Shown here one piece after another: positions 1 through 61,248 of a stretch of DNA of 61,248 bases. Within the stretch, counting starts at the first letter, position 1. The number at the start of each line of letters is the position of its first letter. Source of the DNA: an uncultured Gammaproteobacteria bacterium. Lineage in GTDB: Bacteria; Patescibacteriota; Microgenomatia; CAZXEC01. The stretch is taken from NCBI GenBank assembly GCA_964639595.1, contig CAZXEC010000002.1:13621-74868 (forward strand). Reading direction: 5' to 3'. The notes beneath the pieces are model-generated. The model saw nothing but the letters and a program-made list of their open reading frames with translations, ran no database searches and was not told the DNA's origin. The translations under genes were made by a program, and so were the position numbers.

Positions 1-347
1 CAGCAGAAGACACAGCGCCCGCCCTCGACGACGGCTCACCCGGCCACTACGGAACAGACCAGCGCCAAGTAAGCCTCACGACGACGGCCTACTACTGTTT
101 GTTGCCGTAGAAAAACCAGGTAATCTTCTTAGGGAACTGCCCCTCTCTAGGAAGATCAAAAACTATGGCCATCATTGCGTAAAAAGTTGTAAGAGAGTTG
201 TAGACACCGGGAAGGTAAAGGCAAGAAGAAAAAAGAACACAATTGTCGCAATCGCTGCGGCATATCAGGCTTTGCTTGATGCTTCTTTTTTCTCACTCCT
301 AAATTACCCCCGGTGTTTTTCTTAAGGTCATAATTAGGGGTCATAAT

Positions 348-364
348 TAGGGGTTGAACCCCTA
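348..364. repeat. 17-bp palindrome TAGGGGTTGAACCCCTA (family B)
   Basis: 8-bp arms around 1 nt; related copies at 17978-17994, 17996-18012 and 33994-34010. Confidence 0.85.
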
Positions 365-574
365 AAATAGGTTGGTTTGACAGTATTATTCAGCAAGAGA
401 ACCACAACCACAACCTACGAGGTAGGAAGCTAGCCTGCTTGAGTTTTCCGGAGACCGGCCATGCCTAATATTGTACACTATGGCTGTAAGTTGAGTTGCA
501 GCTTGCGAAGGTGATAAACTGGGAAATAATCACCAATGACAAATTCCCACCATCAAATGGCCAAATAATTAAAT

Positions 575-2203
575 ATGAACATTCTCAACCAGATCAAAAA
601 AGATCTAAATAGTGCTCTGGGGAAGTTAGGTTTAGAGAGTAATTTTTTAGATGTTAGCCGCCCCCAACTGGCCAAAAACGGCGACTACTCGACGAATATT
701 GCCTTCACTGCGTTTGAAAGGGGAAAGGGGAAAGGGGAAAGGGGAAAGGGAAGAAATCCATTAGACCTAGCTAAAGCAATTGCTAAACCCTTCACCCTTC
801 ACCCTTCACCGTATCTCAACCGCGTCGAGGTAGCCCCACCTGGTTTTATTAATTTTTTTGTCAAAAGCCAAGCCTGGCAGGAACAGGTAGCCCTGATACT
901 TAAAGCCCGGCATCAATATGGGTCAAGTAACTTGGGCCAGGGCAAACTGGCCAGGGTAGAGTTTGTGTCTGCCAATCCCACCGGGCCTTTGCATATCGGT
1001 AATGCCCGCGGCGGACCCTTGGGTGATGTATTGTGCAATATATTTGCCAAATCTGGCTGGCGGGTCATCAGAGAATATTTACACAATGATGTAGGCGGGC
1101 AAGTCAAGGCTCTTGGTAAGACCATCAAAGCCAGAATTGCCGGCACCGGCTCGACTGAAGACCAATACCAGGGTGAGTATGTTGCAGAACTGGCTCAAGC
1201 GCTCAAAGGTCAGGTGACAGGCAAAAGTGATGAGGAAGCAGGCAGGCTGGCGGTTGATGTGCTGTTTGGCCAGATTATATCAGACGTGTCTGACATGGGG
1301 ATTAGCTTTGATGAAATTTATGCCGAATCGGCGCTTAGGCAGGAAATACCGCGAGTTTTGGATAATTTGCAGCAAAAAGGGGTTGTCAAAAAGCAAGATG
1401 GAGCGTTGTGGTTTGCCCCGAGCGACGAATTTTTGCAAGACCGGGAAACTGTGGTGGTCAAATCTGACGGTGAATATACCTATTTTGCGGCGGATATTGT
1501 TTATCACCAAAAAAAATTTGCTTCAGGTGCCAGTTTGGTAGTTGATATCCTTGGGTCAAACCATAGCGGCCATGTGCCTCGTCTTCAGGCCGCTATCAAA
1601 GCTTTGGGCTATGATGTGTCTCAATTTCGAGTTATTTTGTATCAGTATGTTAGGGTAAAAAGGGGTTCTGATATAGTAAAGATGAGCAAAAGGGCCGGTA
1701 ATTTTATTACTGCCGGGGAGGTCTTAGCAGAAGTGGGACGGGACGCTTTTCGGTTTATGCTTTTATCCAGCGCTCCCGGCACCCATCTTGATTTTGATTT
1801 GGAGCTGGCTAAAAAACAATCGCAGGATAATCCGGTTTACTATGTGCAATACGCCCATGCCAGGATTTGCAGTATCCTGAAAAGAGCGGGAGAGCAGGAG
1901 AGCGGGAGAGCAAAGAGCAATCTAAGATTATTGTCGTATCCGGCGGAGTTGGCATTGATCAAAAAATTAACTGAATTTCCCGAACTGATTGAGGCGATTA
2001 CTGGCGACTTTATGGTCCATCATCTGACTACCTACGCCAGGGAACTGGCAGATTCATTTCATCACTTCTATGAAGCCTGCCAGGTTATAGATGAAGAGCA
2101 AAAAGAATTATCACAAGCCAGATTAAAGCTGGTTCTGGCGTGTCAAATTGTGCTGCAAGAAACTTTGAGGCTATTAGGAGTCTCTGCACCAGAAACAATG
2201 TAA
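575..2203 (+). CDS. argS: Arginine--tRNA ligase
   Basis: EFVSANPTGPLHIGNARG (HIGH-like), KMSKRAGN, YYVQYAHARICSIL; C-terminal GVSAPETM. Confidence 0.97.
   Translation: MNILNQIKKDLNSALGKLGLESNFLDVSRPQLAKNGDYSTNIAFTAFERGKGKGERGKGRNPLDLAKAIAKPFTLHPSPYLNRVEVAPPGFINFFVKSQAWQEQVALILKARHQYGSSNLGQGKLARVEFVSANPTGPLHIGNARGGPLGDVLCNIFAKSGWRVIREYLHNDVGGQVKALGKTIKARIAGTGSTEDQYQGEYVAELAQALKGQVTGKSDEEAGRLAVDVLFGQIISDVSDMGISFDEIYAESALRQEIPRVLDNLQQKGVVKKQDGALWFAPSDEFLQDRETVVVKSDGEYTYFAADIVYHQKKFASGASLVVDILGSNHSGHVPRLQAAIKALGYDVSQFRVILYQYVRVKRGSDIVKMSKRAGNFITAGEVLAEVGRDAFRFMLLSSAPGTHLDFDLELAKKQSQDNPVYYVQYAHARICSILKRAGEQESGRAKSNLRLLSYPAELALIKKLTEFPELIEAITGDFMVHHLTTYARELADSFHHFYEACQVIDEEQKELSQARLKLVLACQIVLQETLRLLGVSAPETM
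716..812. repeat. Paired heptamer tracts inside argS: (GAAAGGG)x5 and (TCACCCT)-like x4
   Basis: Five perfect units at 716-750; roughly complementary tract at 785-812; encode ERGKGKGERGKG and KPFTLHPSP. Confidence 0.9.
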
Positions 2204-2204
2204 T

Positions 2205-3251
2205 ATGGGCCGTCCGAGGAAATTCTCGATTAAGAAAAAAATTTTGAACCTGTTTTTATTGTTGGCACTGGTGGTGGCAGTGGTTTTTGGATATCTATAT
2301 TGGAAACATCCCCAACTGATCGTCCAGTTATCAACCCAGCCCAACCAAGTCTTACCCCAAATTCCCGGCTTGGTTAGCCAGGATTTGCAAGGAATCAAGG
2401 TTAGCGAGTTTGCTTTGAGCGGCTACACGGCCAGATTAACCGATTTGTTTTCCCGAGATCAAAGCCAGGCTAGCCAATCCGGCCTTGACCAAACCATGGG
2501 CTTGCAAACCAGCCAGCCAGCAGAGCCGAATGCCTCCGGTGGTTCACCATTGCTTTTTAAGTTTGCCTTGGTGGCTGATTCGCACTCGGAAAATGATTTG
2601 CTTGCTAAAGCCCTGAAGATGGCCAAAGCCGAGGCTGTCAGGTTCGTAATTGGCCTGGGAGATTATACTAAAACTGGCACAAAACAAGAACTGATCGACG
2701 CTAAACAAGTCTTTGATAAATCAAGCTTAAATTACTTTGTCATTCCAGGTGACCACGACTTATGGGACTCCCGCGATAAGGAACGACCAGATGCCACATA
2801 TAATTTTGAGACAGTATTTGGTAAGCCGTACCGGTCTTTTGCAGAAAAAGGAGTTAGGTTTATTATGCTTGATAACAGTGATAATTACTCTGGAGTATCA
2901 AATGAACAAATGGCGTGGCTAAAAAAAGAGCTGGAGAATCCTGCTCTCACCTTTGTTTTTACGCATGAACCACTGTATCATCCTGAATCAAAACATATCA
3001 TGGGGAGGGTTAACGAGGAATTATTGTCTCAAGCCAAGGAGTTGATGGAACTTTTTGGCAAAAACACCGTCAAAGAGGTCTTTTCCGGCGATATCCACTT
3101 TTTCGCCAGATTTACAGATCCTGTCTTTCATGTTAATATGACAACTATTGGGGCTGTTGCCTCACAAAGGAATATCCAGTCTTCCAGGTTTGCTTTGGTG
3201 TCAGTTTATGAGGACGGGACTCACCAGGTTGAAGATGTAGAGATAAAATAA
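2205..3251 (+). CDS. Membrane-anchored calcineurin-like metallophosphoesterase
   Basis: N-terminal TM; DSH, GDY, GDHD, HEP and GDIH metal-binding motifs. Confidence 0.88.
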   Translation: MGRPRKFSIKKKILNLFLLLALVVAVVFGYLYWKHPQLIVQLSTQPNQVLPQIPGLVSQDLQGIKVSEFALSGYTARLTDLFSRDQSQASQSGLDQTMGLQTSQPAEPNASGGSPLLFKFALVADSHSENDLLAKALKMAKAEAVRFVIGLGDYTKTGTKQELIDAKQVFDKSSLNYFVIPGDHDLWDSRDKERPDATYNFETVFGKPYRSFAEKGVRFIMLDNSDNYSGVSNEQMAWLKKELENPALTFVFTHEPLYHPESKHIMGRVNEELLSQAKELMELFGKNTVKEVFSGDIHFFARFTDPVFHVNMTTIGAVASQRNIQSSRFALVSVYEDGTHQVEDVEIK

Positions 3252-3369
3252 TGTAAAACTCAAATTCCAAAGCCCAAATGCCAAATGAAATCCAAAATCA
3301 AAAACGCACTAATTTGGTATTAAATCATTTGAACTTGATTTGGCATTGGGATTTTGACATTTATAATTT

Positions 3370-4653
3370 ATGTTCTCTTATAAAAAATCAGTACTTGACA
3401 ATGGCTTGAGAGTAATAACTGTGCCGCTGCCCAATAGTACCTCTACCACGGTGGGGATATTAGTGGGGGCAGGCTCGCGGTATGAAGAGCCAAGGATTAA
3501 CGGTTTATCGCATATCTTGGAGCATATGTTCTTCAAAGGCACCACCAAGCGCCCCACTGCCGCAGAAATTGCCAGGGAATCAGAGGGAATGGGGGCCATC
3601 CATAATGCCTGGACAGATGTGGAGGCAGTGGCTTACTGGATGAAGGTGCCGCCGCCCAATTTTGAGCACGGCTTGGAGATTTTATCAGACATGATAGCCG
3701 ACCCGCTGCTCAAAGCAGAAGAACTGGCCAAAGAACGGCACGTGGTGATTGAGGAATTCAACAGGGATGAGGATGACCATCCCAGGAAAGTGGCGGAGAT
3801 TTTCCAACAACTACTATGGCCAAACCAGGCCTTGGGACGGCCGATTATCGGTAATAAAAAGACTATTTTATCCGCCAGTCGGGATGATTTGATCAATTTT
3901 CGCCGTCAGCTTTATGTGGCTGGTAATATGGTGGTGGCAGTGGCTGGACCGGTTGAGCATGATCAGGTAGTTGAACAAGTAGAGAAAAATTTATCTGGTC
4001 TTACCACAAGCATGCCCCAATTAACTTGGGAAAGAGCTCAAGATAACCAAACAGGCCTCAAAGGATCCATCTTGGAGAAAAAATCAGAACAAGCCCATTT
4101 GATGTTAGGCTTAAAAACTTTTAGCTTTGATGATCACCGGCGACCGGTGTTGTCGGTCTTAAATTCTATTTTGGGGATAGGTATGAGCTCCAGATTATTT
4201 TTGTCAGTCAGGGAAAAAAAGCATTTGGCATATACCATCAGTTCTTCTGCCGATTATTTCCATGACACCGGAGCCTGGGGAGTTTATGCCGGTGTGACTT
4301 TAGACAGGCTGGCAGAAGCAGTGGGTGCTATTATGGAAGAGGTTAAGCTAATCAGCAAGGAGCTGGTTGGCAACAAAGAGCTGGCAGAAGCCAAAGAAAA
4401 GTTTAAAGGTCATTTCCTGTTTGGACTGGAAACCACCCACAGAATTATGGAATATTTTGGTAGGGAGGAGCTGCTGGAGGGTAAAATTAGTCTGCCTGAA
4501 GATAGATTGGCGCAAATTGAGCAGGTCACGGCCAACCAGGTCAGGCAACTGGCAAAGGAGATGTTTGTCAGAAAACAGCTCAATCTGGTAGTGCTGGGAC
4601 CATATCCTAGAAGTATGGCCAAGAAGCTAGACACCATCATAGAAATAGATTAG
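3370..4653 (+). CDS. M16 family zinc peptidase
   Basis: HILEHMFFKGT (HxxEH) and SSRLFLSVRE motifs. Confidence 0.93.
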   Translation: MFSYKKSVLDNGLRVITVPLPNSTSTTVGILVGAGSRYEEPRINGLSHILEHMFFKGTTKRPTAAEIARESEGMGAIHNAWTDVEAVAYWMKVPPPNFEHGLEILSDMIADPLLKAEELAKERHVVIEEFNRDEDDHPRKVAEIFQQLLWPNQALGRPIIGNKKTILSASRDDLINFRRQLYVAGNMVVAVAGPVEHDQVVEQVEKNLSGLTTSMPQLTWERAQDNQTGLKGSILEKKSEQAHLMLGLKTFSFDDHRRPVLSVLNSILGIGMSSRLFLSVREKKHLAYTISSSADYFHDTGAWGVYAGVTLDRLAEAVGAIMEEVKLISKELVGNKELAEAKEKFKGHFLFGLETTHRIMEYFGREELLEGKISLPEDRLAQIEQVTANQVRQLAKEMFVRKQLNLVVLGPYPRSMAKKLDTIIEID

Positions 4654-4668
4654 AATATCACCTAACGT

Positions 4669-5358
4669 ATGAATTTTTTAATCTTCGGGCCGCCTGGATC
4701 AGGCAAGGGGACTTATGCCTCGCGACTGGGGCCTCAACTAGGCATTGCCCATATTTCCACCGGTGATATTTTCCGTCAGATGGCCAAAGGTGGTAGCCCC
4801 CTAGCTGATGAGGTTAAAAGTTATCTGGATCGGGGAGCGCTGGTGCCGGATGAAGTAACAGTAAACATTGTCAGGGAGGTATTAAAAAAACCCGAAGCGC
4901 AAAAGGGATTTTTTTTGGACGGATTTCCCAGGACTATTAGCCAGGCGCAAGAATTGGATAAAATTGTCAAGATTGACGCTATTTTGTTGTTGATTATGCC
5001 CAAAGAAATACTGATGGAAAAGGCTCTGGCCCGCCGAATTTGCCGCAATTGCGGCAATATCTATAACATTGCCGATATTTCCCGGACCATTGATGGAGTT
5101 GATTATGTGTTGCCTCCCATGTTGCCCAAAGTTGAAGGTAAATGTGATAAATGCGGTGGAGAAATATACCATAGAACAGATGATAACAAAAAAGTGATCG
5201 GTGATAGGCTGGCTACTTATGAGAACCAATCCAAGCCAGTGCTGGCATATTACAAAGGCCAAGGTGCTAAATTTATAGAAATCCACGTTGCCCGGCCGCC
5301 AGAAGTGATGGTGGGGAAAATCATGGATCAGCTCATCCATTCGACAAGCTCAGGATGA
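4669..5358 (+). CDS. adk: Adenylate kinase with Zn-LID
   Basis: GPPGSGKGT, HISTGDIFR, LDGFPRT, CRNC...CDKC. Confidence 0.96.
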   Translation: MNFLIFGPPGSGKGTYASRLGPQLGIAHISTGDIFRQMAKGGSPLADEVKSYLDRGALVPDEVTVNIVREVLKKPEAQKGFFLDGFPRTISQAQELDKIVKIDAILLLIMPKEILMEKALARRICRNCGNIYNIADISRTIDGVDYVLPPMLPKVEGKCDKCGGEIYHRTDDNKKVIGDRLATYENQSKPVLAYYKGQGAKFIEIHVARPPEVMVGKIMDQLIHSTSSG

Positions 5359-5382
5359 TGCTGAGCAAAAAGCCGAAGCATC
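5338..5382. repeat. REP-like element TTCGACAAGCTCAGG...CTGAG (family C), supplies the adk stop codon
   Basis: Similar units at ~7418-7460, ~7679-7700 and ~10641-10710. Confidence 0.75.
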
Positions 5383-5423
5383 AAAGCCGAGGGCTTAGTT
5401 AAATGATTCCCAATAATTGTCAA

Positions 5424-5440
5424 GCGCGATTAAATCGGGG
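5424..5440. mobile_element. 17-bp palindrome, family A (degenerate left arm)
   Basis: tcaa|GCGCGATTAAATCGGGG|tcaa. Confidence 0.7.
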
Positions 5441-5522
5441 TCAATACCATGATCAGTATTTTGTATTTTGATATCTTAATTTATATTCTGATAGTCTTGA
5501 CATGTAGTGTAAAATATACACG

Positions 5523-6167
5523 TTATTTAGCCATCGCCTTAAGACTAATTAATCGATCCAGATGAGGCATGGTGTTGCCAATAATGACATGGTAAAAAAC
5601 CAAAGAGCCAAATCGGCTGCCTTTTTGGCGGAATTGGTCAGTGAAAAATGATTTGGCCAATTCGTCAGTCAGGTATAACATCAAACTTAAACCCCGTAAA
5701 TCTTCGGCAAATTTACTAATGACCATATTGTAATCAAAAAATCGACCGATAATTTCTGTTCGGCCTTGTTGATTAGTAAATGATGGTATAGTTCCTGCGA
5801 TATATGGTTTAAGGGCTGTGGCTAGTTGCTGTACATGATCATAACCGTCGGCAAAATTGGGATTTTCCAAAAAATTTTCCACAATCTGCCTGGTCAATGG
5901 TGAACTGTCCGGTTCTTCAGCGGGAATGAGGTTTTCCAACCGCAGCAGTTTTTGAAAATCCGATAAGGCTTTCTCTACCGCGTGGGCTTGAGCTGGATTA
6001 GGTGAACTATAGAGTTCTTTTTGCCCAAGAGCAATGTGATACGGTCTGATCGCCATCATGTCACATGATCTGGCACCAATTTCTCGATGCAGCTTGGATA
6101 ACTCTGTCGTGGTTTGGCTATTTGGTTGAGGCTGTTCCGGTCGTCCTTCTGGATGAACTGTGGTCAT
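5523..6167 (-). CDS. Hypothetical protein
   Basis: 214-aa ORF, no recognised motif. Confidence 0.7.
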   Translation of the reverse strand: MTTVHPEGRPEQPQPNSQTTTELSKLHREIGARSCDMMAIRPYHIALGQKELYSSPNPAQAHAVEKALSDFQKLLRLENLIPAEEPDSSPLTRQIVENFLENPNFADGYDHVQQLATALKPYIAGTIPSFTNQQGRTEIIGRFFDYNMVISKFAEDLRGLSLMLYLTDELAKSFFTDQFRQKGSRFGSLVFYHVIIGNTMPHLDRLISLKAMAK

Positions 6168-6212
6168 AGATTATTACATGCCATTGTAACATAGCAGTCA
6201 AATAATCAAAGT

Positions 6213-6299
6213 CGCAATTACTGAACGAAGCTTGCCGCGCCTCGCGCGGCAATCAGGAGTTTTGTTCAAAAAAGGTTCGAGCGGCGTTCAGTAATTGCG
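6213..6299. mobile_element. 87-bp element bounded by perfect 15-bp inverted repeats
   Basis: CGCAATTACTGAACG (6213-6227) and CGTTCAGTAATTGCG (6285-6299); internal hairpin TTGCCGCGC-CTC-GCGCGGCAA. Confidence 0.55.
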
Positions 6300-6516
6300 G
6301 GGAGCCGGGATTTGAACCCGGAACCTCTCGCACCCCGCCTGCCAACGCCTATTGTCGGAGATCGCGGACTCGAACCGCGGACCTCTCGCACCCGAAGCGA
6401 GCGCTCTTCCAACTGAGCTAATCTCCGGCGTTACTATTGGCGGGCAGGCCCGCCTGCCAAAGCCTAGCATGGCGGGCAAGGCCGAAGCAAGGGCGCTACC
6501 ATTGCGCCAGTCCCCG
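6297..6516 (-). pseudogene. Interrupted tRNA-Pro (outer), ~148-nt insertion in the anticodon loop
   Basis: 5' half CGGGGAC-TG-GCGC-AATGGTA-GCGC-C-CTTGC-TT-CG (6516-6483); 3' half GGT-GCGAG-AGGTT-CCGGG-TTCAAAT-CCCGG-CTCCCCG (6334-6298); C7:C66 mismatch and C73. Confidence 0.8.
6355..6427 (-). tRNA. tRNA-Pro(CGG), nested inside the interrupted tRNA-Pro
   Basis: Complete cloverleaf: CGGAGAT/ATCTCCG acceptor, CTCGC-TTCGGGT-GCGAG anticodon arm, TTCGAGT T-loop, A73. Confidence 0.95.
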
Positions 6517-6591
6517 AAAGTGCTTATATTGTACTCCTTTTAGTAAGTTATTCCACTTACCGTCAAATTTATGCTAAAATATGTGGTATCT

Positions 6592-6663
6592 GCCCTCGTA
6601 GCTCAATGGATAGAGCACAGGTTTCCTAAACCTGCGATAAAGGTTCGATTCCTTTCGAGGGTA
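6592..6663 (+). tRNA. tRNA-Arg(CCT)
   Basis: GCCCTCG/CGAGGGT acceptor; CAGGT-TTCCTAA-ACCTG; TTCGATT. Confidence 0.95.
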
Positions 6664-6680
6664 CTATAGATAAATTTCAA

Positions 6681-6697
6681 ATCCGATTAAATCGGAT
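6681..6697. mobile_element. 17-bp palindrome, family A
   Basis: tcaa|ATCCGATTAAATCGGAT|tcaa. Confidence 0.8.
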
Positions 6698-6750
6698 TCA
6701 AATTACAAAACTCAAATGTCAAATGGATGTAATTTGTCATTTTTAGATAG

Positions 6751-7392
6751 ATGTCAAACCTAAAAGTTATCAGCATTCGCACCATTGGTTATGGTTTGGT
6801 TTTAACCTCCTTATTGTGGCTGTTTTTTTCTTTATGGCCGGTTGCTAGCGCCGAGGTGATTTACCGTTTTGGCAGACTGGTTGGCACTAATTTTATATTA
6901 GCAGATGAGGCTCGCAGTTTTGGTCAGTTGACAATAAAGCCGCATGAAAAAATCATCACTCCAGTTGACCCAGATTTTTCTTTGGTGGTGGAGAAAATTG
7001 GCGCCAACGCTAGAATAATCGCCAATGTTAATGCGGGAAATGAGCGGGAATATAATGTTAAACTGGCCCAGGGTATAGCTCACGCCAAAGGGACGGTCTT
7101 TCCTGGCCAGGCAGGAAATTCTTTTCTGTTTGCCCATTCAGTCTTAAACCCGTGGGATATTCCCCGTTATAACGCGGTCTTTTATCTATTAAGGGAGCTG
7201 GAAACAGGGGATCGGGTGGTGGCTTTTTATGGGGGCAAACGCTATAACTACACTGTGTTTGAGAAGAAAGAAGTGGCTGCCAATGATGTATCGGATCTGA
7301 CGGCGGTTTATGATTATCCGGTTTTAACTCTGCAAACTTGCACACCCCCGGGAACGACCTGGAAAAGGTTAATTGTCAAAGCTAGACTATAA
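6751..7392 (+). CDS. Sortase family protein
   Basis: N-terminal TM; FAHS, LTLQTC and KRL catalytic His/Cys/Arg pattern. Confidence 0.88.
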   Translation: MSNLKVISIRTIGYGLVLTSLLWLFFSLWPVASAEVIYRFGRLVGTNFILADEARSFGQLTIKPHEKIITPVDPDFSLVVEKIGANARIIANVNAGNEREYNVKLAQGIAHAKGTVFPGQAGNSFLFAHSVLNPWDIPRYNAVFYLLRELETGDRVVAFYGGKRYNYTVFEKKEVAANDVSDLTAVYDYPVLTLQTCTPPGTTWKRLIVKARL

Positions 7393-7506
7393 AAAATGAT
7401 AAATTCCAAAACTCATCCATTCGGCAAGCTCAGGATGACCCTGAGTCTATCGAAGGGTCAAATGTCAAATGAATGCCAAAAGGCCAAATATTTTGACATT
7501 TGGATC

Positions 7507-8799
7507 TCATCTTAGGGAGATGGTGTAGAGATTTAGCGGTGTGCCGGCCGGTGCGTTGAAATTAGTTAAAATAATCAATCTTGACCCATTAGGCCAGGGG
7601 AAGGCCAGACTGGAAAACAGATTGCCTGAATAAATGGTAGTTTTGTTTTGTCCGTCTGCTTCAATGATGTCAATTTGTCCGTTCGACAAGCTCAGGACAG
7701 GTCCATTCGTCAAAACAGGTCCACTGCCTGCTTGCTGCGAGTCAATTAATATTAAATGATTGGAATCCGGTGATTCAGGCAGCCACCAAATATTTTTGGG
7801 CTTGATATTGAGAATATATTGTTTTTTCTCCTTTGTATCATAGATAACATAACCATCCCTGGTTTGATAAAAGAATTTATTTTCTCCCGGCGACCAGTGC
7901 AGGCCGTCTGGATAGTAAGATAGAGCGGGAGAGTCCCACTTCGCCGAGGCTTCGAGGGGCAGGCGGGAGAGCGGGAGTACTCCAGCTTTGGCAGAGGCAG
8001 TTGATTCAGGGGAAGTTTCCAGAGCCGCCAGAGCGGCTTTTTTGGAAGATTCATCAAGCCGGGAAGTTCTGGCTGATGCTTGCTGGATTAGTTCATCTTG
8101 CCACTCTTTGATAGTTTTGGATAATGTTAAGGTAGCGTCATTTGGCCTTTCATTGAGCCTGTCTGTGTCTAAGATATAATTCCTAACAAATTTTGATCCG
8201 GGCTGTTGATTTTCTTGTAGGGAAACCAATAAATTTTTTGAATCTGGCGCCCAGGTGATTTTAGCTTTAGAAAAGATGAGTGCTGGGGTATTTTTGATAA
8301 TTAGCTTGGGATCCGAAGGAGCAAGTAAGATTCTACCGTCTGATAGGTCTGCTACCCAGAGGCCGGCTTTCTCACCACTGTCTACTCCCCAGGCAATTTT
8401 AGTGCCACTAGGAGAAAGAACCGGGTTGATGGCTCCATTGAAAGTCATTGGTGATAAAGATGGGGCACGGGGGAAAAGCAGGGCCTCGACCTTGGTGACT
8501 AATTCTTTTTTGACTTCGATGGCCTTTTGATAATCAAAATAACCCTCTTTGGTTATTTTGACTGTGTAATTGCGTGGTTCCAGGTAGGATACAGTAGAAT
8601 CAGTGGCAGCTGTCAAATGCCCATCCAGCAAGACCGAGGCCCCATCGGGAATAGAGGAGACGACCAGTATACCTGTACCAGTGATGGCTCCAGTCTTTTG
8701 ACTGATAGTATAGCCTTTGGCAAGCAATATAGTGATAATTGCGCCAATCCCAATGATGGCCAAAGACAATAATGAAATAGCCACCCTGTATCTATTCAT
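7507..8799 (-). CDS. PEGA domain membrane-anchored protein with a beta-propeller-like C-terminus
   Basis: N-terminal TM; GILVVSSIPDGASVLLDG...YTVKITKEGY. Confidence 0.85.
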   Translation of the reverse strand: MNRYRVAISLLSLAIIGIGAIITILLAKGYTISQKTGAITGTGILVVSSIPDGASVLLDGHLTAATDSTVSYLEPRNYTVKITKEGYFDYQKAIEVKKELVTKVEALLFPRAPSLSPMTFNGAINPVLSPSGTKIAWGVDSGEKAGLWVADLSDGRILLAPSDPKLIIKNTPALIFSKAKITWAPDSKNLLVSLQENQQPGSKFVRNYILDTDRLNERPNDATLTLSKTIKEWQDELIQQASARTSRLDESSKKAALAALETSPESTASAKAGVLPLSRLPLEASAKWDSPALSYYPDGLHWSPGENKFFYQTRDGYVIYDTKEKKQYILNIKPKNIWWLPESPDSNHLILIDSQQAGSGPVLTNGPVLSLSNGQIDIIEADGQNKTTIYSGNLFSSLAFPWPNGSRLIILTNFNAPAGTPLNLYTISLR

Positions 8800-8950
8800 G
8801 GATGAAGAAATTGTAGCAAGTTTGGCTTACCTATGTCAAAATTGGGATCAACTCGCTCTTGCCACTGGTATAGTTTACTGCTAAAATCGCTACAAGTACA
8901 GCATATATTAAATCTATCAGAATACTACTTTAATATATCAATTAATAGCT

Positions 8951-9973
8951 ATGATCAATCTTAATTTTAATTTTGGCAAAAAAGTCGGTATTGATTTGGG
9001 AACTGCCAATTCCTTAGTTTATTTGGTGGGAGAGGGTATTGTTTTGAATGAACCAACGGTAGTGGCAGTGTCAAATGATGATAATCGAGTAGTGGCAGTA
9101 GGTTCAGAGGCCAGGGAAATGTTAGGCAGGACTCCCGGCAATATTATGGCCATGAGACCAATGCGGGATGGAGTAATTGCCGATTATGTTATAACCGAAG
9201 CTATGCTAAGTTATTTTATTGATAAGGTTTGCGGCAGGTCTAGGTTTTTTCGGCCGGAAGTGATGATTTGCGTGCCGGCAGGAGTCACATCAGTGGAAAG
9301 AAGGGCAGTGCTTGATGCCACCTTATCGGCCGGGGCCAAAACCGCATATTTGATCGACGAACCGCTGGCAGCGGCCATTGGCGCCAAGGTACCCATTGCC
9401 AACCCTTCGGGGAACATGATTGTTGATATTGGCGGCGGCTCAACCGAGGCGGCAGTAATTTCTTTAGGCGGAGTGGTGGTGCATAATTCAGTCAGAGTGG
9501 CTGGCAATAAAGTCGATGAAGCCATTGCCGCCTATGTCAAACGCAAACACAATTTGTTGATTGGTGATCGGATGGCCGAGGATATTAAAATTAAAATAGC
9601 ATCTGCTGTGCCGGTGGCGCAACAGAAGTCAATGGAAGTTCGCGGACGAGATAGCTTAACTAGCCTTCCCAAGACTGTGGAAATTTCTTCCAACGAAGTA
9701 ACCGAGGCCATACAAGCCCCCCTGCAGGCGATTATCGGTGCTGTTCGTGGAGTATTGGAGCAAACACCACCGGAGTTGGCGTCTGACATTATAGACAAGG
9801 GGATTGTGATGTCTGGAGGAACCTCTATGCTGTTAAACTTAGACAAATTGATGACCGAATCCACCGGTGTGCCTTGCCATGTCGCAGAAGACCCCTTGAT
9901 GTGCGTGGCTCTTGGCACTGGTATTGCCATGGAGAATATAGACTTGTATAAGCGTAGTCTTAGCAGGCGCTAA
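8951..9973 (+). CDS. mreB: Rod shape-determining protein MreB
   Basis: [35 protein letters not shown]. Confidence 0.97.
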
Positions 9974-10086
9974 AGTTAATTTCAAATGTCAAAGCTCAAA
10001 TATCAAATCAAATTCAAAGCACAAAACCTTAAAGAATTTTGTCATTTAATATTTATTTGGCATTTAGATTTTGGAATTTGAATTTT

Positions 10087-11388
10087 ATGACAATCGGCAT
10101 TGACGCTTCAAGGGCTTTTTCAAATCAAAGAACCGGAACCGAGAATTACTCCTATGCTATAACTCGCGCCTTGGCAAAATTAGACCAAACTAACAGCTAC
10201 ATTCTTTTCGTCCGGGGTGGAGCAGACATTGACAGCCCAGCCACGCAAGGCGTCCCCTTGCGTGGCTGGCCGAAGAATTTCCGTTTTGTGGAAATTGGCT
10301 GGCCTCTCTTGTGGACGCAGGTGGGGCTGGCTTCGCAAACATTTGTCGAAAAATTGGATGTGCTATTTATTCCTGCTCATACTTTGCCGGTTGTCAGAAA
10401 ACCAGGATTGAAGACTGTAGTGACGATTCATGATTTAGGCGCAGAATATCTGGCTCAATACCACCAATTCCCCCATAAGTATTATCTGAACTTGGCCACA
10501 GGATACGCAGCAGCACACGCAGATGCCTTAATTGCCGTATCACAGGCCACCAAAAATGATTTAATAGAAAAGCTCAAGGTTAATGAGAAAAGAATTCATG
10601 TAATTTATGAAGGTTATGATAAGGAAAAGTTCAAAGTTCATGCTTCGACTGGTTCGACTACTTCGACTTCGTTCAGTACGGGTTCGCTCACCACAAGTTC
10701 GCTCAGGACAAGAAGTTCAAAGTTCAAAACTGATGCACAAGTTAATACTTTGAAGCGTTTTGATATACAAAAGTCGTATTTATTGTTTGTGGGGACAGTT
10801 CAACCCAGAAAAAATTTAGTCAGACTGATTGAAGCCTTCTCACGAATGGTAAATTCTGATTCTTTAATCCTTAATCCTTCATCATTTATCATTCGCGATT
10901 TATCCTTAGTTATTGTTGGTTCAAAGGGTTGGTTGGCAGATGATATTTATCAGGCGCCAGCCAAATATGGGGTGGCCAGTCGTGTAAAATTTTTAGGGCA
11001 TGTGGATGACGTTTACTTACCGGCTTTGTATTCAGGAGCCAAAGCATTAGTTTTCCCGTCCCTGTATGAAGGCTTTGGCTTGCCAATATTGGAAGCTATG
11101 GCGGTAGGTTGTCCGGTTTTGACTTCTGGGATTTCATCTATGCCGGAAGTAGCAGAGGATGCGGCTTTGTATGTGAATCCTTACGATATAGAAAATATCA
11201 CAAGTGGACTGATTGATATATTAGATAGGAACAAGGGTCAAGAGTTAAGGGTGAAGGGACTGGAACAGGTGAAGAAATTTAGCTGGGAAAAAGCGGCTAG
11301 AGCAACACTGAAGGTACTTGAGGATGTATTTAAAAATCAAAATGCAGGTAAAAATTCAAAATTTCAACCTTTGAATTTTAAATTATGA
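10087..11388 (+). CDS. GT4 glycosyltransferase carrying several repeat-derived insertions
   Basis: LFVGTVQPRKN, VFPSLYEGFGLPILEAMA; inserts PATQGVPLRGW, ASTGSTTSTSFSTGSLTTSSLR, SLILNPSSFII. Confidence 0.92.
   Translation: MTIGIDASRAFSNQRTGTENYSYAITRALAKLDQTNSYILFVRGGADIDSPATQGVPLRGWPKNFRFVEIGWPLLWTQVGLASQTFVEKLDVLFIPAHTLPVVRKPGLKTVVTIHDLGAEYLAQYHQFPHKYYLNLATGYAAAHADALIAVSQATKNDLIEKLKVNEKRIHVIYEGYDKEKFKVHASTGSTTSTSFSTGSLTTSSLRTRSSKFKTDAQVNTLKRFDIQKSYLLFVGTVQPRKNLVRLIEAFSRMVNSDSLILNPSSFIIRDLSLVIVGSKGWLADDIYQAPAKYGVASRVKFLGHVDDVYLPALYSGAKALVFPSLYEGFGLPILEAMAVGCPVLTSGISSMPEVAEDAALYVNPYDIENITSGLIDILDRNKGQELRVKGLEQVKKFSWEKAARATLKVLEDVFKNQNAGKNSKFQPLNFKL
10237..10269. repeat. Palindrome CCAGCCACGCAAGG-CGTCC-CCTTGCGTGGCTGG (family D) inside the GT4 CDS
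   Basis: Near-identical copy at 22983-23011. Confidence 0.85.
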
Positions 11389-12236
11389 AAGTAGATATTT
11401 TAGGTATTAATATTGATAATCTCACCATGGATGAGACTATGGATCGGGTGGTTACCATGGTCAAAGACGGTCAAAAGCATTATGTAGTGACGCCTAACCC
11501 GGAAATAGTCATGGCTGCTCAAAAGGATCGCGAGCTAATGCGGATTATTAACCAAGCCAGTTTGGCAATTGCCGATGGAATAGGCCTGGTATGGGCCAGC
11601 AGAATACTTTATAAGGGTAAAGCGTTTAGGGACAAGGGACAAGCAAGACTGGATCATAATATTACTAAACCGCATACCCTTAACCCTTTACGCTTTCGAG
11701 TTACTGGCATTGATTTAATGGAAAAGTTGTGCGAGAAAGCCAGTGATCTGGGCTTTACAATAGGATTATTAGGTGGCGGTAGCAAAATAGCAGATAGATG
11801 TGCCCAAGTGCTAAAAAAAAGATACCCCAAACTCAAAATCAGCTTTGTTTATGATGGAAATGGTGGCAAAGAGGGTGATAAGGATATAATCAAGCGTTTA
11901 AGGGAAAGCGTTAAGGGAAAGGGTGCAAGCAGTCTTGACGCTTCACGCTTAACACTTCATCCTATTGATATTTTGTTTGTGGCTTTTGGTTTTCCTAAGC
12001 AGGAAAAATGGATGGCTAGGAATTTGGATCGCCTGCCGGTCAAGGTAGCCATGGGTGTAGGGGGAGCTTTTGATGTGATTGCCGGTAAAGTCAAAAGAGC
12101 GCCGCAAATTATTCAGAAGTTAGGCTTGGAATGGTTGTGGCGCCTGGTGCGCCAGCCATGGCGATGGAAGAGGCAATTGGCACTGCTCAAATTCATATCG
12201 GCAGTGTTAAAAAAGAGATCTTTGTTGCGGGCTTGA
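11385..12236 (+). CDS. WecB/TagA/CpsF family glycosyltransferase
   Basis: VVTPNPE, ADGIG, RVTGIDL, FVAFGFPKQEKW, MGVGGAFDV; heptamer-derived inserts. Confidence 0.93.
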   Translation: MKVDILGINIDNLTMDETMDRVVTMVKDGQKHYVVTPNPEIVMAAQKDRELMRIINQASLAIADGIGLVWASRILYKGKAFRDKGQARLDHNITKPHTLNPLRFRVTGIDLMEKLCEKASDLGFTIGLLGGGSKIADRCAQVLKKRYPKLKISFVYDGNGGKEGDKDIIKRLRESVKGKGASSLDASRLTLHPIDILFVAFGFPKQEKWMARNLDRLPVKVAMGVGGAFDVIAGKVKRAPQIIQKLGLEWLWRLVRQPWRWKRQLALLKFISAVLKKRSLLRA

Positions 12237-12417
12237 CACATTCGATGACAAGCCCCAATGTTTATCATTGGGGAATCAGAGTCGCAAGCCCGAAGGGCTT
12301 GTCGCTCAGTGTCTGCGGCCGGAATATAAATAAACAAGCTCCATGATTGGCATCGGAGCTACATTCGCCCTTGACAACAAGCAAACAGATGCTAGAATGT
12401 AACCAGTTGTAACCAAT

Positions 12418-13005
12418 ATGCCAAGTGTCGAGAAAATTGTATCGCAGCATCAAGCCTTTTTGCAAAGCGTGAGAGCAGACCACGAAGCGTATCAGGCTCT
12501 TAAAGAAGATGTTGATGGTGTACACCATCAACTGGCTATCCAATTACTGCAAGAGTTGAGCTTACCTAGAATCCCGGGCCTGTCAGATCAGCTGATTTGG
12601 CAAGCTGTTGATTATGCCGATGAGAAACAAGTGGATGTGAAAGAACTTTTGCGGGGGGTGGTCGAGGCAGCCTTGCTGTGTCACGAATATGATCCTGCCA
12701 GAGACGGAGTGCCGGAAGTAGCAGCTGACCTGGAAGATCCAACTCAATTGCGAGAAGCGGGATTGAAAATTTTTTGTGTCCAGGAGTGGAATTCCCTGGT
12801 ATTAGCCAAGTCGATAGCAGTTTTAGAAAACCGTGGCTTTAGGCGTGCCTTAACCGAACAAGAACGGCAAGAACTTGCTCTTAATTACTTTATATTTTCT
12901 CATGTGCCAGAGTTGCGTAGCCTACAAAAAGTCCGATCGCGGCAAACAGTAGAGCTTAATGTTAACTATCACTATCCCCATGGACCTAGTGGAATAACTG
13001 GTTAG
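12418..13005 (+). CDS. Hypothetical protein
   Basis: 195-aa ORF with TTGACA upstream. Confidence 0.7.
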   Translation: MPSVEKIVSQHQAFLQSVRADHEAYQALKEDVDGVHHQLAIQLLQELSLPRIPGLSDQLIWQAVDYADEKQVDVKELLRGVVEAALLCHEYDPARDGVPEVAADLEDPTQLREAGLKIFCVQEWNSLVLAKSIAVLENRGFRRALTEQERQELALNYFIFSHVPELRSLQKVRSRQTVELNVNYHYPHGPSGITG

Positions 13006-13679
13006 TATCCGGCAATGGCCACCCCAAAACCAGCTTGGGCATAGGTACAGCCCCAGACAAACTCCCCACCAGCCAGTAATTTGGCATGACCCAGGGTGTT
13101 GAGCCAGGCTTGGACCGCTTCTTGAACAGTGGGGTAACCCATGATTAAAAACTCTGCCACGTTGCCCGGCAGATCTCGGCTGTCTTTGAAACGGTCAACT
13201 ACCAGCGGGAAGCCTTTATGCTCATCAAGGGCACCCAGTTTCAGCAGCTCATTCAGCCTGATTGAGGCAATAGTGCACAGAATTTCTTTTTGAGATAAGA
13301 CTGGTACACCATGGTCAGTGCGGGCTTTATTGACCGCCTCCCACAATTCCGGGCCGGAGTAGTAGGTGGGGGGAGTGGGGGTGGGAGTTGGTATATTGAT
13401 GGTTATTTTAGGAGCTACAGTAACAGGTACATACCTGACTACTTCTTGCGGCACATAAATATTCCTGGTGACGTATTCGGTTTTGACTGTATTGTGAGGA
13501 TTCTGGAAAGCCACATAGGCGGCAGTAATTCGCCTGATCAGCGATTCTCTGAATACAGCTACGGTTTTGATTATTTGGTCAAATTGGGGATTTTTCCAGT
13601 AAGGTTGCCAGGCCAGGATCAGGATGGCGAAAGTGGCAATGCCAAGGCTAATAAAAAGTTTGCTTCTGTACCATTGCAT
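13002..13679 (-). CDS. CAP/SCP domain protein with a membrane anchor
   Basis: AVNKARTDHG...AEFLIMG...AVQAWLNTLGH; PT-rich linker. Confidence 0.8.
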   Translation of the reverse strand: MQWYRSKLFISLGIATFAILILAWQPYWKNPQFDQIIKTVAVFRESLIRRITAAYVAFQNPHNTVKTEYVTRNIYVPQEVVRYVPVTVAPKITINIPTPTPTPPTYYSGPELWEAVNKARTDHGVPVLSQKEILCTIASIRLNELLKLGALDEHKGFPLVVDRFKDSRDLPGNVAEFLIMGYPTVQEAVQAWLNTLGHAKLLAGGEFVWGCTYAQAGFGVAIAGY

Positions 13680-13762
13680 GCGCCCATTTTAACAGCTTCT
13701 CAACCTTAATATCAAAATTCATCTTGATTTGGAAGATAATATCAGCATATACTTATCAATAG

Positions 13763-13957
13763 ATGGCTATTATTGATTCGTCAATTTTTAAAGCTTACGA
13801 CATTCGTGGCATTTATCCTTCCCAAATCAATGAAGACAATGTTTATATTATTGTGCAGGCAATCATAAAATTTTCGCAACAAGATTTTAAGAATTTGTCA
13901 TCACAACAAGTAAATCATTTAGCATTAGCACTCAAATGTAACAGGCGCTTATCATAA
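13763..13957 (+). pseudogene. 5' remnant of a phosphomannomutase/phosphoglucomutase gene
   Basis: IFKAYDIRGIYP N-terminal signature, then degenerates and stops at 64 aa. Confidence 0.8.
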
Positions 13958-13971
13958 ATTGATTTCGAGAT

Positions 13972-15393
13972 ATGGCAAAAATAAATATTAACGATCATAT
14001 ATTTCGCGGATACGACCTTAGGGGAGTTTCAGGAACAGATTTAAGCGAAGAAATAATGGAGGTTTTAGGCAGGGCCTACGCCACTTTTCTTTATCAAAGA
14101 AGAATTTGGGAAGCAGTAGTCGGTCGTGATAACAGGACAACTAGTCAAGTCTATTCCCAGGCTTTTGTCAAAGGTTTATTAGAGGGCGGCATAGATGTAG
14201 TTGATATAGGCTTATCCCTTGCTCAAATTGTTTATTTCTCTCAGTATTATTTACGTTTCAAAGGAGCAGCCATGGTGACAGCTTCCCATAACCCGGTTCA
14301 GTTTAATGGATTAAAACTTGGTGTTGGGTTTTCCGATACCATGACAACTCCGGAGATTGAGCAACTTAAAAAAATCGCTCAAAGTGGACAATTTAAAAAA
14401 TTTAACCGCAAGGCAGAGTACAAGCAGATGGATGTTTTTCCGGAATATAAAAAGGATATCTTAAGAAGATCAGGCAAGATCGGCAGGTTTAAGATAGTTG
14501 TTGACACTATTTATGGTACGGCGGGGATGTTTTTGCCGGAAATATTACGGGAAGCCGGCTGTGAAGTTATAGAACAGCATACTGAGCTTGATGGGACTTT
14601 TCCTTTAGGGACAGCTGATCCTACTGAAAGGGAAGTACAGGAAAGGCTGGCAGAAAGAGTAGTTAAAGAAAAAGCAAATATGGGATTTTCTTATGATACT
14701 GATGGAGATAGGATGGGAGTTGTTGATAGTCAAGGGAGATTGATCTGGAATGATGTGCTGGTATCGATATTTGCCATGGATGTTTTGGATTTTATGCCTG
14801 GCGCCAAAATTGTTTTTAACACCCTTTGCTCTAAACAAACCAGAGATGTCATTGAGAGCCATGGAGGAGAACCAGTTATCTGGATGACGGGACATTCATT
14901 TATTAAAGCTAAAATGAAGGAAGAAAGGGCTCTTTTTGCCGGAGAGCTTTCCGGGCACATGTTCTTTGCCGATAATTTTTATGGTCATGATGATGAAGCG
15001 TATGCCACTTTGAGGCTATTGGCTTATTTGACCAGAGTCGGCAGCTCTCTGGATCAAGTGGTTGATCAATTACCAAAATACTATAGCAGTCCTGAAATTA
15101 AAGTGGCTTGTCCTGACGCTATCAAATTTCAACTGATTTCCGGTGCTATTACCAAAGATGTTAAAGACACTTTCCCGACAGCCAGTTATGTGGAGATCGA
15201 TGGCATCAGGTTTGACACCAAAGACGAAATGGGGGTAATTCGTGCTTCCCAGAACGGGCCTTATATTACTGTCAAATATGAGGCCAGAGAGACAGGTGAA
15301 TATGAAAAGATGAAAAAAATTATATCGGAAATTTTACATAAATATCCGGAAATAGATTTCAAAAATGGGGTTAATACTGACGCGCTGGATTAA
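13972..15393 (+). CDS. Phosphomannomutase/phosphoglucomutase
   Basis: FRGYDLRG, VTASHNP, DTDGDR, GELSGH. Confidence 0.95.
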   Translation: MAKININDHIFRGYDLRGVSGTDLSEEIMEVLGRAYATFLYQRRIWEAVVGRDNRTTSQVYSQAFVKGLLEGGIDVVDIGLSLAQIVYFSQYYLRFKGAAMVTASHNPVQFNGLKLGVGFSDTMTTPEIEQLKKIAQSGQFKKFNRKAEYKQMDVFPEYKKDILRRSGKIGRFKIVVDTIYGTAGMFLPEILREAGCEVIEQHTELDGTFPLGTADPTEREVQERLAERVVKEKANMGFSYDTDGDRMGVVDSQGRLIWNDVLVSIFAMDVLDFMPGAKIVFNTLCSKQTRDVIESHGGEPVIWMTGHSFIKAKMKEERALFAGELSGHMFFADNFYGHDDEAYATLRLLAYLTRVGSSLDQVVDQLPKYYSSPEIKVACPDAIKFQLISGAITKDVKDTFPTASYVEIDGIRFDTKDEMGVIRASQNGPYITVKYEARETGEYEKMKKIISEILHKYPEIDFKNGVNTDALD

Positions 15394-15414
15394 ACTCTGC
15401 CCAAAAAAGACAAG

Positions 15415-16191
15415 ATGAAACAATCAGATGAGCTGGCAATTAGCGTACAGGCAGCTCTGGCAGCCGGCAAAATTGTCAAAGATGGCTATCATAAATTACA
15501 TTCAGTCTCCAGAAAGAGGGACAAAAGTTTTGTTTCCGAGATTGATAAGGAAGCAGAAGAGGCCATATTATCAGTCTTATCCCAGAATTTTCCTGATCAC
15601 CGGTTTATTTCCGAAGAATCAGGCCAAAGCGGCCGGGAATCGGATTATCAGTGGTTTGTCGACCCTTTAGACGGCACTGGCAATTATTTGAATAAGATTC
15701 CAATTTTTTATACTGCCATTTGTTTGGTTTATCAAAATAGACCAATCCTGTCAGTGGCTTATAATGGCCTGCAGGAGGAGTTATTCACCGCTTCTTTGGG
15801 CCATGGCGCATTCTTGAATGGTGCCAGTATCCAGGTATCAAAAAACGATGACCTGACCCTGGCTTCCATGATTTTTGCCAGGGGCAGGACTCAAGAAAGC
15901 AAACAGCGCTTTGCCAATTTATTCATGAATATTGTGCCTCAAATCAGGACAGTCAGGGTGTTTGGTTCAGCTGTGGCCAATTTGATTTATCTGGCCCGCG
16001 GATCATCAGACGCTGTTGCCAATCAAGGTAACGAGCTGTGGGATTATATTGGCGGTGTGCTGTTGGTTCAGGAAGCAGGGGGGATGGTGACTGATTTTGC
16101 GGGTCGCCCCTGGAATATTAGCCAAAAGGAGATCTTGGCCACCAATGGCACCAGTCTTCATCAAAAACTGCTGGGAATTATTAAGATTTAG
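15415..16191 (+). CDS. suhB: Inositol monophosphatase family protein
   Basis: SEE, VDPLDGTGNY, WDYIGGVLLVQEAGG. Confidence 0.9.
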   Translation: MKQSDELAISVQAALAAGKIVKDGYHKLHSVSRKRDKSFVSEIDKEAEEAILSVLSQNFPDHRFISEESGQSGRESDYQWFVDPLDGTGNYLNKIPIFYTAICLVYQNRPILSVAYNGLQEELFTASLGHGAFLNGASIQVSKNDDLTLASMIFARGRTQESKQRFANLFMNIVPQIRTVRVFGSAVANLIYLARGSSDAVANQGNELWDYIGGVLLVQEAGGMVTDFAGRPWNISQKEILATNGTSLHQKLLGIIKI

Positions 16192-16221
16192 GTAGTTTTC
16201 TTTACACTTCGTGCTAAAATA

Positions 16222-16557
16222 TTGTCCATGGGGCAAGAAGACGGCAGAGATAAACATTCTTGGATGGAAGTTTGCCGGGTGGGGCATTTTGAAAAACTGC
16301 CGGCTTGGGTGGTTGATAGCGTAGAAGTAAACCAGGACATGGCTGATGGGATCGCTGACCGCCGGCTCAAAAAATGGTTTAAGCCTGATTTTTTAATTGA
16401 TCACGCGGCAGTTTTTGCGCTGGGCAGACAAGAAGGCGGGCTCAAGCGCCTGCAACCTCCTACTATGCATCGTGGAGTAGTCTTGCGGATGGACCTCCAT
16501 TTTTTGATGAGTATGGCACGGCCTATGGTGAAATTGGCGTTAAAGGCACTGGCTTGA
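16222..16557 (+). CDS. Hypothetical protein
   Basis: 111-aa ORF overlapping the next start by 4 nt. Confidence 0.45.
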   Translation: MSMGQEDGRDKHSWMEVCRVGHFEKLPAWVVDSVEVNQDMADGIADRRLKKWFKPDFLIDHAAVFALGRQEGGLKRLQPPTMHRGVVLRMDLHFLMSMARPMVKLALKALA

Positions 16558-17396
16558 GTGAATATGGGGTAGAGCATTTTATTGATGCACATGATCGGTC
16601 TTATTTGAAACCAGTTTCTGTTCAAACCCAAAGATCTCTGTTAATGTCCACCCGCGATCCCTTGGGCTTTTTTGGCTCCTATCACTCTCGACAAGAGCAG
16701 ACAGTCAGCGACTTGTTGGCCCAAGCCGGCGGCCGGAACGGACGGGTCATTGGTACAATAATTCTTAATCATAACCGATTTCGCCTGTGGTATGGAAAAC
16801 TTATTGGCGAAGATTCCATCTATCCGATAGGAGATATGCTCTCTCGAGTGGAAGCAAACGGCGACCAGGCGGCCTTATGCATCCGCTTAATGGGGACAGA
16901 AAGGTGTCAAGATTCTCGCATGGAGAATGGGCTTTATTATTTTGGCAGAATGCGGCAAAGGGCAGCCAGACTGCTTGATTGCGAAATACGGTATCGGGGG
17001 GTGCCGGATTTCTTAAGTCGTTATAATTTGCTAAATTTGCCATTTAATATTGATGGGGCAATAGATCTGACAACCCTAGTGTTTCTGCAACGATATTTTT
17101 ATTTACGAAACTTGGATATTTCATCCCGGTTATCAAGGCAACAATTTAACGACCAGCTGACTATACATATTTCCAGTCAGAATGTCGATCTGGCCGGCTT
17201 TATTTATGATTGGGAGCAATCATTACCCGGACCAGGTTACGTTAACTATAGTTGGCCAGAATCCCCTTCTTCTCTTTTTGGAATTTATAGCGAAGCTTCT
17301 TCTCTGATGGCTAAGCGTTTGCTTCGCTTGGCCATTAATCGTTTGCATGATCTTCCAGCGGAATGGCTCAAGCCGCCGGGTTGTCTATCTCTTTGA
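16554..17396 (+). CDS. Hypothetical protein
   Basis: 280-aa ORF, no recognised motif. Confidence 0.65.
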   Translation: MSEYGVEHFIDAHDRSYLKPVSVQTQRSLLMSTRDPLGFFGSYHSRQEQTVSDLLAQAGGRNGRVIGTIILNHNRFRLWYGKLIGEDSIYPIGDMLSRVEANGDQAALCIRLMGTERCQDSRMENGLYYFGRMRQRAARLLDCEIRYRGVPDFLSRYNLLNLPFNIDGAIDLTTLVFLQRYFYLRNLDISSRLSRQQFNDQLTIHISSQNVDLAGFIYDWEQSLPGPGYVNYSWPESPSSLFGIYSEASSLMAKRLLRLAINRLHDLPAEWLKPPGCLSL

Positions 17397-17445
17397 GGTT
17401 GATTCCCAGAAGATACATGACTGCTTCTTTCTTTATAAACGCAGT
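17396..17445 (-). pseudogene. 3' remnant of a paralogue of the neighbouring HTH gene
   Basis: Encodes FIKKEAVMYLLGI versus YKKEAVLYLLGI in the 17684-17908 product. Confidence 0.6.
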
Positions 17446-17480
17446 TTGCAAGAAAGAAGCGAAATCCCAGGTTATTTTTA

Positions 17481-17580
17481 TTTTTGAACCAGAATACCCC
17501 GTCAGCTTGCTGCGGGGATGAATGGTTCGAAAAGAACTTGCCCGAAGGGATACTCCGTAGCTTGCTACGGAGTAGTTCAT
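17481..17580. mobile_element. Non-autonomous IS200/IS605-like hairpin element
   Basis: Hairpins ACCCCGTCAG-CTTG-CTGCGGGGA and TACTCCGTAG-CTTG-CTACGGAGTA followed by GTTCAT; sister copy at 59539-59568. Confidence 0.55.
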
Positions 17581-17683
17581 TGAGTGACTACATTAATTTT
17601 GGGAGTTATACCCAGTAAGTAGAGTACAGCCTCTTTTTTTAGGAGTGAAACGACGCAAAAAAGAGGCGAGATTGGATTTTTAA

Positions 17684-17908
17684 TCACTGTGTTGCGATAG
17701 CAGCTTTTGGAGTAATACCTAACAAATAGAGCACAGCTTCTTTTTTATACCGCCTGTCTCCCCGGGAATTAATTCTAATGGCTGGCAGTTTGCCTCTTTT
17801 ACCCCAGCGTTTGATAGTCAAAGGGGAAACTCTTAAAACTTCTGCCACTTCTCTGACTGTTAATAAATCGGGCAAGTCTTCAATTTTAAGTATCTTTTTC
17901 CCTGCCAT
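17684..17908 (-). CDS. Excisionase-like (HTH_17/MerR-type) DNA-binding protein
   Basis: LLTVREVAEVLRVSPLTIKRWGKRGKLPAIRINSRGDRRY. Confidence 0.9.
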   Translation of the reverse strand: MAGKKILKIEDLPDLLTVREVAEVLRVSPLTIKRWGKRGKLPAIRINSRGDRRYKKEAVLYLLGITPKAAIATQ

Positions 17909-17977
17909 ACTAGCTAATTCTATAATGTAACGTATCACACGATGTCAAACGTGTCAAGAAGCAATCAAAAGAGATAA

Positions 17978-18012
17978 GAGGGGTTCAACCCCTATTAGGG
18001 GTTGAACCCCTA
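17978..18012. repeat. Doublet of the family B palindrome
   Basis: GAGGGGTTCAACCCCTA-T-TAGGGGTTGAACCCCTA. Confidence 0.85.
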
Positions 18013-18033
18013 AAAAATATGACTGATCATTTA

Positions 18034-18435
18034 TTATTTCAACTCAACTGTCGCTCCGGCGCCAGTCAGCTTGGTTTTGGCTTCTTCGGCAGTAGTTTTA
18101 TTAACTCCTGTCATTATTTCGCGGGGAGCGCCATCAACCAGGTCTTTGGCCTCTTTTAAGCCCAAGGTTGGGACCAGTTCCCGGATGGTTTTGATAACAC
18201 TAATTTTATTAGTACCGGCTTGAGATAGTATGACGTTGAAAGTAGTTTGCTCTTCTTTAGGCTCACCTTCGTCTGACGGGGCTGTACCGGCGCTGGCTTG
18301 AGCAGCAGCCATCACAGGAGCAGCAGTCACACCAAATTTTTCCTCCAGAGCTTTGACCAGATCAGCCAGATCAGAAACAGACATCTCTCCGATGGCTTCA
18401 ATTAAGTTTTCTTTGCTTAGTTTTTTGTCAATCAT
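18034..18435 (-). CDS. rplL: 50S ribosomal protein L7/L12
   Basis: [34 protein letters not shown]. Confidence 0.97.
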
Positions 18436-18511
18436 AATTCACCTCCTTTTCAAGGGGTAAGGGTAAAAGGGGTAAGGGTGAAGAAAATTAAAGTTCTTTA
18501 CCCTTAACGCT

Positions 18512-19045
18512 TCACGCTTTCCGCTTTGAGATTGCTTGTAAAGTTAATACTAATTGTCTTTGGTTCCATTGCAAGGCGGCAAGCAGTCTATATAGGGGAG
18601 CGGCCATAGTTTGGACAACTTGGGCTTGCAAAACTTCTCGGGAAGGCAGAAGAGCCAATTCTATAATTTTTTGAGCCCCGCGCAAGACTTGGTTGAAAAA
18701 TCCGCCTTTTATGATAGGAAGTCCGCTCACCTTGGCAAAATTAGCCAGCGCTTTCAAGGGAGTAATTTCATCTTGATAGGCCAAGAGAACAGCTGTTGGG
18801 CCTTCCAGGGAAAAAGGTAAATGTTCTTTACCCTTGACGCCCAACACCCTTGAAAGCGCTTTTTTCAGTAGAGTATTTTTGATAACGGTAAATTCGGCAT
18901 CCGTGTCTTTGAGCTTTTTTCTAAGCCCTGTTAACTGGACAGTATTTAAGCCTTTATAGTCGGCAAAAACTAAACTCTTGGCTCGGGAGAGTTTTGCTTC
19001 GATAGACTCTACTATCTGTTGTTTTTGAGCTTTAGTTCTTGGCAT
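18512..19045 (-). CDS. rplJ: 50S ribosomal protein L10
   Basis: DYKGL, VIKNTLLKKAL, LEGPTA; heptamer-derived insert RVLGVKGKE. Confidence 0.95.
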   Translation of the reverse strand: MPRTKAQKQQIVESIEAKLSRAKSLVFADYKGLNTVQLTGLRKKLKDTDAEFTVIKNTLLKKALSRVLGVKGKEHLPFSLEGPTAVLLAYQDEITPLKALANFAKVSGLPIIKGGFFNQVLRGAQKIIELALLPSREVLQAQVVQTMAAPLYRLLAALQWNQRQLVLTLQAISKRKA

Positions 19046-19147
19046 TTACAACTCCTTATACCAAGGAGTTATTAGGGGAAAGGGGAAAGCGACAAGGGTG
19101 AAGAAAACTAACCTGGCCCTTTTATGCTTTTCGCCAAACACTGCTAA

Positions 19148-19217
19148 AACGCCTCGGTAGGATATTTGAGCTCTCATCCTTTGCTTTCGCTTAGGACGGA
19201 ACACCTACTGTCTTAGG
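19148..19217 (-). promoter_or_regulatory. L10 leader (ribosomal protein autoregulatory RNA)
   Basis: Minus strand AAGACAGTAGG...CCTACCGAGG directly upstream of rplJ, matching the remembered L10-leader consensus. Confidence 0.8.
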
Positions 19218-19252
19218 AACAAAATCATTTTATACTAGTAACCAAACCCATG

Positions 19253-19474
19253 TCAAGGCGAAGACGTGGTTTTGCTAGCTTTCAAAAAAGCCGTTATTTG
19301 ATCTTTATGCTGCTCGATGGCTTGGATCAACCTGTCGACATCTTCTTCTCTAACGTAGAAATCATGAACACTGCTGATAGGATGGGCAAATGGGATATTG
19401 CCAAATATGGGCAGGACCTGCTCTTGCAAATATTTAGGCACATCCAGCCCTTGTTGCCTAAAACGAACACTCAC
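19253..19474 (-). CDS. Small hypothetical protein, possibly a frameshifted remnant
   Basis: 73-aa ORF with a GTG start. Confidence 0.35.
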   Translation of the reverse strand: MSVRFRQQGLDVPKYLQEQVLPIFGNIPFAHPISSVHDFYVREEDVDRLIQAIEQHKDQITAFLKASKTTSSP

Positions 19475-19839
19475 CAGGTGGAATCTTCTTTATATCTGGG
19501 AACAGGTAAATCGTGGTCATTCAGACGAAGTGTATTATATACTCATTTAACTCGATTTGGCAACAGTTGTCATGAAACGATTATGTAGCATAAAAACTTG
19601 AAAAGTTGTCAAGCGAGAGTGTTTTGGATATGGTCTATTTGGCCATTTGTAATTTGGCAGGTCAGAAGACTATACTTATCCCATAATTACCAACAGGAGG
19701 CTTTATTGAACGTCAACCAGTAGTTTCTCCAGAGAACAGGCATGCTCCAGGCTTTGATCCTACCCCCAGGCCGGCCTTAACAGCACCCGCTCAAGGCCAA
19801 ACTAGCTATGAAGGAGAAGGGATCAACACGCTATATGAG

Positions 19840-21018
19840 ATGATGCTTGCTAAAAGACATCCTTGGCCTGTCGAAGCATTTGGCCAAAATATCCATCGAT
19901 TGGTTGGTTTATACGAAGCTGGTCTGGCTCAATTTACCAGTGAGCCGGATATGGCAGCTTTAGGCGAATCTATTGCCCAAGGCAGGCTGGGATTAAGTTT
20001 GCTGGAGGAGGGCTACCGGCAAAACCTGGGTGAACTTGAACAACAAAAAAGACCGGTGGTGGAGGCTCTGCAACAACTGGAGCAAGAGGGGCATGATTGG
20101 CAAATCAGGATTGAGTCAATTGGCCGTAGCACTTCCATTAAAACAGGCGATGCGGGCTTGCTCCTTGACAGATTGCGAGTTGAACTTTATCGCTTAAAAC
20201 AAAAACAGCAGTTGTCTTGGTTGGGTCAGGTGCTGACTAGACTAATTGGAACCAAGCCGGTTCACCCCAAGCTGGCTGCCTTGAGCGCGATGCAGGCAGA
20301 TCAAGAACAACTCAAAACAGCTCTGGATGACAGGCAGAAACAGTTGGCAGATAAATTTGTGGTCGACAGGATAGAAAAAAGGCGATTTTTGGATCAAAGG
20401 GAAGGCAAATTTTGGCAGCAACTTCACCAGTGGAGCATACAGGATCCAGAACGGTTGGTGGTTCATTTGGCTTTCTACAGGCAACCTGCGATTGAGATTT
20501 TTTGGAGAGCCAATGCCGCAAATGCAGCTGCCAGAAGTCAATTTCTAGAGTTGGCCCTGTCCTGCAGAGTCATTTCTGCTGGCGAATACCAGAAATGGCT
20601 GCAATCTACAGAACATGTTCGAGAAAATACGGCAAAAGCCAGAGAAATGCTTGCCCAAGAAATTGCCAGGGTAGAGGGTGAGCTAGAATTGCCCATGCCG
20701 GTGATAGTTGGAGTTGATACAATGACCACCCGAGGTCAATTGACAGCTAGCATTAAACATCTCAAAAAAGATCTATCTGGGGAAAATGTCAAAAGATTAA
20801 CTGATAAGATATATCATGCTTTGTCTGCTCTGGCGCTTGATTTACCATATCGTGATTTAACTCGATTATTTGCCCAAGACATGATTGACAGATTGGGCGG
20901 GAATTACAGGTTAAGAGTCGGAACTTTGAGAGTAATATTAAACCGGGTTAGTTATGATGGTAAACAGGCAATTGAAATCATCAGTGTATTAAATAGGAAT
21001 AATCCCAACTATTATTAA
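19840..21018 (+). CDS. Coiled-coil protein with a C-terminal RelE/ParE-like domain
   Basis: Long Q/E/L-rich helices; C-terminal NYRLRVGTLRVIL...IEIISVLNR; start uncertain. Confidence 0.65.
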   Translation: MMLAKRHPWPVEAFGQNIHRLVGLYEAGLAQFTSEPDMAALGESIAQGRLGLSLLEEGYRQNLGELEQQKRPVVEALQQLEQEGHDWQIRIESIGRSTSIKTGDAGLLLDRLRVELYRLKQKQQLSWLGQVLTRLIGTKPVHPKLAALSAMQADQEQLKTALDDRQKQLADKFVVDRIEKRRFLDQREGKFWQQLHQWSIQDPERLVVHLAFYRQPAIEIFWRANAANAAARSQFLELALSCRVISAGEYQKWLQSTEHVRENTAKAREMLAQEIARVEGELELPMPVIVGVDTMTTRGQLTASIKHLKKDLSGENVKRLTDKIYHALSALALDLPYRDLTRLFAQDMIDRLGGNYRLRVGTLRVILNRVSYDGKQAIEIISVLNRNNPNYY

Positions 21019-21082
21019 CAAAGCGAGGCTTTTCTTGGTTTTTACTGGAACGCATCAATAATAACTGCAGTTCCCCCATTGG

Positions 21083-21859
21083 CTATCGTTGTGCTGTTCC
21101 TATTTTTTTTGCCAGCCAGCTTTGGTTGACTGCCATAACCCGAATCAAATAAGGCAACTGGCCGGTTTGAAATTGATGTTTATATTGGGAAAATAAAGTG
21201 TTGAGTTGTTCTGAAGCAGAGTTACTGGTAAGCATTAGAATAGTTGGCTCAACACCGTATATGGCTGTCAATTCCAGAGTTGCCGCCACCGAAGCTGACA
21301 AGTAAGCTGACATGCTAGAATACAGCTCTTCTTTAGTGGAACCACTGGCGTGATTGATCCAGCCGCTTTCTAAGTCTATCCACCAGTTGCCAGCTCCCTG
21401 CACACCTCGATTGCCAATTTGCGGATCAATGAAGATAAATGCCATAGTTTGCTGGGGCTTGCCGTTTTTAGCCAGCCATTCTACCAAGGCTGGTTGGTTG
21501 ACCAATAGGCGCATTTGGTCTGACGGTTGATAAAAAAAGATGTTTTCTATAATCCGTAATCGGTTGAAATTATCTGTGATAATGTCGGAATTGGCCTCAA
21601 ATACCGGATTGGGCTGGGTAGCAGGAGCTGAAGCAGATTCTCTGGCTTGAGCGGTGTTGAGGAATTGGTATAGGCGGGTACCACCAATACCAATCAAGCC
21701 GAGCAAGAGAGTCAATTCACCAGCTCTTAGCATGGTCTTGAGCCTAGCGTTGGGTGGCGAAGCCGGTTTTTGCTCAAGCTGCCTCGACAGGTCCAGTAGT
21801 ATTCTGACTACTGCCTGCTCCAAAAAACTAGCATCAGTTGTAGGGCTTTCTTTCAACAT
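21083..21859 (-). CDS. Hypothetical single-TM protein
   Basis: TM segment LTLLLGLIGIGG; 258 aa. Confidence 0.65.
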   Translation of the reverse strand: MLKESPTTDASFLEQAVVRILLDLSRQLEQKPASPPNARLKTMLRAGELTLLLGLIGIGGTRLYQFLNTAQARESASAPATQPNPVFEANSDIITDNFNRLRIIENIFFYQPSDQMRLLVNQPALVEWLAKNGKPQQTMAFIFIDPQIGNRGVQGAGNWWIDLESGWINHASGSTKEELYSSMSAYLSASVAATLELTAIYGVEPTILMLTSNSASEQLNTLFSQYKHQFQTGQLPYLIRVMAVNQSWLAKKIGTAQR

Positions 21860-21894
21860 GCTCCTCCTTGCCTGTGATGATTCAACTTGGGGTT

Positions 21895-22827
21895 TTAGGC
21901 TCGAATATCAACTTTAATGCCTGGCCCCATGGTGCAGTTGACAACTAGTTTCCTGATCGAGCTGGGACCTAAGGCCCTGATCAAAGCTTTCAGATTGTCT
22001 GATAAATTAGCTTCAGGTGAAGATACCCGGCCAATAATGGTATGGACCAGCGGGGCTTTTTCTTCTGTTTTGATCTCCATTTGACCGGCAGCAAAATCAG
22101 CCAGGGTTTTATCTAGGTTGGTGGTGACTGTGCCAGATTTAGGGTTGGGCATCAATCCTTTTGGTCCCAGGATTTTGGCAACTTTAGCCAGTTTTGGCAT
22201 CCATTCTGGAGTGGCAATAACTACCTGGAAGTCTTTTTGCGGTTGCAGTTGGCCACTGATGATGTTTTCAAGAGTTTGATCAGTACCGACGATCAATTGC
22301 TGACCGTTAGCTTGTGGCTGCCCTTTGATGTGAGAGCTCAAGGTGGCAGACTGACTGTCAGGGAAGATCAGTATTTTTCTTACCTTTCCGGTGGGGTGGG
22401 GGAGAACGAGAGTTGCCCTAAAACCAGAGTTAGCGACAACCGCGTGTACTTCAATAGTCCCGTCAAATTTAACAAAAGCAGTCTCGCAAGCCAGCGTAAT
22501 TGCTTCATCTATAGGATATAATTTCTCTCGATCTACTTTAGATATCGAGTTTTGGTAATTTTTGCCACGGACGTGCTCTTTTTGAAACTTTTTTTTACTC
22601 TTCTTTTCTTTTTTATGGCTTTCTTGAGCAGTTTTTTGCTCACCAGTTTTTTCTAGTTTTTTTGGTTTTTTACTAATTTTTTGATCTTTTGCCGATTCAA
22701 CAGGCGTAGTTTCCTGTTTTACTACAGGTTTCTCCTTACTGTCTATTCTGGTTCTTTTCTTGGAGACTTTTTTGACAGTAGATGCTACCGTTGAGTCGTC
22801 AATTATTTTAACTCGTGGTCTTCCCAT
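21895..22827 (-). CDS. rplA: 50S ribosomal protein L1 with a Lys-rich N-terminal extension
   Basis: LGPKGLMPNPKSGTVT, HTIIGRVS, CTMGPGIKVD. Confidence 0.96.
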   Translation of the reverse strand: MGRPRVKIIDDSTVASTVKKVSKKRTRIDSKEKPVVKQETTPVESAKDQKISKKPKKLEKTGEQKTAQESHKKEKKSKKKFQKEHVRGKNYQNSISKVDREKLYPIDEAITLACETAFVKFDGTIEVHAVVANSGFRATLVLPHPTGKVRKILIFPDSQSATLSSHIKGQPQANGQQLIVGTDQTLENIISGQLQPQKDFQVVIATPEWMPKLAKVAKILGPKGLMPNPKSGTVTTNLDKTLADFAAGQMEIKTEEKAPLVHTIIGRVSSPEANLSDNLKALIRALGPSSIRKLVVNCTMGPGIKVDIRA

Positions 22828-22957
22828 AAATATGTGGTATTGGCGTCTTTTATGACTCCCACGTCAGATATATTACAATATTGGGCAATGGAAAATCAAG
22901 TAAGTGTATTAAAGACATTGCCATTGCCTCGCAAGGCAGGCCTTACGAGGCTAAATA

Positions 22958-23025
22958 ACCACACAAGGTAGCCACACAAGGTAGCCACACAAGGCGTCCC
23001 CTTGCGTGGCTAACCTTGCGTAGCA
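22958..23025. repeat. Tandem 13-mers (CCACACAAGGTAG) merging into a family D palindrome
   Basis: Read directly from the sequence. Confidence 0.8.
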
Positions 23026-23175
23026 ACATCTTTAAACATCTTGGACGGACTAAGATTAAAAACACCTGACAATTTTTAGAAGAACTGTTGGATTTTTAAG
23101 GAAGTATACCAGGAAGTATACCGTGATGGGAAAATAAAAAAAGTTGACCCTTTAACCTATAGTGGGTATAATGAT

Positions 23176-24471
23176 TTGGTTATGACAGAAAAAGAAGACC
23201 GATATCAACGGAAAAACTGGACAGAAGTAAAGGTTGATAATTTGGGCTCAAGATTTGTCAGGATGGGGGGTTTAGAAAAAGACAGATTTGAACTTTCCAC
23301 TCCTGTTACTAGATTTTTAACCAAAGCTTTGGAGCTTGGAGTGCATCTTAAGACTCCCCAGGTAAAGCAATTAACTCCATCGGTTTGGGAAAGGATGGTG
23401 GATATGGTGGTTTTATACGCTTTTGGAAAAAATGATCGACAAAATGAGCCCTTGGAAAGAAAGTTCAGTATGGCAGAGATAGGGAAAATTCTGCCCGCTA
23501 GAGAAGGTTACTTAACCCGTGAACGCGTTAACCAGTTGATCAAAAAGGGGCTGATTTATTTATACCAAAATTCTCCAGATGACCTAAAGCAACAATACCC
23601 GGATTTATTAGATCAAGTGGAGAGAGAACATGATTTTATGGTAAGGCCAAGAGGGGCAACCAGGGCTGTTGCAGGAGTAGTTTTGACAGGAACAACCCAT
23701 CAGAATCTTATCAGTCGGGGGTTTTCTGGACAATATCTGGAAATTGCTCGCAAAATCCTGGCGGAGTATGATTTATCTGTGCCGTACAAGGAAGGAACGA
23801 ACAAATATAAAAAGCTGGTTGAAGACCTTAAAGCTTTGACGGGTCAGGAAGAAAAAGAGCAGATTAAGCAAATTTTGGACAGCATAAATCGTTACTTTTA
23901 TCAAAGGTATAGAGAGGAATTTGAAACCTATTGTCTAACTATTGCAGATCTTTGCCAAAAAGCAGGATTACATCGTAGTTTGAAAAAAGGCCACCATGGT
24001 CTGGTACTGGCGGTTTTAGATGATTTAGGTATTGCTTACGGTGAGATAGCGATTAGAATGAAATCACGTAAACAAAAAGGATCAGGTCGTATCAACTTTA
24101 TACTGGCTGTTTGTGAGCAACAGGCCATAGCCCGATTAACAGAGGATGAAAGATTGAAACCTTTGATGGAAAGCCCAATCAGCCAAATTAGCGGTCAAAA
24201 GCGAGACCAGCTTCCCACTACCGAGCAATTAGAAGGTAAAAAAGGATATGAGAGTGTGGGAGTATTCTTAAAAGAGTTGGGTCTGCCGGCAATTGGAGGA
24301 AGAAACAGAATAACAGCTCAACAGTGGTTGGATGGTTGTCCTGTAGCTGTTTTTATTAGAAGAAGTGGTAGGAATAGGAACCACTATTATCCTACAGATC
24401 AAAAGGGGCAGCTTGAATCTTTTTTCAAGAGCAGATATCAACAATTAAGAGGTGACCTTAACCCCCATTGA
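23176..24471 (+). CDS. Hypothetical protein with a sigma70-r4-like HTH
   Basis: [10 protein letters not shown]...[13 protein letters not shown]; converges on and overlaps the rplK 3' end. Confidence 0.65.
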
Positions 24472-24873
24472 TCTGGCTGTACCTTCCACAATCTTCATGG
24501 CAGCTTCAACATTTTGGGTATTGAAATCCGGCAGTTTGCGCTCGGCAATTTGACGAACCTGATTTTGAGTGAGCGTTCCGACACTTTCCCGGCCAGCCTT
24601 GCCAGATCCTTTGTCGATGCCTAGAGTTTTTTTAATTAGCTCTGCCACCGGCGGCTGTTTAACAATAAAAGAAAAAGTCCGATCTTCATAAGCCGTGATC
24701 ACCACCGGCAGAATAATGCCTTTTTGGTCAGTGGTTTTATCGTTGAAAGCCCGCACAAAATCCATAATGGGCAAGCCGTGCTGTCCCAGGGCCGGGCCAA
24801 CCGGCGGAGCTGGAGTAGCCTCGCCTGCCGGCACATTCAGTTTTATTATTGTTTTTACCTTCTTAATTGCCAT
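24445..24873 (-). CDS. rplK: 50S ribosomal protein L11
   Basis: [25 protein letters not shown]; start reassigned to MAIKK. Confidence 0.97.
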
Positions 24874-24955
24874 AAAATAAATAGAAAACAATCCATATCA
24901 TCAACCTACCTTAAATTTTTAAATTTAATTATAATAGATATGGTTTTCTTAAAAA

Positions 24956-25696
24956 TTATAATTTTGTCACTTGCAAAAAATCCAGCTCTACCGGTGTCTC
25001 GCGCCCAAAAATTGATACCAATACTACCACTTTACCGCGTTCATCGTTAATTTTATCAATGGTGCCCAAAAAATCGGCAAACGGCCCATCAGCGATTTTG
25101 ACTGCTTCGCCAACAGAAAAGGAAGTTTTATATCGGGGAGCTTCCATATTCATAAATTTCTGGATGGCAACCACTTCGCGCTCTTCCAGGGGGGTGGGCT
25201 TGTTTCCGGCGCCGACAAACGAGGTTACCCCTTGGGTGGAACGGACCGTGAGCCAGGTGGTATCATCCAGGATCATCTTGACCAGGATGTAACCGGGGAA
25301 AATTTTTTCTTTGACAGTGGCTTTTTTACCTTCTCTGATCTCAATTTTATCTTGGGTGGGAACTAAAATCTCGACAATTTTATTTTCCAGTCCGGCAGAA
25401 GCTGCTCTTTGCTTGAGAGTTTGGGCTACTTTGGCCTCATGTCCGGAGTAGGTGTGGACTACATACCATTTGGCGCCAGTGCTATCATCCCCGACTAGCC
25501 GGCGCTTTGGCTTATCTGGTGTCTCATCTGATGTCGGTTGGCCGCCTTCATTGCTTGTTTCTGATTGGATTTCGCTTGGAACATCTGTCTGGCTGGACTG
25601 TCTGACAACAACATCAGCCGCAGGCTGGCTATCAGTCTGGTTCGTTGATTGCTGATTTTGATTTGTCAGATCGCTGGTTTGGTCATCCATAGCCAT
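24956..25696 (-). CDS. nusG: Transcription termination/antitermination factor NusG
   Basis: WYVVHTYSGHE, IFPGYILV, SIFGRETPVEL; acidic N-terminal extension. Confidence 0.96.
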   Translation of the reverse strand: MAMDDQTSDLTNQNQQSTNQTDSQPAADVVVRQSSQTDVPSEIQSETSNEGGQPTSDETPDKPKRRLVGDDSTGAKWYVVHTYSGHEAKVAQTLKQRAASAGLENKIVEILVPTQDKIEIREGKKATVKEKIFPGYILVKMILDDTTWLTVRSTQGVTSFVGAGNKPTPLEEREVVAIQKFMNMEAPRYKTSFSVGEAVKIADGPFADFLGTIDKINDERGKVVVLVSIFGRETPVELDFLQVTKL

Positions 25697-25697
25697 C

Positions 25698-25928
25698 TCA
25701 CTTCCTGATGATTACTTCTAATATTTTGGTCAACCCAAAGTCAAGAATGCCAATAAAAAAGCCTAATAATAGGCTTACAGATATGACAAGCATTGTCAAA
25801 TTGATGGCTGTTTGGCGGTTGGGCCAGACAACCTTGGATAATTCTACGCTAACTTCCTTCAAAAAATCAAGTGGACTTGCCATAAACTTACTTTTTGGCT
25901 CAAAAGATGTCTTTACTTGCTCTTGCAA
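25698..25928 (-). CDS. secE: Preprotein translocase subunit SecE
   Basis: FLKEVSVELSKVVWP plus TM; directly upstream of nusG. Confidence 0.93.
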   Translation of the reverse strand: MQEQVKTSFEPKSKFMASPLDFLKEVSVELSKVVWPNRQTAINLTMLVISVSLLLGFFIGILDFGLTKILEVIIRK

Positions 25929-26016
25929 GTGGTGTTATCATAACATACAGCAGGCACACAAGACAAGAAAGCCAAACCTTGTCTTTAGTGCCTTTAATTG
26001 GGGTTTTAACCAGTTT

Positions 26017-26892
26017 ATGAGTAGAATTAGAAAAGCTGTTATTCTAGCTGCAGGATATGGCACGCGCTTTTTGCCAGCCACTAAAGCCATGCCCAAAGAA
26101 ATGCTGCCGATTGTTGATAAGCCGGCTATCCAATATGTGGTGGAGGAGGCGGTAGCGGCAGGATGTGGCGATATTATTATTGTGACCGGCTGGCACAAAA
26201 GAGCTATTGAAGACCACTTTGACTATCCATATGAATTGGAACATCGCCTCCTGCAATCCGGCAAAAAGGGCGAATTTGAGCTAATGCGGAAAATCTCTGA
26301 CATGGCTAATTTTATCTATGTCAGGCAAAAAGAAACCTTGGGAGATGGCCATGCAGTGCTATCGGCTGCCCACCTGGTGGCAGGAGAGCCGTTTTTAGTT
26401 TTAGCAGCAGATGAGCTGTTTGACAATCCAGTTTTACCAGCACAACAACTAGTGGAGACATTTAATAAGTTCAAAGAACCGGTAGTAGGAGTTTTTCAGG
26501 TAGATAAGCAGAATATTTCCCGATATGGTGTGGTTGATGGCAAACCGATTGGCGATAGGATGTATAGTGTTTCTTCAATGGTAGAAAAACCGCCGGCAGA
26601 CCAGGCGCCTTCCAATCTGGCAGTGCTACTCAAATACATTGTGACGCCAAAAATGATGGACAGCCTCAAAAAGGCCAAGCCATCAATAGGTGGAGAAATT
26701 AGGCTGATTGACGGAGCAATTGATTATCTGTTGTCGGGAGGTAGAATTTACGCCAGGGAAGTGGAGGGCACATTTTATGACATCGGATCAAAATTAGGCT
26801 TCTTGAAAGCAACTATTAATTTTGGCTTAAAACACGAAGAGCTGGCTGATGATTTTAGGCGGTATTTGAAAGAAAAAAGCACTGAACTGTAG
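26017..26892 (+). CDS. galU: UTP--glucose-1-phosphate uridylyltransferase
   Basis: AVILAAGYGTRFLPATKAMPKEMLP, VEKP; start reassigned to ATG 26017. Confidence 0.95.
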   Translation: MSRIRKAVILAAGYGTRFLPATKAMPKEMLPIVDKPAIQYVVEEAVAAGCGDIIIVTGWHKRAIEDHFDYPYELEHRLLQSGKKGEFELMRKISDMANFIYVRQKETLGDGHAVLSAAHLVAGEPFLVLAADELFDNPVLPAQQLVETFNKFKEPVVGVFQVDKQNISRYGVVDGKPIGDRMYSVSSMVEKPPADQAPSNLAVLLKYIVTPKMMDSLKKAKPSIGGEIRLIDGAIDYLLSGGRIYAREVEGTFYDIGSKLGFLKATINFGLKHEELADDFRRYLKEKSTEL

Positions 26893-26952
26893 CTGTTTGT
26901 CTGCCCCGTTCGTTTTATCCTTGATTACTCATCATTAATTTTTTAAGAAGAC

Positions 26953-27357
26953 ATGGTTTCTAAAAAATTCAAAAGACATCTGGCTATTTTTACCGGCGAT
27001 ACCATTGATAAAATCTTATCCGGACAAAAAACTATTGAATCCCGCTTCTCCAGGCAAAAGATCGCCCCTTTTGGACAAGTTGCCAAGGGCGATTTGATTT
27101 TAATGAAACAATCTGGTGGAAAATTAAGAGGACAATTTTTGGTTGATAAGACAATCTTTTTTGATCATCCTAGCACTCAAGATGTACAATTGATAAAGAA
27201 TAAATATGCCCAGGAAATTGCCGTTGACGAAAAATTTTGGCTGCGTCATGAGGGAGCTTGTTACATAACTTTGATATTTATTACCCACCCCACAGCTTTT
27301 TTGGTTGAGCCTTTTAAAATCCCCAAAAAAGACCTGCGGGGTTGGGTGGTGTTATAA
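26953..27357 (+). CDS. ASCH/PUA-like domain protein
   Basis: DKILSGQKTIESR...GDLI. Confidence 0.8.
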   Translation: MVSKKFKRHLAIFTGDTIDKILSGQKTIESRFSRQKIAPFGQVAKGDLILMKQSGGKLRGQFLVDKTIFFDHPSTQDVQLIKNKYAQEIAVDEKFWLRHEGACYITLIFITHPTAFLVEPFKIPKKDLRGWVVL

Positions 27358-27381
27358 GTTTGAAGAAGTTGACGCTGGCCT

Positions 27382-29274
27382 TTAATTTTTCTTTCTGGTT
27401 GCGGCATAGGCTATTCCAATAACCATCCAAAAGGTGACGGAATAGTCATTCTTAAAATACAAAGTATCAATAGTGGAATGAACCATAAAAGCAATTAGGG
27501 CGGCAGCTAAAACTAAGCTGACTGCTGACCCCGATTTGATCCCGATTGAATCGGGATTGATCGGGGCTGACTGCTGACTGCTGACTGCTTTTTGCCAGAA
27601 TATCAATAAGATCAACAGAAATCCCACGAAGCCTAAAATACCCAACTGCAGCCACCAGTCCAGATAGGTGTTATGCGACAATAGGGGAGTTTGCTCCGGC
27701 ACCCAGTCCGGTACATACTGCCCATAAACCGGGGTGAAATTAGCCAAGCCGACACCAAAAAACGGCTGGTCGCGGATTACATTTATGGCAGTTTGATACA
27801 TGCCAATCCTGGTTACCAAGGAGCTATGTTGTGATACCAAGTTGGCAAAACGTGGTCCTTGCCAAAACAGGATGGCGCTGGCAGCAAGGCCAATTATTAC
27901 AAAAGCGGATGTTAGCAGTCTTGTTGGCGGATTGATGATCTTAATCAGTAAGAATAATGCTGCGGCAGCCAAGCCCAACAGGGTGCCTAAGGATGAAGTT
28001 AGAATGATAGTGAGCATTAGGGCGCTAAACGAGCCAAACAGTAAAGCGTAAAGCGTAAAGCGTAAAGCGTAATTATCTTGACGCTTGAAAATTAAGTAAC
28101 ATAGCAGGCCGGCACAGAAGATTAAGCCGTATTGCAAATAGGAAGCCAAATAATTAGGGTTGCCGAAAAAAGACGGGGACAGAGTCAAAGTAAAGTCAAC
28201 AAAGCCGTCACCGCCCAGGTATTGCCACAGAGACCAAATGGCAATTACGGTGGCGGATATGGTGTATGTGGCTAGCATTCTCCAGACCATTTTTGTTTTG
28301 TCTTGAACTTGATCGGAAGCTAGCAGCAGGGCGGCATAAAATAAAATGGGATCGATGACAAAAGCCTTGGCCCAACCCAGGGCTTCGGTTTTGTTAGGAC
28401 TAGTCGATATTCCTATTATCGTTCCAGCTAAAATTAAAAAAATAGACAAATTCATGATCTTGTGTTGAAAGATACGGAAGCTGGAGAAATTAGTAGAAAT
28501 TGACCGCCAGAAGACCAGGAGGATGGCTACTTCCAATAGGGTAGAAGGAATGCCAACAACATAAAATCGAACCAGAAAAGTGGGCAAAAAGAGTGGAATT
28601 AAAATGATGCTCCAAGTAAGATTGGTCAAACTAAGGTAGAAAAAGATGGCAATTAGTGTGGCCAAAATGGCCAGTTGGGCTGTGTCAAAGACATATTGTT
28701 GCGGCAGATAATTGGCAAATTGGGCAATCGGCACAATGCCGGAAACTTCCTGCTCATGGTCAGAAAACTGTTGGGTTCTGACCTGTCCCGGAGCAACTGT
28801 CAATTGGTGTTTTTCCAGCTCTGTCAACTGTTCTTGAGATAGATAGCCTTTCTTGCCCAAATTTTGCTTGTCCCAAAACAGTGTAGCGGGAATGTGGTAT
28901 TTTTTAATAATAGGCAGGGCGCCAGTCGCGATTTCTTCGTAGCCGTCCCTAAAAGTAACAAGAACTGCACGGGCAGGGGCAGGTGATTCTCCAGCAGTAA
29001 TTTTTTGATATGTTGCTATATCTATAATCTCATATTGATTGCTTTTGAGATAGTTAATTTGTTGGTCAAAATGAGCCGGCGCTACATGGCGATAACGGGT
29101 AGAAAAATCAGCATTTTGGTCAACGTCCCGGATCAATCCATAGGATAAGATTGTAATTTGACTGACATGGCGGACGTTCAATAGTTTTTTAATCGGCGGC
29201 AGTTGATTGGCCCAGCCTGATAATAGAAAAAAAAGTAATCCCACCAGGCCAGATAGAGCCAGCTTTTTTATCAC
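27382..29274 (-). CDS. Fusion of a degenerate polysaccharide-deacetylase-like domain and an O-antigen ligase-like (Wzy_C) domain
   Basis: VLVTFRDGY and PATLF, then ~11 TM, FGNPNYLA, R-x3-Y, PFFGVGLANF, HNTYL. Confidence 0.82.
   Translation of the reverse strand: MIKKLALSGLVGLLFFLLSGWANQLPPIKKLLNVRHVSQITILSYGLIRDVDQNADFSTRYRHVAPAHFDQQINYLKSNQYEIIDIATYQKITAGESPAPARAVLVTFRDGYEEIATGALPIIKKYHIPATLFWDKQNLGKKGYLSQEQLTELEKHQLTVAPGQVRTQQFSDHEQEVSGIVPIAQFANYLPQQYVFDTAQLAILATLIAIFFYLSLTNLTWSIILIPLFLPTFLVRFYVVGIPSTLLEVAILLVFWRSISTNFSSFRIFQHKIMNLSIFLILAGTIIGISTSPNKTEALGWAKAFVIDPILFYAALLLASDQVQDKTKMVWRMLATYTISATVIAIWSLWQYLGGDGFVDFTLTLSPSFFGNPNYLASYLQYGLIFCAGLLCYLIFKRQDNYALRFTLYALLFGSFSALMLTIILTSSLGTLLGLAAAALFLLIKIINPPTRLLTSAFVIIGLAASAILFWQGPRFANLVSQHSSLVTRIGMYQTAINVIRDQPFFGVGLANFTPVYGQYVPDWVPEQTPLLSHNTYLDWWLQLGILGFVGFLLILLIFWQKAVSSQQSAPINPDSIGIKSGSAVSLVLAAALIAFMVHSTIDTLYFKNDYSVTFWMVIGIAYAATRKKN
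27529..27566. mobile_element. Nested double family A palindrome inside the CDS (42 bp, in frame)
   Basis: ctga|CCCCGAT ttga|TCCCGATTGAATCGGGA|ttga TCGGGG|ctga. Confidence 0.9.
28042..28069. repeat. (TAAAGCG)x4 heptamer tract inside the CDS
   Basis: Four perfect units; encodes YALRFTLYAL. Confidence 0.9.
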
Positions 29275-29378
29275 TCACATATCATACAATTTAAATGTCA
29301 AATTTCAAAATCCATTGGTAGTTTTTTCGGTTTTGCCTCTTGTTATCTGCTGGGATCATGTTATATAAATTTTAACAA

Positions 29379-30665
29379 ATGACACAAAAAGAAAATGGCA
29401 GGTCGCCCAGAAGTGCTCGGGGTATTGATAACGTAGCGTATGTTTTAGGCTATCAAGAAAATGACTCTACCAATTATATGGGCGCCAGAATCCCTCTGGA
29501 AGCAATTAATATTTTTCCCCAAGTCAGACAAACTTTTGAAGAGATTGAGGATCTGGCAGAAAATATTGCCGACCATGGTTTGTTTAACCCCTTGACAGTG
29601 GCCAAATTTGACCGGGAATCTTGCCAGCATTACATAGCCGTCATTAATTGGTTGTGGGGTAGAGATTTCAGTCTTGATCAAACAGTCTCTTGCGAAGAAG
29701 ACGGACAGGAAGTTTTTTATGTACTCTTGGCCGGGGAGAGACGCCATCGGGCCTGTATGTATCTAAAAACCGCAGGTTGTCCATCCTGCCAACAGCAATT
29801 TGGTGCCGGCCCATGTCACACTCGCCACCCTGCCTCTGCCGACGGACAGGTTGATGTCAGGTTGTGTGTGAATATTTCACCGCTGGAGGCGCTATTCAGG
29901 CAGATTGCGGAAAATGTCCATATGAGAGTACCGGCTCATGAAGAAGCTAAAGTTTTTTATGAGCTGTATAGCTTGGTCAAGCAAGCTGATCCTAAATATA
30001 GTTTGGCCCAGTTTAGCCGCGATGTGTCCCGCGGTCCGGATACTATTAAGAATGCCATCCGTTTTTGCGAGCTGCCGGCAGAAATTCAGGGTTTTGTTAA
30101 AAATCGGGTCTTTAGCTATGGTATTGCCTGCGAAATATCCCGGCTGCATGAGGCCGGATTTAGTGAAGATGACCTGTCATGGTGGGCCAGACAAGCGGCA
30201 GTTTCTTCTCCTAAAGTTGATGAATTCAGGGAAACTATCAGCAAGGTTATAACTGATAGGAATAATGGCCAGACCATGCTGGATTTGTTTACCCAGGAAC
30301 AGGAAAGCGAAATGAGACGGCTGGCGCACAGGCGGGTAGTGGCCAGGGAACTGATTCAAATTCTCTGGAGAGATCAGTATTATCTGAAGAAAGTACAAGA
30401 GTTGCTTAAGGATGGTAAATTAGGCAGAGATGATTCGCCGTTTTCGATTTTATCACCGGTGAGATATTTTAGGGCGTCAATAGCACTGCGCCAAGAGCTC
30501 CTGCCACTCTTAAAAGATCATCTACCGAAAGCATTTCTAGCTGAAGCAGAACAAATATTGTCAGACAACGAACAGGTGCTGGCAGTTTTGGAGGTGGGGT
30601 TGGCCCCGACTGAATCGGGGTTGGCAGATGATCCTTTTGTTCAAGACGGATCACTGATCCGTTAG
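29379..30665 (+). CDS. ParB/RepB/Spo0J-like protein
   Basis: LAENIADHGLFNPLTV, LLAGERRHRA, AENVH; Cys-rich insert CPSC...CH. Confidence 0.8.
   Translation: MTQKENGRSPRSARGIDNVAYVLGYQENDSTNYMGARIPLEAINIFPQVRQTFEEIEDLAENIADHGLFNPLTVAKFDRESCQHYIAVINWLWGRDFSLDQTVSCEEDGQEVFYVLLAGERRHRACMYLKTAGCPSCQQQFGAGPCHTRHPASADGQVDVRLCVNISPLEALFRQIAENVHMRVPAHEEAKVFYELYSLVKQADPKYSLAQFSRDVSRGPDTIKNAIRFCELPAEIQGFVKNRVFSYGIACEISRLHEAGFSEDDLSWWARQAAVSSPKVDEFRETISKVITDRNNGQTMLDLFTQEQESEMRRLAHRRVVARELIQILWRDQYYLKKVQELLKDGKLGRDDSPFSILSPVRYFRASIALRQELLPLLKDHLPKAFLAEAEQILSDNEQVLAVLEVGLAPTESGLADDPFVQDGSLIR
30604..30620. mobile_element. 17-bp palindrome, family A, in CDS
   Basis: ttgg|CCCCGACTGAATCGGGG|ttgg; peptide GL-APTES-GL. 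Confidence 0.9.
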
Positions 30666-30680
30666 TTTACCATCTCCTAG

Positions 30681-30701
30681 ATTCCACCTTCGAGGTGGAA
30701 T
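30681..30701. repeat. REP flanking the RAYT gene (downstream)
   Basis: ATTCCACCTTCGAGGTGGAAT, identical to 31437-31457. Confidence 0.9.
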
Positions 30702-30724
30702 ACGTTTACACCTACACTTTTTAC

Positions 30725-31396
30725 TTACTCTAAGATTAGATGTTTAATCTGTTCAAGCTTCCTGGCATGATCTACTTGATCCAAAACAAACTGTTTGTAC
30801 TTCTCCTTAGAAGGAAGTAAATCTAATACCAGCTTGGGACTTGCGATGTTTTTATTGGATGATCCCATATATTCAGGAAATGATGACCACTGATAGCTTT
30901 CAAGTTCGTCCGGTTCAATTAAAAGTGAAGATACTGGATTTAAGTGGATATATCTGGAGACATGGATAAGCTGTTCGTCTGATTCAATAAGGACGGCTTT
31001 AAATAATCCTTGAAATAATGGCCCAATTCGCTCATGCCTGGTATTAAAATACCGGGTGTAACTATTTGTAAAATTTGCAACAAATGTAGAGATGCCCCCT
31101 TCTAGTTTTTGTTTAAGCAGCAAATGAAAATGGTTGGGCATTAAACAATAACAGATTATTTCAACTAATTTTTCAAAAGTATTTAAGTCCTGCCTGAATT
31201 TAGCTCTTTCAGCTTCTGCTAAATTTAAAAATCTGGACAATTTAAGTGGTAACTTTGCAAGTCTATAAAAGTCAAGGGTTATAAGACCCCTGCCTAACTC
31301 TCTTTTATCTGTAAATGTGGGTCTTTTTTCAACTCCACGGTTAAAGACATGGTAAATCTCATCATTTGCAAAAATAACCTTTCTATTAGTAGGCAT
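30725..31396 (-). CDS. REP-associated tyrosine transposase (RAYT, Y1 HUH family)
   Basis: YHVFNRG, YCLMPNHFHLL (HUH), LFQG, YIHLNPV. Confidence 0.92.
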   Translation of the reverse strand: MPTNRKVIFANDEIYHVFNRGVEKRPTFTDKRELGRGLITLDFYRLAKLPLKLSRFLNLAEAERAKFRQDLNTFEKLVEIICYCLMPNHFHLLLKQKLEGGISTFVANFTNSYTRYFNTRHERIGPLFQGLFKAVLIESDEQLIHVSRYIHLNPVSSLLIEPDELESYQWSSFPEYMGSSNKNIASPKLVLDLLPSKEKYKQFVLDQVDHARKLEQIKHLILE

Positions 31397-31436
31397 ACAC
31401 TAATAAAATAATCTAAAAAAGAAGATGTGTCAAGCT

Positions 31437-31457
31437 ATTCCACCTTCGAGGTGGAAT
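31437..31457. repeat. REP flanking the RAYT gene (upstream)
   Basis: ATTCCACCTTCGAGGTGGAAT. Confidence 0.9.
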
Positions 31458-31482
31458 GCTGGGGGGCATGTAGCTATAAATT

Positions 31483-32325
31483 TTACAAGGATGTGGTTAG
31501 TTTGGTTGAAGATAGCTGATGCAGGCGCCTCTGACGTACCATAAAATCATCATTTCGAACAGAACCAAACTGGGCCAGTTCTTCTCCCAGCAATCTCAAC
31601 CATCCCAAAGCCTGTCTCTCTCTTATCCCGAATGCGTCGTTCAATTCCAAGTTCATCTTTCTCACAATAGGCTCATCTTGCTGTACAACTCTGGTTAATA
31701 ATTCGAAAACCTCACGTACAAATTTTTTTCGCCACTCCATATCTCCTCTTGGATCTTCTGGCCAATTTTTACCCCACCCCTCCCATATTAAACCTGTATC
31801 CGGGTCAAATCCGACCAGCTCCCATCTTAGCTTATCCGGATAGAAATCTTTGCCTTCCCCTAGAATAACCAGATTAGATGGATGGGTGTGCCTATCATAC
31901 GTCTGCTCGGGCAACTCCCGAATTACCAAGATTGGTTGCATTATCTCATGAGGTAAGAGCGGGTGGGGTAATGCAACTATTCCGAGTTTAAAAGAAACGT
32001 CGGCATCCCTATCTGGATTAATTGAAAGGATGGCTGTGAAACTATCTCCTCTGACGCGATTTATTAAATTGAAAAAGACTTTCTGTTCTGTATTTTTTGC
32101 CCCAACGCCATTCCTGTGTCTTTCAGAGAAGCAAAATGGAATATAAATCGAATTCCTAGAGTTTGGTTTTTTGTCAGGAGAGACAAGACGCCACAACGTT
32201 AACGCATCATCATAGAGAGAAAGAGGCGATTCTTCCTTAGGCTGGTTTTCTGGTTCTTGCAGTTTTTTCCCTAATTGTTCTAATCTCGCTCCTAATTGTT
32301 CTCTAAGTTCCGCAATAGCAGGCAT
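31483..32325 (-). CDS. Hypothetical protein
   Basis: 280-aa ORF. Confidence 0.7.
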   Translation of the reverse strand: MPAIAELREQLGARLEQLGKKLQEPENQPKEESPLSLYDDALTLWRLVSPDKKPNSRNSIYIPFCFSERHRNGVGAKNTEQKVFFNLINRVRGDSFTAILSINPDRDADVSFKLGIVALPHPLLPHEIMQPILVIRELPEQTYDRHTHPSNLVILGEGKDFYPDKLRWELVGFDPDTGLIWEGWGKNWPEDPRGDMEWRKKFVREVFELLTRVVQQDEPIVRKMNLELNDAFGIRERQALGWLRLLGEELAQFGSVRNDDFMVRQRRLHQLSSTKLTTSL

Positions 32326-32499
32326 ATAACCAGCAGATTAAAGCACTTCATAGTTACTTGTCAATAAGACCGGTATCTGTCATTGCAAATGTGACGAATA
32401 CTGTATATGGTTTTTTGTAGTAGTATATGCAGGTCCTTAGTGAACCACAATCATGTTAATTGATTTGTGACTTTGCAGACCAGGAGTGCAGGTTCAGGT

Positions 32500-32589
32500 T
32501 GGAACTTACTTTTGATGGATAAAAACTTAGAATTTAGCTTCAAAAAGCCCTTCGATATACTGCTTCAACCCGAAGCCCGTTCTGATTTG
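32500..32589 (+). pseudogene. Possible C-terminal remnant of a recombinase gene pointing into the tRNA-Trp 3' end
   Basis: WNLLLMDKNLEFSFKKPFDILL resembles remembered tails of CPR tRNA-targeting serine recombinases. Confidence 0.35.
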
Positions 32590-32662
32590 CACGGGCGCCA
32601 GGACTTGAACCTGGAACCTGCGGTTTTGGAGACCGCTGCTCTACCAGTTGAGCTACGCCCGT
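32590..32662 (-). tRNA. tRNA-Trp(CCA)
   Basis: ACGGGCG/CGCCCGT; GCGGT-CTCCAAA-ACCGC; TTCAAGT. Confidence 0.96.
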
Positions 32663-32684
32663 ATGTAATCAGCAAGGCAGGCGG

Positions 32685-32719
32685 GGAGACCCGTGGTTTG
32701 CCAATTAACCGACACCCCT
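32685..32719 (-). pseudogene. Orphan 5' half of a different tRNA-Trp, broken after nt 35
   Basis: AGGGGTG-TC-GGTT-AATTGGCA-AACC-A-CGGGT-CT-CC then CCGCCTGCC. Confidence 0.8.
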
Positions 32720-32806
32720 AAGAAAGCTAGCAAATACATTATAAATCGCCTCCAACTCCTTTACAACTTGAGTGTCTGTAAGTAGGCAATTACTGATAAC
32801 TGTAAT

Positions 32807-32974
32807 CTAATTACTTTTTGTTTCCTTGTGCTCGGTTTGCTTTCTGCATTTTGAGCAGAATTTTTTCAAGGTTATTTTATCCTTAGTATTAGTTGGATTT
32901 TTGCTGGTCACGTAATTGCGCGACTTGCATACTGTACATTCTAAATTAATTATTACTCTGGCTGATTTAGCCAT
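32807..32974 (-). CDS. rpmG: 50S ribosomal protein L33 (absent from the ORF track, 55 aa)
   Basis: [26 protein letters not shown]...[15 protein letters not shown]; AGGAGG RBS. Confidence 0.95.
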
Positions 32975-33003
32975 AATCTCCTCCTTTTCTTAAAGTCTCT
33001 CGG

Positions 33004-33075
33004 AGCCTGGGGCGGGGATCGAACCCGCGCTCTAGCCCTTACCAAGGGCTTGTTTTACCACTAAACTACCCAGGC
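33004..33075 (-). tRNA. tRNA-Thr(GGT)
   Basis: GCCTGGG/CCCAGGC; AGCCC-TTGGTAA-GGGCT. Confidence 0.94.
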
Positions 33076-33123
33076 GCTTTGGCTGTGCGTTGCCAAAGGC
33101 TATGCCGGCGGCACGCGGGCAGG

Positions 33124-33176
33124 CCAAGAATGTGCTCGGACTTTATCCGCCTTTGGCGGAACTGAGCTACTTCGGC
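33124..33176 (-). pseudogene. Orphan 5' half of a different tRNA (TT-GG, probably Thr GGT), with a palindrome in its D-loop
   Basis: GCCGAAG-TA-GCTC-AGT[TCCGCCAAAGGCGGA]TAAAGTCC-GAGC-A-CATTC-TT-GG then CCTGCCCGC. Confidence 0.75.
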
Positions 33177-33204
33177 GCGTTTAATACTAGGGCACCGTTG
33201 AGCG

Positions 33205-33291
33205 TGGTGCTAGGGGAGGGATTCGAACCCCCGAAGGCATAAAGCCGCCTGGTTTACAGCCAGGTGCGTTTGGCCACTTCGCTACCCTAGC
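33205..33291 (-). tRNA. tRNA-Tyr(GTA) with encoded CCA
   Basis: GCTAGGG/CCCTAGC; CCTGG-CTGTAAA-CCAGG; long variable arm. Confidence 0.96.
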
Positions 33292-33893
33292 TCAATGAAT
33301 CTTATAACTAATTTCTCAATGTCGCTTCTTATTAGTGTCAGTAGTTTTTTATCATTATATCTAATATGAATAAGCCCATGGGGCATTTTGTTTTTCTTTT
33401 CCTCCAAAAAGTCTTGTCGTACGTAGGGTTTACTGAATTGTTTTTGAGAAATTCCAGTGATTTTAACCCAATAACTTATTAATCTTTGAACATTCTGATT
33501 AGCATAGCAATAAAGCAGGACTCTTAATCGTTCTTCACTAATGTTATAGATTTCTCTCAACATCTTTACAAACAGCTTAATTATCAAAGGATTGCTATTG
33601 GCAAGATCAACAGTGTACTGGCCAGTTTTAGCTCCTTCACCCCAATAAAGCATCAACCCCGCTATTTGTAATTTTTCTTCCTTGTTTGTTAAGGCGCTTT
33701 TTAGGTTAAAAGATGGTTTTTGTCTAAGAAATTTAAGTAAATTGCTTTCTTCAGATTTTCTCCTGGCCAGGCCATTTTTTTCCATAAACCTGATGACCTG
33801 CCGAACTGAAGCATCAAGCATTTCGCCAACTTCTCTTGTACTTAAACCCTTCTTGTAATATAAATTACTGACTTTTCCTATAGGTAGATTCAT
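33282..33893 (-). CDS. HTH plus LAGLIDADG-like (YWGEG-type) nuclease-like protein
   Basis: GLSTREVGEML HTH; IAGLMLYWGEGAK, LANSNP, YW..ITGI; stop codon lies inside tRNA-Tyr; start reassigned to MNLP. Confidence 0.75.
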   Translation of the reverse strand: MNLPIGKVSNLYYKKGLSTREVGEMLDASVRQVIRFMEKNGLARRKSEESNLLKFLRQKPSFNLKSALTNKEEKLQIAGLMLYWGEGAKTGQYTVDLANSNPLIIKLFVKMLREIYNISEERLRVLLYCYANQNVQRLISYWVKITGISQKQFSKPYVRQDFLEEKKNKMPHGLIHIRYNDKKLLTLIRSDIEKLVIRFIELG

Positions 33894-33898
33894 ATTTG

Positions 33899-33971
33899 AG
33901 CCGATGGTCGGACTCGAACCGACAGCCTTCACTTTACAAAAGTGTTGCTCCACCAATTGAGCTACATCGGC
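33899..33971 (-). tRNA. tRNA-Thr(TGT)
   Basis: GCCGATG/CATCGGC; CACT-TTTGTAA-AGTG; TTCGAGT. Confidence 0.94.
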
Positions 33972-33993
33972 GCATGCCTTAACTAAACTCATT

Positions 33994-34010
33994 TAGGGGT
34001 TCAACCCCTA
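33994..34010. repeat. Family B palindrome
   Basis: TAGGGGTTCAACCCCTA. Confidence 0.85.
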
Positions 34011-34131
34011 AAATTTACCAAATCAGCTTTTGGCCGTGAGCTGTCAGCCATAAGCCGTTTACTTACGATAAATTATACCATAAAATTTGACATAGTAGGC
34101 AAAGGCTAGCTGTTTTGCTATCATAGTATTA

Positions 34132-34965
34132 ATGCCCATCCGGCTATGGCTAGTTTTAACAATAGTGATTTTGGCTTTGGCTTACGTTGCCGGCCAACTA
34201 ATTTACTCCAATGTTCAACTGCAAAACTCCAAACTAAAAGATATTATCAACCAGCCGCAGGTCAGGTCTTCATCAGTACAACCCTATAAATGGCTGCGGG
34301 TGCCGATATTAAACTATCACCATATATCGCCAAATCCCGCGCCGGATGTGAACACTGCTCAAATTACCACTTTACTGGCTGATTTTGAAAAACAAATGCA
34401 ATATTTGGCTGAAAATAATTACACCACCATCACCCTGGGTCAATTAAAAAACTCGCTGGATGGAAAAAATAATTTGCCCGCCAGGCCGATTATATTGACT
34501 TTTGACGACGGTTATGTTGATTTCTATACTGATGCCTATCCCATCTTGCAGAAGTACCAGCACAAGGCTTATATGGCTCTCATCTCTGATTTTGTCGGTA
34601 AGACTGCCAACTATCTAACATGGGACCAAGTTAGGCAAATGAAGGCTTCCGGCCTGGTGGATTTTATGGCGCATTCCCGACATCACAAAAAACTAACAGA
34701 GCTATCACCAGGGGAGATGGATTATGAAATTGCCGGCTCCAAACAAGTGATTGAATCACAGCTATCTGGGCAGGTTGATTGGTTTGTTTATCCATATGGC
34801 AGTTTAAACAATCAAACCATAGACTTGGTTAAAAAAGCCGGTTTTGTGGGAGCTTTAGGAACAAATCACAGCAATTGGCAATCAATGGGGATTGTGTATA
34901 ATCTTCGTAGAGTCCATGTGGGGGATAGAGGTTGGGAAGAATTCACAGCATTACTTACTAGATAA
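34132..34965 (+). CDS. Polysaccharide deacetylase (CE4)
   Basis: PILNYH, LTFDDGY, AHSRHH, FVYPYG. Confidence 0.92.
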   Translation: MPIRLWLVLTIVILALAYVAGQLIYSNVQLQNSKLKDIINQPQVRSSSVQPYKWLRVPILNYHHISPNPAPDVNTAQITTLLADFEKQMQYLAENNYTTITLGQLKNSLDGKNNLPARPIILTFDDGYVDFYTDAYPILQKYQHKAYMALISDFVGKTANYLTWDQVRQMKASGLVDFMAHSRHHKKLTELSPGEMDYEIAGSKQVIESQLSGQVDWFVYPYGSLNNQTIDLVKKAGFVGALGTNHSNWQSMGIVYNLRRVHVGDRGWEEFTALLTR

Positions 34966-34974
34966 CCCCACTTC

Positions 34975-34991
34975 CCCCGATTTAATCGGGG
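34975..34991. mobile_element. 17-bp palindrome, family A (3-bp flanking repeat)
   Basis: ttc|CCCCGATTTAATCGGGG|ttc. Confidence 0.8.
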
Positions 34992-35285
34992 TTCGCGGGG
35001 TTATCAGTCAACAGACTGATAATAATTCCACCCTGTTGTGCCGTCTTTTGGAAGGAACTTTCCCCGGAATATCCAGGTGGGATGTCGGTTGCCAAAACCA
35101 CGGTCTTGGCAAACCCGTGCTTCCCGTATTGTCCGCAACATTGAGGAGGAAAATAATCCTTACCCAAGTCGCACACACCAGGGTTTTGCAAGTTGGTCAC
35201 TTGAAAGAAGTAACCTCCTTACCAGCCCAAACTTTTTATAAAAAAGCCTGGAGCCAATAATAGTTTAGCACTCTGGGAATTGTTG

Positions 35286-35795
35286 TCAAGGGCTAGGGTG
35301 TAATTCTTGTTTCCATCTGGCAGCCCATGCCTCAAATTGGTCTGGTGTTAAATTAAATTTTGTCGGATCATCACTGGTGCCTTTTGCGATTAGCATATTA
35401 ATTGCCAATTGTAATGTACGAGTTTTTTGACGGTCTGCAGGGTAAGGATAGTTAGTTTGAATAAATTGAGCAGTTTCTTCTTCCACTGTAGCAAATAGCT
35501 GCTGGTGCTCTTCGGCCATCGATTCAAGCCGACGTATCAAATAGCCAATGATGTGGACTTTAACTGATGCTTGCACTTCTGGATTTGATAATATTGCTGA
35601 ATCGCTGTAGATACTGCCTTTTAAGAGCCCCCTCATTAGATATAGTAATATTAACTGTCGTTCTTGAGGGTCAATATCCAAACTTTCGCACACTTGGTAT
35701 TTTCGCTCCAGGAATTCAGCTTGCAGCAGAAATGCCACATAACTCTTCCCTTTTTCTCTTAATACCAAGATGTGAGATTTTATGGCTTCTAGCAT
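35286..35795 (-). CDS. Hypothetical protein
   Basis: 169-aa helical ORF. Confidence 0.6.
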   Translation of the reverse strand: MLEAIKSHILVLREKGKSYVAFLLQAEFLERKYQVCESLDIDPQERQLILLYLMRGLLKGSIYSDSAILSNPEVQASVKVHIIGYLIRRLESMAEEHQQLFATVEEETAQFIQTNYPYPADRQKTRTLQLAINMLIAKGTSDDPTKFNLTPDQFEAWAARWKQELHPSP

Positions 35796-35883
35796 GGGGT
35801 AATTATAGCAAATAGTAGCAGTTTACGCCGGAAGGAAACTTAATTAGAACTTAGAGTCGAGGAGCCAATCTTTTCTTATATTG

Positions 35884-36639
35884 CTAAACATATGCAACTT
35901 TTCTTCTTTCAAAGATACGATTCAATATTAATGCAAGTTCAAACATAATTATAATAGGTAAAGCGAGTAAGAAGTCGGTTAGGATTGAATCCGCTGGAAG
36001 GAGGATGGTAAAGAATAAGGAACCCAAATAAACCCACATACGGTACTTACTTAAGCTGCTGGGCTTGATAATTCCTAGGCGTGTAATAAGAAATAAGATT
36101 ACCGGGAATTGGAAGGCAATCCCCATCAGCACAGAAACCATCAGTACTGTGCTCATAAGGTGGCTAATATCTAGGATGTTACCTATACCAAGCGATTCAG
36201 ACTTGGTCAAAAATAATTCAATTTGCCATTTCATAATCAGAACTCCAAATGAAAATCCGCTTAAAAAAAGAATTATGGAAAATGGCAAAAACCCAACTAA
36301 CTTCTTGAATTCATTTTGTCTTAAGGCCGGTCTTAAAAAAGACAAAATTTGATAAATCAAGAGAGGAAAGGTAAACACCAGTCCGGTAGCGACGCCACAA
36401 CTAATTGCGAGATTGATGAACTGGAAGGGTGAAGTAAAGACGATATTAATTCCGCGAAGAGCAAGAATGTCAATCAGGAATTTGATTATTCTTTCATAAA
36501 AAACAAAGCCAGAAAGAGACGCAACCGCGAAAACAGATATCGTAAAGAGAATTCTTTTTCTAATCTCGGCCAAGTATGGAGAGTATTTGTTTATCAATTC
36601 ATTCAGTCCAGAAGTTTCGGAAGACTTGATATTTTCCAC
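35884..36639 (-). CDS. tatC: Twin-arginine translocase subunit TatC
   Basis: YLAEIRKR, FTSPF, 6 TM, GIAFQFP, LPADSIL, LPIIIMFEL. Confidence 0.9.
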   Translation of the reverse strand: MENIKSSETSGLNELINKYSPYLAEIRKRILFTISVFAVASLSGFVFYERIIKFLIDILALRGINIVFTSPFQFINLAISCGVATGLVFTFPLLIYQILSFLRPALRQNEFKKLVGFLPFSIILFLSGFSFGVLIMKWQIELFLTKSESLGIGNILDISHLMSTVLMVSVLMGIAFQFPVILFLITRLGIIKPSSLSKYRMWVYLGSLFFTILLPADSILTDFLLALPIIIMFELALILNRIFERRKVAYV

Positions 36640-36667
36640 AGCAGCAATATAAGAGTATGCCTAATTT

Positions 36668-36826
36668 TTACCCCTCCTTTTGCTCAGAGTCGCGAGAAGC
36701 CTTCTTAAATTCTCTAATGGCTTCACCTAAGCCTTTGAAAAGTTCCGGGATTTTCTTGCCTCCGAAAAGCAAAATTACTATTAAGGCAATGATCAGCCCT
36801 TCAGTTAACCCAATTGATTGAAACAT
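36668..36826 (-). CDS. tatA: TatA/E subunit (52 aa, absent from the ORF track)
   Basis: [43 protein letters not shown]. Confidence 0.93.
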
Positions 36827-36878
36827 ATTTTATTGCGCAAGCATCAAACTTGCTTATTTTAACACCCCCTTCCATTAG

Positions 36879-36915
36879 TCCCGACTTTACCCCGATTGGA
36901 TCGGGGTTATCGGGA
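36879..36915. mobile_element. Nested double family A palindrome
   Basis: ttag|TCCCGACT tta|CCCCGATTGGATCGGGG|tta TCGGGA|ttag. Confidence 0.85.
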
Positions 36916-37113
36916 TTAGTTTTTGCTAGGTTCGTTATCACCATCTTCCATGGCTTTGGTAAATTCCTTTTTGATTTTTTTGATCTCTTTGACAGTTTCT
37001 CCGCTGGTTTTAGCCAGCCGCCCCGCAATTGCTTTGCCGCCGAAAAGAACTATTAAAATTAAAACTATAATAATCAGCTCTGTCGGACTGATATTTTTTA
37101 TGAAATCAAACAT
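36916..37113 (-). CDS. tatA: TatA/B family subunit
   Basis: ISPTELIIIVLILIVLFGGK...GETVKEIKK. Confidence 0.85.
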   Translation of the reverse strand: MFDFIKNISPTELIIIVLILIVLFGGKAIAGRLAKTSGETVKEIKKIKKEFTKAMEDGDNEPSKN

Positions 37114-37189
37114 TTTGGTTTATATTATCACTATATAACTCAAATCATCAAAAAACAAGAGGCAAAAAGCCAAAAAGCCAAAGCTAATT

Positions 37190-40100
37190 TTAGCTCAAGG
37201 GTGCTGCCAACCAGACAGATCCATTCCAATATTCCAAATTCTTTGTTTCAGAGTTAAAACCAAACGTTCCCTTCTTGGCTTTTTTGGGTCTGCCGGCGGT
37301 GTTCCAGGAGGGGATCCTTTGATGGCTGGCCATGCCAGAGATATCTGGCCCAGTTGTAGTTGATGTAAAGAGCAAGGAATTTCTAGATATCACAGGGACT
37401 TCTTTAACCGGTGTTAACTGCGCAGCCGACCCCGATTCAATCGGGGCCGAAGGGCTTGGTGAGGCAGATACTGATGCTGAAACACTTGCTTTGGCTGATG
37501 GGGAAGGTGATGCCGAAGGTGATGCCGAAGGGCCACTTGCACCGGCCGAAGGACTGGGTGAAGCCGAAGGCGACAGTGATGGTGACAAACTTTCACTCGC
37601 CGAAGGACTGGGTGAAGCCGAAGGCGACAGTGATGGTGATGCTGAAGGGCCACTTGCACCGGCCGAAGGACTGGGTGAAGCCGAAGGCGACAGTGAAACT
37701 GATGCGCTTGGTGACACCGAAGGTGACAGTGAAATCGAGGCGGAAGGGCTTGGACTTGCGCTCGGACTCAAACTAACGGAGGCACTTGGTGACACCGACG
37801 GACTCAAACTAATAGATGCGCTCGGACTGGGTGAAGCCGAAGGAGAGGCTGATTCAGAAACTGATGGAGAAACTGATGGCGACGCGGACACCGAAACTGA
37901 TGGCGACGCGGATATAGATACCGAAGGTGATACTGACGGGGAAGCGGACACTGATATAGACGGGGAGGCTGATATTGAAACAGATGGTGACACTGAAGGA
38001 GAGGCAGAGATTGATACAGAAGGCGATGCTGATATAGAGGCTGATTCAGATACTGAAGGTGAAGCAGATATTGATGCTGATACCGAGACTGAAGGTGAAG
38101 CTGAAGGCGAAGGAGAGGCGGATGGTGAAGCAGATATTGATGCACTGGGAGAAATACTCGGAGAAGCTGACACCGAAACCGAGGGAGATGCCGAAATTGA
38201 CGCTGATTCAGACACTGAAGGAGAAGCAGAAACTGATACAGATGGTGACACTGAAGGAGAAGCAGAAACTGAAACCGATGGGGATGCCGAGATGGAGGCA
38301 GAAGGTGATACAGATGGTGAAGCTGATACCGAGACTGATGGTGAAGCACTTACCGAAGCACTAGGAGAGACGGAAGGTGAGGCTGATACCGAAACAGAAG
38401 GTGATACAGATGGTGAAGCTGACACCGAAACTGAGGGAGATGCCGAAATTGACGCTGATTCAGACACCGACGGCGATGCACTTAGCGATACCGAAGGACT
38501 TGCACTGGGAGAGACCGACGGCGATGCACTCGGAGACGGTGAGGCTGATGGTGATGCTGAAACAGAGACACTGGGAGATATCGACGGTGATGCGCTTATC
38601 GATACTGACGGTGATGCAGATACTGAAACTGAAGGTGATACTGATGGAGAGGCCGATTCAGAGACAGACGGAGAAGCGGAAACAGAAGCAGAGGGTGACA
38701 CCGAAGGAGAGGCTGATTCAGAAACTGATGGTGAAACCGAAGGAGAGGCCGATTCAGAGACGGAAGGCGATGCGGAGACAGAAGCTGACGGTGAGATAGA
38801 AGGTGACGCTGATATAGATACAGAAGGAGAAGCAGATATAGATGCCGAAGGTGAGATAGATGGCGATGCGGAGACTGAAGCCGAAGGCGATACCGAAGGC
38901 GAGGCGGAGACGGAAACTGATGGTGAGGCGGATATCGAGGCTGATTCCGAGACCGAAGGACTCGCGCTTATCGATACACTGGGAGAAACACTCGGAGACG
39001 CGCTTACGGAAACCGAGGGAGAAGCAGAAACTGATACGCTTGGTGAGACCGAAGGTGAAGCAGAAATCGAAACCGAGGGAGAGACCGACGGCGAAGCGGA
39101 GACGGAAACTGACGGAGAAGCCGAGACTGAAACTGAAGGTGAAGCAGAAATCGAAACCGAGGGTGAGGCTGATATCGAGGCAGACTCTGATACGGACGGA
39201 GAAGCCGAGATTGAAACTGAAGGTGAGACGCTTGGTGATGCACTTACACTAACCGAAGGTGAGGCGGATATCGAGGCCGATTCAGATATTGAAGGACTCG
39301 CGCTTATCGATACACTGGGAGAAACACTCGGAGACGCGCTTACGGAAACCGAAGGTGATGCGGAGACAGAGACTGATGGCGAAACCGAGGGAGAGGCGGA
39401 GATGGAAACTGAAGGGGATACCGACGGTGATGCAGAGACGGAAACCGAAGGTGAGGCGGATATCGAGGCCGATTCAGAGACAGACGGCGAAGCAGACACG
39501 GAAGCGGACGGTGATATAGATGGTGATGCTGATACCGAAACCGATGGTGAGGCTGATATAGAAGCTGAAGGAGAAACGGATGGAGAAGCCGAGACAGAAA
39601 CTGACGGTGATACTGAAGGAGAGGCTGACACAGAAACAGATGGTGAGACAGAAGGAGAAGCCGAGACAGAAACTGACGGTGATATAGACGGAGAAGCGGA
39701 TATTGATACAGACGGAGATGCTGATATTGAGGCAGATGGTGAAACCGAGGGAGAGGCTGACACAGAAACAGATGGTGAGACAGAAGGAGAGGCAGAGGCA
39801 GAGGCCACAGCAAGACCCTGCACGACCCACTTGCAAGACCCGGTTTCGGCAGCCGAGATAGTGCCCGTCACCTGCAGAGTGACTGTGGCGCCAGTTGTGA
39901 CCAGGCGATGCCCGAGATCGCCAGACATATCATTCCCAGTTGTGGAGTTGAAATGTGTCGCCGGGCTCTCAACATAGTTGCCATTCCAGGTAATAGTGGC
40001 CTCTGAATCGCTGATAGCCGTAGTGGGACGAGTCATTGTGGTCGAGTCGTCTCTGATGCCGACGAGGGCCATAACCACACTATTACTTGGGACAACAGTT

Positions 40101-40516
40101 GTAGTGTCATCCGAGGTTGTCGTTGAAGAGGTGCCCCATGACAATCCCACCGTGGCATCTACCGGCGTTCCCCAGGTATCTCCACCCGCCTTCGTCCAGA
40201 GCATGACAACGGCATGGCCTTCCGTCGGCGCGGCAGACCAGTCAACGGACGGGTCGCTGTCGCCCGACTGCCAGTCGCGATACCACGCCATGACCTTGAC
40301 GGAACCGGTGCCATTGCCAGCGGCCGTCGTACCATCGGCGAATTCCGTGCCGATGGGCGTCCAGCCGCTCGGGTTTGCAACCGTAATCGAGTATGTCTTC
40401 CATGACACAAACAGGAACATGCGGTCGCCGGCTGCCGGAGTGCCGGGGATGGTAACGCTGCTGGGGTCAGTGACTATGCGAGCCCAAGTTCCTGCTGTTT
40501 TTAATGAAATTGCCAT
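37190..40516 (-). CDS. Serine/proline-rich repeat surface-protein-like polypeptide (1108 aa)
   Basis: ~235-aa beta-rich N-terminal domain; ~800 aa of SPSVS(V/I/P/E)SA repeats; short W-rich C-terminal domain; AAGGAGG RBS. Confidence 0.9.
37430..37446. mobile_element. 17-bp palindrome, family A, in CDS
   Basis: ccga|CCCCGATTCAATCGGGG|ccga; peptide SA-PIESG-SA. Confidence 0.9.
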
Positions 40517-40862
40517 ATTAGGCTGCCCCCTCCTTCCTGAGATGAGAATCCGTGGTGTGAGATTTGGAAAATCCTACTGCCAAGTTTAAATCGGTAGAGT
40601 GGGCAAGAACGCCCTTAACCTTCTTCAAAGAGTCAGTTGAATAGTCTATGGAAAAATCTATATCAGCGACAGAAGCGTTGTCGCTCTTTTTGGCTACACA
40701 GCAGTATCTTTTTGTGGGCATTGTATTGCAGCACATACTAGCCGTAATGAATTATGGACACATAGTTATCTTACCTTAACTGAAAATCTTGCTCAAATCA
40801 ACTTTGGTTTGTTGGATTGGCCGCCCGATAATGGTGGTTAAAAAAGAGAGCGTCAAGAAGGT

Positions 40863-41597
40863 TTAATTAAATTTCTCTACCCAGACTTTTGTTTTTCCCC
40901 ATCCCGGGATTTCGTCATCTGATTCAACCCATCCTTTAGTGTCCTCTTGGTTTCTAAATTCTTCTTTTTTCCATCTGTTAGGCGAGAAATTGCTATCGTA
41001 TCGTATCTCTATGTTTGGAAAATCGGATTTCCACCCAACGGATACCGAATCGTCGACTCTTTCGCGTCTGTGATGAGTTCCAGGCTCATAACCCATCCCG
41101 CTGCTAAATCCGTTTTTTTCTACCATCGCAACTCTCTTTTGGTAATGTTTAATTGCAGTTTTTCGCCAGACCGCTATTCCGCTTACCTGTCTGCAGTCAT
41201 AGTGAAGTGCGTGTCCCGACCTGGCATCCAACTTCCAAACATTTTCGTTATAGTACCAGACTTTCTTTTTAGGAGGGGTAAAATCGAAATGTGAGGGGTG
41301 ATAAAGAACATTTGCCTCGCAGAAGTAAACAATATCGGCGTCACTATTCTCAAGCGCTGCTAAAATTCGCTTGAACGTCGAGAGTGCTCCTTCTTTGATT
41401 GGCACTTGGACATTTTTGCCAAAATCCATGGGTTTATATGAGGCGCTCACTATTGGAAGACCAATTTTTGCCAGCTGTCTTTGTACTCTAACACCGATTT
41501 TGAGTTTTAATTGGTTGTCTGTATAGTAAACAATGCCTTTCATAAGTCTCGCCTTGGTAGATTTTTCCTTGACTGGTTCGCTTTTTGCGGTTCTCAT
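40863..41597 (-). CDS. GT-A fold glycosyltransferase-like protein
   Basis: Paralogous to the C-half of 41820-43607 (YTDNQLKLKI, KPMDFGKN, LYHPSHFDF). Confidence 0.75.
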   Translation of the reverse strand: MRTAKSEPVKEKSTKARLMKGIVYYTDNQLKLKIGVRVQRQLAKIGLPIVSASYKPMDFGKNVQVPIKEGALSTFKRILAALENSDADIVYFCEANVLYHPSHFDFTPPKKKVWYYNENVWKLDARSGHALHYDCRQVSGIAVWRKTAIKHYQKRVAMVEKNGFSSGMGYEPGTHHRRERVDDSVSVGWKSDFPNIEIRYDSNFSPNRWKKEEFRNQEDTKGWVESDDEIPGWGKTKVWVEKFN

Positions 41598-41624
41598 ACT
41601 TGCTATTCTATCATAAAATTCAAA

Positions 41625-41815
41625 TTTGTCCCCCTTCGCGGAAAACCGCGAGCGTAAGCTTGCGAATGAACGCTAAGAATTTTCCGCTTCGGAGGGATTT
41701 CTCTCCCGACGAAGCGTGGGGAGAAGATACCCCGACCGTGAGGTCGGAGGAGATTCATCTATTGCCTAGTTCCCAAGAGGCCACACCGCTTGCAAGGTCT
41801 CTCCTCTAAAGAGCT
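41625..41815. mobile_element. Structured IS200/IS605-like remnant
   Basis: TTTTCCGCTT shared with 59523; hairpin CCCCGACC-GTGA-GGTCGGAG followed by GAGATTCA. Confidence 0.4.
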
Positions 41816-41819
41816 TCCC

Positions 41820-43607
41820 TTACAGCCCCCCAATTAAGTTTTTTGTTTTTCCCCAATCGGGAATTTCGTCATCTGTTTCAATCCAGTTTATTAGGAGGTT
41901 TTGATTTCTAAATTGATCCTTTCGCCATCTTTGACCGGTAGAATTTTTTTCGTGGCGGATATCTATATTCGGATGTTCAGACTTCCATGTTCCCAGCTTA
42001 AATATATTTTTCCATTTGATTCTCCCATGAGTCATTGGCTCAAAGCCCATTTTTGTGCTATAGCCATCCTTTTCAACCAATTCGCACCTTTCTCTAAAAT
42101 GTGTAAGTAGGGCGTCGCGGCACCCGCAAAGTCCTGACAGCTGATTAACATCATAATGGAGGGCGTGGCCGTCAGTTGATCTCAAAAACCAGACATTTTG
42201 GTTGTAATAGAAAGTATTTTTATCAGGCGGCACAAAGTCAAAGTGTGATGGGTGATATAAAACATCATGTTCACAGAAGAAGATAATGTCAGCATCGCTT
42301 GCCTCAAGCCCGGCCAGTATTTGTTTAAACATGGTCAAATAACCTCTTTTTAGGGGCAGGTAAATATTTTTACCAAAATCCATGGGTTTGAGTGAAACTG
42401 AAACAACTGGAACATTTTTTCTCTTACTTGTTTTTCTAAGCTGATTTTGAACTTTGTGGGCAATTTTTAACTTGAGTTGGTTGTCGGTATAAAAGAGAAT
42501 TCCTTTTGTCCCGATTAAATCGGGATTTGTCGGCCCGTTCCCGGGGGGTTGAACAGATGTGCCGCTTTGGTAAATGATACCACTTTTCGGCAGTTCACCC
42601 GCCGCGGCGGGTTCATCCTCCAAAGGTTCACTTTCCGCGGGTTTGGTATCTGAACTCCAGTCTCTAAACTTAAATTTGTTTGCTTTCAGCCTCATTAAGT
42701 CTTCTTGACTCCAGCCCTTAACCGGCCAAAATTTCTCTACCAGCCAGCCGAGGGGGTGGATTTGTTTATCCCATTTGTTATTAAAAAAAAGATCTCGGGC
42801 AAAGTCTTTGGCTTTTTTCTGATCACTGACGGAGATGGGGTAGGGGAAACCAAAATCTCCACCCTGGGTTCTAAACATATGGGCATACCAGGTTTTTTTA
42901 TTTACCATTACGCGGCCTCCTGATAGCCAAGTTTTTACAGCAACTTCAATTCCTTGAGAACCCCAACTGCCAAAGTTCTCGTCACAGACCCCGAGCTCCC
43001 AGTATTTCTGCCTAGTCATCATCCAACATGAGCCCTGGAGAGACATGGTTTCGGTGACGTCTCCCTTACCCTCGGGGCGCTTGGCGTATTCACCGAAATA
43101 TTGGAAGTGGGGAGTTGAATCAAAACAGTATGAAACACTGTTGGGACTTGATTTGGCATGCCATAAAATGTCTCTTACTGTTTCTTTTCCACACTCCTGG
43201 CATGGCCCGCTTGGTCCCTGATACCTCCTGTGTCCATCCGGACAAACCCAATCGAATGCATGCAGATTTTTCATTAGGGGGGCCATTGTCCAATCATCAT
43301 GCATCTCTTTCATCATTTTTATATCAAACCCTTTATCAAATGCACAATGTGCATCACATTTCATAATATATTTGGCATTGGAAATCTTTGCCGCTTCATT
43401 GGTTGCTGCCCGCTGCCCGATACTTTCGTTATGGTAGACAACAGTTACCCGTTCATGTTGAGGAATTGAAGGTTCTGCCCAAGCCCCATCTAAAACGGTA
43501 ATTACCTCTGTGTTTCCCTCGATGTTTTTCAAAATATCATCAACCGTCTGTTTCAAAAACATTTCATTGCGAGCCGGAATGAGTATACTCAAATCATATG
43601 TAGTCAT
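41820..43607 (-). CDS. Two-domain glycosyltransferase (GT2-like plus a second GT-A-like domain)
   Basis: SILIPARNE, KCDAHC, WGSQGIE; second domain CEHDVLY. Confidence 0.88.
   Translation of the reverse strand: MTTYDLSILIPARNEMFLKQTVDDILKNIEGNTEVITVLDGAWAEPSIPQHERVTVVYHNESIGQRAATNEAAKISNAKYIMKCDAHCAFDKGFDIKMMKEMHDDWTMAPLMKNLHAFDWVCPDGHRRYQGPSGPCQECGKETVRDILWHAKSSPNSVSYCFDSTPHFQYFGEYAKRPEGKGDVTETMSLQGSCWMMTRQKYWELGVCDENFGSWGSQGIEVAVKTWLSGGRVMVNKKTWYAHMFRTQGGDFGFPYPISVSDQKKAKDFARDLFFNNKWDKQIHPLGWLVEKFWPVKGWSQEDLMRLKANKFKFRDWSSDTKPAESEPLEDEPAAAGELPKSGIIYQSGTSVQPPGNGPTNPDLIGTKGILFYTDNQLKLKIAHKVQNQLRKTSKRKNVPVVSVSLKPMDFGKNIYLPLKRGYLTMFKQILAGLEASDADIIFFCEHDVLYHPSHFDFVPPDKNTFYYNQNVWFLRSTDGHALHYDVNQLSGLCGCRDALLTHFRERCELVEKDGYSTKMGFEPMTHGRIKWKNIFKLGTWKSEHPNIDIRHEKNSTGQRWRKDQFRNQNLLINWIETDDEIPDWGKTKNLIGGL
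42509..42525. mobile_element. 17-bp palindrome, family A, in CDS
   Basis: tttg|TCCCGATTAAATCGGGA|tttg; peptide T-NPDLIG-T. Confidence 0.9.
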
Positions 43608-44509
43608 AGCATTGTTTTTATACCTTCTTCAAAACTAACTTTGGGTTTCCAACCCAGAAGTTTTTTGGCTTTAGCATTTGATGCCAATGTAGTTCTTGGC
43701 TCAACAACTGCTGGGCCGTGAATTGGTTTAATGTTTTTCCCCAAGAGCTTATTAAGTGACCTGACAACTTTATTTACGGATATATTTTCCCCATACCCGA
43801 TGTTAAATATTTCCCCTGAAAGGCGTGACTCGGCGGCTAATAAGTTGGCTTCAACGATATCTGAAACAAAAGTAAAGTCACGGGATTGTTTACCGTCCCC
43901 ATTAATGACTGGGGTTTTATCTTGGGAGATTAGTTTAATAAATTTGGGAAGCAGCAAGGCATAGGGGCTGTTGGGATTCATTCCCGGTCCATAGACACTG
44001 AAATATCTTAAGATAATTGTTTCCAATCCCCAAAGTTTAGAGAACATCTGGCAATACCCTTCAGCTGTAACTTTTTGTAGGGAATAGGGGACCAAGGGAT
44101 CAGGTTTCATGCTCTCGCAAAAGGGAGTTTTATTTTTATTGCCATAGACAGATGAGCTTGAAGAGAAAATAAACTTTTTGATTTTATGTTTTTTTGCAGC
44201 GAGGAGAAGATTTAGAGTACCATCAACATTCACTCTATGCGTTTGCCAGGGATCATCGAGTGATCTTTTGAGGCGGGGGAGAGCAGCCAAGTGAAATATT
44301 ATATCCTTTCCTTTTACGAGATTGCCTACGTCGTCGAGAATTGAACCCTCGTGTTTTATCAGATTCGGATGTTTCGGCAAATTTTCCCACCTGCCTTCGG
44401 AAAGGTCATCGATAACAGTCACCCGGCTTCCTTCTTTGAGAAGTCTCTCGGTAAGGTGAGAACCAATAAACCCCGCACCACCTGTTACAACCACGTTTTT
44501 TATTTTCAT
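43604..44509 (-). CDS. NAD-dependent epimerase/dehydratase
   Basis: VTGGAGFIGSHL, SSSSVYG, YSLQK, LRYFSVYGP, RDFTFV. Confidence 0.94.
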   Translation of the reverse strand: MKIKNVVVTGGAGFIGSHLTERLLKEGSRVTVIDDLSEGRWENLPKHPNLIKHEGSILDDVGNLVKGKDIIFHLAALPRLKRSLDDPWQTHRVNVDGTLNLLLAAKKHKIKKFIFSSSSSVYGNKNKTPFCESMKPDPLVPYSLQKVTAEGYCQMFSKLWGLETIILRYFSVYGPGMNPNSPYALLLPKFIKLISQDKTPVINGDGKQSRDFTFVSDIVEANLLAAESRLSGEIFNIGYGENISVNKVVRSLNKLLGKNIKPIHGPAVVEPRTTLASNAKAKKLLGWKPKVSFEEGIKTML

Positions 44510-44510
44510 A

Positions 44511-45056
44511 TCATTGTATTTTTCTGCAAATCCTCGTGCCGCGTCCCGAATAACGAAATTCATCGAAGGTGTAAATTTCCTCCGATGGATACTTAAAGTG
44601 TTCCATTCCGAACCCCAGATAGTTGTCTATAACCAGCCAACCGTTTAATTTGATTTTGGGTACGGCTTCATTTGCCAACAACAGTCTACGCGCGTGTTTA
44701 GGGTAGGAATCAACCAAAACTACATCATAATAGTTATCGGGTTCTTTTTTTATTGCATCCAGAATTCCTGTTTCATTGGCAAGATTAATTTCTACATTTT
44801 TGTATCCTTTTGTTCTTCTTACAACCTTCTCAAACCACTTAGGGTCCGTTTCAAAAGATTTAACATTTTTACATCTTTCTGCCCAAAAAACGGTGGACCC
44901 GCCGCTGCCAAACTCCAGTACTTTATAATCTTTGTTGACAATACTTTCAAGGGCGATGATTGATCCAAAGGAAAGCCAGGGATAGCCTACTTCAAGCGCT
45001 CCCTTTCCTTTGACAAAGGCTTCGCGACTTGGAATAGTAGTAACTATAGTTTTCAT
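44511..45056 (-). CDS. SAM-dependent methyltransferase-like protein
   Basis: VLEFGSGGST, YDVVLVD, GWLVIDN. Confidence 0.8.
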   Translation of the reverse strand: MKTIVTTIPSREAFVKGKGALEVGYPWLSFGSIIALESIVNKDYKVLEFGSGGSTVFWAERCKNVKSFETDPKWFEKVVRRTKGYKNVEINLANETGILDAIKKEPDNYYDVVLVDSYPKHARRLLLANEAVPKIKLNGWLVIDNYLGFGMEHFKYPSEEIYTFDEFRYSGRGTRICRKIQ

Positions 45057-45727
45057 GCCTTGTGCAAAATTGAAACTACCATATCGTCAGTTTCATAATC
45101 TAATTCCTTTTTCTTAACAGTGTTAAATCCTTGAAAGTGGTCAGAAAGTAAAAATCTTTCATTTTGATTCCATATAACACAATCTTTGCCCCCACTCTTA
45201 TCAATGTTCCACATATGCAAGCCCGAATATTTCTCGTTTTCTCCTACATTAACAAAATGACGAAGGTAAATATAGCCTCCGGGTTTTACTATCCGGTACA
45301 TCTCGCAAATTGCTTTTAGTGGATTGGTTGTATGGTCCAGAGCATTACAGCAGTGTACTATGTCGAAAAAGTTGTCTGGATAGGTTAAGTTTTCCATATC
45401 TTGTTTCTCAACTGGTATCAGCGGTGTAACGTTATTATCTTCTAGTATTTTATTGAATTTATCGGCTAAGGCGTCTGACGGATAAACTTTGACTTTGGCC
45501 GTCTTCCACAAGGAGCCTATTGTGCAAAACATACCCGAACCTATTTCGGCTATTGTGACTTCTTTTTTGTCACCTATCATCTGGCCAAAATAATCGGGCA
45601 AAGTTAGTTCACGGTTAAATTGCTTCGCTTTCCACGGTAATTTTGCCCTATAAAAACGAAGAGTGTTGTTCGTACCTTGTGCCCATTTAGCCTTTAGTAA
45701 ATCGTTCAGGTTTGTATCCATAACCAA
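45053..45727 (-). CDS. Class I SAM-dependent methyltransferase
   Basis: IAEIGSG, FFDIVHCCNALDH, RIVKPGG. Confidence 0.85.
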   Translation of the reverse strand: MVMDTNLNDLLKAKWAQGTNNTLRFYRAKLPWKAKQFNRELTLPDYFGQMIGDKKEVTIAEIGSGMFCTIGSLWKTAKVKVYPSDALADKFNKILEDNNVTPLIPVEKQDMENLTYPDNFFDIVHCCNALDHTTNPLKAICEMYRIVKPGGYIYLRHFVNVGENEKYSGLHMWNIDKSGGKDCVIWNQNERFLLSDHFQGFNTVKKKELDYETDDMVVSILHKA

Positions 45728-46290
45728 AAAGTATACTTGTCTATAGGCTCTATTTTCAATAATCTAAACCCTATCTTTTTATATACCATCCCGATTGCTT
45801 CTTGACTATATTCAACACCACTCCACCAGCGATTCATGTCTTTTTGTTTGTCCGACCGTAGTAGGACCTTGAATATCCCTTTTTGTTTAAGAACCCTGCA
45901 GATCTCTTTATAGGAAAAAACCAAATCGACAGATGCATCTAGCAGTTGAACTCTTTTTCCGTCGGTTTCCAGGAATTCAACATTTTCCAATTCTTTAAGT
46001 CTTTGCCTTCCTGCAGCAATCATTGCCGCAGATATATCCACCCCGATTACTTTTTTAAAATCGCGAGCCATAAATTCGGTAAGTCTGCCTATCCCGCAGC
46101 CATAATCCAAAATAGTTTGTTTACCCCATATTAGCTTGTCGTTCGCAATATGCCGCTTATAGGTACTTTCGCTGCTTTCTCTGAACTCTTGTTCCGTAAT
46201 TCCACGTCCCTTATCTGAGTTTATGTAGTATCTGGGGTTCTCTTTAGCCAGCTTCTCCCAAAGTGTTTTTTGGTTAATCATACTTTTCAT
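45706..46290 (-). CDS. Class I SAM-dependent methyltransferase
   Basis: ILDYGCGIGRL, VIGVDIS, RVLKQKG. Confidence 0.87.
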   Translation of the reverse strand: MKSMINQKTLWEKLAKENPRYYINSDKGRGITEQEFRESSESTYKRHIANDKLIWGKQTILDYGCGIGRLTEFMARDFKKVIGVDISAAMIAAGRQRLKELENVEFLETDGKRVQLLDASVDLVFSYKEICRVLKQKGIFKVLLRSDKQKDMNRWWSGVEYSQEAIGMVYKKIGFRLLKIEPIDKYTFWLWIQT

Positions 46291-46805
46291 TCGAACTCCT
46301 TTAAATCATGGAAATTACTAACAACACTAGTGTTCGGATTTAATTTAGTATAATCATAGCGATACTTGAATAAACCCCATATTTTTTCGTAGCCGTATTG
46401 CTTTACCCACGAAAGATTGCTATCATGGATAACAATATATTCTGCCCAATTTGCTAATCTTTTAATCTCAATCCATCTTCTTTCATCCGGGGAGTGATCG
46501 ACGAGTGCCATTCCCCAATGTCTTTCAATTTTTGCTTCACTCCAATCACCACTAATCTTAATTAGCTTATGAAACGGAACCGGTTTTTCGACTGCTTTTT
46601 GATGCCAATAATTGCTTGATTCATAAGAATAAAGAGTTCTTCTTGCCATCTGACAAAGCCACCTTAAAAGTGTAGTAGAAAAATAACCTGTTCCTAATTC
46701 AAGCACATCTCCGCGAGATGCTTCAAAAGTTTTAACTAGCATTGGTATATGGGTTGCCTGTTTTACTCTGTTATCTACTAATTGACTCATGTTTTTATCC
46801 ACCAA
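46287..46805 (-). CDS. Methyltransferase-like protein
   Basis: VLELGTGYFST, ALVDH, VIHDS. Confidence 0.72.
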   Translation of the reverse strand: MVDKNMSQLVDNRVKQATHIPMLVKTFEASRGDVLELGTGYFSTTLLRWLCQMARRTLYSYESSNYWHQKAVEKPVPFHKLIKISGDWSEAKIERHWGMALVDHSPDERRWIEIKRLANWAEYIVIHDSNLSWVKQYGYEKIWGLFKYRYDYTKLNPNTSVVSNFHDLKEFE

Positions 46806-47338
46806 TATGTTGGCTGTTCCCGACTCCCCCTATCCATAACCTTATCCGAATACGGATCTGTTAGATTAAACTTAATTTCGTGGGCTTTGGTGTAGGCATC
46901 AACGGCTTCAATTACCCCTGCTTTTCTGAAATGATAATAATCGTCTCCGGAAACAATGCCCCCGGCTCTGACTCTTTTGGACCACTCGATCAAATCCTGC
47001 ATTACATAATCAAAAGAGTGATTTGCATCAATATATACAAAGTCCAATGAATCGTTTTTAAATCTTTTAACTGCATCCATGCTCATTTCCCGGATGATGG
47101 TTGCATTGTATTTGGCCAATCTTTTGGAAGCAACCTCGACATGGTGAACATTCCGTTCCACGCTTCCTGACCAGATATTTCCTCTATACGGCTTCCAAAT
47201 ATCAATGCAATAAAGTTTTAAGTTTGGAATTGCCCGAAACAGTGCTTCTGAAAAATAACCTTCTGCAACCCCAATTTCGGCACCTTTGGTAAATCCCAAC
47301 TCCCCAAAATATTTAATTAAATCATATTTACTTTTCAT
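46787..47338 (-). CDS. Methyltransf_24-like methyltransferase
   Basis: GAEIGVAEG, LDFVYIDANH, VRAGGIVSGDDY. Confidence 0.87.
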   Translation of the reverse strand: MKSKYDLIKYFGELGFTKGAEIGVAEGYFSEALFRAIPNLKLYCIDIWKPYRGNIWSGSVERNVHHVEVASKRLAKYNATIIREMSMDAVKRFKNDSLDFVYIDANHSFDYVMQDLIEWSKRVRAGGIVSGDDYYHFRKAGVIEAVDAYTKAHEIKFNLTDPYSDKVMDRGSREQPTYWWIKT

Positions 47339-48080
47339 ACAACTTTAAAATATCTTCCGCCCTGCCCCAATAGGGAATTTCAATTGCTCTGATATCCCCG
47401 AGTCTCTTGCGGGTTCCGCGGCTTAAGTATCCAAAAGCCTCGGGGTGGCTAAATACAATGTTTGTTTCGGTGGTGTAAAACTCCTCAGTTTCCCGGACCG
47501 TTACGCCCAGGTGATTTTCATACCTTCCCGGGTCTCCCCAGTAGTGAATCGGAACTTTTTCGTCTGGCACTCCTTTAAATTTATTAAATCGTTCCTCTAG
47601 GGCCTCTACCAGCATATCCCTTTTGGCTATCAGGCTATTTACCACCTTTCTTTTGTTCCTAAACGAGAATATGGGAGGCTTTATCCAGCTAAATATCGAC
47701 CATTTAGCCATATTGTAGGCAAACCTGTCTTTTTCGGGAAGAAAGTAATGAAAATGCTCGTGGGAATATAAAATGTCATCCTCGGCCATGGCTACATACT
47801 TGGTTTTGGCGGCTTTGGCTCCTATTAGGATCTGCCTGTAGACATTTAAATGGGATCTGCCGATTTCTCCCACGCAAATGTTGGTGCCAAAGACTATTGG
47901 CTTTTGCGAAACGCTAATAAGTGGCAAGTCTCCGATGGCCGTTAGAAGCTGTTTTTTGGTATTCTCCAAAAAGTAGGGATTATGTGTATCAAGATAGTTA
48001 GCTGTATAGTAGACAACTGTTAAGTCATTTTTGGTTATTTTGGCCATAATTCCTCCTCCAGTTTGCTGGCCGCGCCCCAA
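47328..48080 (-). CDS. GT-A-like glycosyltransferase
   Basis: VVYYTAN, LISVSQKP, AEDDILY. Confidence 0.72.
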   Translation of the reverse strand: MGRGQQTGGGIMAKITKNDLTVVYYTANYLDTHNPYFLENTKKQLLTAIGDLPLISVSQKPIVFGTNICVGEIGRSHLNVYRQILIGAKAAKTKYVAMAEDDILYSHEHFHYFLPEKDRFAYNMAKWSIFSWIKPPIFSFRNKRKVVNSLIAKRDMLVEALEERFNKFKGVPDEKVPIHYWGDPGRYENHLGVTVRETEEFYTTETNIVFSHPEAFGYLSRGTRKRLGDIRAIEIPYWGRAEDILKLYEK

Positions 48081-48688
48081 TATGGCAATTCTTCCGTTTC
48101 CCCGCCTTCTGTTCCGGTAAACCAGCGCATTCCGTTCCTGGTTTTTATATTAATAACCGCTAGATCATTCTTAAAAGGTGTCCAACCCTGGTATTTATGG
48201 AAAAGCGGGTGAGGCTTACGGGTGCTCCATTGGGGAAGTTTTCCGAGAACTCTATACAAACGTGATAATAAATATTCTCGGTTTGAGAATAGAGCACATA
48301 AAGAAAAGGCCTTCTTTCTGAAAATGTTCGATCCCTCGTATAATACCCATACATTCGTGTAGTGATAAGCCGCATTCTCATCTGGAGGATTATAATCGAA
48401 ATACCCCGTTGGGGGATATAAGCAGTCAGCTTCTGCGGTACAAACAAATTTTGTCGTTGCCTTTAGGCATCCGGTTTGAAGCTGGCGGTATATATTATGG
48501 TCTGATATACCCACGTCCCCGACGCAGATATTTGTACCAAAATCGATTGGTTTTTGGGAAACAGAAATAAGGGGAGTATCCCCAATAGTTTTAAGGAGTT
48601 TGTCTTTGATCTTATTCTCAAAGTCTCCTTCTTCTCTATTTGAGGTGTAGTATATTACGGTAATGTCTTTTGCCTTTATGGTGCCCAT
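48035..48688 (-). CDS. GT-A-like glycosyltransferase
   Basis: VIYYTSN, LISVSQKP, AEADCLY. Confidence 0.7.
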   Translation of the reverse strand: MGTIKAKDITVIYYTSNREEGDFENKIKDKLLKTIGDTPLISVSQKPIDFGTNICVGDVGISDHNIYRQLQTGCLKATTKFVCTAEADCLYPPTGYFDYNPPDENAAYHYTNVWVLYEGSNIFRKKAFSLCALFSNREYLLSRLYRVLGKLPQWSTRKPHPLFHKYQGWTPFKNDLAVINIKTRNGMRWFTGTEGGETEELPYWGAASKLEEELWPK

Positions 48689-49542
48689 AGGCTTCTATCC
48701 TCCGGCCAGTCTGGAACCGGCCAGAACTTTTCAATGAGCCAGGAAAAGGGAAGTGTCTGTTTATGCCAGGCGGTGTTAGTTAGCCACCTGTTCGTATAAG
48801 CGGTTCCTTTTTCAAGTTGTTTACCGTCTAAGGTGTATCCTCTTCCCATCTGTTTATTTTTATGAAGATGAGCATACCAGGTTTTTTTATTAGTTACCAC
48901 GCGCCCCCCCGACAACCAGCATTTAAGCCCTATCTCCTGAAACTCGTGGTTAAAAGTCCCATAATTTTCTTCATCCTCGAGTTCCAGCTCATGGAAGTAA
49001 TCTTTATGCATAAACCAGCATGAACCCTGCGCAGACATATTGTCATCAACTAAAATTTTTGCCCGATCGCGTGCCCTGTCGTCCCAGACCCTGCCGTGCA
49101 ACCCGCTTTCCCAGTTGCCATTTTTGCCCGGATAGGACAAATATTCATAATCAACATCGGGTTTGCCTACATCCTGTATGCGCCAGTTTGATGCGTCGAG
49201 TCTTTTGCGGCGGGGGACTACTACCCAATCGGGTTTGCAGTCGGAAGTGAGCTTCAAATCGAATCCCTCGTCAAATAGACAATGGGCATCGCTCTTCAAA
49301 ATATATTTGCCTTTGGCTATGGCAACTCCGGAATTAATTGCGTTACGCATACCCCCCGGCCGACCCCGGTGAAGATAGATCACTTTTGGGTCGCTAATTG
49401 GGGTGTCTACCCAATATCCGTCTAAGACTGCGATAATTTCAATATCTCCTCTTGCCTTGAGCATTATATCGTCAATGGTTTTTTGAAGAAATTCCTCGTT
49501 TCGAGAGGGAATGATTACAGATACAGTAGGTGCAATCTTCAT
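48676..49542 (-). CDS. GT2 glycosyltransferase
   Basis: SVIIPSRNE, KSDAHC, QGSCW; paralogous to the N-half of 41820-43607. Confidence 0.88.
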   Translation of the reverse strand: MKIAPTVSVIIPSRNEEFLQKTIDDIMLKARGDIEIIAVLDGYWVDTPISDPKVIYLHRGRPGGMRNAINSGVAIAKGKYILKSDAHCLFDEGFDLKLTSDCKPDWVVVPRRKRLDASNWRIQDVGKPDVDYEYLSYPGKNGNWESGLHGRVWDDRARDRAKILVDDNMSAQGSCWFMHKDYFHELELEDEENYGTFNHEFQEIGLKCWLSGGRVVTNKKTWYAHLHKNKQMGRGYTLDGKQLEKGTAYTNRWLTNTAWHKQTLPFSWLIEKFWPVPDWPEDRSLWAP

Positions 49543-49679
49543 GATCGTAGTTTTACACCTTAGCCGTAAAAAATCAAGATACGGCGTCATTGACAAGAGA
49601 CATGTTTAACTTTATGTTGTTTAATAAGGTATGTTTTGGCGGACGCTGCCGACTAACTATTTTACAAGCTAAGAGTTGA

Positions 49680-49696
49680 TCCCGATTAAATCGGGA
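49680..49696. mobile_element. 17-bp palindrome, family A
   Basis: ttga|TCCCGATTAAATCGGGA|ttga. Confidence 0.9.
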
Positions 49697-49731
49697 TTGA
49701 TAGAAAGAGGTAGATCTGGTTTAATATTGTT

Positions 49732-50733
49732 ATGGGTATTTTCCGCAAAATATTGTTATCCGGGATATTCTGGTATAGCCTGTTTTCCGCAGTTTTGATA
49801 GGCGCTGCCTTTTATTTGGTTTTGGGTCCGCCAGCTGGCGGAGGGATTGAAGCTACAGTTACCCAGCAACTGTTGGACCGCAAACGCATCATTGCCAGGG
49901 CTGAAGTGGCTAACATCACCACCTTCTTTGAAAAATTTGGTAATTCAGTCGCATTTCTAGCACAGCTAAGAAGTATAGAAGCCCGTGATGTGGATACTAC
50001 TTATGATTTGGATACGTTTGTAGAGCAACGGCGCGAGGCTGGCCTTATTGGAGGAGTTGTCTTAACAGATAAAAATGGAGTAGTCCGGTTTAATTCTAAT
50101 GTGATGGGAACCAGGGATCTGGGAGCGTCTTTAGCTGACCGGGCCTATTTTGTCTGGGCTAAGAATCAGGGGGAGAGGGGTAAGTATTTCATCAGTCAGC
50201 CGGTTATGAGCCGGCTGGGAGCCACTAAAGGACAAACTATAGTGGTGGTGGCTTCTCCGGTATATCAAAATAATAAATTTAGCGGTGTGGTAGCCTCCTC
50301 GGTGAAACTGGAGCCCTTAGCAGAGCGTTTTTTGGGGTTAATGAAAATATCAGCTATGACAGAAGTTTATCTGGTTGATGGCAATGGAGACCTGCTATAT
50401 AGTAACTCTGCCTCGGATGCGGTTGGCCCCGATTCAATCGGGGTTGGATCAAATATTTCCGAACTCTTTTCAGGCGATTCAGCTTTAAGCGATAAGATTA
50501 AAAATGCGCTGGGCGCAACTGTGGGAGACCAATTCCGAACCGAGAAGCACCTGATAGCTTATTCCCCGGTCATGTTGGGAACTCAAAGCTGGTTGTTGAT
50601 CATCTCCTCTCCCATGCAGCAGGTAGTCAATCTCGCTATGCCTCTCTATATTCGGCAAGCAGCGATACTCATACTGACAGCAACCACTATTTTAGTATTA
50701 GGAGTAATAGCTAGCAGAAAAAATCAGGCTTAA
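49732..50733 (+). CDS. Cache-domain membrane sensor with no cytoplasmic output domain
   Basis: TM; DRAYF, YFISQP, IVVVASPVY, GVV, YLVDGNG; TM; ends 6 aa later. Confidence 0.85.
   Translation: MGIFRKILLSGIFWYSLFSAVLIGAAFYLVLGPPAGGGIEATVTQQLLDRKRIIARAEVANITTFFEKFGNSVAFLAQLRSIEARDVDTTYDLDTFVEQRREAGLIGGVVLTDKNGVVRFNSNVMGTRDLGASLADRAYFVWAKNQGERGKYFISQPVMSRLGATKGQTIVVVASPVYQNNKFSGVVASSVKLEPLAERFLGLMKISAMTEVYLVDGNGDLLYSNSASDAVGPDSIGVGSNISELFSGDSALSDKIKNALGATVGDQFRTEKHLIAYSPVMLGTQSWLLIISSPMQQVVNLAMPLYIRQAAILILTATTILVLGVIASRKNQA
50427..50443. mobile_element. 17-bp palindrome, family A, in CDS
   Basis: ttgg|CCCCGATTCAATCGGGG|ttgg; peptide VG-PDSIG-VG. Confidence 0.9.
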
Positions 50734-51353
50734 GGGAAAACCTGGTGGAAGTAATCATAGTCGAGATTTTGGCGTTTTTTCCAAGTTTCAGGAAAGTTTG
50801 ATCTACCCCTGACGTAACGGAAGGATCCATTGTTTGTGTCTCCTTTCATAATAAACCAGGCGCCTTCTTTATTGATAAATCCGTAATAAGCGATTATGTC
50901 GTCATCCACTTCAGATATATGATATCCGTCTGTGGTTGAAGCTGTGGCAGCGCTAGTTTTGTCCGCTGAAGGATTTCCGGTTAAAGCTCCTGTTTGTGCA
51001 AGGTTTTGGCGGCCAAAAAGCCAAGACTCGACATTGCGACCGAAAATCGATATCAGGAAGAATGAAATTCCGCTGGCCCCTATCAGCTTTAAGAAGGTCC
51101 GTTTGTCAATATCAGCAATCCCCCTGCTGTCTGTTTGGGTCTCTATTTTCTCAGCCACACTCTGAATAGGGATTGTAGTTGTCTGGCTTACCTGCTTTTT
51201 GCCCAGAAAGATCTGATATGCGAAAAAGGCCAGTAGGGGATAGAGTAAAACAGCTACGCCTAGCTGGGTGTAGGTGGTGGAGGTGATAAATACCACTGCC
51301 AGCAGCACGAAGGCAATCATAAAGCTGGGATATATCAGTAAAGTTCTATTCAT
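50730..51353 (-). CDS. Membrane protein with 2 TM and an internal Tat-like signal anchor (DKRTFLK)
   Basis: Two N-terminal hydrophobic helices, polar loop, KRTFLK followed by LIGASGISFFLISIFG. Confidence 0.7.
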   Translation of the reverse strand: MNRTLLIYPSFMIAFVLLAVVFITSTTYTQLGVAVLLYPLLAFFAYQIFLGKKQVSQTTTIPIQSVAEKIETQTDSRGIADIDKRTFLKLIGASGISFFLISIFGRNVESWLFGRQNLAQTGALTGNPSADKTSAATASTTDGYHISEVDDDIIAYYGFINKEGAWFIMKGDTNNGSFRYVRGRSNFPETWKKRQNLDYDYFHQVFP

Positions 51354-52260
51354 AGTTTTCCTTCATAACATATTTGGCTGATATAAAACCGGTTGACCCC
51401 GACTCAGTCGGGGTTGACCCCGTATCCAATTTGACCTCAAACCAGTCTGAATCATAAGATAAAAATTCAAAGCTCTCGCCATCTTTAGCCTGGCCGATCT
51501 TAGTTGATTTAGTAGTTGGTTTTTGGCGGATGTTGACGGTTGATGACGAATCTTCAGCTTTGACTTTTACCAAACTTTTGGGTTTTGCTGCTGCTGTTGC
51601 CTCGGATTCGGCTGCGGGTAAAATTTCGGATTTCACTACATCAGCAGGAGCTGTGTCCTCTTTCACCGCTGAAAGGACTTCAGAGGAAGTAGGTAGAGAT
51701 TGGGCTTTGAACTCGGCAGCCCAGATGTTTCTTATTCCCAGGGTAATAAGCAGAGCAAAGGTGATAGTAGATACTGTCATAAATTCATTTATCCTTAGAA
51801 CGCGGGGCCGGGGTTTTAAATTAATGAGGTGGATTGCAGGTTCTCTACTTTTAGGATGTTCAGCTTCATTCTCAAGGGTAGTGCTGTCATTAAGTTCATG
51901 AATTTGTTCTTTTTTGAGGAAGTAGCCGCTATTTAGAAAGTTTTTTAGCAAATCTTCATCATAAACTCGCTCTCCCGCATTGTTCCGTTTTGGTTTGATT
52001 AAACCTCTTGCTTCTAATCTGCGTAAAGTGGTAGCGGAGATACCCAGTTTCCTGGCTACTTCCGATATTGGTAGCGGTTGACTAAGTTTATGCTTCTCAA
52101 GTTCATTTAGAGAGAAATAGCGGTTTTTACCATCCGGCCTCTCTGAATGTAATACGCCTGATTTATCCCATCTTCTGACTGTATCAATGGAAACACCGAG
52201 GACTTTGGCAGCTTCGGAGATTGGAATTAATTTTTTTTGATTGGGCAGACTATCATTCAT
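51346..52260 (-). CDS. Tandem MerR-type HTH, TM and SH3b domain protein
   Basis: ISEAAKVLGVSIDTVRRWD and ISEVARKLGISATTLRRLE; TM; VNIRQKPT...WFEV...GFIS. Confidence 0.85.
   Translation of the reverse strand: MNDSLPNQKKLIPISEAAKVLGVSIDTVRRWDKSGVLHSERPDGKNRYFSLNELEKHKLSQPLPISEVARKLGISATTLRRLEARGLIKPKRNNAGERVYDEDLLKNFLNSGYFLKKEQIHELNDSTTLENEAEHPKSREPAIHLINLKPRPRVLRINEFMTVSTITFALLITLGIRNIWAAEFKAQSLPTSSEVLSAVKEDTAPADVVKSEILPAAESEATAAAKPKSLVKVKAEDSSSTVNIRQKPTTKSTKIGQAKDGESFEFLSYDSDWFEVKLDTGSTPTESGSTGFISAKYVMKENYE
51397..51413. mobile_element. 17-bp palindrome, family A, in CDS
   Basis: ttga|CCCCGACTCAGTCGGGG|ttga; peptide ST-PTESG-ST. Confidence 0.9.
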
Positions 52261-52357
52261 ATTGTCCTATGCATTGTCTATCCTCTGCTTAGGTAAGCCT
52301 TTTCCTTTTCCCGTCTCCATAATCAGTTTCCCTGTTCTATTATATAGTTGTCAACCG

Positions 52358-52386
52358 TTGACAAATCGTGTTATATAATGTATATT
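52358..52386 (+). promoter_or_regulatory. Sigma70-type promoter with an overlapping dyad
   Basis: TTGACA-17 nt-TATATT; dyad TTGTCAAC-C-GTTGACAA. Confidence 0.55.
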
Positions 52387-52487
52387 ATTGTATATAATTA
52401 CATAATAGTTATGGGTTCATTGTTGGTGGTTGATAGACCAGAAAAAATTACCATGAACCATCAACTCACAACTAATAACCTAATAAG

Positions 52488-52877
52488 ATGTCTAATTTTA
52501 GTTTCGGAAAATTAGAGGTTTATCAGAAAGCAGTACTATTCACTAATAGAGTCTACTCTATTTCTAAAACCTGGCCTCGAGAGTATTTATTTGATCTTAC
52601 TAACCAGATAAGGAGAGCTTCACTTTCAATCTCACTCAATATAGCAGAAGGAACCAGTAGAAGTAGTAAGGATTTCAGTGGGTTTATTGATATGGCTCGT
52701 GGATCTTGTTTAGAGTGCGTAGCACTCATCGAAATAGCCTCAAAACAGAATCTTGTATCGGAAAATACAAAGAATATTTTAATTCAAGAGTTAATTTCGC
52801 TATCAAAGATGCTCAGTGGCCTCAAAAGAACTCTTACTACGAACCACGAACTACCAGCGAAGCGTACTACCAACTAA
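52488..52877 (+). CDS. Four-helix-bundle protein (23S rRNA IVP-like family)
   Basis: FGKLEVYQKA, LTNQIRRASLSISLNIAEG, ARGSCLE. Confidence 0.92.
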   Translation: MSNFSFGKLEVYQKAVLFTNRVYSISKTWPREYLFDLTNQIRRASLSISLNIAEGTSRSSKDFSGFIDMARGSCLECVALIEIASKQNLVSENTKNILIQELISLSKMLSGLKRTLTTNHELPAKRTTN

Positions 52878-52879
52878 AA

Positions 52880-53161
52880 ATGGAAGAATTTTACACAGTC
52901 AATCAAGCAGCCATAGTCCTAAAAGTCCATCCGCTCACAATCAGGAGACACATCAAGGAAGGTAAATTGAAAGCTTTCCGCGTAGGAGGTAGTATTCGTA
53001 TTGCTTTACCAGATTTAAAAGCTTTTACTCAAAGTTTTGTTCCTCGAACCACGAGTTTTGAAGAGCCTCATCCCTCAACTGAAGCTAGTTTCTCTTTAGA
53101 CGATCCTTTTTTTAGACTTAAGGCAAGAGGGTTAAGCATGAGCAGATTAAAACAAAAGTAG
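52880..53161 (+). CDS. Excisionase-like HTH_17 DNA-binding protein
   Basis: FYTVNQAAIVLKVHPLTIRRHIKEGKLKAFRVGGSIRI; start reassigned. Confidence 0.88.
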   Translation: MEEFYTVNQAAIVLKVHPLTIRRHIKEGKLKAFRVGGSIRIALPDLKAFTQSFVPRTTSFEEPHPSTEASFSLDDPFFRLKARGLSMSRLKQK

Positions 53162-53165
53162 GAAT

Positions 53166-53594
53166 ATGGCTACAACAAGTAGAAAAATATTTATAGATTT
53201 CTCAATCTTTATAGCTTTCATTGATAGGGGTGCTCCTAATCACCCAGTAGCCTCAAAAGCAATAGAGGATTTGGCCAGAATAGGATACCGTCTTTATACC
53301 AGCTCGTCAGCTGTAACAGATTCATACGCTCTACTCTCCCGTGAGGTTGGGGATACAATTGCATTAGAATTTCTTCAAACTATGCTTCAATCCGGTATTG
53401 AGATATTATTTCCTCAAAAAGCAGATTTAATTACTGCCCACAGAATACTTAGAGTCAACAGGGGCAGACAAATAACTTTAAGTGAAGCTCTGGATGCGAC
53501 CTTAATGCAAAAAAGAGGTGTTGTTCAAATATTAACGTTCACGCATTGGCATAATCTATTCGGAACGTTTGTTAGCAATCTGACAGCAGTTTAG
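53166..53594 (+). CDS. PIN-domain (VapC-like) protein with a degenerate active site
   Basis: IFIDFSIFIA, VTDSY, ITLSEA, ILTFT. Confidence 0.75.
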   Translation: MATTSRKIFIDFSIFIAFIDRGAPNHPVASKAIEDLARIGYRLYTSSSAVTDSYALLSREVGDTIALEFLQTMLQSGIEILFPQKADLITAHRILRVNRGRQITLSEALDATLMQKRGVVQILTFTHWHNLFGTFVSNLTAV

Positions 53595-54291
53595 GGATAT
53601 ATACGCATATGTGATTAATCAATGCATAGGTGGTTAAGTAATGCATAGGTAATATAAGAACATCCGCCTGCGGCGGATAACCTTGAACCTAAAATCTTGA
53701 TTAAATATTACAAATTGTAGTATTTTAGGTTTAAAATCCCGAAGGTGAGCCTGTCAGTCAATAGGGAAAGTAATTTTAGTCCAAAAATTCATTTTTTCAC
53801 CCTTTTTTAACCCCTTTTTTCTTATAATCGTTTACGATTACATCGTAAACTTCTTGAACGTTTACGTTATAGGTTCCCTATTAAATAAATAGCAGTTATA
53901 AATTTTTGAGTACTTCTTTGAGTCTCTAAATCAGATGATTAATAAAAGTACTCAAAAAAAACCTATTGCAACAGCCTAATCGATAAGAATCTCATATTGA
54001 TAAATTTTTGTAATTATTATCCAACTGTTGAGAAACTTTTTATTATCTCTATATATAGGTTATTTTGACTCTATATTTTTTAATACAAATTATTTTACAG
54101 TTAAAAATTATCTTTCATGTAGGATTAAATTAAATAAACTTTAAATAATCATCTACATTTAATTTATGAAATTAAGTAGCAGTTTTTTGATATTATCACA
54201 TTAATAAAAAGTCGGGAATTAAATGGGGATCAGATCCGGTAATGTGTAATGATTTCCGGCTTTTTTTAAAAAAAATTATTTTTTTTGGCCC

Positions 54292-54320
54292 TTGACAACA
54301 TTAATATCAATTTATACACT
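54292..54320 (+). promoter_or_regulatory. Sigma70-type promoter
   Basis: TTGACA-17 nt-TACACT upstream of the ATG at 54344. Confidence 0.6.
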
Positions 54321-54343
54321 AATTTTATTACACAAATCCTACC

Positions 54344-54649
54344 ATGGGCGTAAATGAACCAATTTTAACAATTTCAGTAGCAGCAAAACTTTTGAATATC
54401 CACCCCAGGACAATAATGCTCTACGAGAGGGCAAAACTGTTTACTCCCTACAGGACCAATACCCAAAGAAGGATGTTTTCTGGTAAAGATCTTGAAGATT
54501 TACAGTTTATCAGGTTTCTGACTCAACAGAGAAGAATAAACCTATCTGGGGTTAAGGTAGTATTGGAAGCTATATCTGCAGCAGAAAAAGGCGGGGTTAA
54601 CCTTAAATCTCTGCTTTTCCCCGATTTCAAAGCTGAGAAATTGTTTTGA
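54344..54649 (+). CDS. MerR family (HspR-like) regulator
   Basis: TISVAAKLLNIHPRTIMLYE...RRMFS..DL. Confidence 0.88.
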   Translation: MGVNEPILTISVAAKLLNIHPRTIMLYERAKLFTPYRTNTQRRMFSGKDLEDLQFIRFLTQQRRINLSGVKVVLEAISAAEKGGVNLKSLLFPDFKAEKLF

Positions 54650-54666
54650 TCAGGCATGAAGTACCC

Positions 54667-54732
54667 ATGCATTGCCTAATCAAGGTATCTAGGCAATGCC
54701 TAATCAAAGTATATGCATTGCCTAATCAGTGT
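54667..54732. repeat. Three direct repeats with core TGCCTAATCA, spaced 24 and 22 bp
   Basis: Cores at 54673, 54697 and 54719. Confidence 0.85.
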
Positions 54733-54903
54733 GCCTGCGCATCAGATGAAGTCTATAAATACCCCAAATATCAGAATTAGCCGGGCAGAGAACCCATTTC
54801 TTCTTAAGGTCTGAATAATTAATCTTGGTTTTGTTCTAGTGACACAAGTATGGTGTATTAAACTGCCATTATCTCGATCCTGGATCATACTTGGGCAGAA
54901 TCC

Positions 54904-55521
54904 TTAAAAAGAGAAACCAAAAAGCAAAAGTTGGATGGTTTGAGCCAGCGGAATAATGGTGGAATAGAGCAGGCTGGGAAAAAGAAAAACCAGGGCCAGC
55001 AGGATGATAAATCCGTACTGTTCCATGGCGTCAATGACCGGAGCCAATCCCGGAAACACCCCGGCAAAGAATTTTGATCCGTCCAGCGGGGGAATGGGGA
55101 TCAGGTTAAAAACCGCCAGGTTGATGTTAATAAGAGCTACGATAAACAAGGGAGTAAGCGGTAAGGGGAAAGGGGCAAGAGGAGCGGCCAGTCTCAATAA
55201 GACGGCAATAAGGGCTGCCGTGACTAGGTTGGCAGCTGGTCCGGCTATGGAAATCAGCGCCGAATCTTTTTGCGGTTCCCGCAGGTTATAGGGGTCAAAC
55301 TGGACCGGCTTGCCCCAACCAAAGCGGGCCACCACAATCATCAGTGTACCAATCGGGTCAAGATGGGACAGCGGGTTTAAGGTCAGCCTGCCTTGCAAGC
55401 GGGGAGTGGGATCACCCAAGCGGTCGGCAACGAAAGCATGAGCGGCTTCATGAACAGTGATGGCCACCACTAAACCCAAGGCCAGAGCCAATATTTCTTC
55501 AATGCTGGAAAAAGGGAACAT
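54904..55521 (-). CDS. Site-2 protease (M50 family)
   Basis: HEAAH, AGPAAN, FNLIPIPPLDG. Confidence 0.94.
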   Translation of the reverse strand: MFPFSSIEEILALALGLVVAITVHEAAHAFVADRLGDPTPRLQGRLTLNPLSHLDPIGTLMIVVARFGWGKPVQFDPYNLREPQKDSALISIAGPAANLVTAALIAVLLRLAAPLAPFPLPLTPLFIVALININLAVFNLIPIPPLDGSKFFAGVFPGLAPVIDAMEQYGFIILLALVFLFPSLLYSTIIPLAQTIQLLLFGFSF

Positions 55522-55638
55522 ACGATAAAAATGTCAAATTTCAAAATCCGAATATTAAATCCAATTAGAAATTATTTATGGCCAGTGCCTAAAATTTACC
55601 AATGACAAGACTATATCATTATGTTATAATATCACAAT

Positions 55639-55911
55639 ATGCAAAAGTGTGACAGATGCGGCAAGGGTGTGACTATTGGCAAATCCGGTGCTCACCGTTA
55701 TGGTGGAGGCTGGGCTATGCGCGCCCCCAAAAAAAGCCGGATCTGGAAACCCAACTTACATAATTTTAGAGTGGGGGATAGCGGCAGGTCTAAAGTAATG
55801 AAGTTCTGCACCAAGTGCTTGCGGAAAGTGAAAGAAGAAACCAAAAAGCTGCTAGCTAAGAAAACTGCCAGACCATCTGGTGGTGTGACAGTTGGTATTT
55901 CTGCCCAGTAG
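55639..55911 (+). CDS. rpmB: 50S ribosomal protein L28
   Basis: CDRCGK...KSRIWKPNL...CTKCLR. Confidence 0.92.
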   Translation: MQKCDRCGKGVTIGKSGAHRYGGGWAMRAPKKSRIWKPNLHNFRVGDSGRSKVMKFCTKCLRKVKEETKKLLAKKTARPSGGVTVGISAQ

Positions 55912-55923
55912 GGTTCCAGTGAT

Positions 55924-57366
55924 ATGCCCACCAAAGAAGGGCTCTTTTCCGAACATTTGCCACAGAGTTTTATAGAAAGGCTCTTTTCGAGACGGTTTGA
56001 TACTGTTTTAATCTCTGAATATCTGTCTATTCCCCAAGTGGTGGCTGGTTTTATTTACCAAAAGGTGGGGATCTTAACCAAAGACTGTTATTTAGTGCCT
56101 CGTCAAGATCGGCAAGCTTCTTTAGACTTAAAACAAAGAAGTTTGCCTCTTATTCACCCTGATTATTTAAACCCACGACTCTTGGAGCAAGTCATAGACC
56201 ACAGCCGGTTAAATGTTCACCAAAAAGGCAATTTGCGCCGGTTGGCCCTGTTTATCGAAGCATATCGGCCTTTTCCCGCCAAAGAATGGTGGAAAGCAGG
56301 AGAAATCCAACAAGACACCAAAAAAATTGCCCGAAAATCGCTGCATCAGTATTTGGCTACTATACTTTTGGCGGGGATAGGTGACCCTTTTTACGCTTAT
56401 AAAACTTGTTTAAAGGCTCTGGACAGGTTAGTAGCCCAAAAAGGAAGTCGCTTTTCTCCTTTGGCTTTGGCCAAATCGTATAGATTAAGCCAGCAGGCGA
56501 TCCGGTTGGCTCGGGAGAACTTGAGGCAAAAACCTCCATTGGCCACAGGCGAGGCGGATATTTGTCCTATAACCTTGACAGTGCCTTTTTTGAAAAGCGC
56601 TTATTACGAGCCAGATCGCATCGAATACGGCCAGGTGCAATTTGACTATGGCCGTCTCCGTTTATTAAAAGATCAGCATTGGGCTATTGCCGTGGGTGGG
56701 TCACCCCAAAGTGGTAAAAGCACCCTGTCTGTATCTTTGTGTCAAGCCATGGAGCACTTAGTTGGCGACTGTGTAGAGAGAGGGATTATTGACAAGGGGC
56801 AGGTGAGAATTGGTTTATGTGATTTGGACGTGTGGGCGCCGACTGCTTCCTATTTGGCCTCTGGCCAAGAGGTGCAAAGAGCAGACAGGGCCGAACGCCA
56901 AGCTCACGCCCTTTCCTTAATGGTTGGCTCAAACAAAGATTTTAGAGCCAGGAAAAAGCATGATAATGTGATTGTTGCTGATTTACCAGGAGGTAAACCC
57001 GATATATGGACGCAGTTTTTGGCTAATCCTTGCGATTTTTCCGTGATAGTGGACAAGGATTGGCAGCAGTCGGCCAAGGGGTGGCAAGATTTCTTATTAG
57101 GGTTTTATTTACCTCGACCAGTAGTGGGAATTCATACCAGATTCGGTGAAGAAGGTCGACAGAGCGGCATCCGTTTTTACCAGCACAGATCTCACAGTGG
57201 TAATTTTGTCCAAGGCCGGGTGGTCAATTTGGCAAGACAACCGGTGCCGGATGATCCGGTAGTTAATTTTGTGGCCCATGTTTTATTATTTGATTATCTG
57301 CCCCAAATGGTGACTGGCAAAGAGGTTTATCGTTATCAACTGGCCCAATCATTGGGATTGATCTAA
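55924..57366 (+). CDS. Hypothetical P-loop NTPase
   Basis: AVGGSPQSGKST (Walker A); GLCDLD and IVADLPG. Confidence 0.7.
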   Translation: MPTKEGLFSEHLPQSFIERLFSRRFDTVLISEYLSIPQVVAGFIYQKVGILTKDCYLVPRQDRQASLDLKQRSLPLIHPDYLNPRLLEQVIDHSRLNVHQKGNLRRLALFIEAYRPFPAKEWWKAGEIQQDTKKIARKSLHQYLATILLAGIGDPFYAYKTCLKALDRLVAQKGSRFSPLALAKSYRLSQQAIRLARENLRQKPPLATGEADICPITLTVPFLKSAYYEPDRIEYGQVQFDYGRLRLLKDQHWAIAVGGSPQSGKSTLSVSLCQAMEHLVGDCVERGIIDKGQVRIGLCDLDVWAPTASYLASGQEVQRADRAERQAHALSLMVGSNKDFRARKKHDNVIVADLPGGKPDIWTQFLANPCDFSVIVDKDWQQSAKGWQDFLLGFYLPRPVVGIHTRFGEEGRQSGIRFYQHRSHSGNFVQGRVVNLARQPVPDDPVVNFVAHVLLFDYLPQMVTGKEVYRYQLAQSLGLI

Positions 57367-57369
57367 TTT

Positions 57370-57858
57370 ATGATGGAAAGTTTTGGCAGAGATGCCCTTT
57401 TGGGTTTAGTGCCCTTGCCGGAAAAAGGAAAGCGGGACTATCTGATAGTGTCAGCCACTTTTGGTTTTGACGATCTAATCAGCAACCCCAAAATAGTGAA
57501 ACTGCGCAGTTTGATGTGGGAGCATTTACGCCTCAAAGGCGAATCAAGACCAATGGGTCAGGGGGCCATGCTGGTTTTTTATGACCGCCAGACTAAAAAA
57601 CTATTACATGTGTGTTTGGGCCGCGCCATCGGCGAGGATGACACTGGGCACCGGGCTTGGTTGGGTTTGCGCTACAGTCCGAAAGACAGCCCTTTGGTGC
57701 AGGTTGACTCTTGGCCAGTGGCTTATTCTGTGGTGAAAGAGCAAATTCCCGCTGATCATTTAGTGACTGGCCGGCCGGTGATGGCTGACGGACAAGAGTT
57801 CCTTCAGCAAATTCGCGAGCTGTTTCAGATTACTGATCAGTTGTTGGCGGGTGAGTAG
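57370..57858 (+). CDS. Hypothetical protein
   Basis: 162-aa ORF directly after the P-loop gene. Confidence 0.6.
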   Translation: MMESFGRDALLGLVPLPEKGKRDYLIVSATFGFDDLISNPKIVKLRSLMWEHLRLKGESRPMGQGAMLVFYDRQTKKLLHVCLGRAIGEDDTGHRAWLGLRYSPKDSPLVQVDSWPVAYSVVKEQIPADHLVTGRPVMADGQEFLQQIRELFQITDQLLAGE

Positions 57859-58256
57859 AAGTTGACAAATAATTTACCAATCACTGCTGCCAAACGAGGA
57901 TAGCCGTTGATCAATGCCCTATAATCCATCGGCTTTTTCCCTTCAATCTGGATCATTTTACCCGGCAAAAATTTAATAATTTTGCTGACAGCTTGCGGCT
58001 GACTGCTGACGGCTATTTTACTCCAAACTCCTGGCCAGGGATAATATGCCCGAATCATTCGCTCAAATCTATCCGATGATGGCAGATTAGCTAAATCAAC
58101 AAAACCATCTTCGCGCGTCAGAATTTTTGTAAAAGTTGCTTGCTGGTGGTCTTGTTCATGGGGAGGCAAGAAAAGCTTAATGCTGACCCCGATTTGATCC
58201 CGATTCAATCGGGATTGATCGGGGCTGACCGCTAACTGCCGTTTGCCGTGAGCCAT
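57837..58256 (-). CDS. fmt: Methionyl-tRNA formyltransferase, C-terminal part (separate frame)
   Basis: QDHQQATFTKILTREDG, IRAYYPWPGVW, IQIEGKKPM. Confidence 0.85.
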   Translation of the reverse strand: MAHGKRQLAVSPDQSRLNRDQIGVSIKLFLPPHEQDHQQATFTKILTREDGFVDLANLPSSDRFERMIRAYYPWPGVWSKIAVSSQPQAVSKIIKFLPGKMIQIEGKKPMDYRALINGYPRLAAVIGKLFVNFYSPANN

Positions 58257-58887
58257 TTTTTGCCCATTTGATATATTTTGGTATTGTTTGAACTAGTAAA
58301 TCTGTACCTAACTTGGCCATTTTTTGCGATAGTGATAAAAAAGTATCGTTAGGATCAATCGGTAGAGTAGCTTGAGAGAGTATTTGTCCATGGTCCATCT
58401 CCGCATCCATCAGCATAATAGTAACACCGGTTTCTTTTTCACCTTCCAATATGGCAGATTGGATAGGCGAGGCGCCGCGATACTTGGGCAAGAGCGACCC
58501 ATGGACATTAATATTACCTAACTTGGGGATGTCCAAAATCACTTGGGGAATAATTTTGCCATAAGAAGCAACAACTGAAAGGGTAAAGGGTAAAGCGGAA
58601 AGTGTAGAAACAAACTCCGGGTCCTTTAATTTTGATGGCTTAAGTAGTGTTATGTTATATTTTGATGCTGTTCTGGCAACAGCTGATGGTTGGGGAAGAG
58701 AATTTTTGCCGATTGGTTTATCAGGTCTGGTGACAACTAGTTGGGGAGCGTCGCCGGCTTTGATCAAGCCTTCTAGGATTGTTGCTCCAAACTCGGGAGT
58801 GCCAAAAAAGACGATATTTAAGTCATTAGCTAGTTGGTCATTTGTCACCGATTGTTTATTTGAATCCGATTTAATCTGATTTGACAT
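58177..58887 (-). CDS. fmt: Methionyl-tRNA formyltransferase, N-terminal part
   Basis: FFGTPEF, VVTRPDKP, NVHGSLLPKYRGASPIQ, MDAEMDHG. Confidence 0.93.
   Translation of the reverse strand: MSNQIKSDSNKQSVTNDQLANDLNIVFFGTPEFGATILEGLIKAGDAPQLVVTRPDKPIGKNSLPQPSAVARTASKYNITLLKPSKLKDPEFVSTLSALPFTLSVVASYGKIIPQVILDIPKLGNINVHGSLLPKYRGASPIQSAILEGEKETGVTIMLMDAEMDHGQILSQATLPIDPNDTFLSLSQKMAKLGTDLLVQTIPKYIKWAKNGSRQTAVSGQPRSIPIESGSNRGQH
58187..58224. mobile_element. Nested double family A palindrome in the fmt linker
   Basis: ctga|CCCCGAT ttga|TCCCGATTCAATCGGGA|ttga TCGGGG|ctga. Confidence 0.9.
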
Positions 58888-58933
58888 TTTGATTTTGGAT
58901 TTAATTTAATATTAGGATTTTGACATTTGAAAT

Positions 58934-59467
58934 TTATATTACAGGGTATTCAACTTTGGCCAGCTTATCTTTGCCGTCTTTGTCACGGCCAACAACTTTT
59001 AATAACTCTCCTTTTTGCTCAATCACCCTGTCCACAAACAGCTTAGCGTTAATATGATCAAGCTCATGTTGGAAAATACGAGCAGCCAAGCCTTTATAAG
59101 TCCTTTTAATAGTTTTCCCATGCCTGTTCTGGGCTCTGATGGAGACTTGGGCAGGGCGGGCCACCTGTCCATACATTGATGGTACTGACAAGCATCCTTC
59201 ATAGGCGACTGCTAATTTATCTGAAGATGAAGTAATTTCCGGATTGACAAAGGCAGTCAGATGTTGGCCGAACTTAAGCAGAAAAATCCGATCGGTCTGG
59301 CCAATTTGGTTGGAAGCAATGCCGACACCGGGCACTTTGGATGTCTTGAGAGCCTTTTCCAAATCAACAATTTTTGCCAGGGTCTGCTGGTTAATTTTGC
59401 CAACCGGTTTAGCTACAGTGCGAATTGCCGGATGATGAAAGTCAACAATAGAAACTTTTTTGGCCAT
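58934..59467 (-). CDS. def: Peptide deformylase
   Basis: GVGIASNQIG, EGCLSVP, QHELDH; start reassigned to MAKK. Confidence 0.95.
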   Translation of the reverse strand: MAKKVSIVDFHHPAIRTVAKPVGKINQQTLAKIVDLEKALKTSKVPGVGIASNQIGQTDRIFLLKFGQHLTAFVNPEITSSSDKLAVAYEGCLSVPSMYGQVARPAQVSIRAQNRHGKTIKRTYKGLAARIFQHELDHINAKLFVDRVIEQKGELLKVVGRDKDGKDKLAKVEYPVI

Positions 59468-59484
59468 AGCTATTTCGAGCTGTA

Positions 59485-59568
59485 ATATCCCGCTTCTGCG
59501 GGAATGCAAGCGAGAATCAAACTTTTCCGCTTGCGGAATACCTCGTAGCTTGCTACGAGGTAGTTTAT
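59485..59568. mobile_element. IS200/IS605-like hairpin element
   Basis: TACCTCGTAG-CTTG-CTACGAGGTA followed by GTTTAT; sister of 17549-17580. Confidence 0.55.
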
Positions 59569-60341
59569 TTGGCAATTATGACTCTTCCTTTCTCCAGTTT
59601 GATTTTTTTATGACCCAGGAGATTTAAGACTTCCGCGCCTAATTGGTCTTCCAACCGGTTCATTTTGGCCCGCAGGCTGTCCACGGTTTCTGCTGGTGCA
59701 ATTTTAACCCATTGCCTGGTAATGACCGGCCCGATATCATAGCCATCGGCAGTAATAAAATGAATGGTGGCTCCAGTGTGAGAAACCCCGCTGGATAGAA
59801 TTTCCGCAGCAATCTGGTCCCAGGCGCCGCGAAACACCGGTGATTTAGTGCCATCGGGGAGAGTGAGTTGGTTTTGGTCTTCATCCATATCTGGCAGATA
59901 AGCCGGGTGGACGTTGATAACCTGGCTGGGGAAAAATTGCAGGAACTCGCGGTGCAATACCAAATCCCAGCCGGTCATAAAGATAAAATCCGGATTGTAT
60001 GTTTCCTGCTTCAGAAAAGACCCCAGAGCCAATTCCCAGTCTTTTTTATACTGTTCTTCATCCAAATTAGGTGAGGTTAGTTTGACTTGCTTGACCATTT
60101 GTACCCGGTTCCAATAAATAGCGCCAAAACCTAACTTTTTAGCAAGCTCCACGCCGACCACGTCAATTTTGCCTTCCGGCGGTTTGCGGTGGGAAACAAC
60201 TAGCTTTAGATCTAAGTTAGAAGCACGGGCAGTGACGGCTTTGTACAGGGCCGGTGTACGTGAGCCGCGGCCAATTAGCAGTACCAGGCTGACTTTGCCA
60301 ATTCCCCCCTTTTCTACTTTAGCATGTTTTGTTTCGGTCAT
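59565..60341 (-). CDS. PurN-like formyltransferase
   Basis: LIGRGSR, LVVSH, TGWDLVL, INVHPAYLP, GATIHF, DIGPVI. Confidence 0.8.
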   Translation of the reverse strand: MTETKHAKVEKGGIGKVSLVLLIGRGSRTPALYKAVTARASNLDLKLVVSHRKPPEGKIDVVGVELAKKLGFGAIYWNRVQMVKQVKLTSPNLDEEQYKKDWELALGSFLKQETYNPDFIFMTGWDLVLHREFLQFFPSQVINVHPAYLPDMDEDQNQLTLPDGTKSPVFRGAWDQIAAEILSSGVSHTGATIHFITADGYDIGPVITRQWVKIAPAETVDSLRAKMNRLEDQLGAEVLNLLGHKKIKLEKGRVIIAK

Positions 60342-60402
60342 GCTTCAAATTGTAGCAAAAAATAAAATTGATGGCAATTGGAGAATTTTGGTAGTCCAAA
60401 GA

Positions 60403-61194
60403 TTATTTCGACCAGGCAGCCAGCTTTTCCCGAGCTAATTGGTCATTAGTATCAATATATGTCAAAATATATCGTAATTGATCAAGAGCGGCTGGGGTTT
60501 GGTCGGTTTCATACAAGTGGTCAGCCAGGCCCAGGCGGGCATCGCGCCAGTTAGGTTTTAAGGCTACAGTTTTTTTAAACAAGTCAATTGACTGTACTTT
60601 TTCTCCGGTAGTCCACAAGAATCGGGCATAGTTATAGTAAGTTTTAGCATCAGTCGGCGCCAGTTGGATGGTCTTTTTGTAGACTTGTCCGGCTTCTTGT
60701 AAATAAGCCGGATCAAGGTCTGACAAGTTGATATAGACGTTGATCAGATTTTTTTGATAGTTGAGGCTGTTAGGGCTGGTAGTGGTGGCTTTGTTTGCTT
60801 CTGATAAAGCCAAAATTTCCAGTTGCGCCGACAGAGAAGATTCTTTGACTTCGGAAGCTAAGGCCGAGGCAGTGTATGCCAGTTCCGAATGATAGAAAGG
60901 CTCCAGGGGATTGAGCTGGACTGCTTCCAGAAGATGCTCAAAACTTTTAGTTAAATCTCCCGCGCGGGAGGAGCTATAGCCGGTATTAAAGTTATTATCT
61001 GCCCACCATGCCCGCCATAAGGCGAAAAAAGATAAGAGATAAAAGATAAGGACAAGTAAGATAGCTGCTATCTGCCGGTAGCTTAAGGGTGAAGGGTCAA
61101 GGGTGAAGGATAAGGCATTTTTTTCCTGCCTTTCCCCTTGCTTGTCCCGCGAAGCCTTAGCGTAGTAGGAACCCTTACCGCTGACCCCGATCAA
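60403..61194 (-). CDS. TM plus TPR C-terminal part of a membrane protein (5' part outside the window or disrupted)
   Basis: TM, then TPR-like EAVQLNP, IQLAPTD, ALKPNW. Confidence 0.75.
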   Translation of the reverse strand: MIGVSGKGSYYAKASRDKQGERQEKNALSFTLDPSPLSYRQIAAILLVLIFYLLSFFALWRAWWADNNFNTGYSSSRAGDLTKSFEHLLEAVQLNPLEPFYHSELAYTASALASEVKESSLSAQLEILALSEANKATTTSPNSLNYQKNLINVYINLSDLDPAYLQEAGQVYKKTIQLAPTDAKTYYNYARFLWTTGEKVQSIDLFKKTVALKPNWRDARLGLADHLYETDQTPAALDQLRYILTYIDTNDQLAREKLAAWSK

Positions 61195-61221
61195 TCCCGA
61201 CTCAATCGGGATTGATCAGGG
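61185..61221. mobile_element. Symmetrised nested family A palindrome
   Basis: ctga|CCCCGA tcaa TCCCGACTCAATCGGGA ttga TCAGGG|ctga. Confidence 0.85.
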
Positions 61222-61248
61222 CTGACCGCCAACTCCCGCCTCCCGCAA

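Follow-up and report, generated by a model that had tools for sequence, protein, structure and literature searches.

The window, a 61,248-nucleotide stretch of bacterial chromosome, carries a minus-strand locus in which a very long serine- and proline-rich repeat protein and a cluster of putative sugar-coating enzymes are linked to genes for the Tat translocase. This Tat link is recurrent and is no accident of one genome. The same enzyme module, with SPS-repeat virion proteins, occurs in phages of these bacteria without Tat or the 207-aa membrane protein of the locus (p207). The locus was read as encoding a surface fibre of a CPR bacterium, made from phage tail-fibre parts, glycosylated in the cytoplasm, and exported or anchored with the help of its own Tat translocase and an anchor protein directed to Tat; this reading is given an even chance of being correct. 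The combination of fibre, sugar-coating enzymes and Tat was undescribed in the literature searched, as far as papers were searchable.

In the proposed mechanism, 11 soluble cytoplasmic enzymes would place sugars, perhaps methylated, on ~800 residues of Ser/Pro repeats in the cytoplasm. This step is proposed because SPS-repeat proteins accompany the same module in phages, which assemble their virions in the cytoplasm. The product would be bulky and signal-less and could not use Sec, so the locus would carry its own Tat, a minimal TatA-TatA-TatC translocase that lies next to the fibre gene and would export the fibre. The p207 protein may be targeted to Tat, with two Sec-type helices, a KR-x-FLK motif followed by a third helix, and a small folded domain that would lie outside the cell. 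It would hold the fibre by its conserved C-terminal motif; the fibre would either hitch-hike on p207 through Tat or be docked by p207 on the outer side of the cell. We know of no earlier case in which a glycosylated, extended protein of 1100 to over 3000 aa hitch-hikes through Tat.

Host and gene order

The window encodes ArgRS, Adk, MreB, L1 and six tRNAs, as expected of a bacterial chromosome, and its closest relatives are MAGs named Woesebacteria and Daviesbacteria (both CPR). From these relatives, the host was judged to be a CPR bacterium of the Microgenomatia. The minus-strand order is tatC, tatA, tatA, the 1108-aa repeat protein, the 11 soluble enzymes and p207, and all gene positions given in an earlier sequence-only reading were confirmed. 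In the enzyme block, Pfam recognises two GT2 domains, four methyltransferases and one epimerase; an unclassified domain is present in four copies, and a fifth methyltransferase is a weak candidate. Three further genes lie in or beside the cluster:

40518..40736, minus strand: 72-aa ORF, no Pfam or PHROG match
49732..50733, plus strand: dCache sensor-domain membrane protein without an output domain (Pfam dCache_1, E 9e-19)
51346..52260, minus strand: protein with two MerR-type HTH domains and an SH3_3 domain (Pfam)

The 72-aa ORF is not conserved (tblastn gave no match in any related locus). The dCache protein has a transmembrane segment at each end and is encoded on the opposite strand to the cluster, and its position is kept in loci L124, L142, L279 and L280. 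The MerR-SH3 gene keeps its place immediately upstream of p207 and is present in 13/80 genome loci and in L278-L280. Genes for Wzy_C, GT4 and WecG were found elsewhere in the window, and a tRNA group and an IS200-type transposase near the cluster.

Linkage of Tat genes to the fibre and enzymes

35884..36639, minus strand: tatC, 251 aa, multi-pass membrane protein (Pfam TatC, E 1e-39)
36668..36826, minus strand: tatA copy 1, 52 aa (Pfam TatA_B_E, E 9e-17)
36916..37113, minus strand: tatA copy 2, 65 aa (Pfam TatA_B_E, E 7e-8)

A simple Kyte-Doolittle scan gave 7 hydrophobic windows in TatC, and TatA copy 1 has a single N-terminal hydrophobic helix. The second tatA could act as TatB functionally. 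The order tatA2-tatA1-tatC is kept among relatives. Metagenome loci were found via tatC and retained with at least 700 bp of upstream sequence each; the fibre C-terminal motif lay directly upstream of tatA-tatA-tatC in 54/54, though these are close TatC relatives (60-79% identity), each downstream of a fibre gene, so part of the count is inherited gene order. An SPS-repeat ORF was visible in 44 of the 54, and in 13/13 of the loci with at least 5 kb upstream. Seven of these 13 long loci had no window-type enzyme gene in the available upstream stretch; in three of the seven (L209, L233 and L236), other, mostly unknown ORFs precede the fibre gene.

Loci found from the enzymes gave a second count. 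TatA was present in 19/80 CPR genome loci and TatC in 10/80, vs 0/80 for both in viral loci (Fisher p = 1e-6). Two arrangements and two TatC subfamilies were represented in the genome loci, with the Tat genes co-oriented with the cluster and flanking it on either side (exception, L123). No TatC relative was found among 2.9 M viral contigs (IMG/VR). The coupling to Tat that had been proposed from the window alone thus recurs in other genomes, where tatAC is syntenic with the locus. Among the Saccharibacteria genomes analysed in PMC6031116, Tat was found in only one.

The repeat protein

37190-40516, minus strand: repeat protein, 1108 aa, SPSxS repeats
37190..37396, minus strand: C-terminal region with a phage-fibre-type motif (PHROG 1325, E 6e-6)
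37397..39802, minus strand: degenerate SPSxS(V/I/E)SA repeat region, ~800 aa, 49% Ser, 16% Pro
39803..40516, minus strand: all-beta N-terminal domain, aa 1-238, phage minor-tail-like

The repeat region comprises 75 SPSxS units between residues 243 and 1019 and is proposed to be both a candidate O-glycosylation substrate and a flexible shaft. At DNA level the repeats are degenerate (62-94% matches; periods 18, 24, 36 and 96), which rules out assembly stutter. An 881-aa ORF on the plus strand (37332-39977) was rejected as a shadow ORF, since the minus-strand ORF has homologues at both its N- and C-terminal parts. The repeat protein was scanned for a hydrophobic segment, an RR/KR pair and an LPxTG motif, and none was found, in agreement with the earlier statement that it has neither a signal peptide nor a twin-arginine motif. 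Fibres across related loci likewise have no signal peptide, and their N-terminal domains are hypervariable while their C-motifs are conserved.

Both ends of the protein resemble phage tail parts. The likeness of the SWNTAGRP...GFN...LEYWNG motif to phage fibres, first noted by eye, was borne out: the C-motif matches minor tail proteins of Streptomyces and Synechococcus phages and occurs in 313 representative clusters, reaching 15 tandem copies in proteins with T7-tail or Mtd_N domains. In the window the C-terminal end looks like a hybrid, whose start is of fibre type and whose tail is that of a small ORF found in relatives; most relatives encode a separate small motif protein, which the window has lost. 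The N-terminal domain has 82 homologues, mostly stand-alone phage proteins of ~255 aa located in structural modules. Its AF2 model (pLDDT 96) matched phage proteins in BFVD at TM up to 0.77, minor tail proteins of mycobacteriophages among them. The domain is compositionally foreign (GC3 0.63 vs <=0.49 in other genes checked), and it alone within the locus looks recently acquired. This variable domain would be the distal tip of the fibre, possibly swapped in from a high-GC phage lineage.

Candidate anchor proteins

50730..51353, minus strand: p207, 207-aa membrane protein with an internal Tat-type motif, DIDKRTFLKLIG (AF2 model)

Alignments and the AF2 model place two N-terminal helices in p207 ahead of the DIDKRTFLKLIG motif; a third helix and then a compact beta C-domain come after it. 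The motif is conserved as DIDKRxFLKLIG and is the only Tat-like motif in the window. Among 120 of the 426 homologues examined, it was found in 88, of which 87 have KR, making it weaker than the canonical RR motif. The p207 gene, always at the head of the cluster, is syntenic with the enzymes in 17/80 loci, and in 3/3 contigs when p207 itself was the starting point; no relative was found in viral contigs (IMG/VR). The C-domain has no cofactor motif and no fold match. The earlier guess that the product at 50730 is the Tat partner gained from the conserved KR-x-FLK, the transmembrane helix, the folded C-domain and this synteny, and p207 is a candidate Tat substrate and fibre anchor on the strength of sequence and model.

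Nine loci, from records named Saccharibacteria, Zambryskiibacteriota, Yanofskybacteria, Parcubacteria or 'uncultured bacterium', instead encode a small protein of 76-92 aa that carries a canonical RRKFLK signal; its ORF is located between tatA and the enzymes. The exported tail of this small RR protein is short, about 45 aa, so transport in a folded state is not obviously needed unless a partner is carried. A strict Tat motif was present in 18/80 genome loci and 0/80 viral loci. Anchor and fibre C-motif types co-vary, p207 occurring with IPSWN...GFN and the small RR protein with ELKTIN...SIKTVNG, in a comparison of about three loci per type that is confounded by phylogeny.

Tat might serve only the small anchor (p207 or the RR protein), with the fibre reaching the surface otherwise or by lysis and then docking, so that the linkage reflects shared structure and not shared transport. 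The Tat-type motif is restricted to the anchor proteins and absent from the fibre, and p207 is built like proteins inserted jointly by Sec and Tat. Such insertion of polytopic proteins is known for actinobacterial Rieske proteins, which p207 resembles in its N-terminal helices without a Tat motif, its internal (K/R)R-x-FLK before the last helix and its folded domain; unlike them, p207 has a small C-domain without cofactor motif or fold match, and KR for RR in nearly all members. However, the loci examined encode no alternative exporter, the ~45-aa tail of the small RR proteins gives no obvious reason for Tat, and the immediate neighbour of tatA-tatA-tatC in window-type loci is the fibre gene and not the anchor gene. 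Anchor-only use of Tat is considered unlikely, although it is the best placed of the alternatives.

The proposed sugar-coating enzymes

40863..41597, minus strand: unclassified conserved domain, stand-alone copy (287 homologues)
41820..43607, minus strand: GT2 fused to a C-terminal unclassified domain, 595 aa (Pfam GT2, E 2.5e-13)
43604..44563, minus strand: NAD-dependent sugar epimerase/dehydratase (Pfam Epimerase, E 1e-57)
44511-45056, minus strand: class-I SAM methyltransferase (Pfam Methyltransf_24)
45053-45727, minus strand: class-I SAM methyltransferase (Pfam Methyltransf_11)
45706-46290, minus strand: class-I SAM methyltransferase (Pfam Methyltransf_25)
46287-46805, minus strand: methyltransferase-like ORF, 172 aa (weak SAM-binding motif match to its neighbour, E 0.01)
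46787-47338, minus strand: class-I SAM methyltransferase (Pfam Methyltransf_24)
47328-48080, minus strand: unclassified domain, stand-alone, 250 aa (aligned in family A2)
48035-48688, minus strand: unclassified domain, stand-alone, 217 aa (aligned in family A2)
48676..49596, minus strand: GT2 glycosyltransferase, 306 aa, first gene of the block (Pfam GT2, E 1e-12)

Of five methyltransferase-like genes proposed from sequence, four were supported by Pfam, and the fifth (46287-46805) had no Pfam match. The four domains called 'GT-A-like' aligned as one real conserved family, but the label itself found no match in Pfam or PDB profile searches; an hhalign result for this domain was an artefact from fused sequences. 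The stand-alone copy at 40863..41597 has 223 relatives in viral contigs and 86 in genomes (mostly CPR MAGs). For the 595-aa fusion, with its GT2 match in the N-terminal half, full-length homologues in CPR MAGs are 73% identical and those in viral contigs 60%. Homologues of the 250-aa and 217-aa copies were found in 82/82 and 77/82 viral-side loci, and of the 306-aa GT2 in 81/82 viral-side and 78/80 genome loci.

That the enzymes and SPS repeats belong together is indicated by their co-occurrence: 63/80 viral and 41/80 genome loci have an SPS ORF no more than 3 kb from the module, and SPS-type repeats were present in 65/80 and 49/80, respectively. This association, and the position of the phage module among head and fibre genes, bear against the enzymes building a methylated envelope polysaccharide or modifying another target, with the SPS segments as unglycosylated linkers and the adjacency to fibre and Tat incidental or regulatory. 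Polysaccharide loci typically contain GT2, epimerase and methyltransferase genes, the window has Wzy_C, GT4 and WecG genes of its own, and the CPR-virus literature takes such glycosyltransferases as surface-modification genes (PMC11310336, PMC12647753). Yet the cluster genes gave no Pfam match to a priming (lipid-carrier) phosphotransferase, flippase or polymerase, and no cluster enzyme has a transmembrane segment; a polysaccharide role is held to be improbable.

Phage counterparts

Uncultured phages commonly carry the enzyme module together with SPS-repeat proteins (223 relatives), without Tat, and there the module very probably adds sugars to virion proteins in the cytoplasm; no sequence relative was found in 50,697 deposited phage genomes. 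Recent capture of a phage module was rejected, since the window enzymes are closer to CPR chromosomal copies (61-86% identity, all but one) than to phage copies (43-68%). Of the phage origin first offered as an alternative, what stands is the frequency of module and SPS proteins in viral contigs and the phage-tail type of the fibre ends. Least probable of all, by a small step, is that 37190-49605 is a domesticated or decaying phage remnant, its fibre a leftover, decoy or phage-used part and Tat a mere neighbour: window-phage homology is confined exactly to 37193-49605, the fibre N-domain and C-motif are phage-type, the tRNA cluster and transposase lie nearby and the small motif gene was lost through recombination, but the window and the Tat/p207 loci yielded no virion, packaging or lysis genes, the enzymes are nearer to chromosomal copies, and the ORFs are intact across many lineages beside the cellular partners p207, MerR-SH3 and Tat, which were never found in viral contigs.

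Comparison with known systems

Under the reading of a Tat-exported, glycosylated fibre, among the closest known systems are the SRRP adhesins of Firmicutes (Fap1, GspB, PsrP), in which a Ser-rich protein is first modified by cytoplasmic glycosyltransferases and later exported by accessory Sec. The locus shares with them a very long Ser-rich repeat protein beside several cytoplasmic glycosyltransferases and a dedicated export apparatus. Unlike SRRP loci, it has no extended N-terminal signal peptide or LPxTG, and the window has no SecA2, SecY2 or Asp genes; GT2 and the unclassified family stand in place of GtfA/GtfB, methyltransferases are added, the end domains resemble phage fibres and Tat would serve as the exporter. 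The 'convergent SRRP' description survives as an analogy only, as four of the five features that define SRRP/accessory-Sec systems were looked for and none was found.

Tat hitch-hiker export is known for the small and large hydrogenase subunits and for DmsAB, whose cargoes are compact cofactor enzymes. Here too a protein lacking its own signal would be exported in complex with the bearer of a twin-arginine signal, but what would be carried is a glycoprotein of extended shape, 100 to over 300 kDa in mass.

Mycobacteriophage capsids and tails are glycosylated by phage GT2s, and the capsid glycans of chlorovirus PBCV-1 carry methylated sugars made by viral GT/methyltransferase proteins. The phage module is similar in lying among structural genes and in combining glycosyltransferases with methyltransferases, and differs in that its proposed substrate is long SPSxS repeats. 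We know of no cellular, Tat-linked counterpart of other virion-glycosylation systems.

The Tat-fimbriae ('tafi') of Haloarcula hispanica are a Tat-dependent surface filament with an anchoring subunit, which its authors present as the first case of a prokaryotic filament linked to Tat (PMC11821415). As described there, the major subunit TafA is itself transported by Tat, and several small subunits assemble by donor-strand exchange (PMC11821415). Measured against that description, the present locus would share a surface filament dependent on Tat and an anchoring subunit. It differs in having one giant signal-less repeat protein, a separate anchor with the Tat motif and a glycosylation cluster, and in being bacterial (CPR).

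Gene content of the locus

A co-oriented run of minus-strand genes, broken by a single plus-strand gene, was found at 35884-52260. ORF and Pfam analysis confirmed the genes, the repeat protein and the Tat genes that the sequence-only reading had described there. Of its five methyltransferase-like genes, four were assigned by Pfam, whereas the fifth (46287-46805) had no Pfam match and a weak SAM-motif match to its neighbor (E = 0.01).

Features of the locus (window coordinates, strand, assignment)
35884-36639, minus, TatC (Pfam TatC, E = 1e-39)
36668-36826 and 36916-37113, minus, two TatA-family genes (Pfam TatA_B_E, E = 9e-17 and 7e-8)
37190-40516, minus, fiber, a repeat ORF of 1108 aa
41820-43607, minus, 595-aa fusion with GT2 as its N-terminal half (Pfam)
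43604-44563, minus, NAD-dependent epimerase (Pfam)
44511-45056, 45053-45727, 45706-46290 and 46787-47338, minus, four class-I methyltransferases (Pfam)
46287-46805, minus, methyltransferase-like ORF
48676-49596, minus, GT2 (Pfam PF00535)
49732-50733, plus, dCache sensor protein (Pfam)
50730-51353, minus, p207, a 207-aa membrane protein
51346-52260, minus, MerR-SH3, two MerR-type HTH domains plus an SH3 domain in one protein (Pfam)

The TatC receptor subunit and TatA-family subunits were both present by Pfam, giving a Tat translocase of the minimal TatA/TatC type. No transmembrane segments were found in any of the 11 enzymes between the fiber and dCache genes. The four domains among them previously called 'GT-A-like' aligned as a single genuine conserved family, including the GT2-fused copy, with a conserved E-x-D motif. 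This family had no Pfam match and nothing relevant in a PDB profile search; an assignment to GT2 by hhalign was rejected as an artifact, the single match being to the GT2 tail of fused sequences. The fusion to GT2 and the E-x-D motif are what still points to a putative GT-A fold. GT2 (PF00535) was the only glycosyltransferase family matched by Pfam in the cluster. The rest of the window was ordinary bacterial chromosome (ArgRS, Adk, MreB, L1, sortase and six tRNAs), and the closest relatives of the locus came from MAGs labeled Woesebacteria, Daviesbacteria or other CPR groups. An Rfam scan of the window returned tRNAs only, and scans for promoters and terminators gave no signal above background.

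Linkage to Tat in CPR chromosomes

In CPR chromosomes, the enzymes, an SPS-repeat fiber, a membrane protein with a Tat motif and Tat itself are in conserved linkage. Genomes were scanned via the unclassified enzyme family, with one genome per species; 86 relatives were recovered, mostly CPR MAGs, and 80 loci were kept. Features were counted, the first four by profile searches, in these 80 genome loci and in 80 viral loci.

Features counted in genome loci and viral loci
TatC: genome 10/80; viral 0/80
TatA: genome 19/80; viral 0/80 (Fisher p = 1e-6)
p207: genome 17/80; viral, one weak match to the C-terminal domain
MerR-SH3: genome 13/80; viral 0/80
Strict Tat motif: genome 18/80; viral 0/80
Major-head homologs: genome 2/80; viral 23/80; none in Tat/p207 loci

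The Tat genes of the genome loci were co-oriented with the cluster, L123 being the exception. They lay downstream of the fiber gene in the window, L119, L152 and L191, and upstream of the enzymes elsewhere (e.g., L129, L149, L150, L157, L163, L166, L171, L173 and L179). Four or five tandem tatA paralogs stood beside the cluster in some loci (L119:11410-13005, L166:7-744), unusually many for a minimal Tat.

Metagenome contigs were scanned with four window-type TatC sequences, the alignment across both TatC subfamilies being too diverse for pattern scanning, and relatives of 60-79% identity were recovered. The C-terminal motif of the fiber was found upstream of tatC in 54 of the 54 loci having at least 700 bp upstream, and an SPS-repeat ORF in 44 of those 54, including 13/13 where at least 5 kb was present. 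The usual order was fiber, a ~67-aa C-motif protein, tatA, tatA, tatC. Among the 13 long loci, window-type enzyme genes preceded the fiber in six; in another three the fiber gene came after different, mostly unknown ORFs, in co-oriented runs of ~200-240 aa each (L209:198-4978, L233:138-4337, L236:264-5184). Ten of these ORFs, from L209 and L233, were compared with Pfam and had no match save one GT92/GT2_4 in L209; the runs may represent an alternative modification module. No relative of window-type TatC or of p207 was found in 2.9 million IMG/VR contigs.

The coupling to Tat proposed from sequence alone is thus supported comparatively, both by the tatC loci and by the TatA counts. The earlier statement that Tat is rare in CPR agrees with published data on Saccharibacteria, in which a complete Tat was present in only one of the genomes analyzed (PMC6031116).

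Candidate Tat substrates

Two helices (residues 3-24 and 28-50) open p207 and are followed by a disordered linker. A near-invariant D-I-D-K-R-x-F-L-K-L-I-G motif at 81-92 then runs into a third helix to 112, followed by basic residues, and residues 140-207 form a compact beta domain (AlphaFold, pLDDT > 90), with no significant match to p207 in a PDB fold search. The motif was seen in 88 of the 120 homologs examined, with KR in 87 and RR in one; the RR version was also present in L124, L176 and L197 of the genome set. In the window protein the Tat-type motif (DKRTFLK plus hydrophobic helix) is internal and has KR rather than RR; no other Tat-like motif occurs in the window. In its architecture p207 resembles known polytopic membrane proteins that Sec and Tat insert together; with non-Tat N-terminal helices, an internal twin-arginine-type motif ahead of the final helix and a folded domain on the trans side, its predicted topology would fit such a dual Sec/Tat layout. 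Contigs found by starting from p207 showed MerR-SH3, p207 and then GT2 and/or methyltransferase genes in 3/3 long examples, with an opposite-strand dCache gene after p207 in two of the three. The conserved Tat-type motif and the synteny with the enzyme cluster give comparative support to the export role guessed earlier for this protein.

In nine loci (L120, L127, L129, L149, L150, L157, L167, L171 and L173; e.g., L149:4249-4494), p207 was replaced by an ORF of 76-92 aa between tatA and the enzymes. This small RR protein carries a canonical RRKFLKILLIGG signal (RRKFLK) and a short conserved tail of ~45 aa, 'FRVxEDxKxLSVYDxSGEEIFQIDK'. The order was tatC, tatA, small RR protein, a ~205-aa CxxC protein (four loci) and the enzyme cluster, in records named Saccharibacteria, Zambryskiibacteriota, Yanofskybacteria, Parcubacteria and 'uncultured bacterium'. 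The fiber ended here in ELKTIN...SIKTVNG, a different motif from that of p207 loci, so anchor type and fiber end change together; this apparent co-variation comes from few loci and is confounded by phylogeny.

In one IMG/VR phage carrying the enzyme module, a soluble protein (L091:1461-2072) matches the p207 C-terminal domain over its final 70 residues (E = 3e-9). Since this protein has neither membrane helices nor a Tat motif, there is a hint that the domain may serve as a fiber adaptor in phages too.

A related enzyme module in phages

The enzyme module has a phage counterpart that lacks Tat. The unclassified domain family had 223 relatives in IMG/VR. Homologs of the 595-aa GT2 fusion, full length and up to 60% identical, were present in 82/82 viral-side loci and homologs of the 306-aa GT2 in 81/82, with methyltransferases in many. 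TatA, TatC, dCache and MerR-SH3 were absent from the same 82 loci, as was any full p207 homolog, L091 providing the one weak match, to the C-terminal domain. Large SPSxS-repeat ORFs were found in 65 of the 80 viral loci counted, no more than 3 kb from the module in 63.

Major head proteins are encoded in the flanks of the viral loci, and a gene for a small SPS-repeat protein comes right behind the head gene. The loci thus belong to genuine phages, with the module placed among virion genes. Virion assembly takes place in the cytoplasm, so the natural reading is that SPS-repeat virion proteins are glycosylated there. The small SPS-repeat family, with the N-terminus 'MATFELKSQLPKxxQxEIDRI', was seen in many viral loci (e.g., L116, where the head gene at 4079-5215 is directly followed by the repeat gene at 5263-6081), and is probably a glycosylated head-decoration protein. 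Virion glycosylation is known in mycobacteriophages and chloroviruses, which the phage module resembles; no sequence relationship was found in deposited phages, and the unclassified enzyme family had no relative in deposited, cultured phages. In papers on CPR viruses, glycosyltransferases are common and are treated as host surface-modification genes, with no mention of SPS repeats or Tat (PMC11310336, PMC12647753). The present loci suggest instead that many of these enzymes modify the virion.

Identity of the window enzymes was 61-86% to MAG contigs vs. 43-68% to phage copies, except for the 181-aa methyltransferase, whose sole MAG match was a short 36% segment. The higher identity to MAG copies argues against recent capture of the whole module. 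The sequence-only reading had offered a captured phage module as its alternative: the sharing of the module with phages and the phage-type fiber ends bear this out in part, but wholesale recent capture is disfavored.

Repeats and end domains of the fiber

The fiber contains 75 SPSxS units, and serine makes up 49% of the repeat region; at the DNA level the repeats are degenerate, not identical. The whole protein lacks hydrophobic windows that reach 1.6, as well as an extended N-terminal signal peptide, and with no RR or KR pair the Tat motif is absent, in agreement with the earlier statement that the protein has neither signal peptide nor twin-arginine motif. An acidic 881-aa ORF opposite the repeats (37332-39977, plus strand) was rejected as a shadow ORF arising from repeat composition; it could be mis-called as a gene.

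Both ends of the fiber are phage-like, the N-domain by fold and the C-motif by sequence relating it to virion tail proteins, and the tip is foreign in composition. The N-terminal 238 residues had 82 homologs, mostly stand-alone proteins of ~255 aa, encoded beside terminase, portal and prohead protease in phage structural modules; 30 were in IMG/VR contigs (identity up to 72%) and none in deposited phage genomes. The AlphaFold model was confident and all-beta (pLDDT 96). A fold search gave no significant match in PDB, while many predicted phage proteins were matched in BFVD, including several mycobacteriophage 'minor tail proteins' (E = 3e-10, TM up to 0.77). GC3 of the N-domain (39803-40516) was 0.63, vs. 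0.29-0.49 in 21 other genes or gene segments checked and 0.34 in the adjacent repeats. Phage contigs with N-domain homologs had GC contents of 0.53-0.71, with one exception at 0.42. The GC3 anomaly and these high-GC contigs together suggest that the tip was probably acquired recently, by horizontal swap from a high-GC phage lineage. Cellular tips in general are not shared with phage SPS proteins: a common tip was found for 7 of 45, one of the seven from a Tat/p207 locus.

The C-terminal motif (...GFN...LEYWNG..W) matched a PHROG family and, in Streptomyces and Synechococcus phages, minor tail proteins. In a full-library search it proved to be a ~40-residue module, repeated in tandem up to 15 times in proteins that have T7-tail-fiber, Mtd_N or BppL_N domains, and present as a single copy in many proteins of 48-105 aa. 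Fibers of relatives end in '...IPSW...W-LKLPMKK', and are followed by a separate ~67-aa gene ending '...IASW...W-LAAxMS' and then tatA. The window fiber (37190-37330) has a fiber-like motif start (IPSW) and an end like that of the small protein (LAAPLS), the ~67-aa gene is missing, and a 76-bp gap separates the fiber from tatA at 37113. It looks as if recombination between the two copies of the motif removed the ~67-aa gene. The ~67-aa protein of relatives was also considered as a Tat-signal carrier and rejected, its N-terminus having no conserved basic pair.

Comparison with known export systems

The logic proposed for the locus, cytoplasmic glycosylation followed by a dedicated exporter, is that of the serine-rich repeat proteins (SRRPs) exported by accessory Sec, and a long serine-rich repeat region is common to both. 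SRRP repeats are dipeptide repeats, a motif unlike SPSxS. An SRRP-like system had been proposed, and the analogy stands at the level of logic and repeats; the other four of five defining features tested were not found. The fiber has no extended N-terminal signal peptide and, with no [LIV]Px[TSA]G anywhere, no LPxTG cell-wall anchor; the cluster has GT2 and unclassified domains rather than GtfA/GtfB-type priming enzymes; and the scanned window ORFs contained no secA2, secY2 or asp, with no Sec-family Pfam match and no further ORF as long as SecA. The locus is accordingly placed outside that family.

Haloarchaeal 'tafi' are reported to be a Tat-dependent filament whose major subunit itself moves through the Tat pathway (PMC11821415); no other Tat-dependent filament was found described. 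The literature searched gave no account in CPR of SPS-repeat proteins, of the unclassified enzyme family or of a coupling to Tat, and in it the system as a whole, a putative glycosylation-plus-export locus for a serine-rich repeat surface protein, appears undescribed.

Proposed mechanism and alternatives

The locus very probably works as a single functional unit. The soluble enzymes would act in the cytoplasm, O-glycosylating the serine-rich repeats and methylating the sugars, Tat would insert or export the C-terminal part of the anchor protein, and the conserved fiber C-terminus would bind the anchor and either hitch-hike across or dock outside, leaving the variable N-domain distal. The SPS repeats are a likely glycosylation substrate, and the anchor is favored, slightly less firmly, as a Tat substrate. 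Actual hitch-hiking of the fiber, to which synteny and the co-variation of anchor and fiber end point indirectly, is rather doubtful. Taken together, the model stands at about an even chance. From the earlier interpretation it retains the Tat coupling, the role of the 50730 product and part of the phage alternative.

The strongest alternative is that Tat serves the anchor only. The anchors carry the Tat-type motifs and the fiber has none, as this reading would have it; the main argument for co-transport is that, for an exported tail of ~45 aa, transport in the folded state makes no obvious sense unless a partner travels with it. Alternatively, the enzymes could make a polysaccharide, for which GT2, epimerase and methyltransferase genes might serve; envelope-glycan genes elsewhere in the window indicate that the organism has glycan pathways besides the cluster. 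Against this reading, the module accompanies SPS-repeat ORFs in phages as well. A decaying phage remnant is the weakest alternative. Homology of the window to phage loci is confined to 37193-49605; because it ends sharply there and the 61-kb window has no terminase, portal, capsid or tail genes, a prophage was rejected.

For host attachment and surface cover in CPR, the locus offers a concrete and widespread candidate, with 426 p207 homologs, at least 287 homologs of the unclassified enzyme and at least 343 TatC relatives. Exit of the fiber through Tat would extend the cargo range of Tat to giant glycosylated proteins without signals, a second and independent answer to the problem that Gram-positives solve by accessory Sec. 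The common enzyme module would provide one glycosylation toolkit for phage virion fibers and host cell fibers, which would matter in CPR for how phages adsorb, for immunity-like masking and for gene flow. A broader and improbable reading is that CPR episymbionts show glycan-shielded fibers of phage parts, exported as passengers of a Tat-targeted anchor and retargeted by swapped receptor-binding phage tips; here the tip would come from a high-GC, possibly actinobacterial, phage lineage, i.e., from viruses of a potential host, and would equip the symbiont with a ready-made key to the host surface.

Other features of the window

The envelope-glycan genes lie at 27382-29274 and 10039-12236, and include a fusion of a Wzy_C O-antigen-ligase-like domain with a polysaccharide deacetylase, as well as GT4 and WecG/TagA. 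Beyond tatC, at a distance of ~2-6 kb, the stretch 29379-33992 contains a ParB-like gene, a Y1 transposase of the IS200 type (30725-31396) and a four-tRNA cluster (32589-33971); the ORF at 33282-33992 overlaps two tRNAs and is probably spurious. At the MerR-SH3/p207 end, genes for a 23S-rRNA-intervening-sequence protein and a PIN-domain protein (52488-53594) recur in a Daviesbacteria-like contig (L280:7784-8953), forming a small conserved neighborhood.
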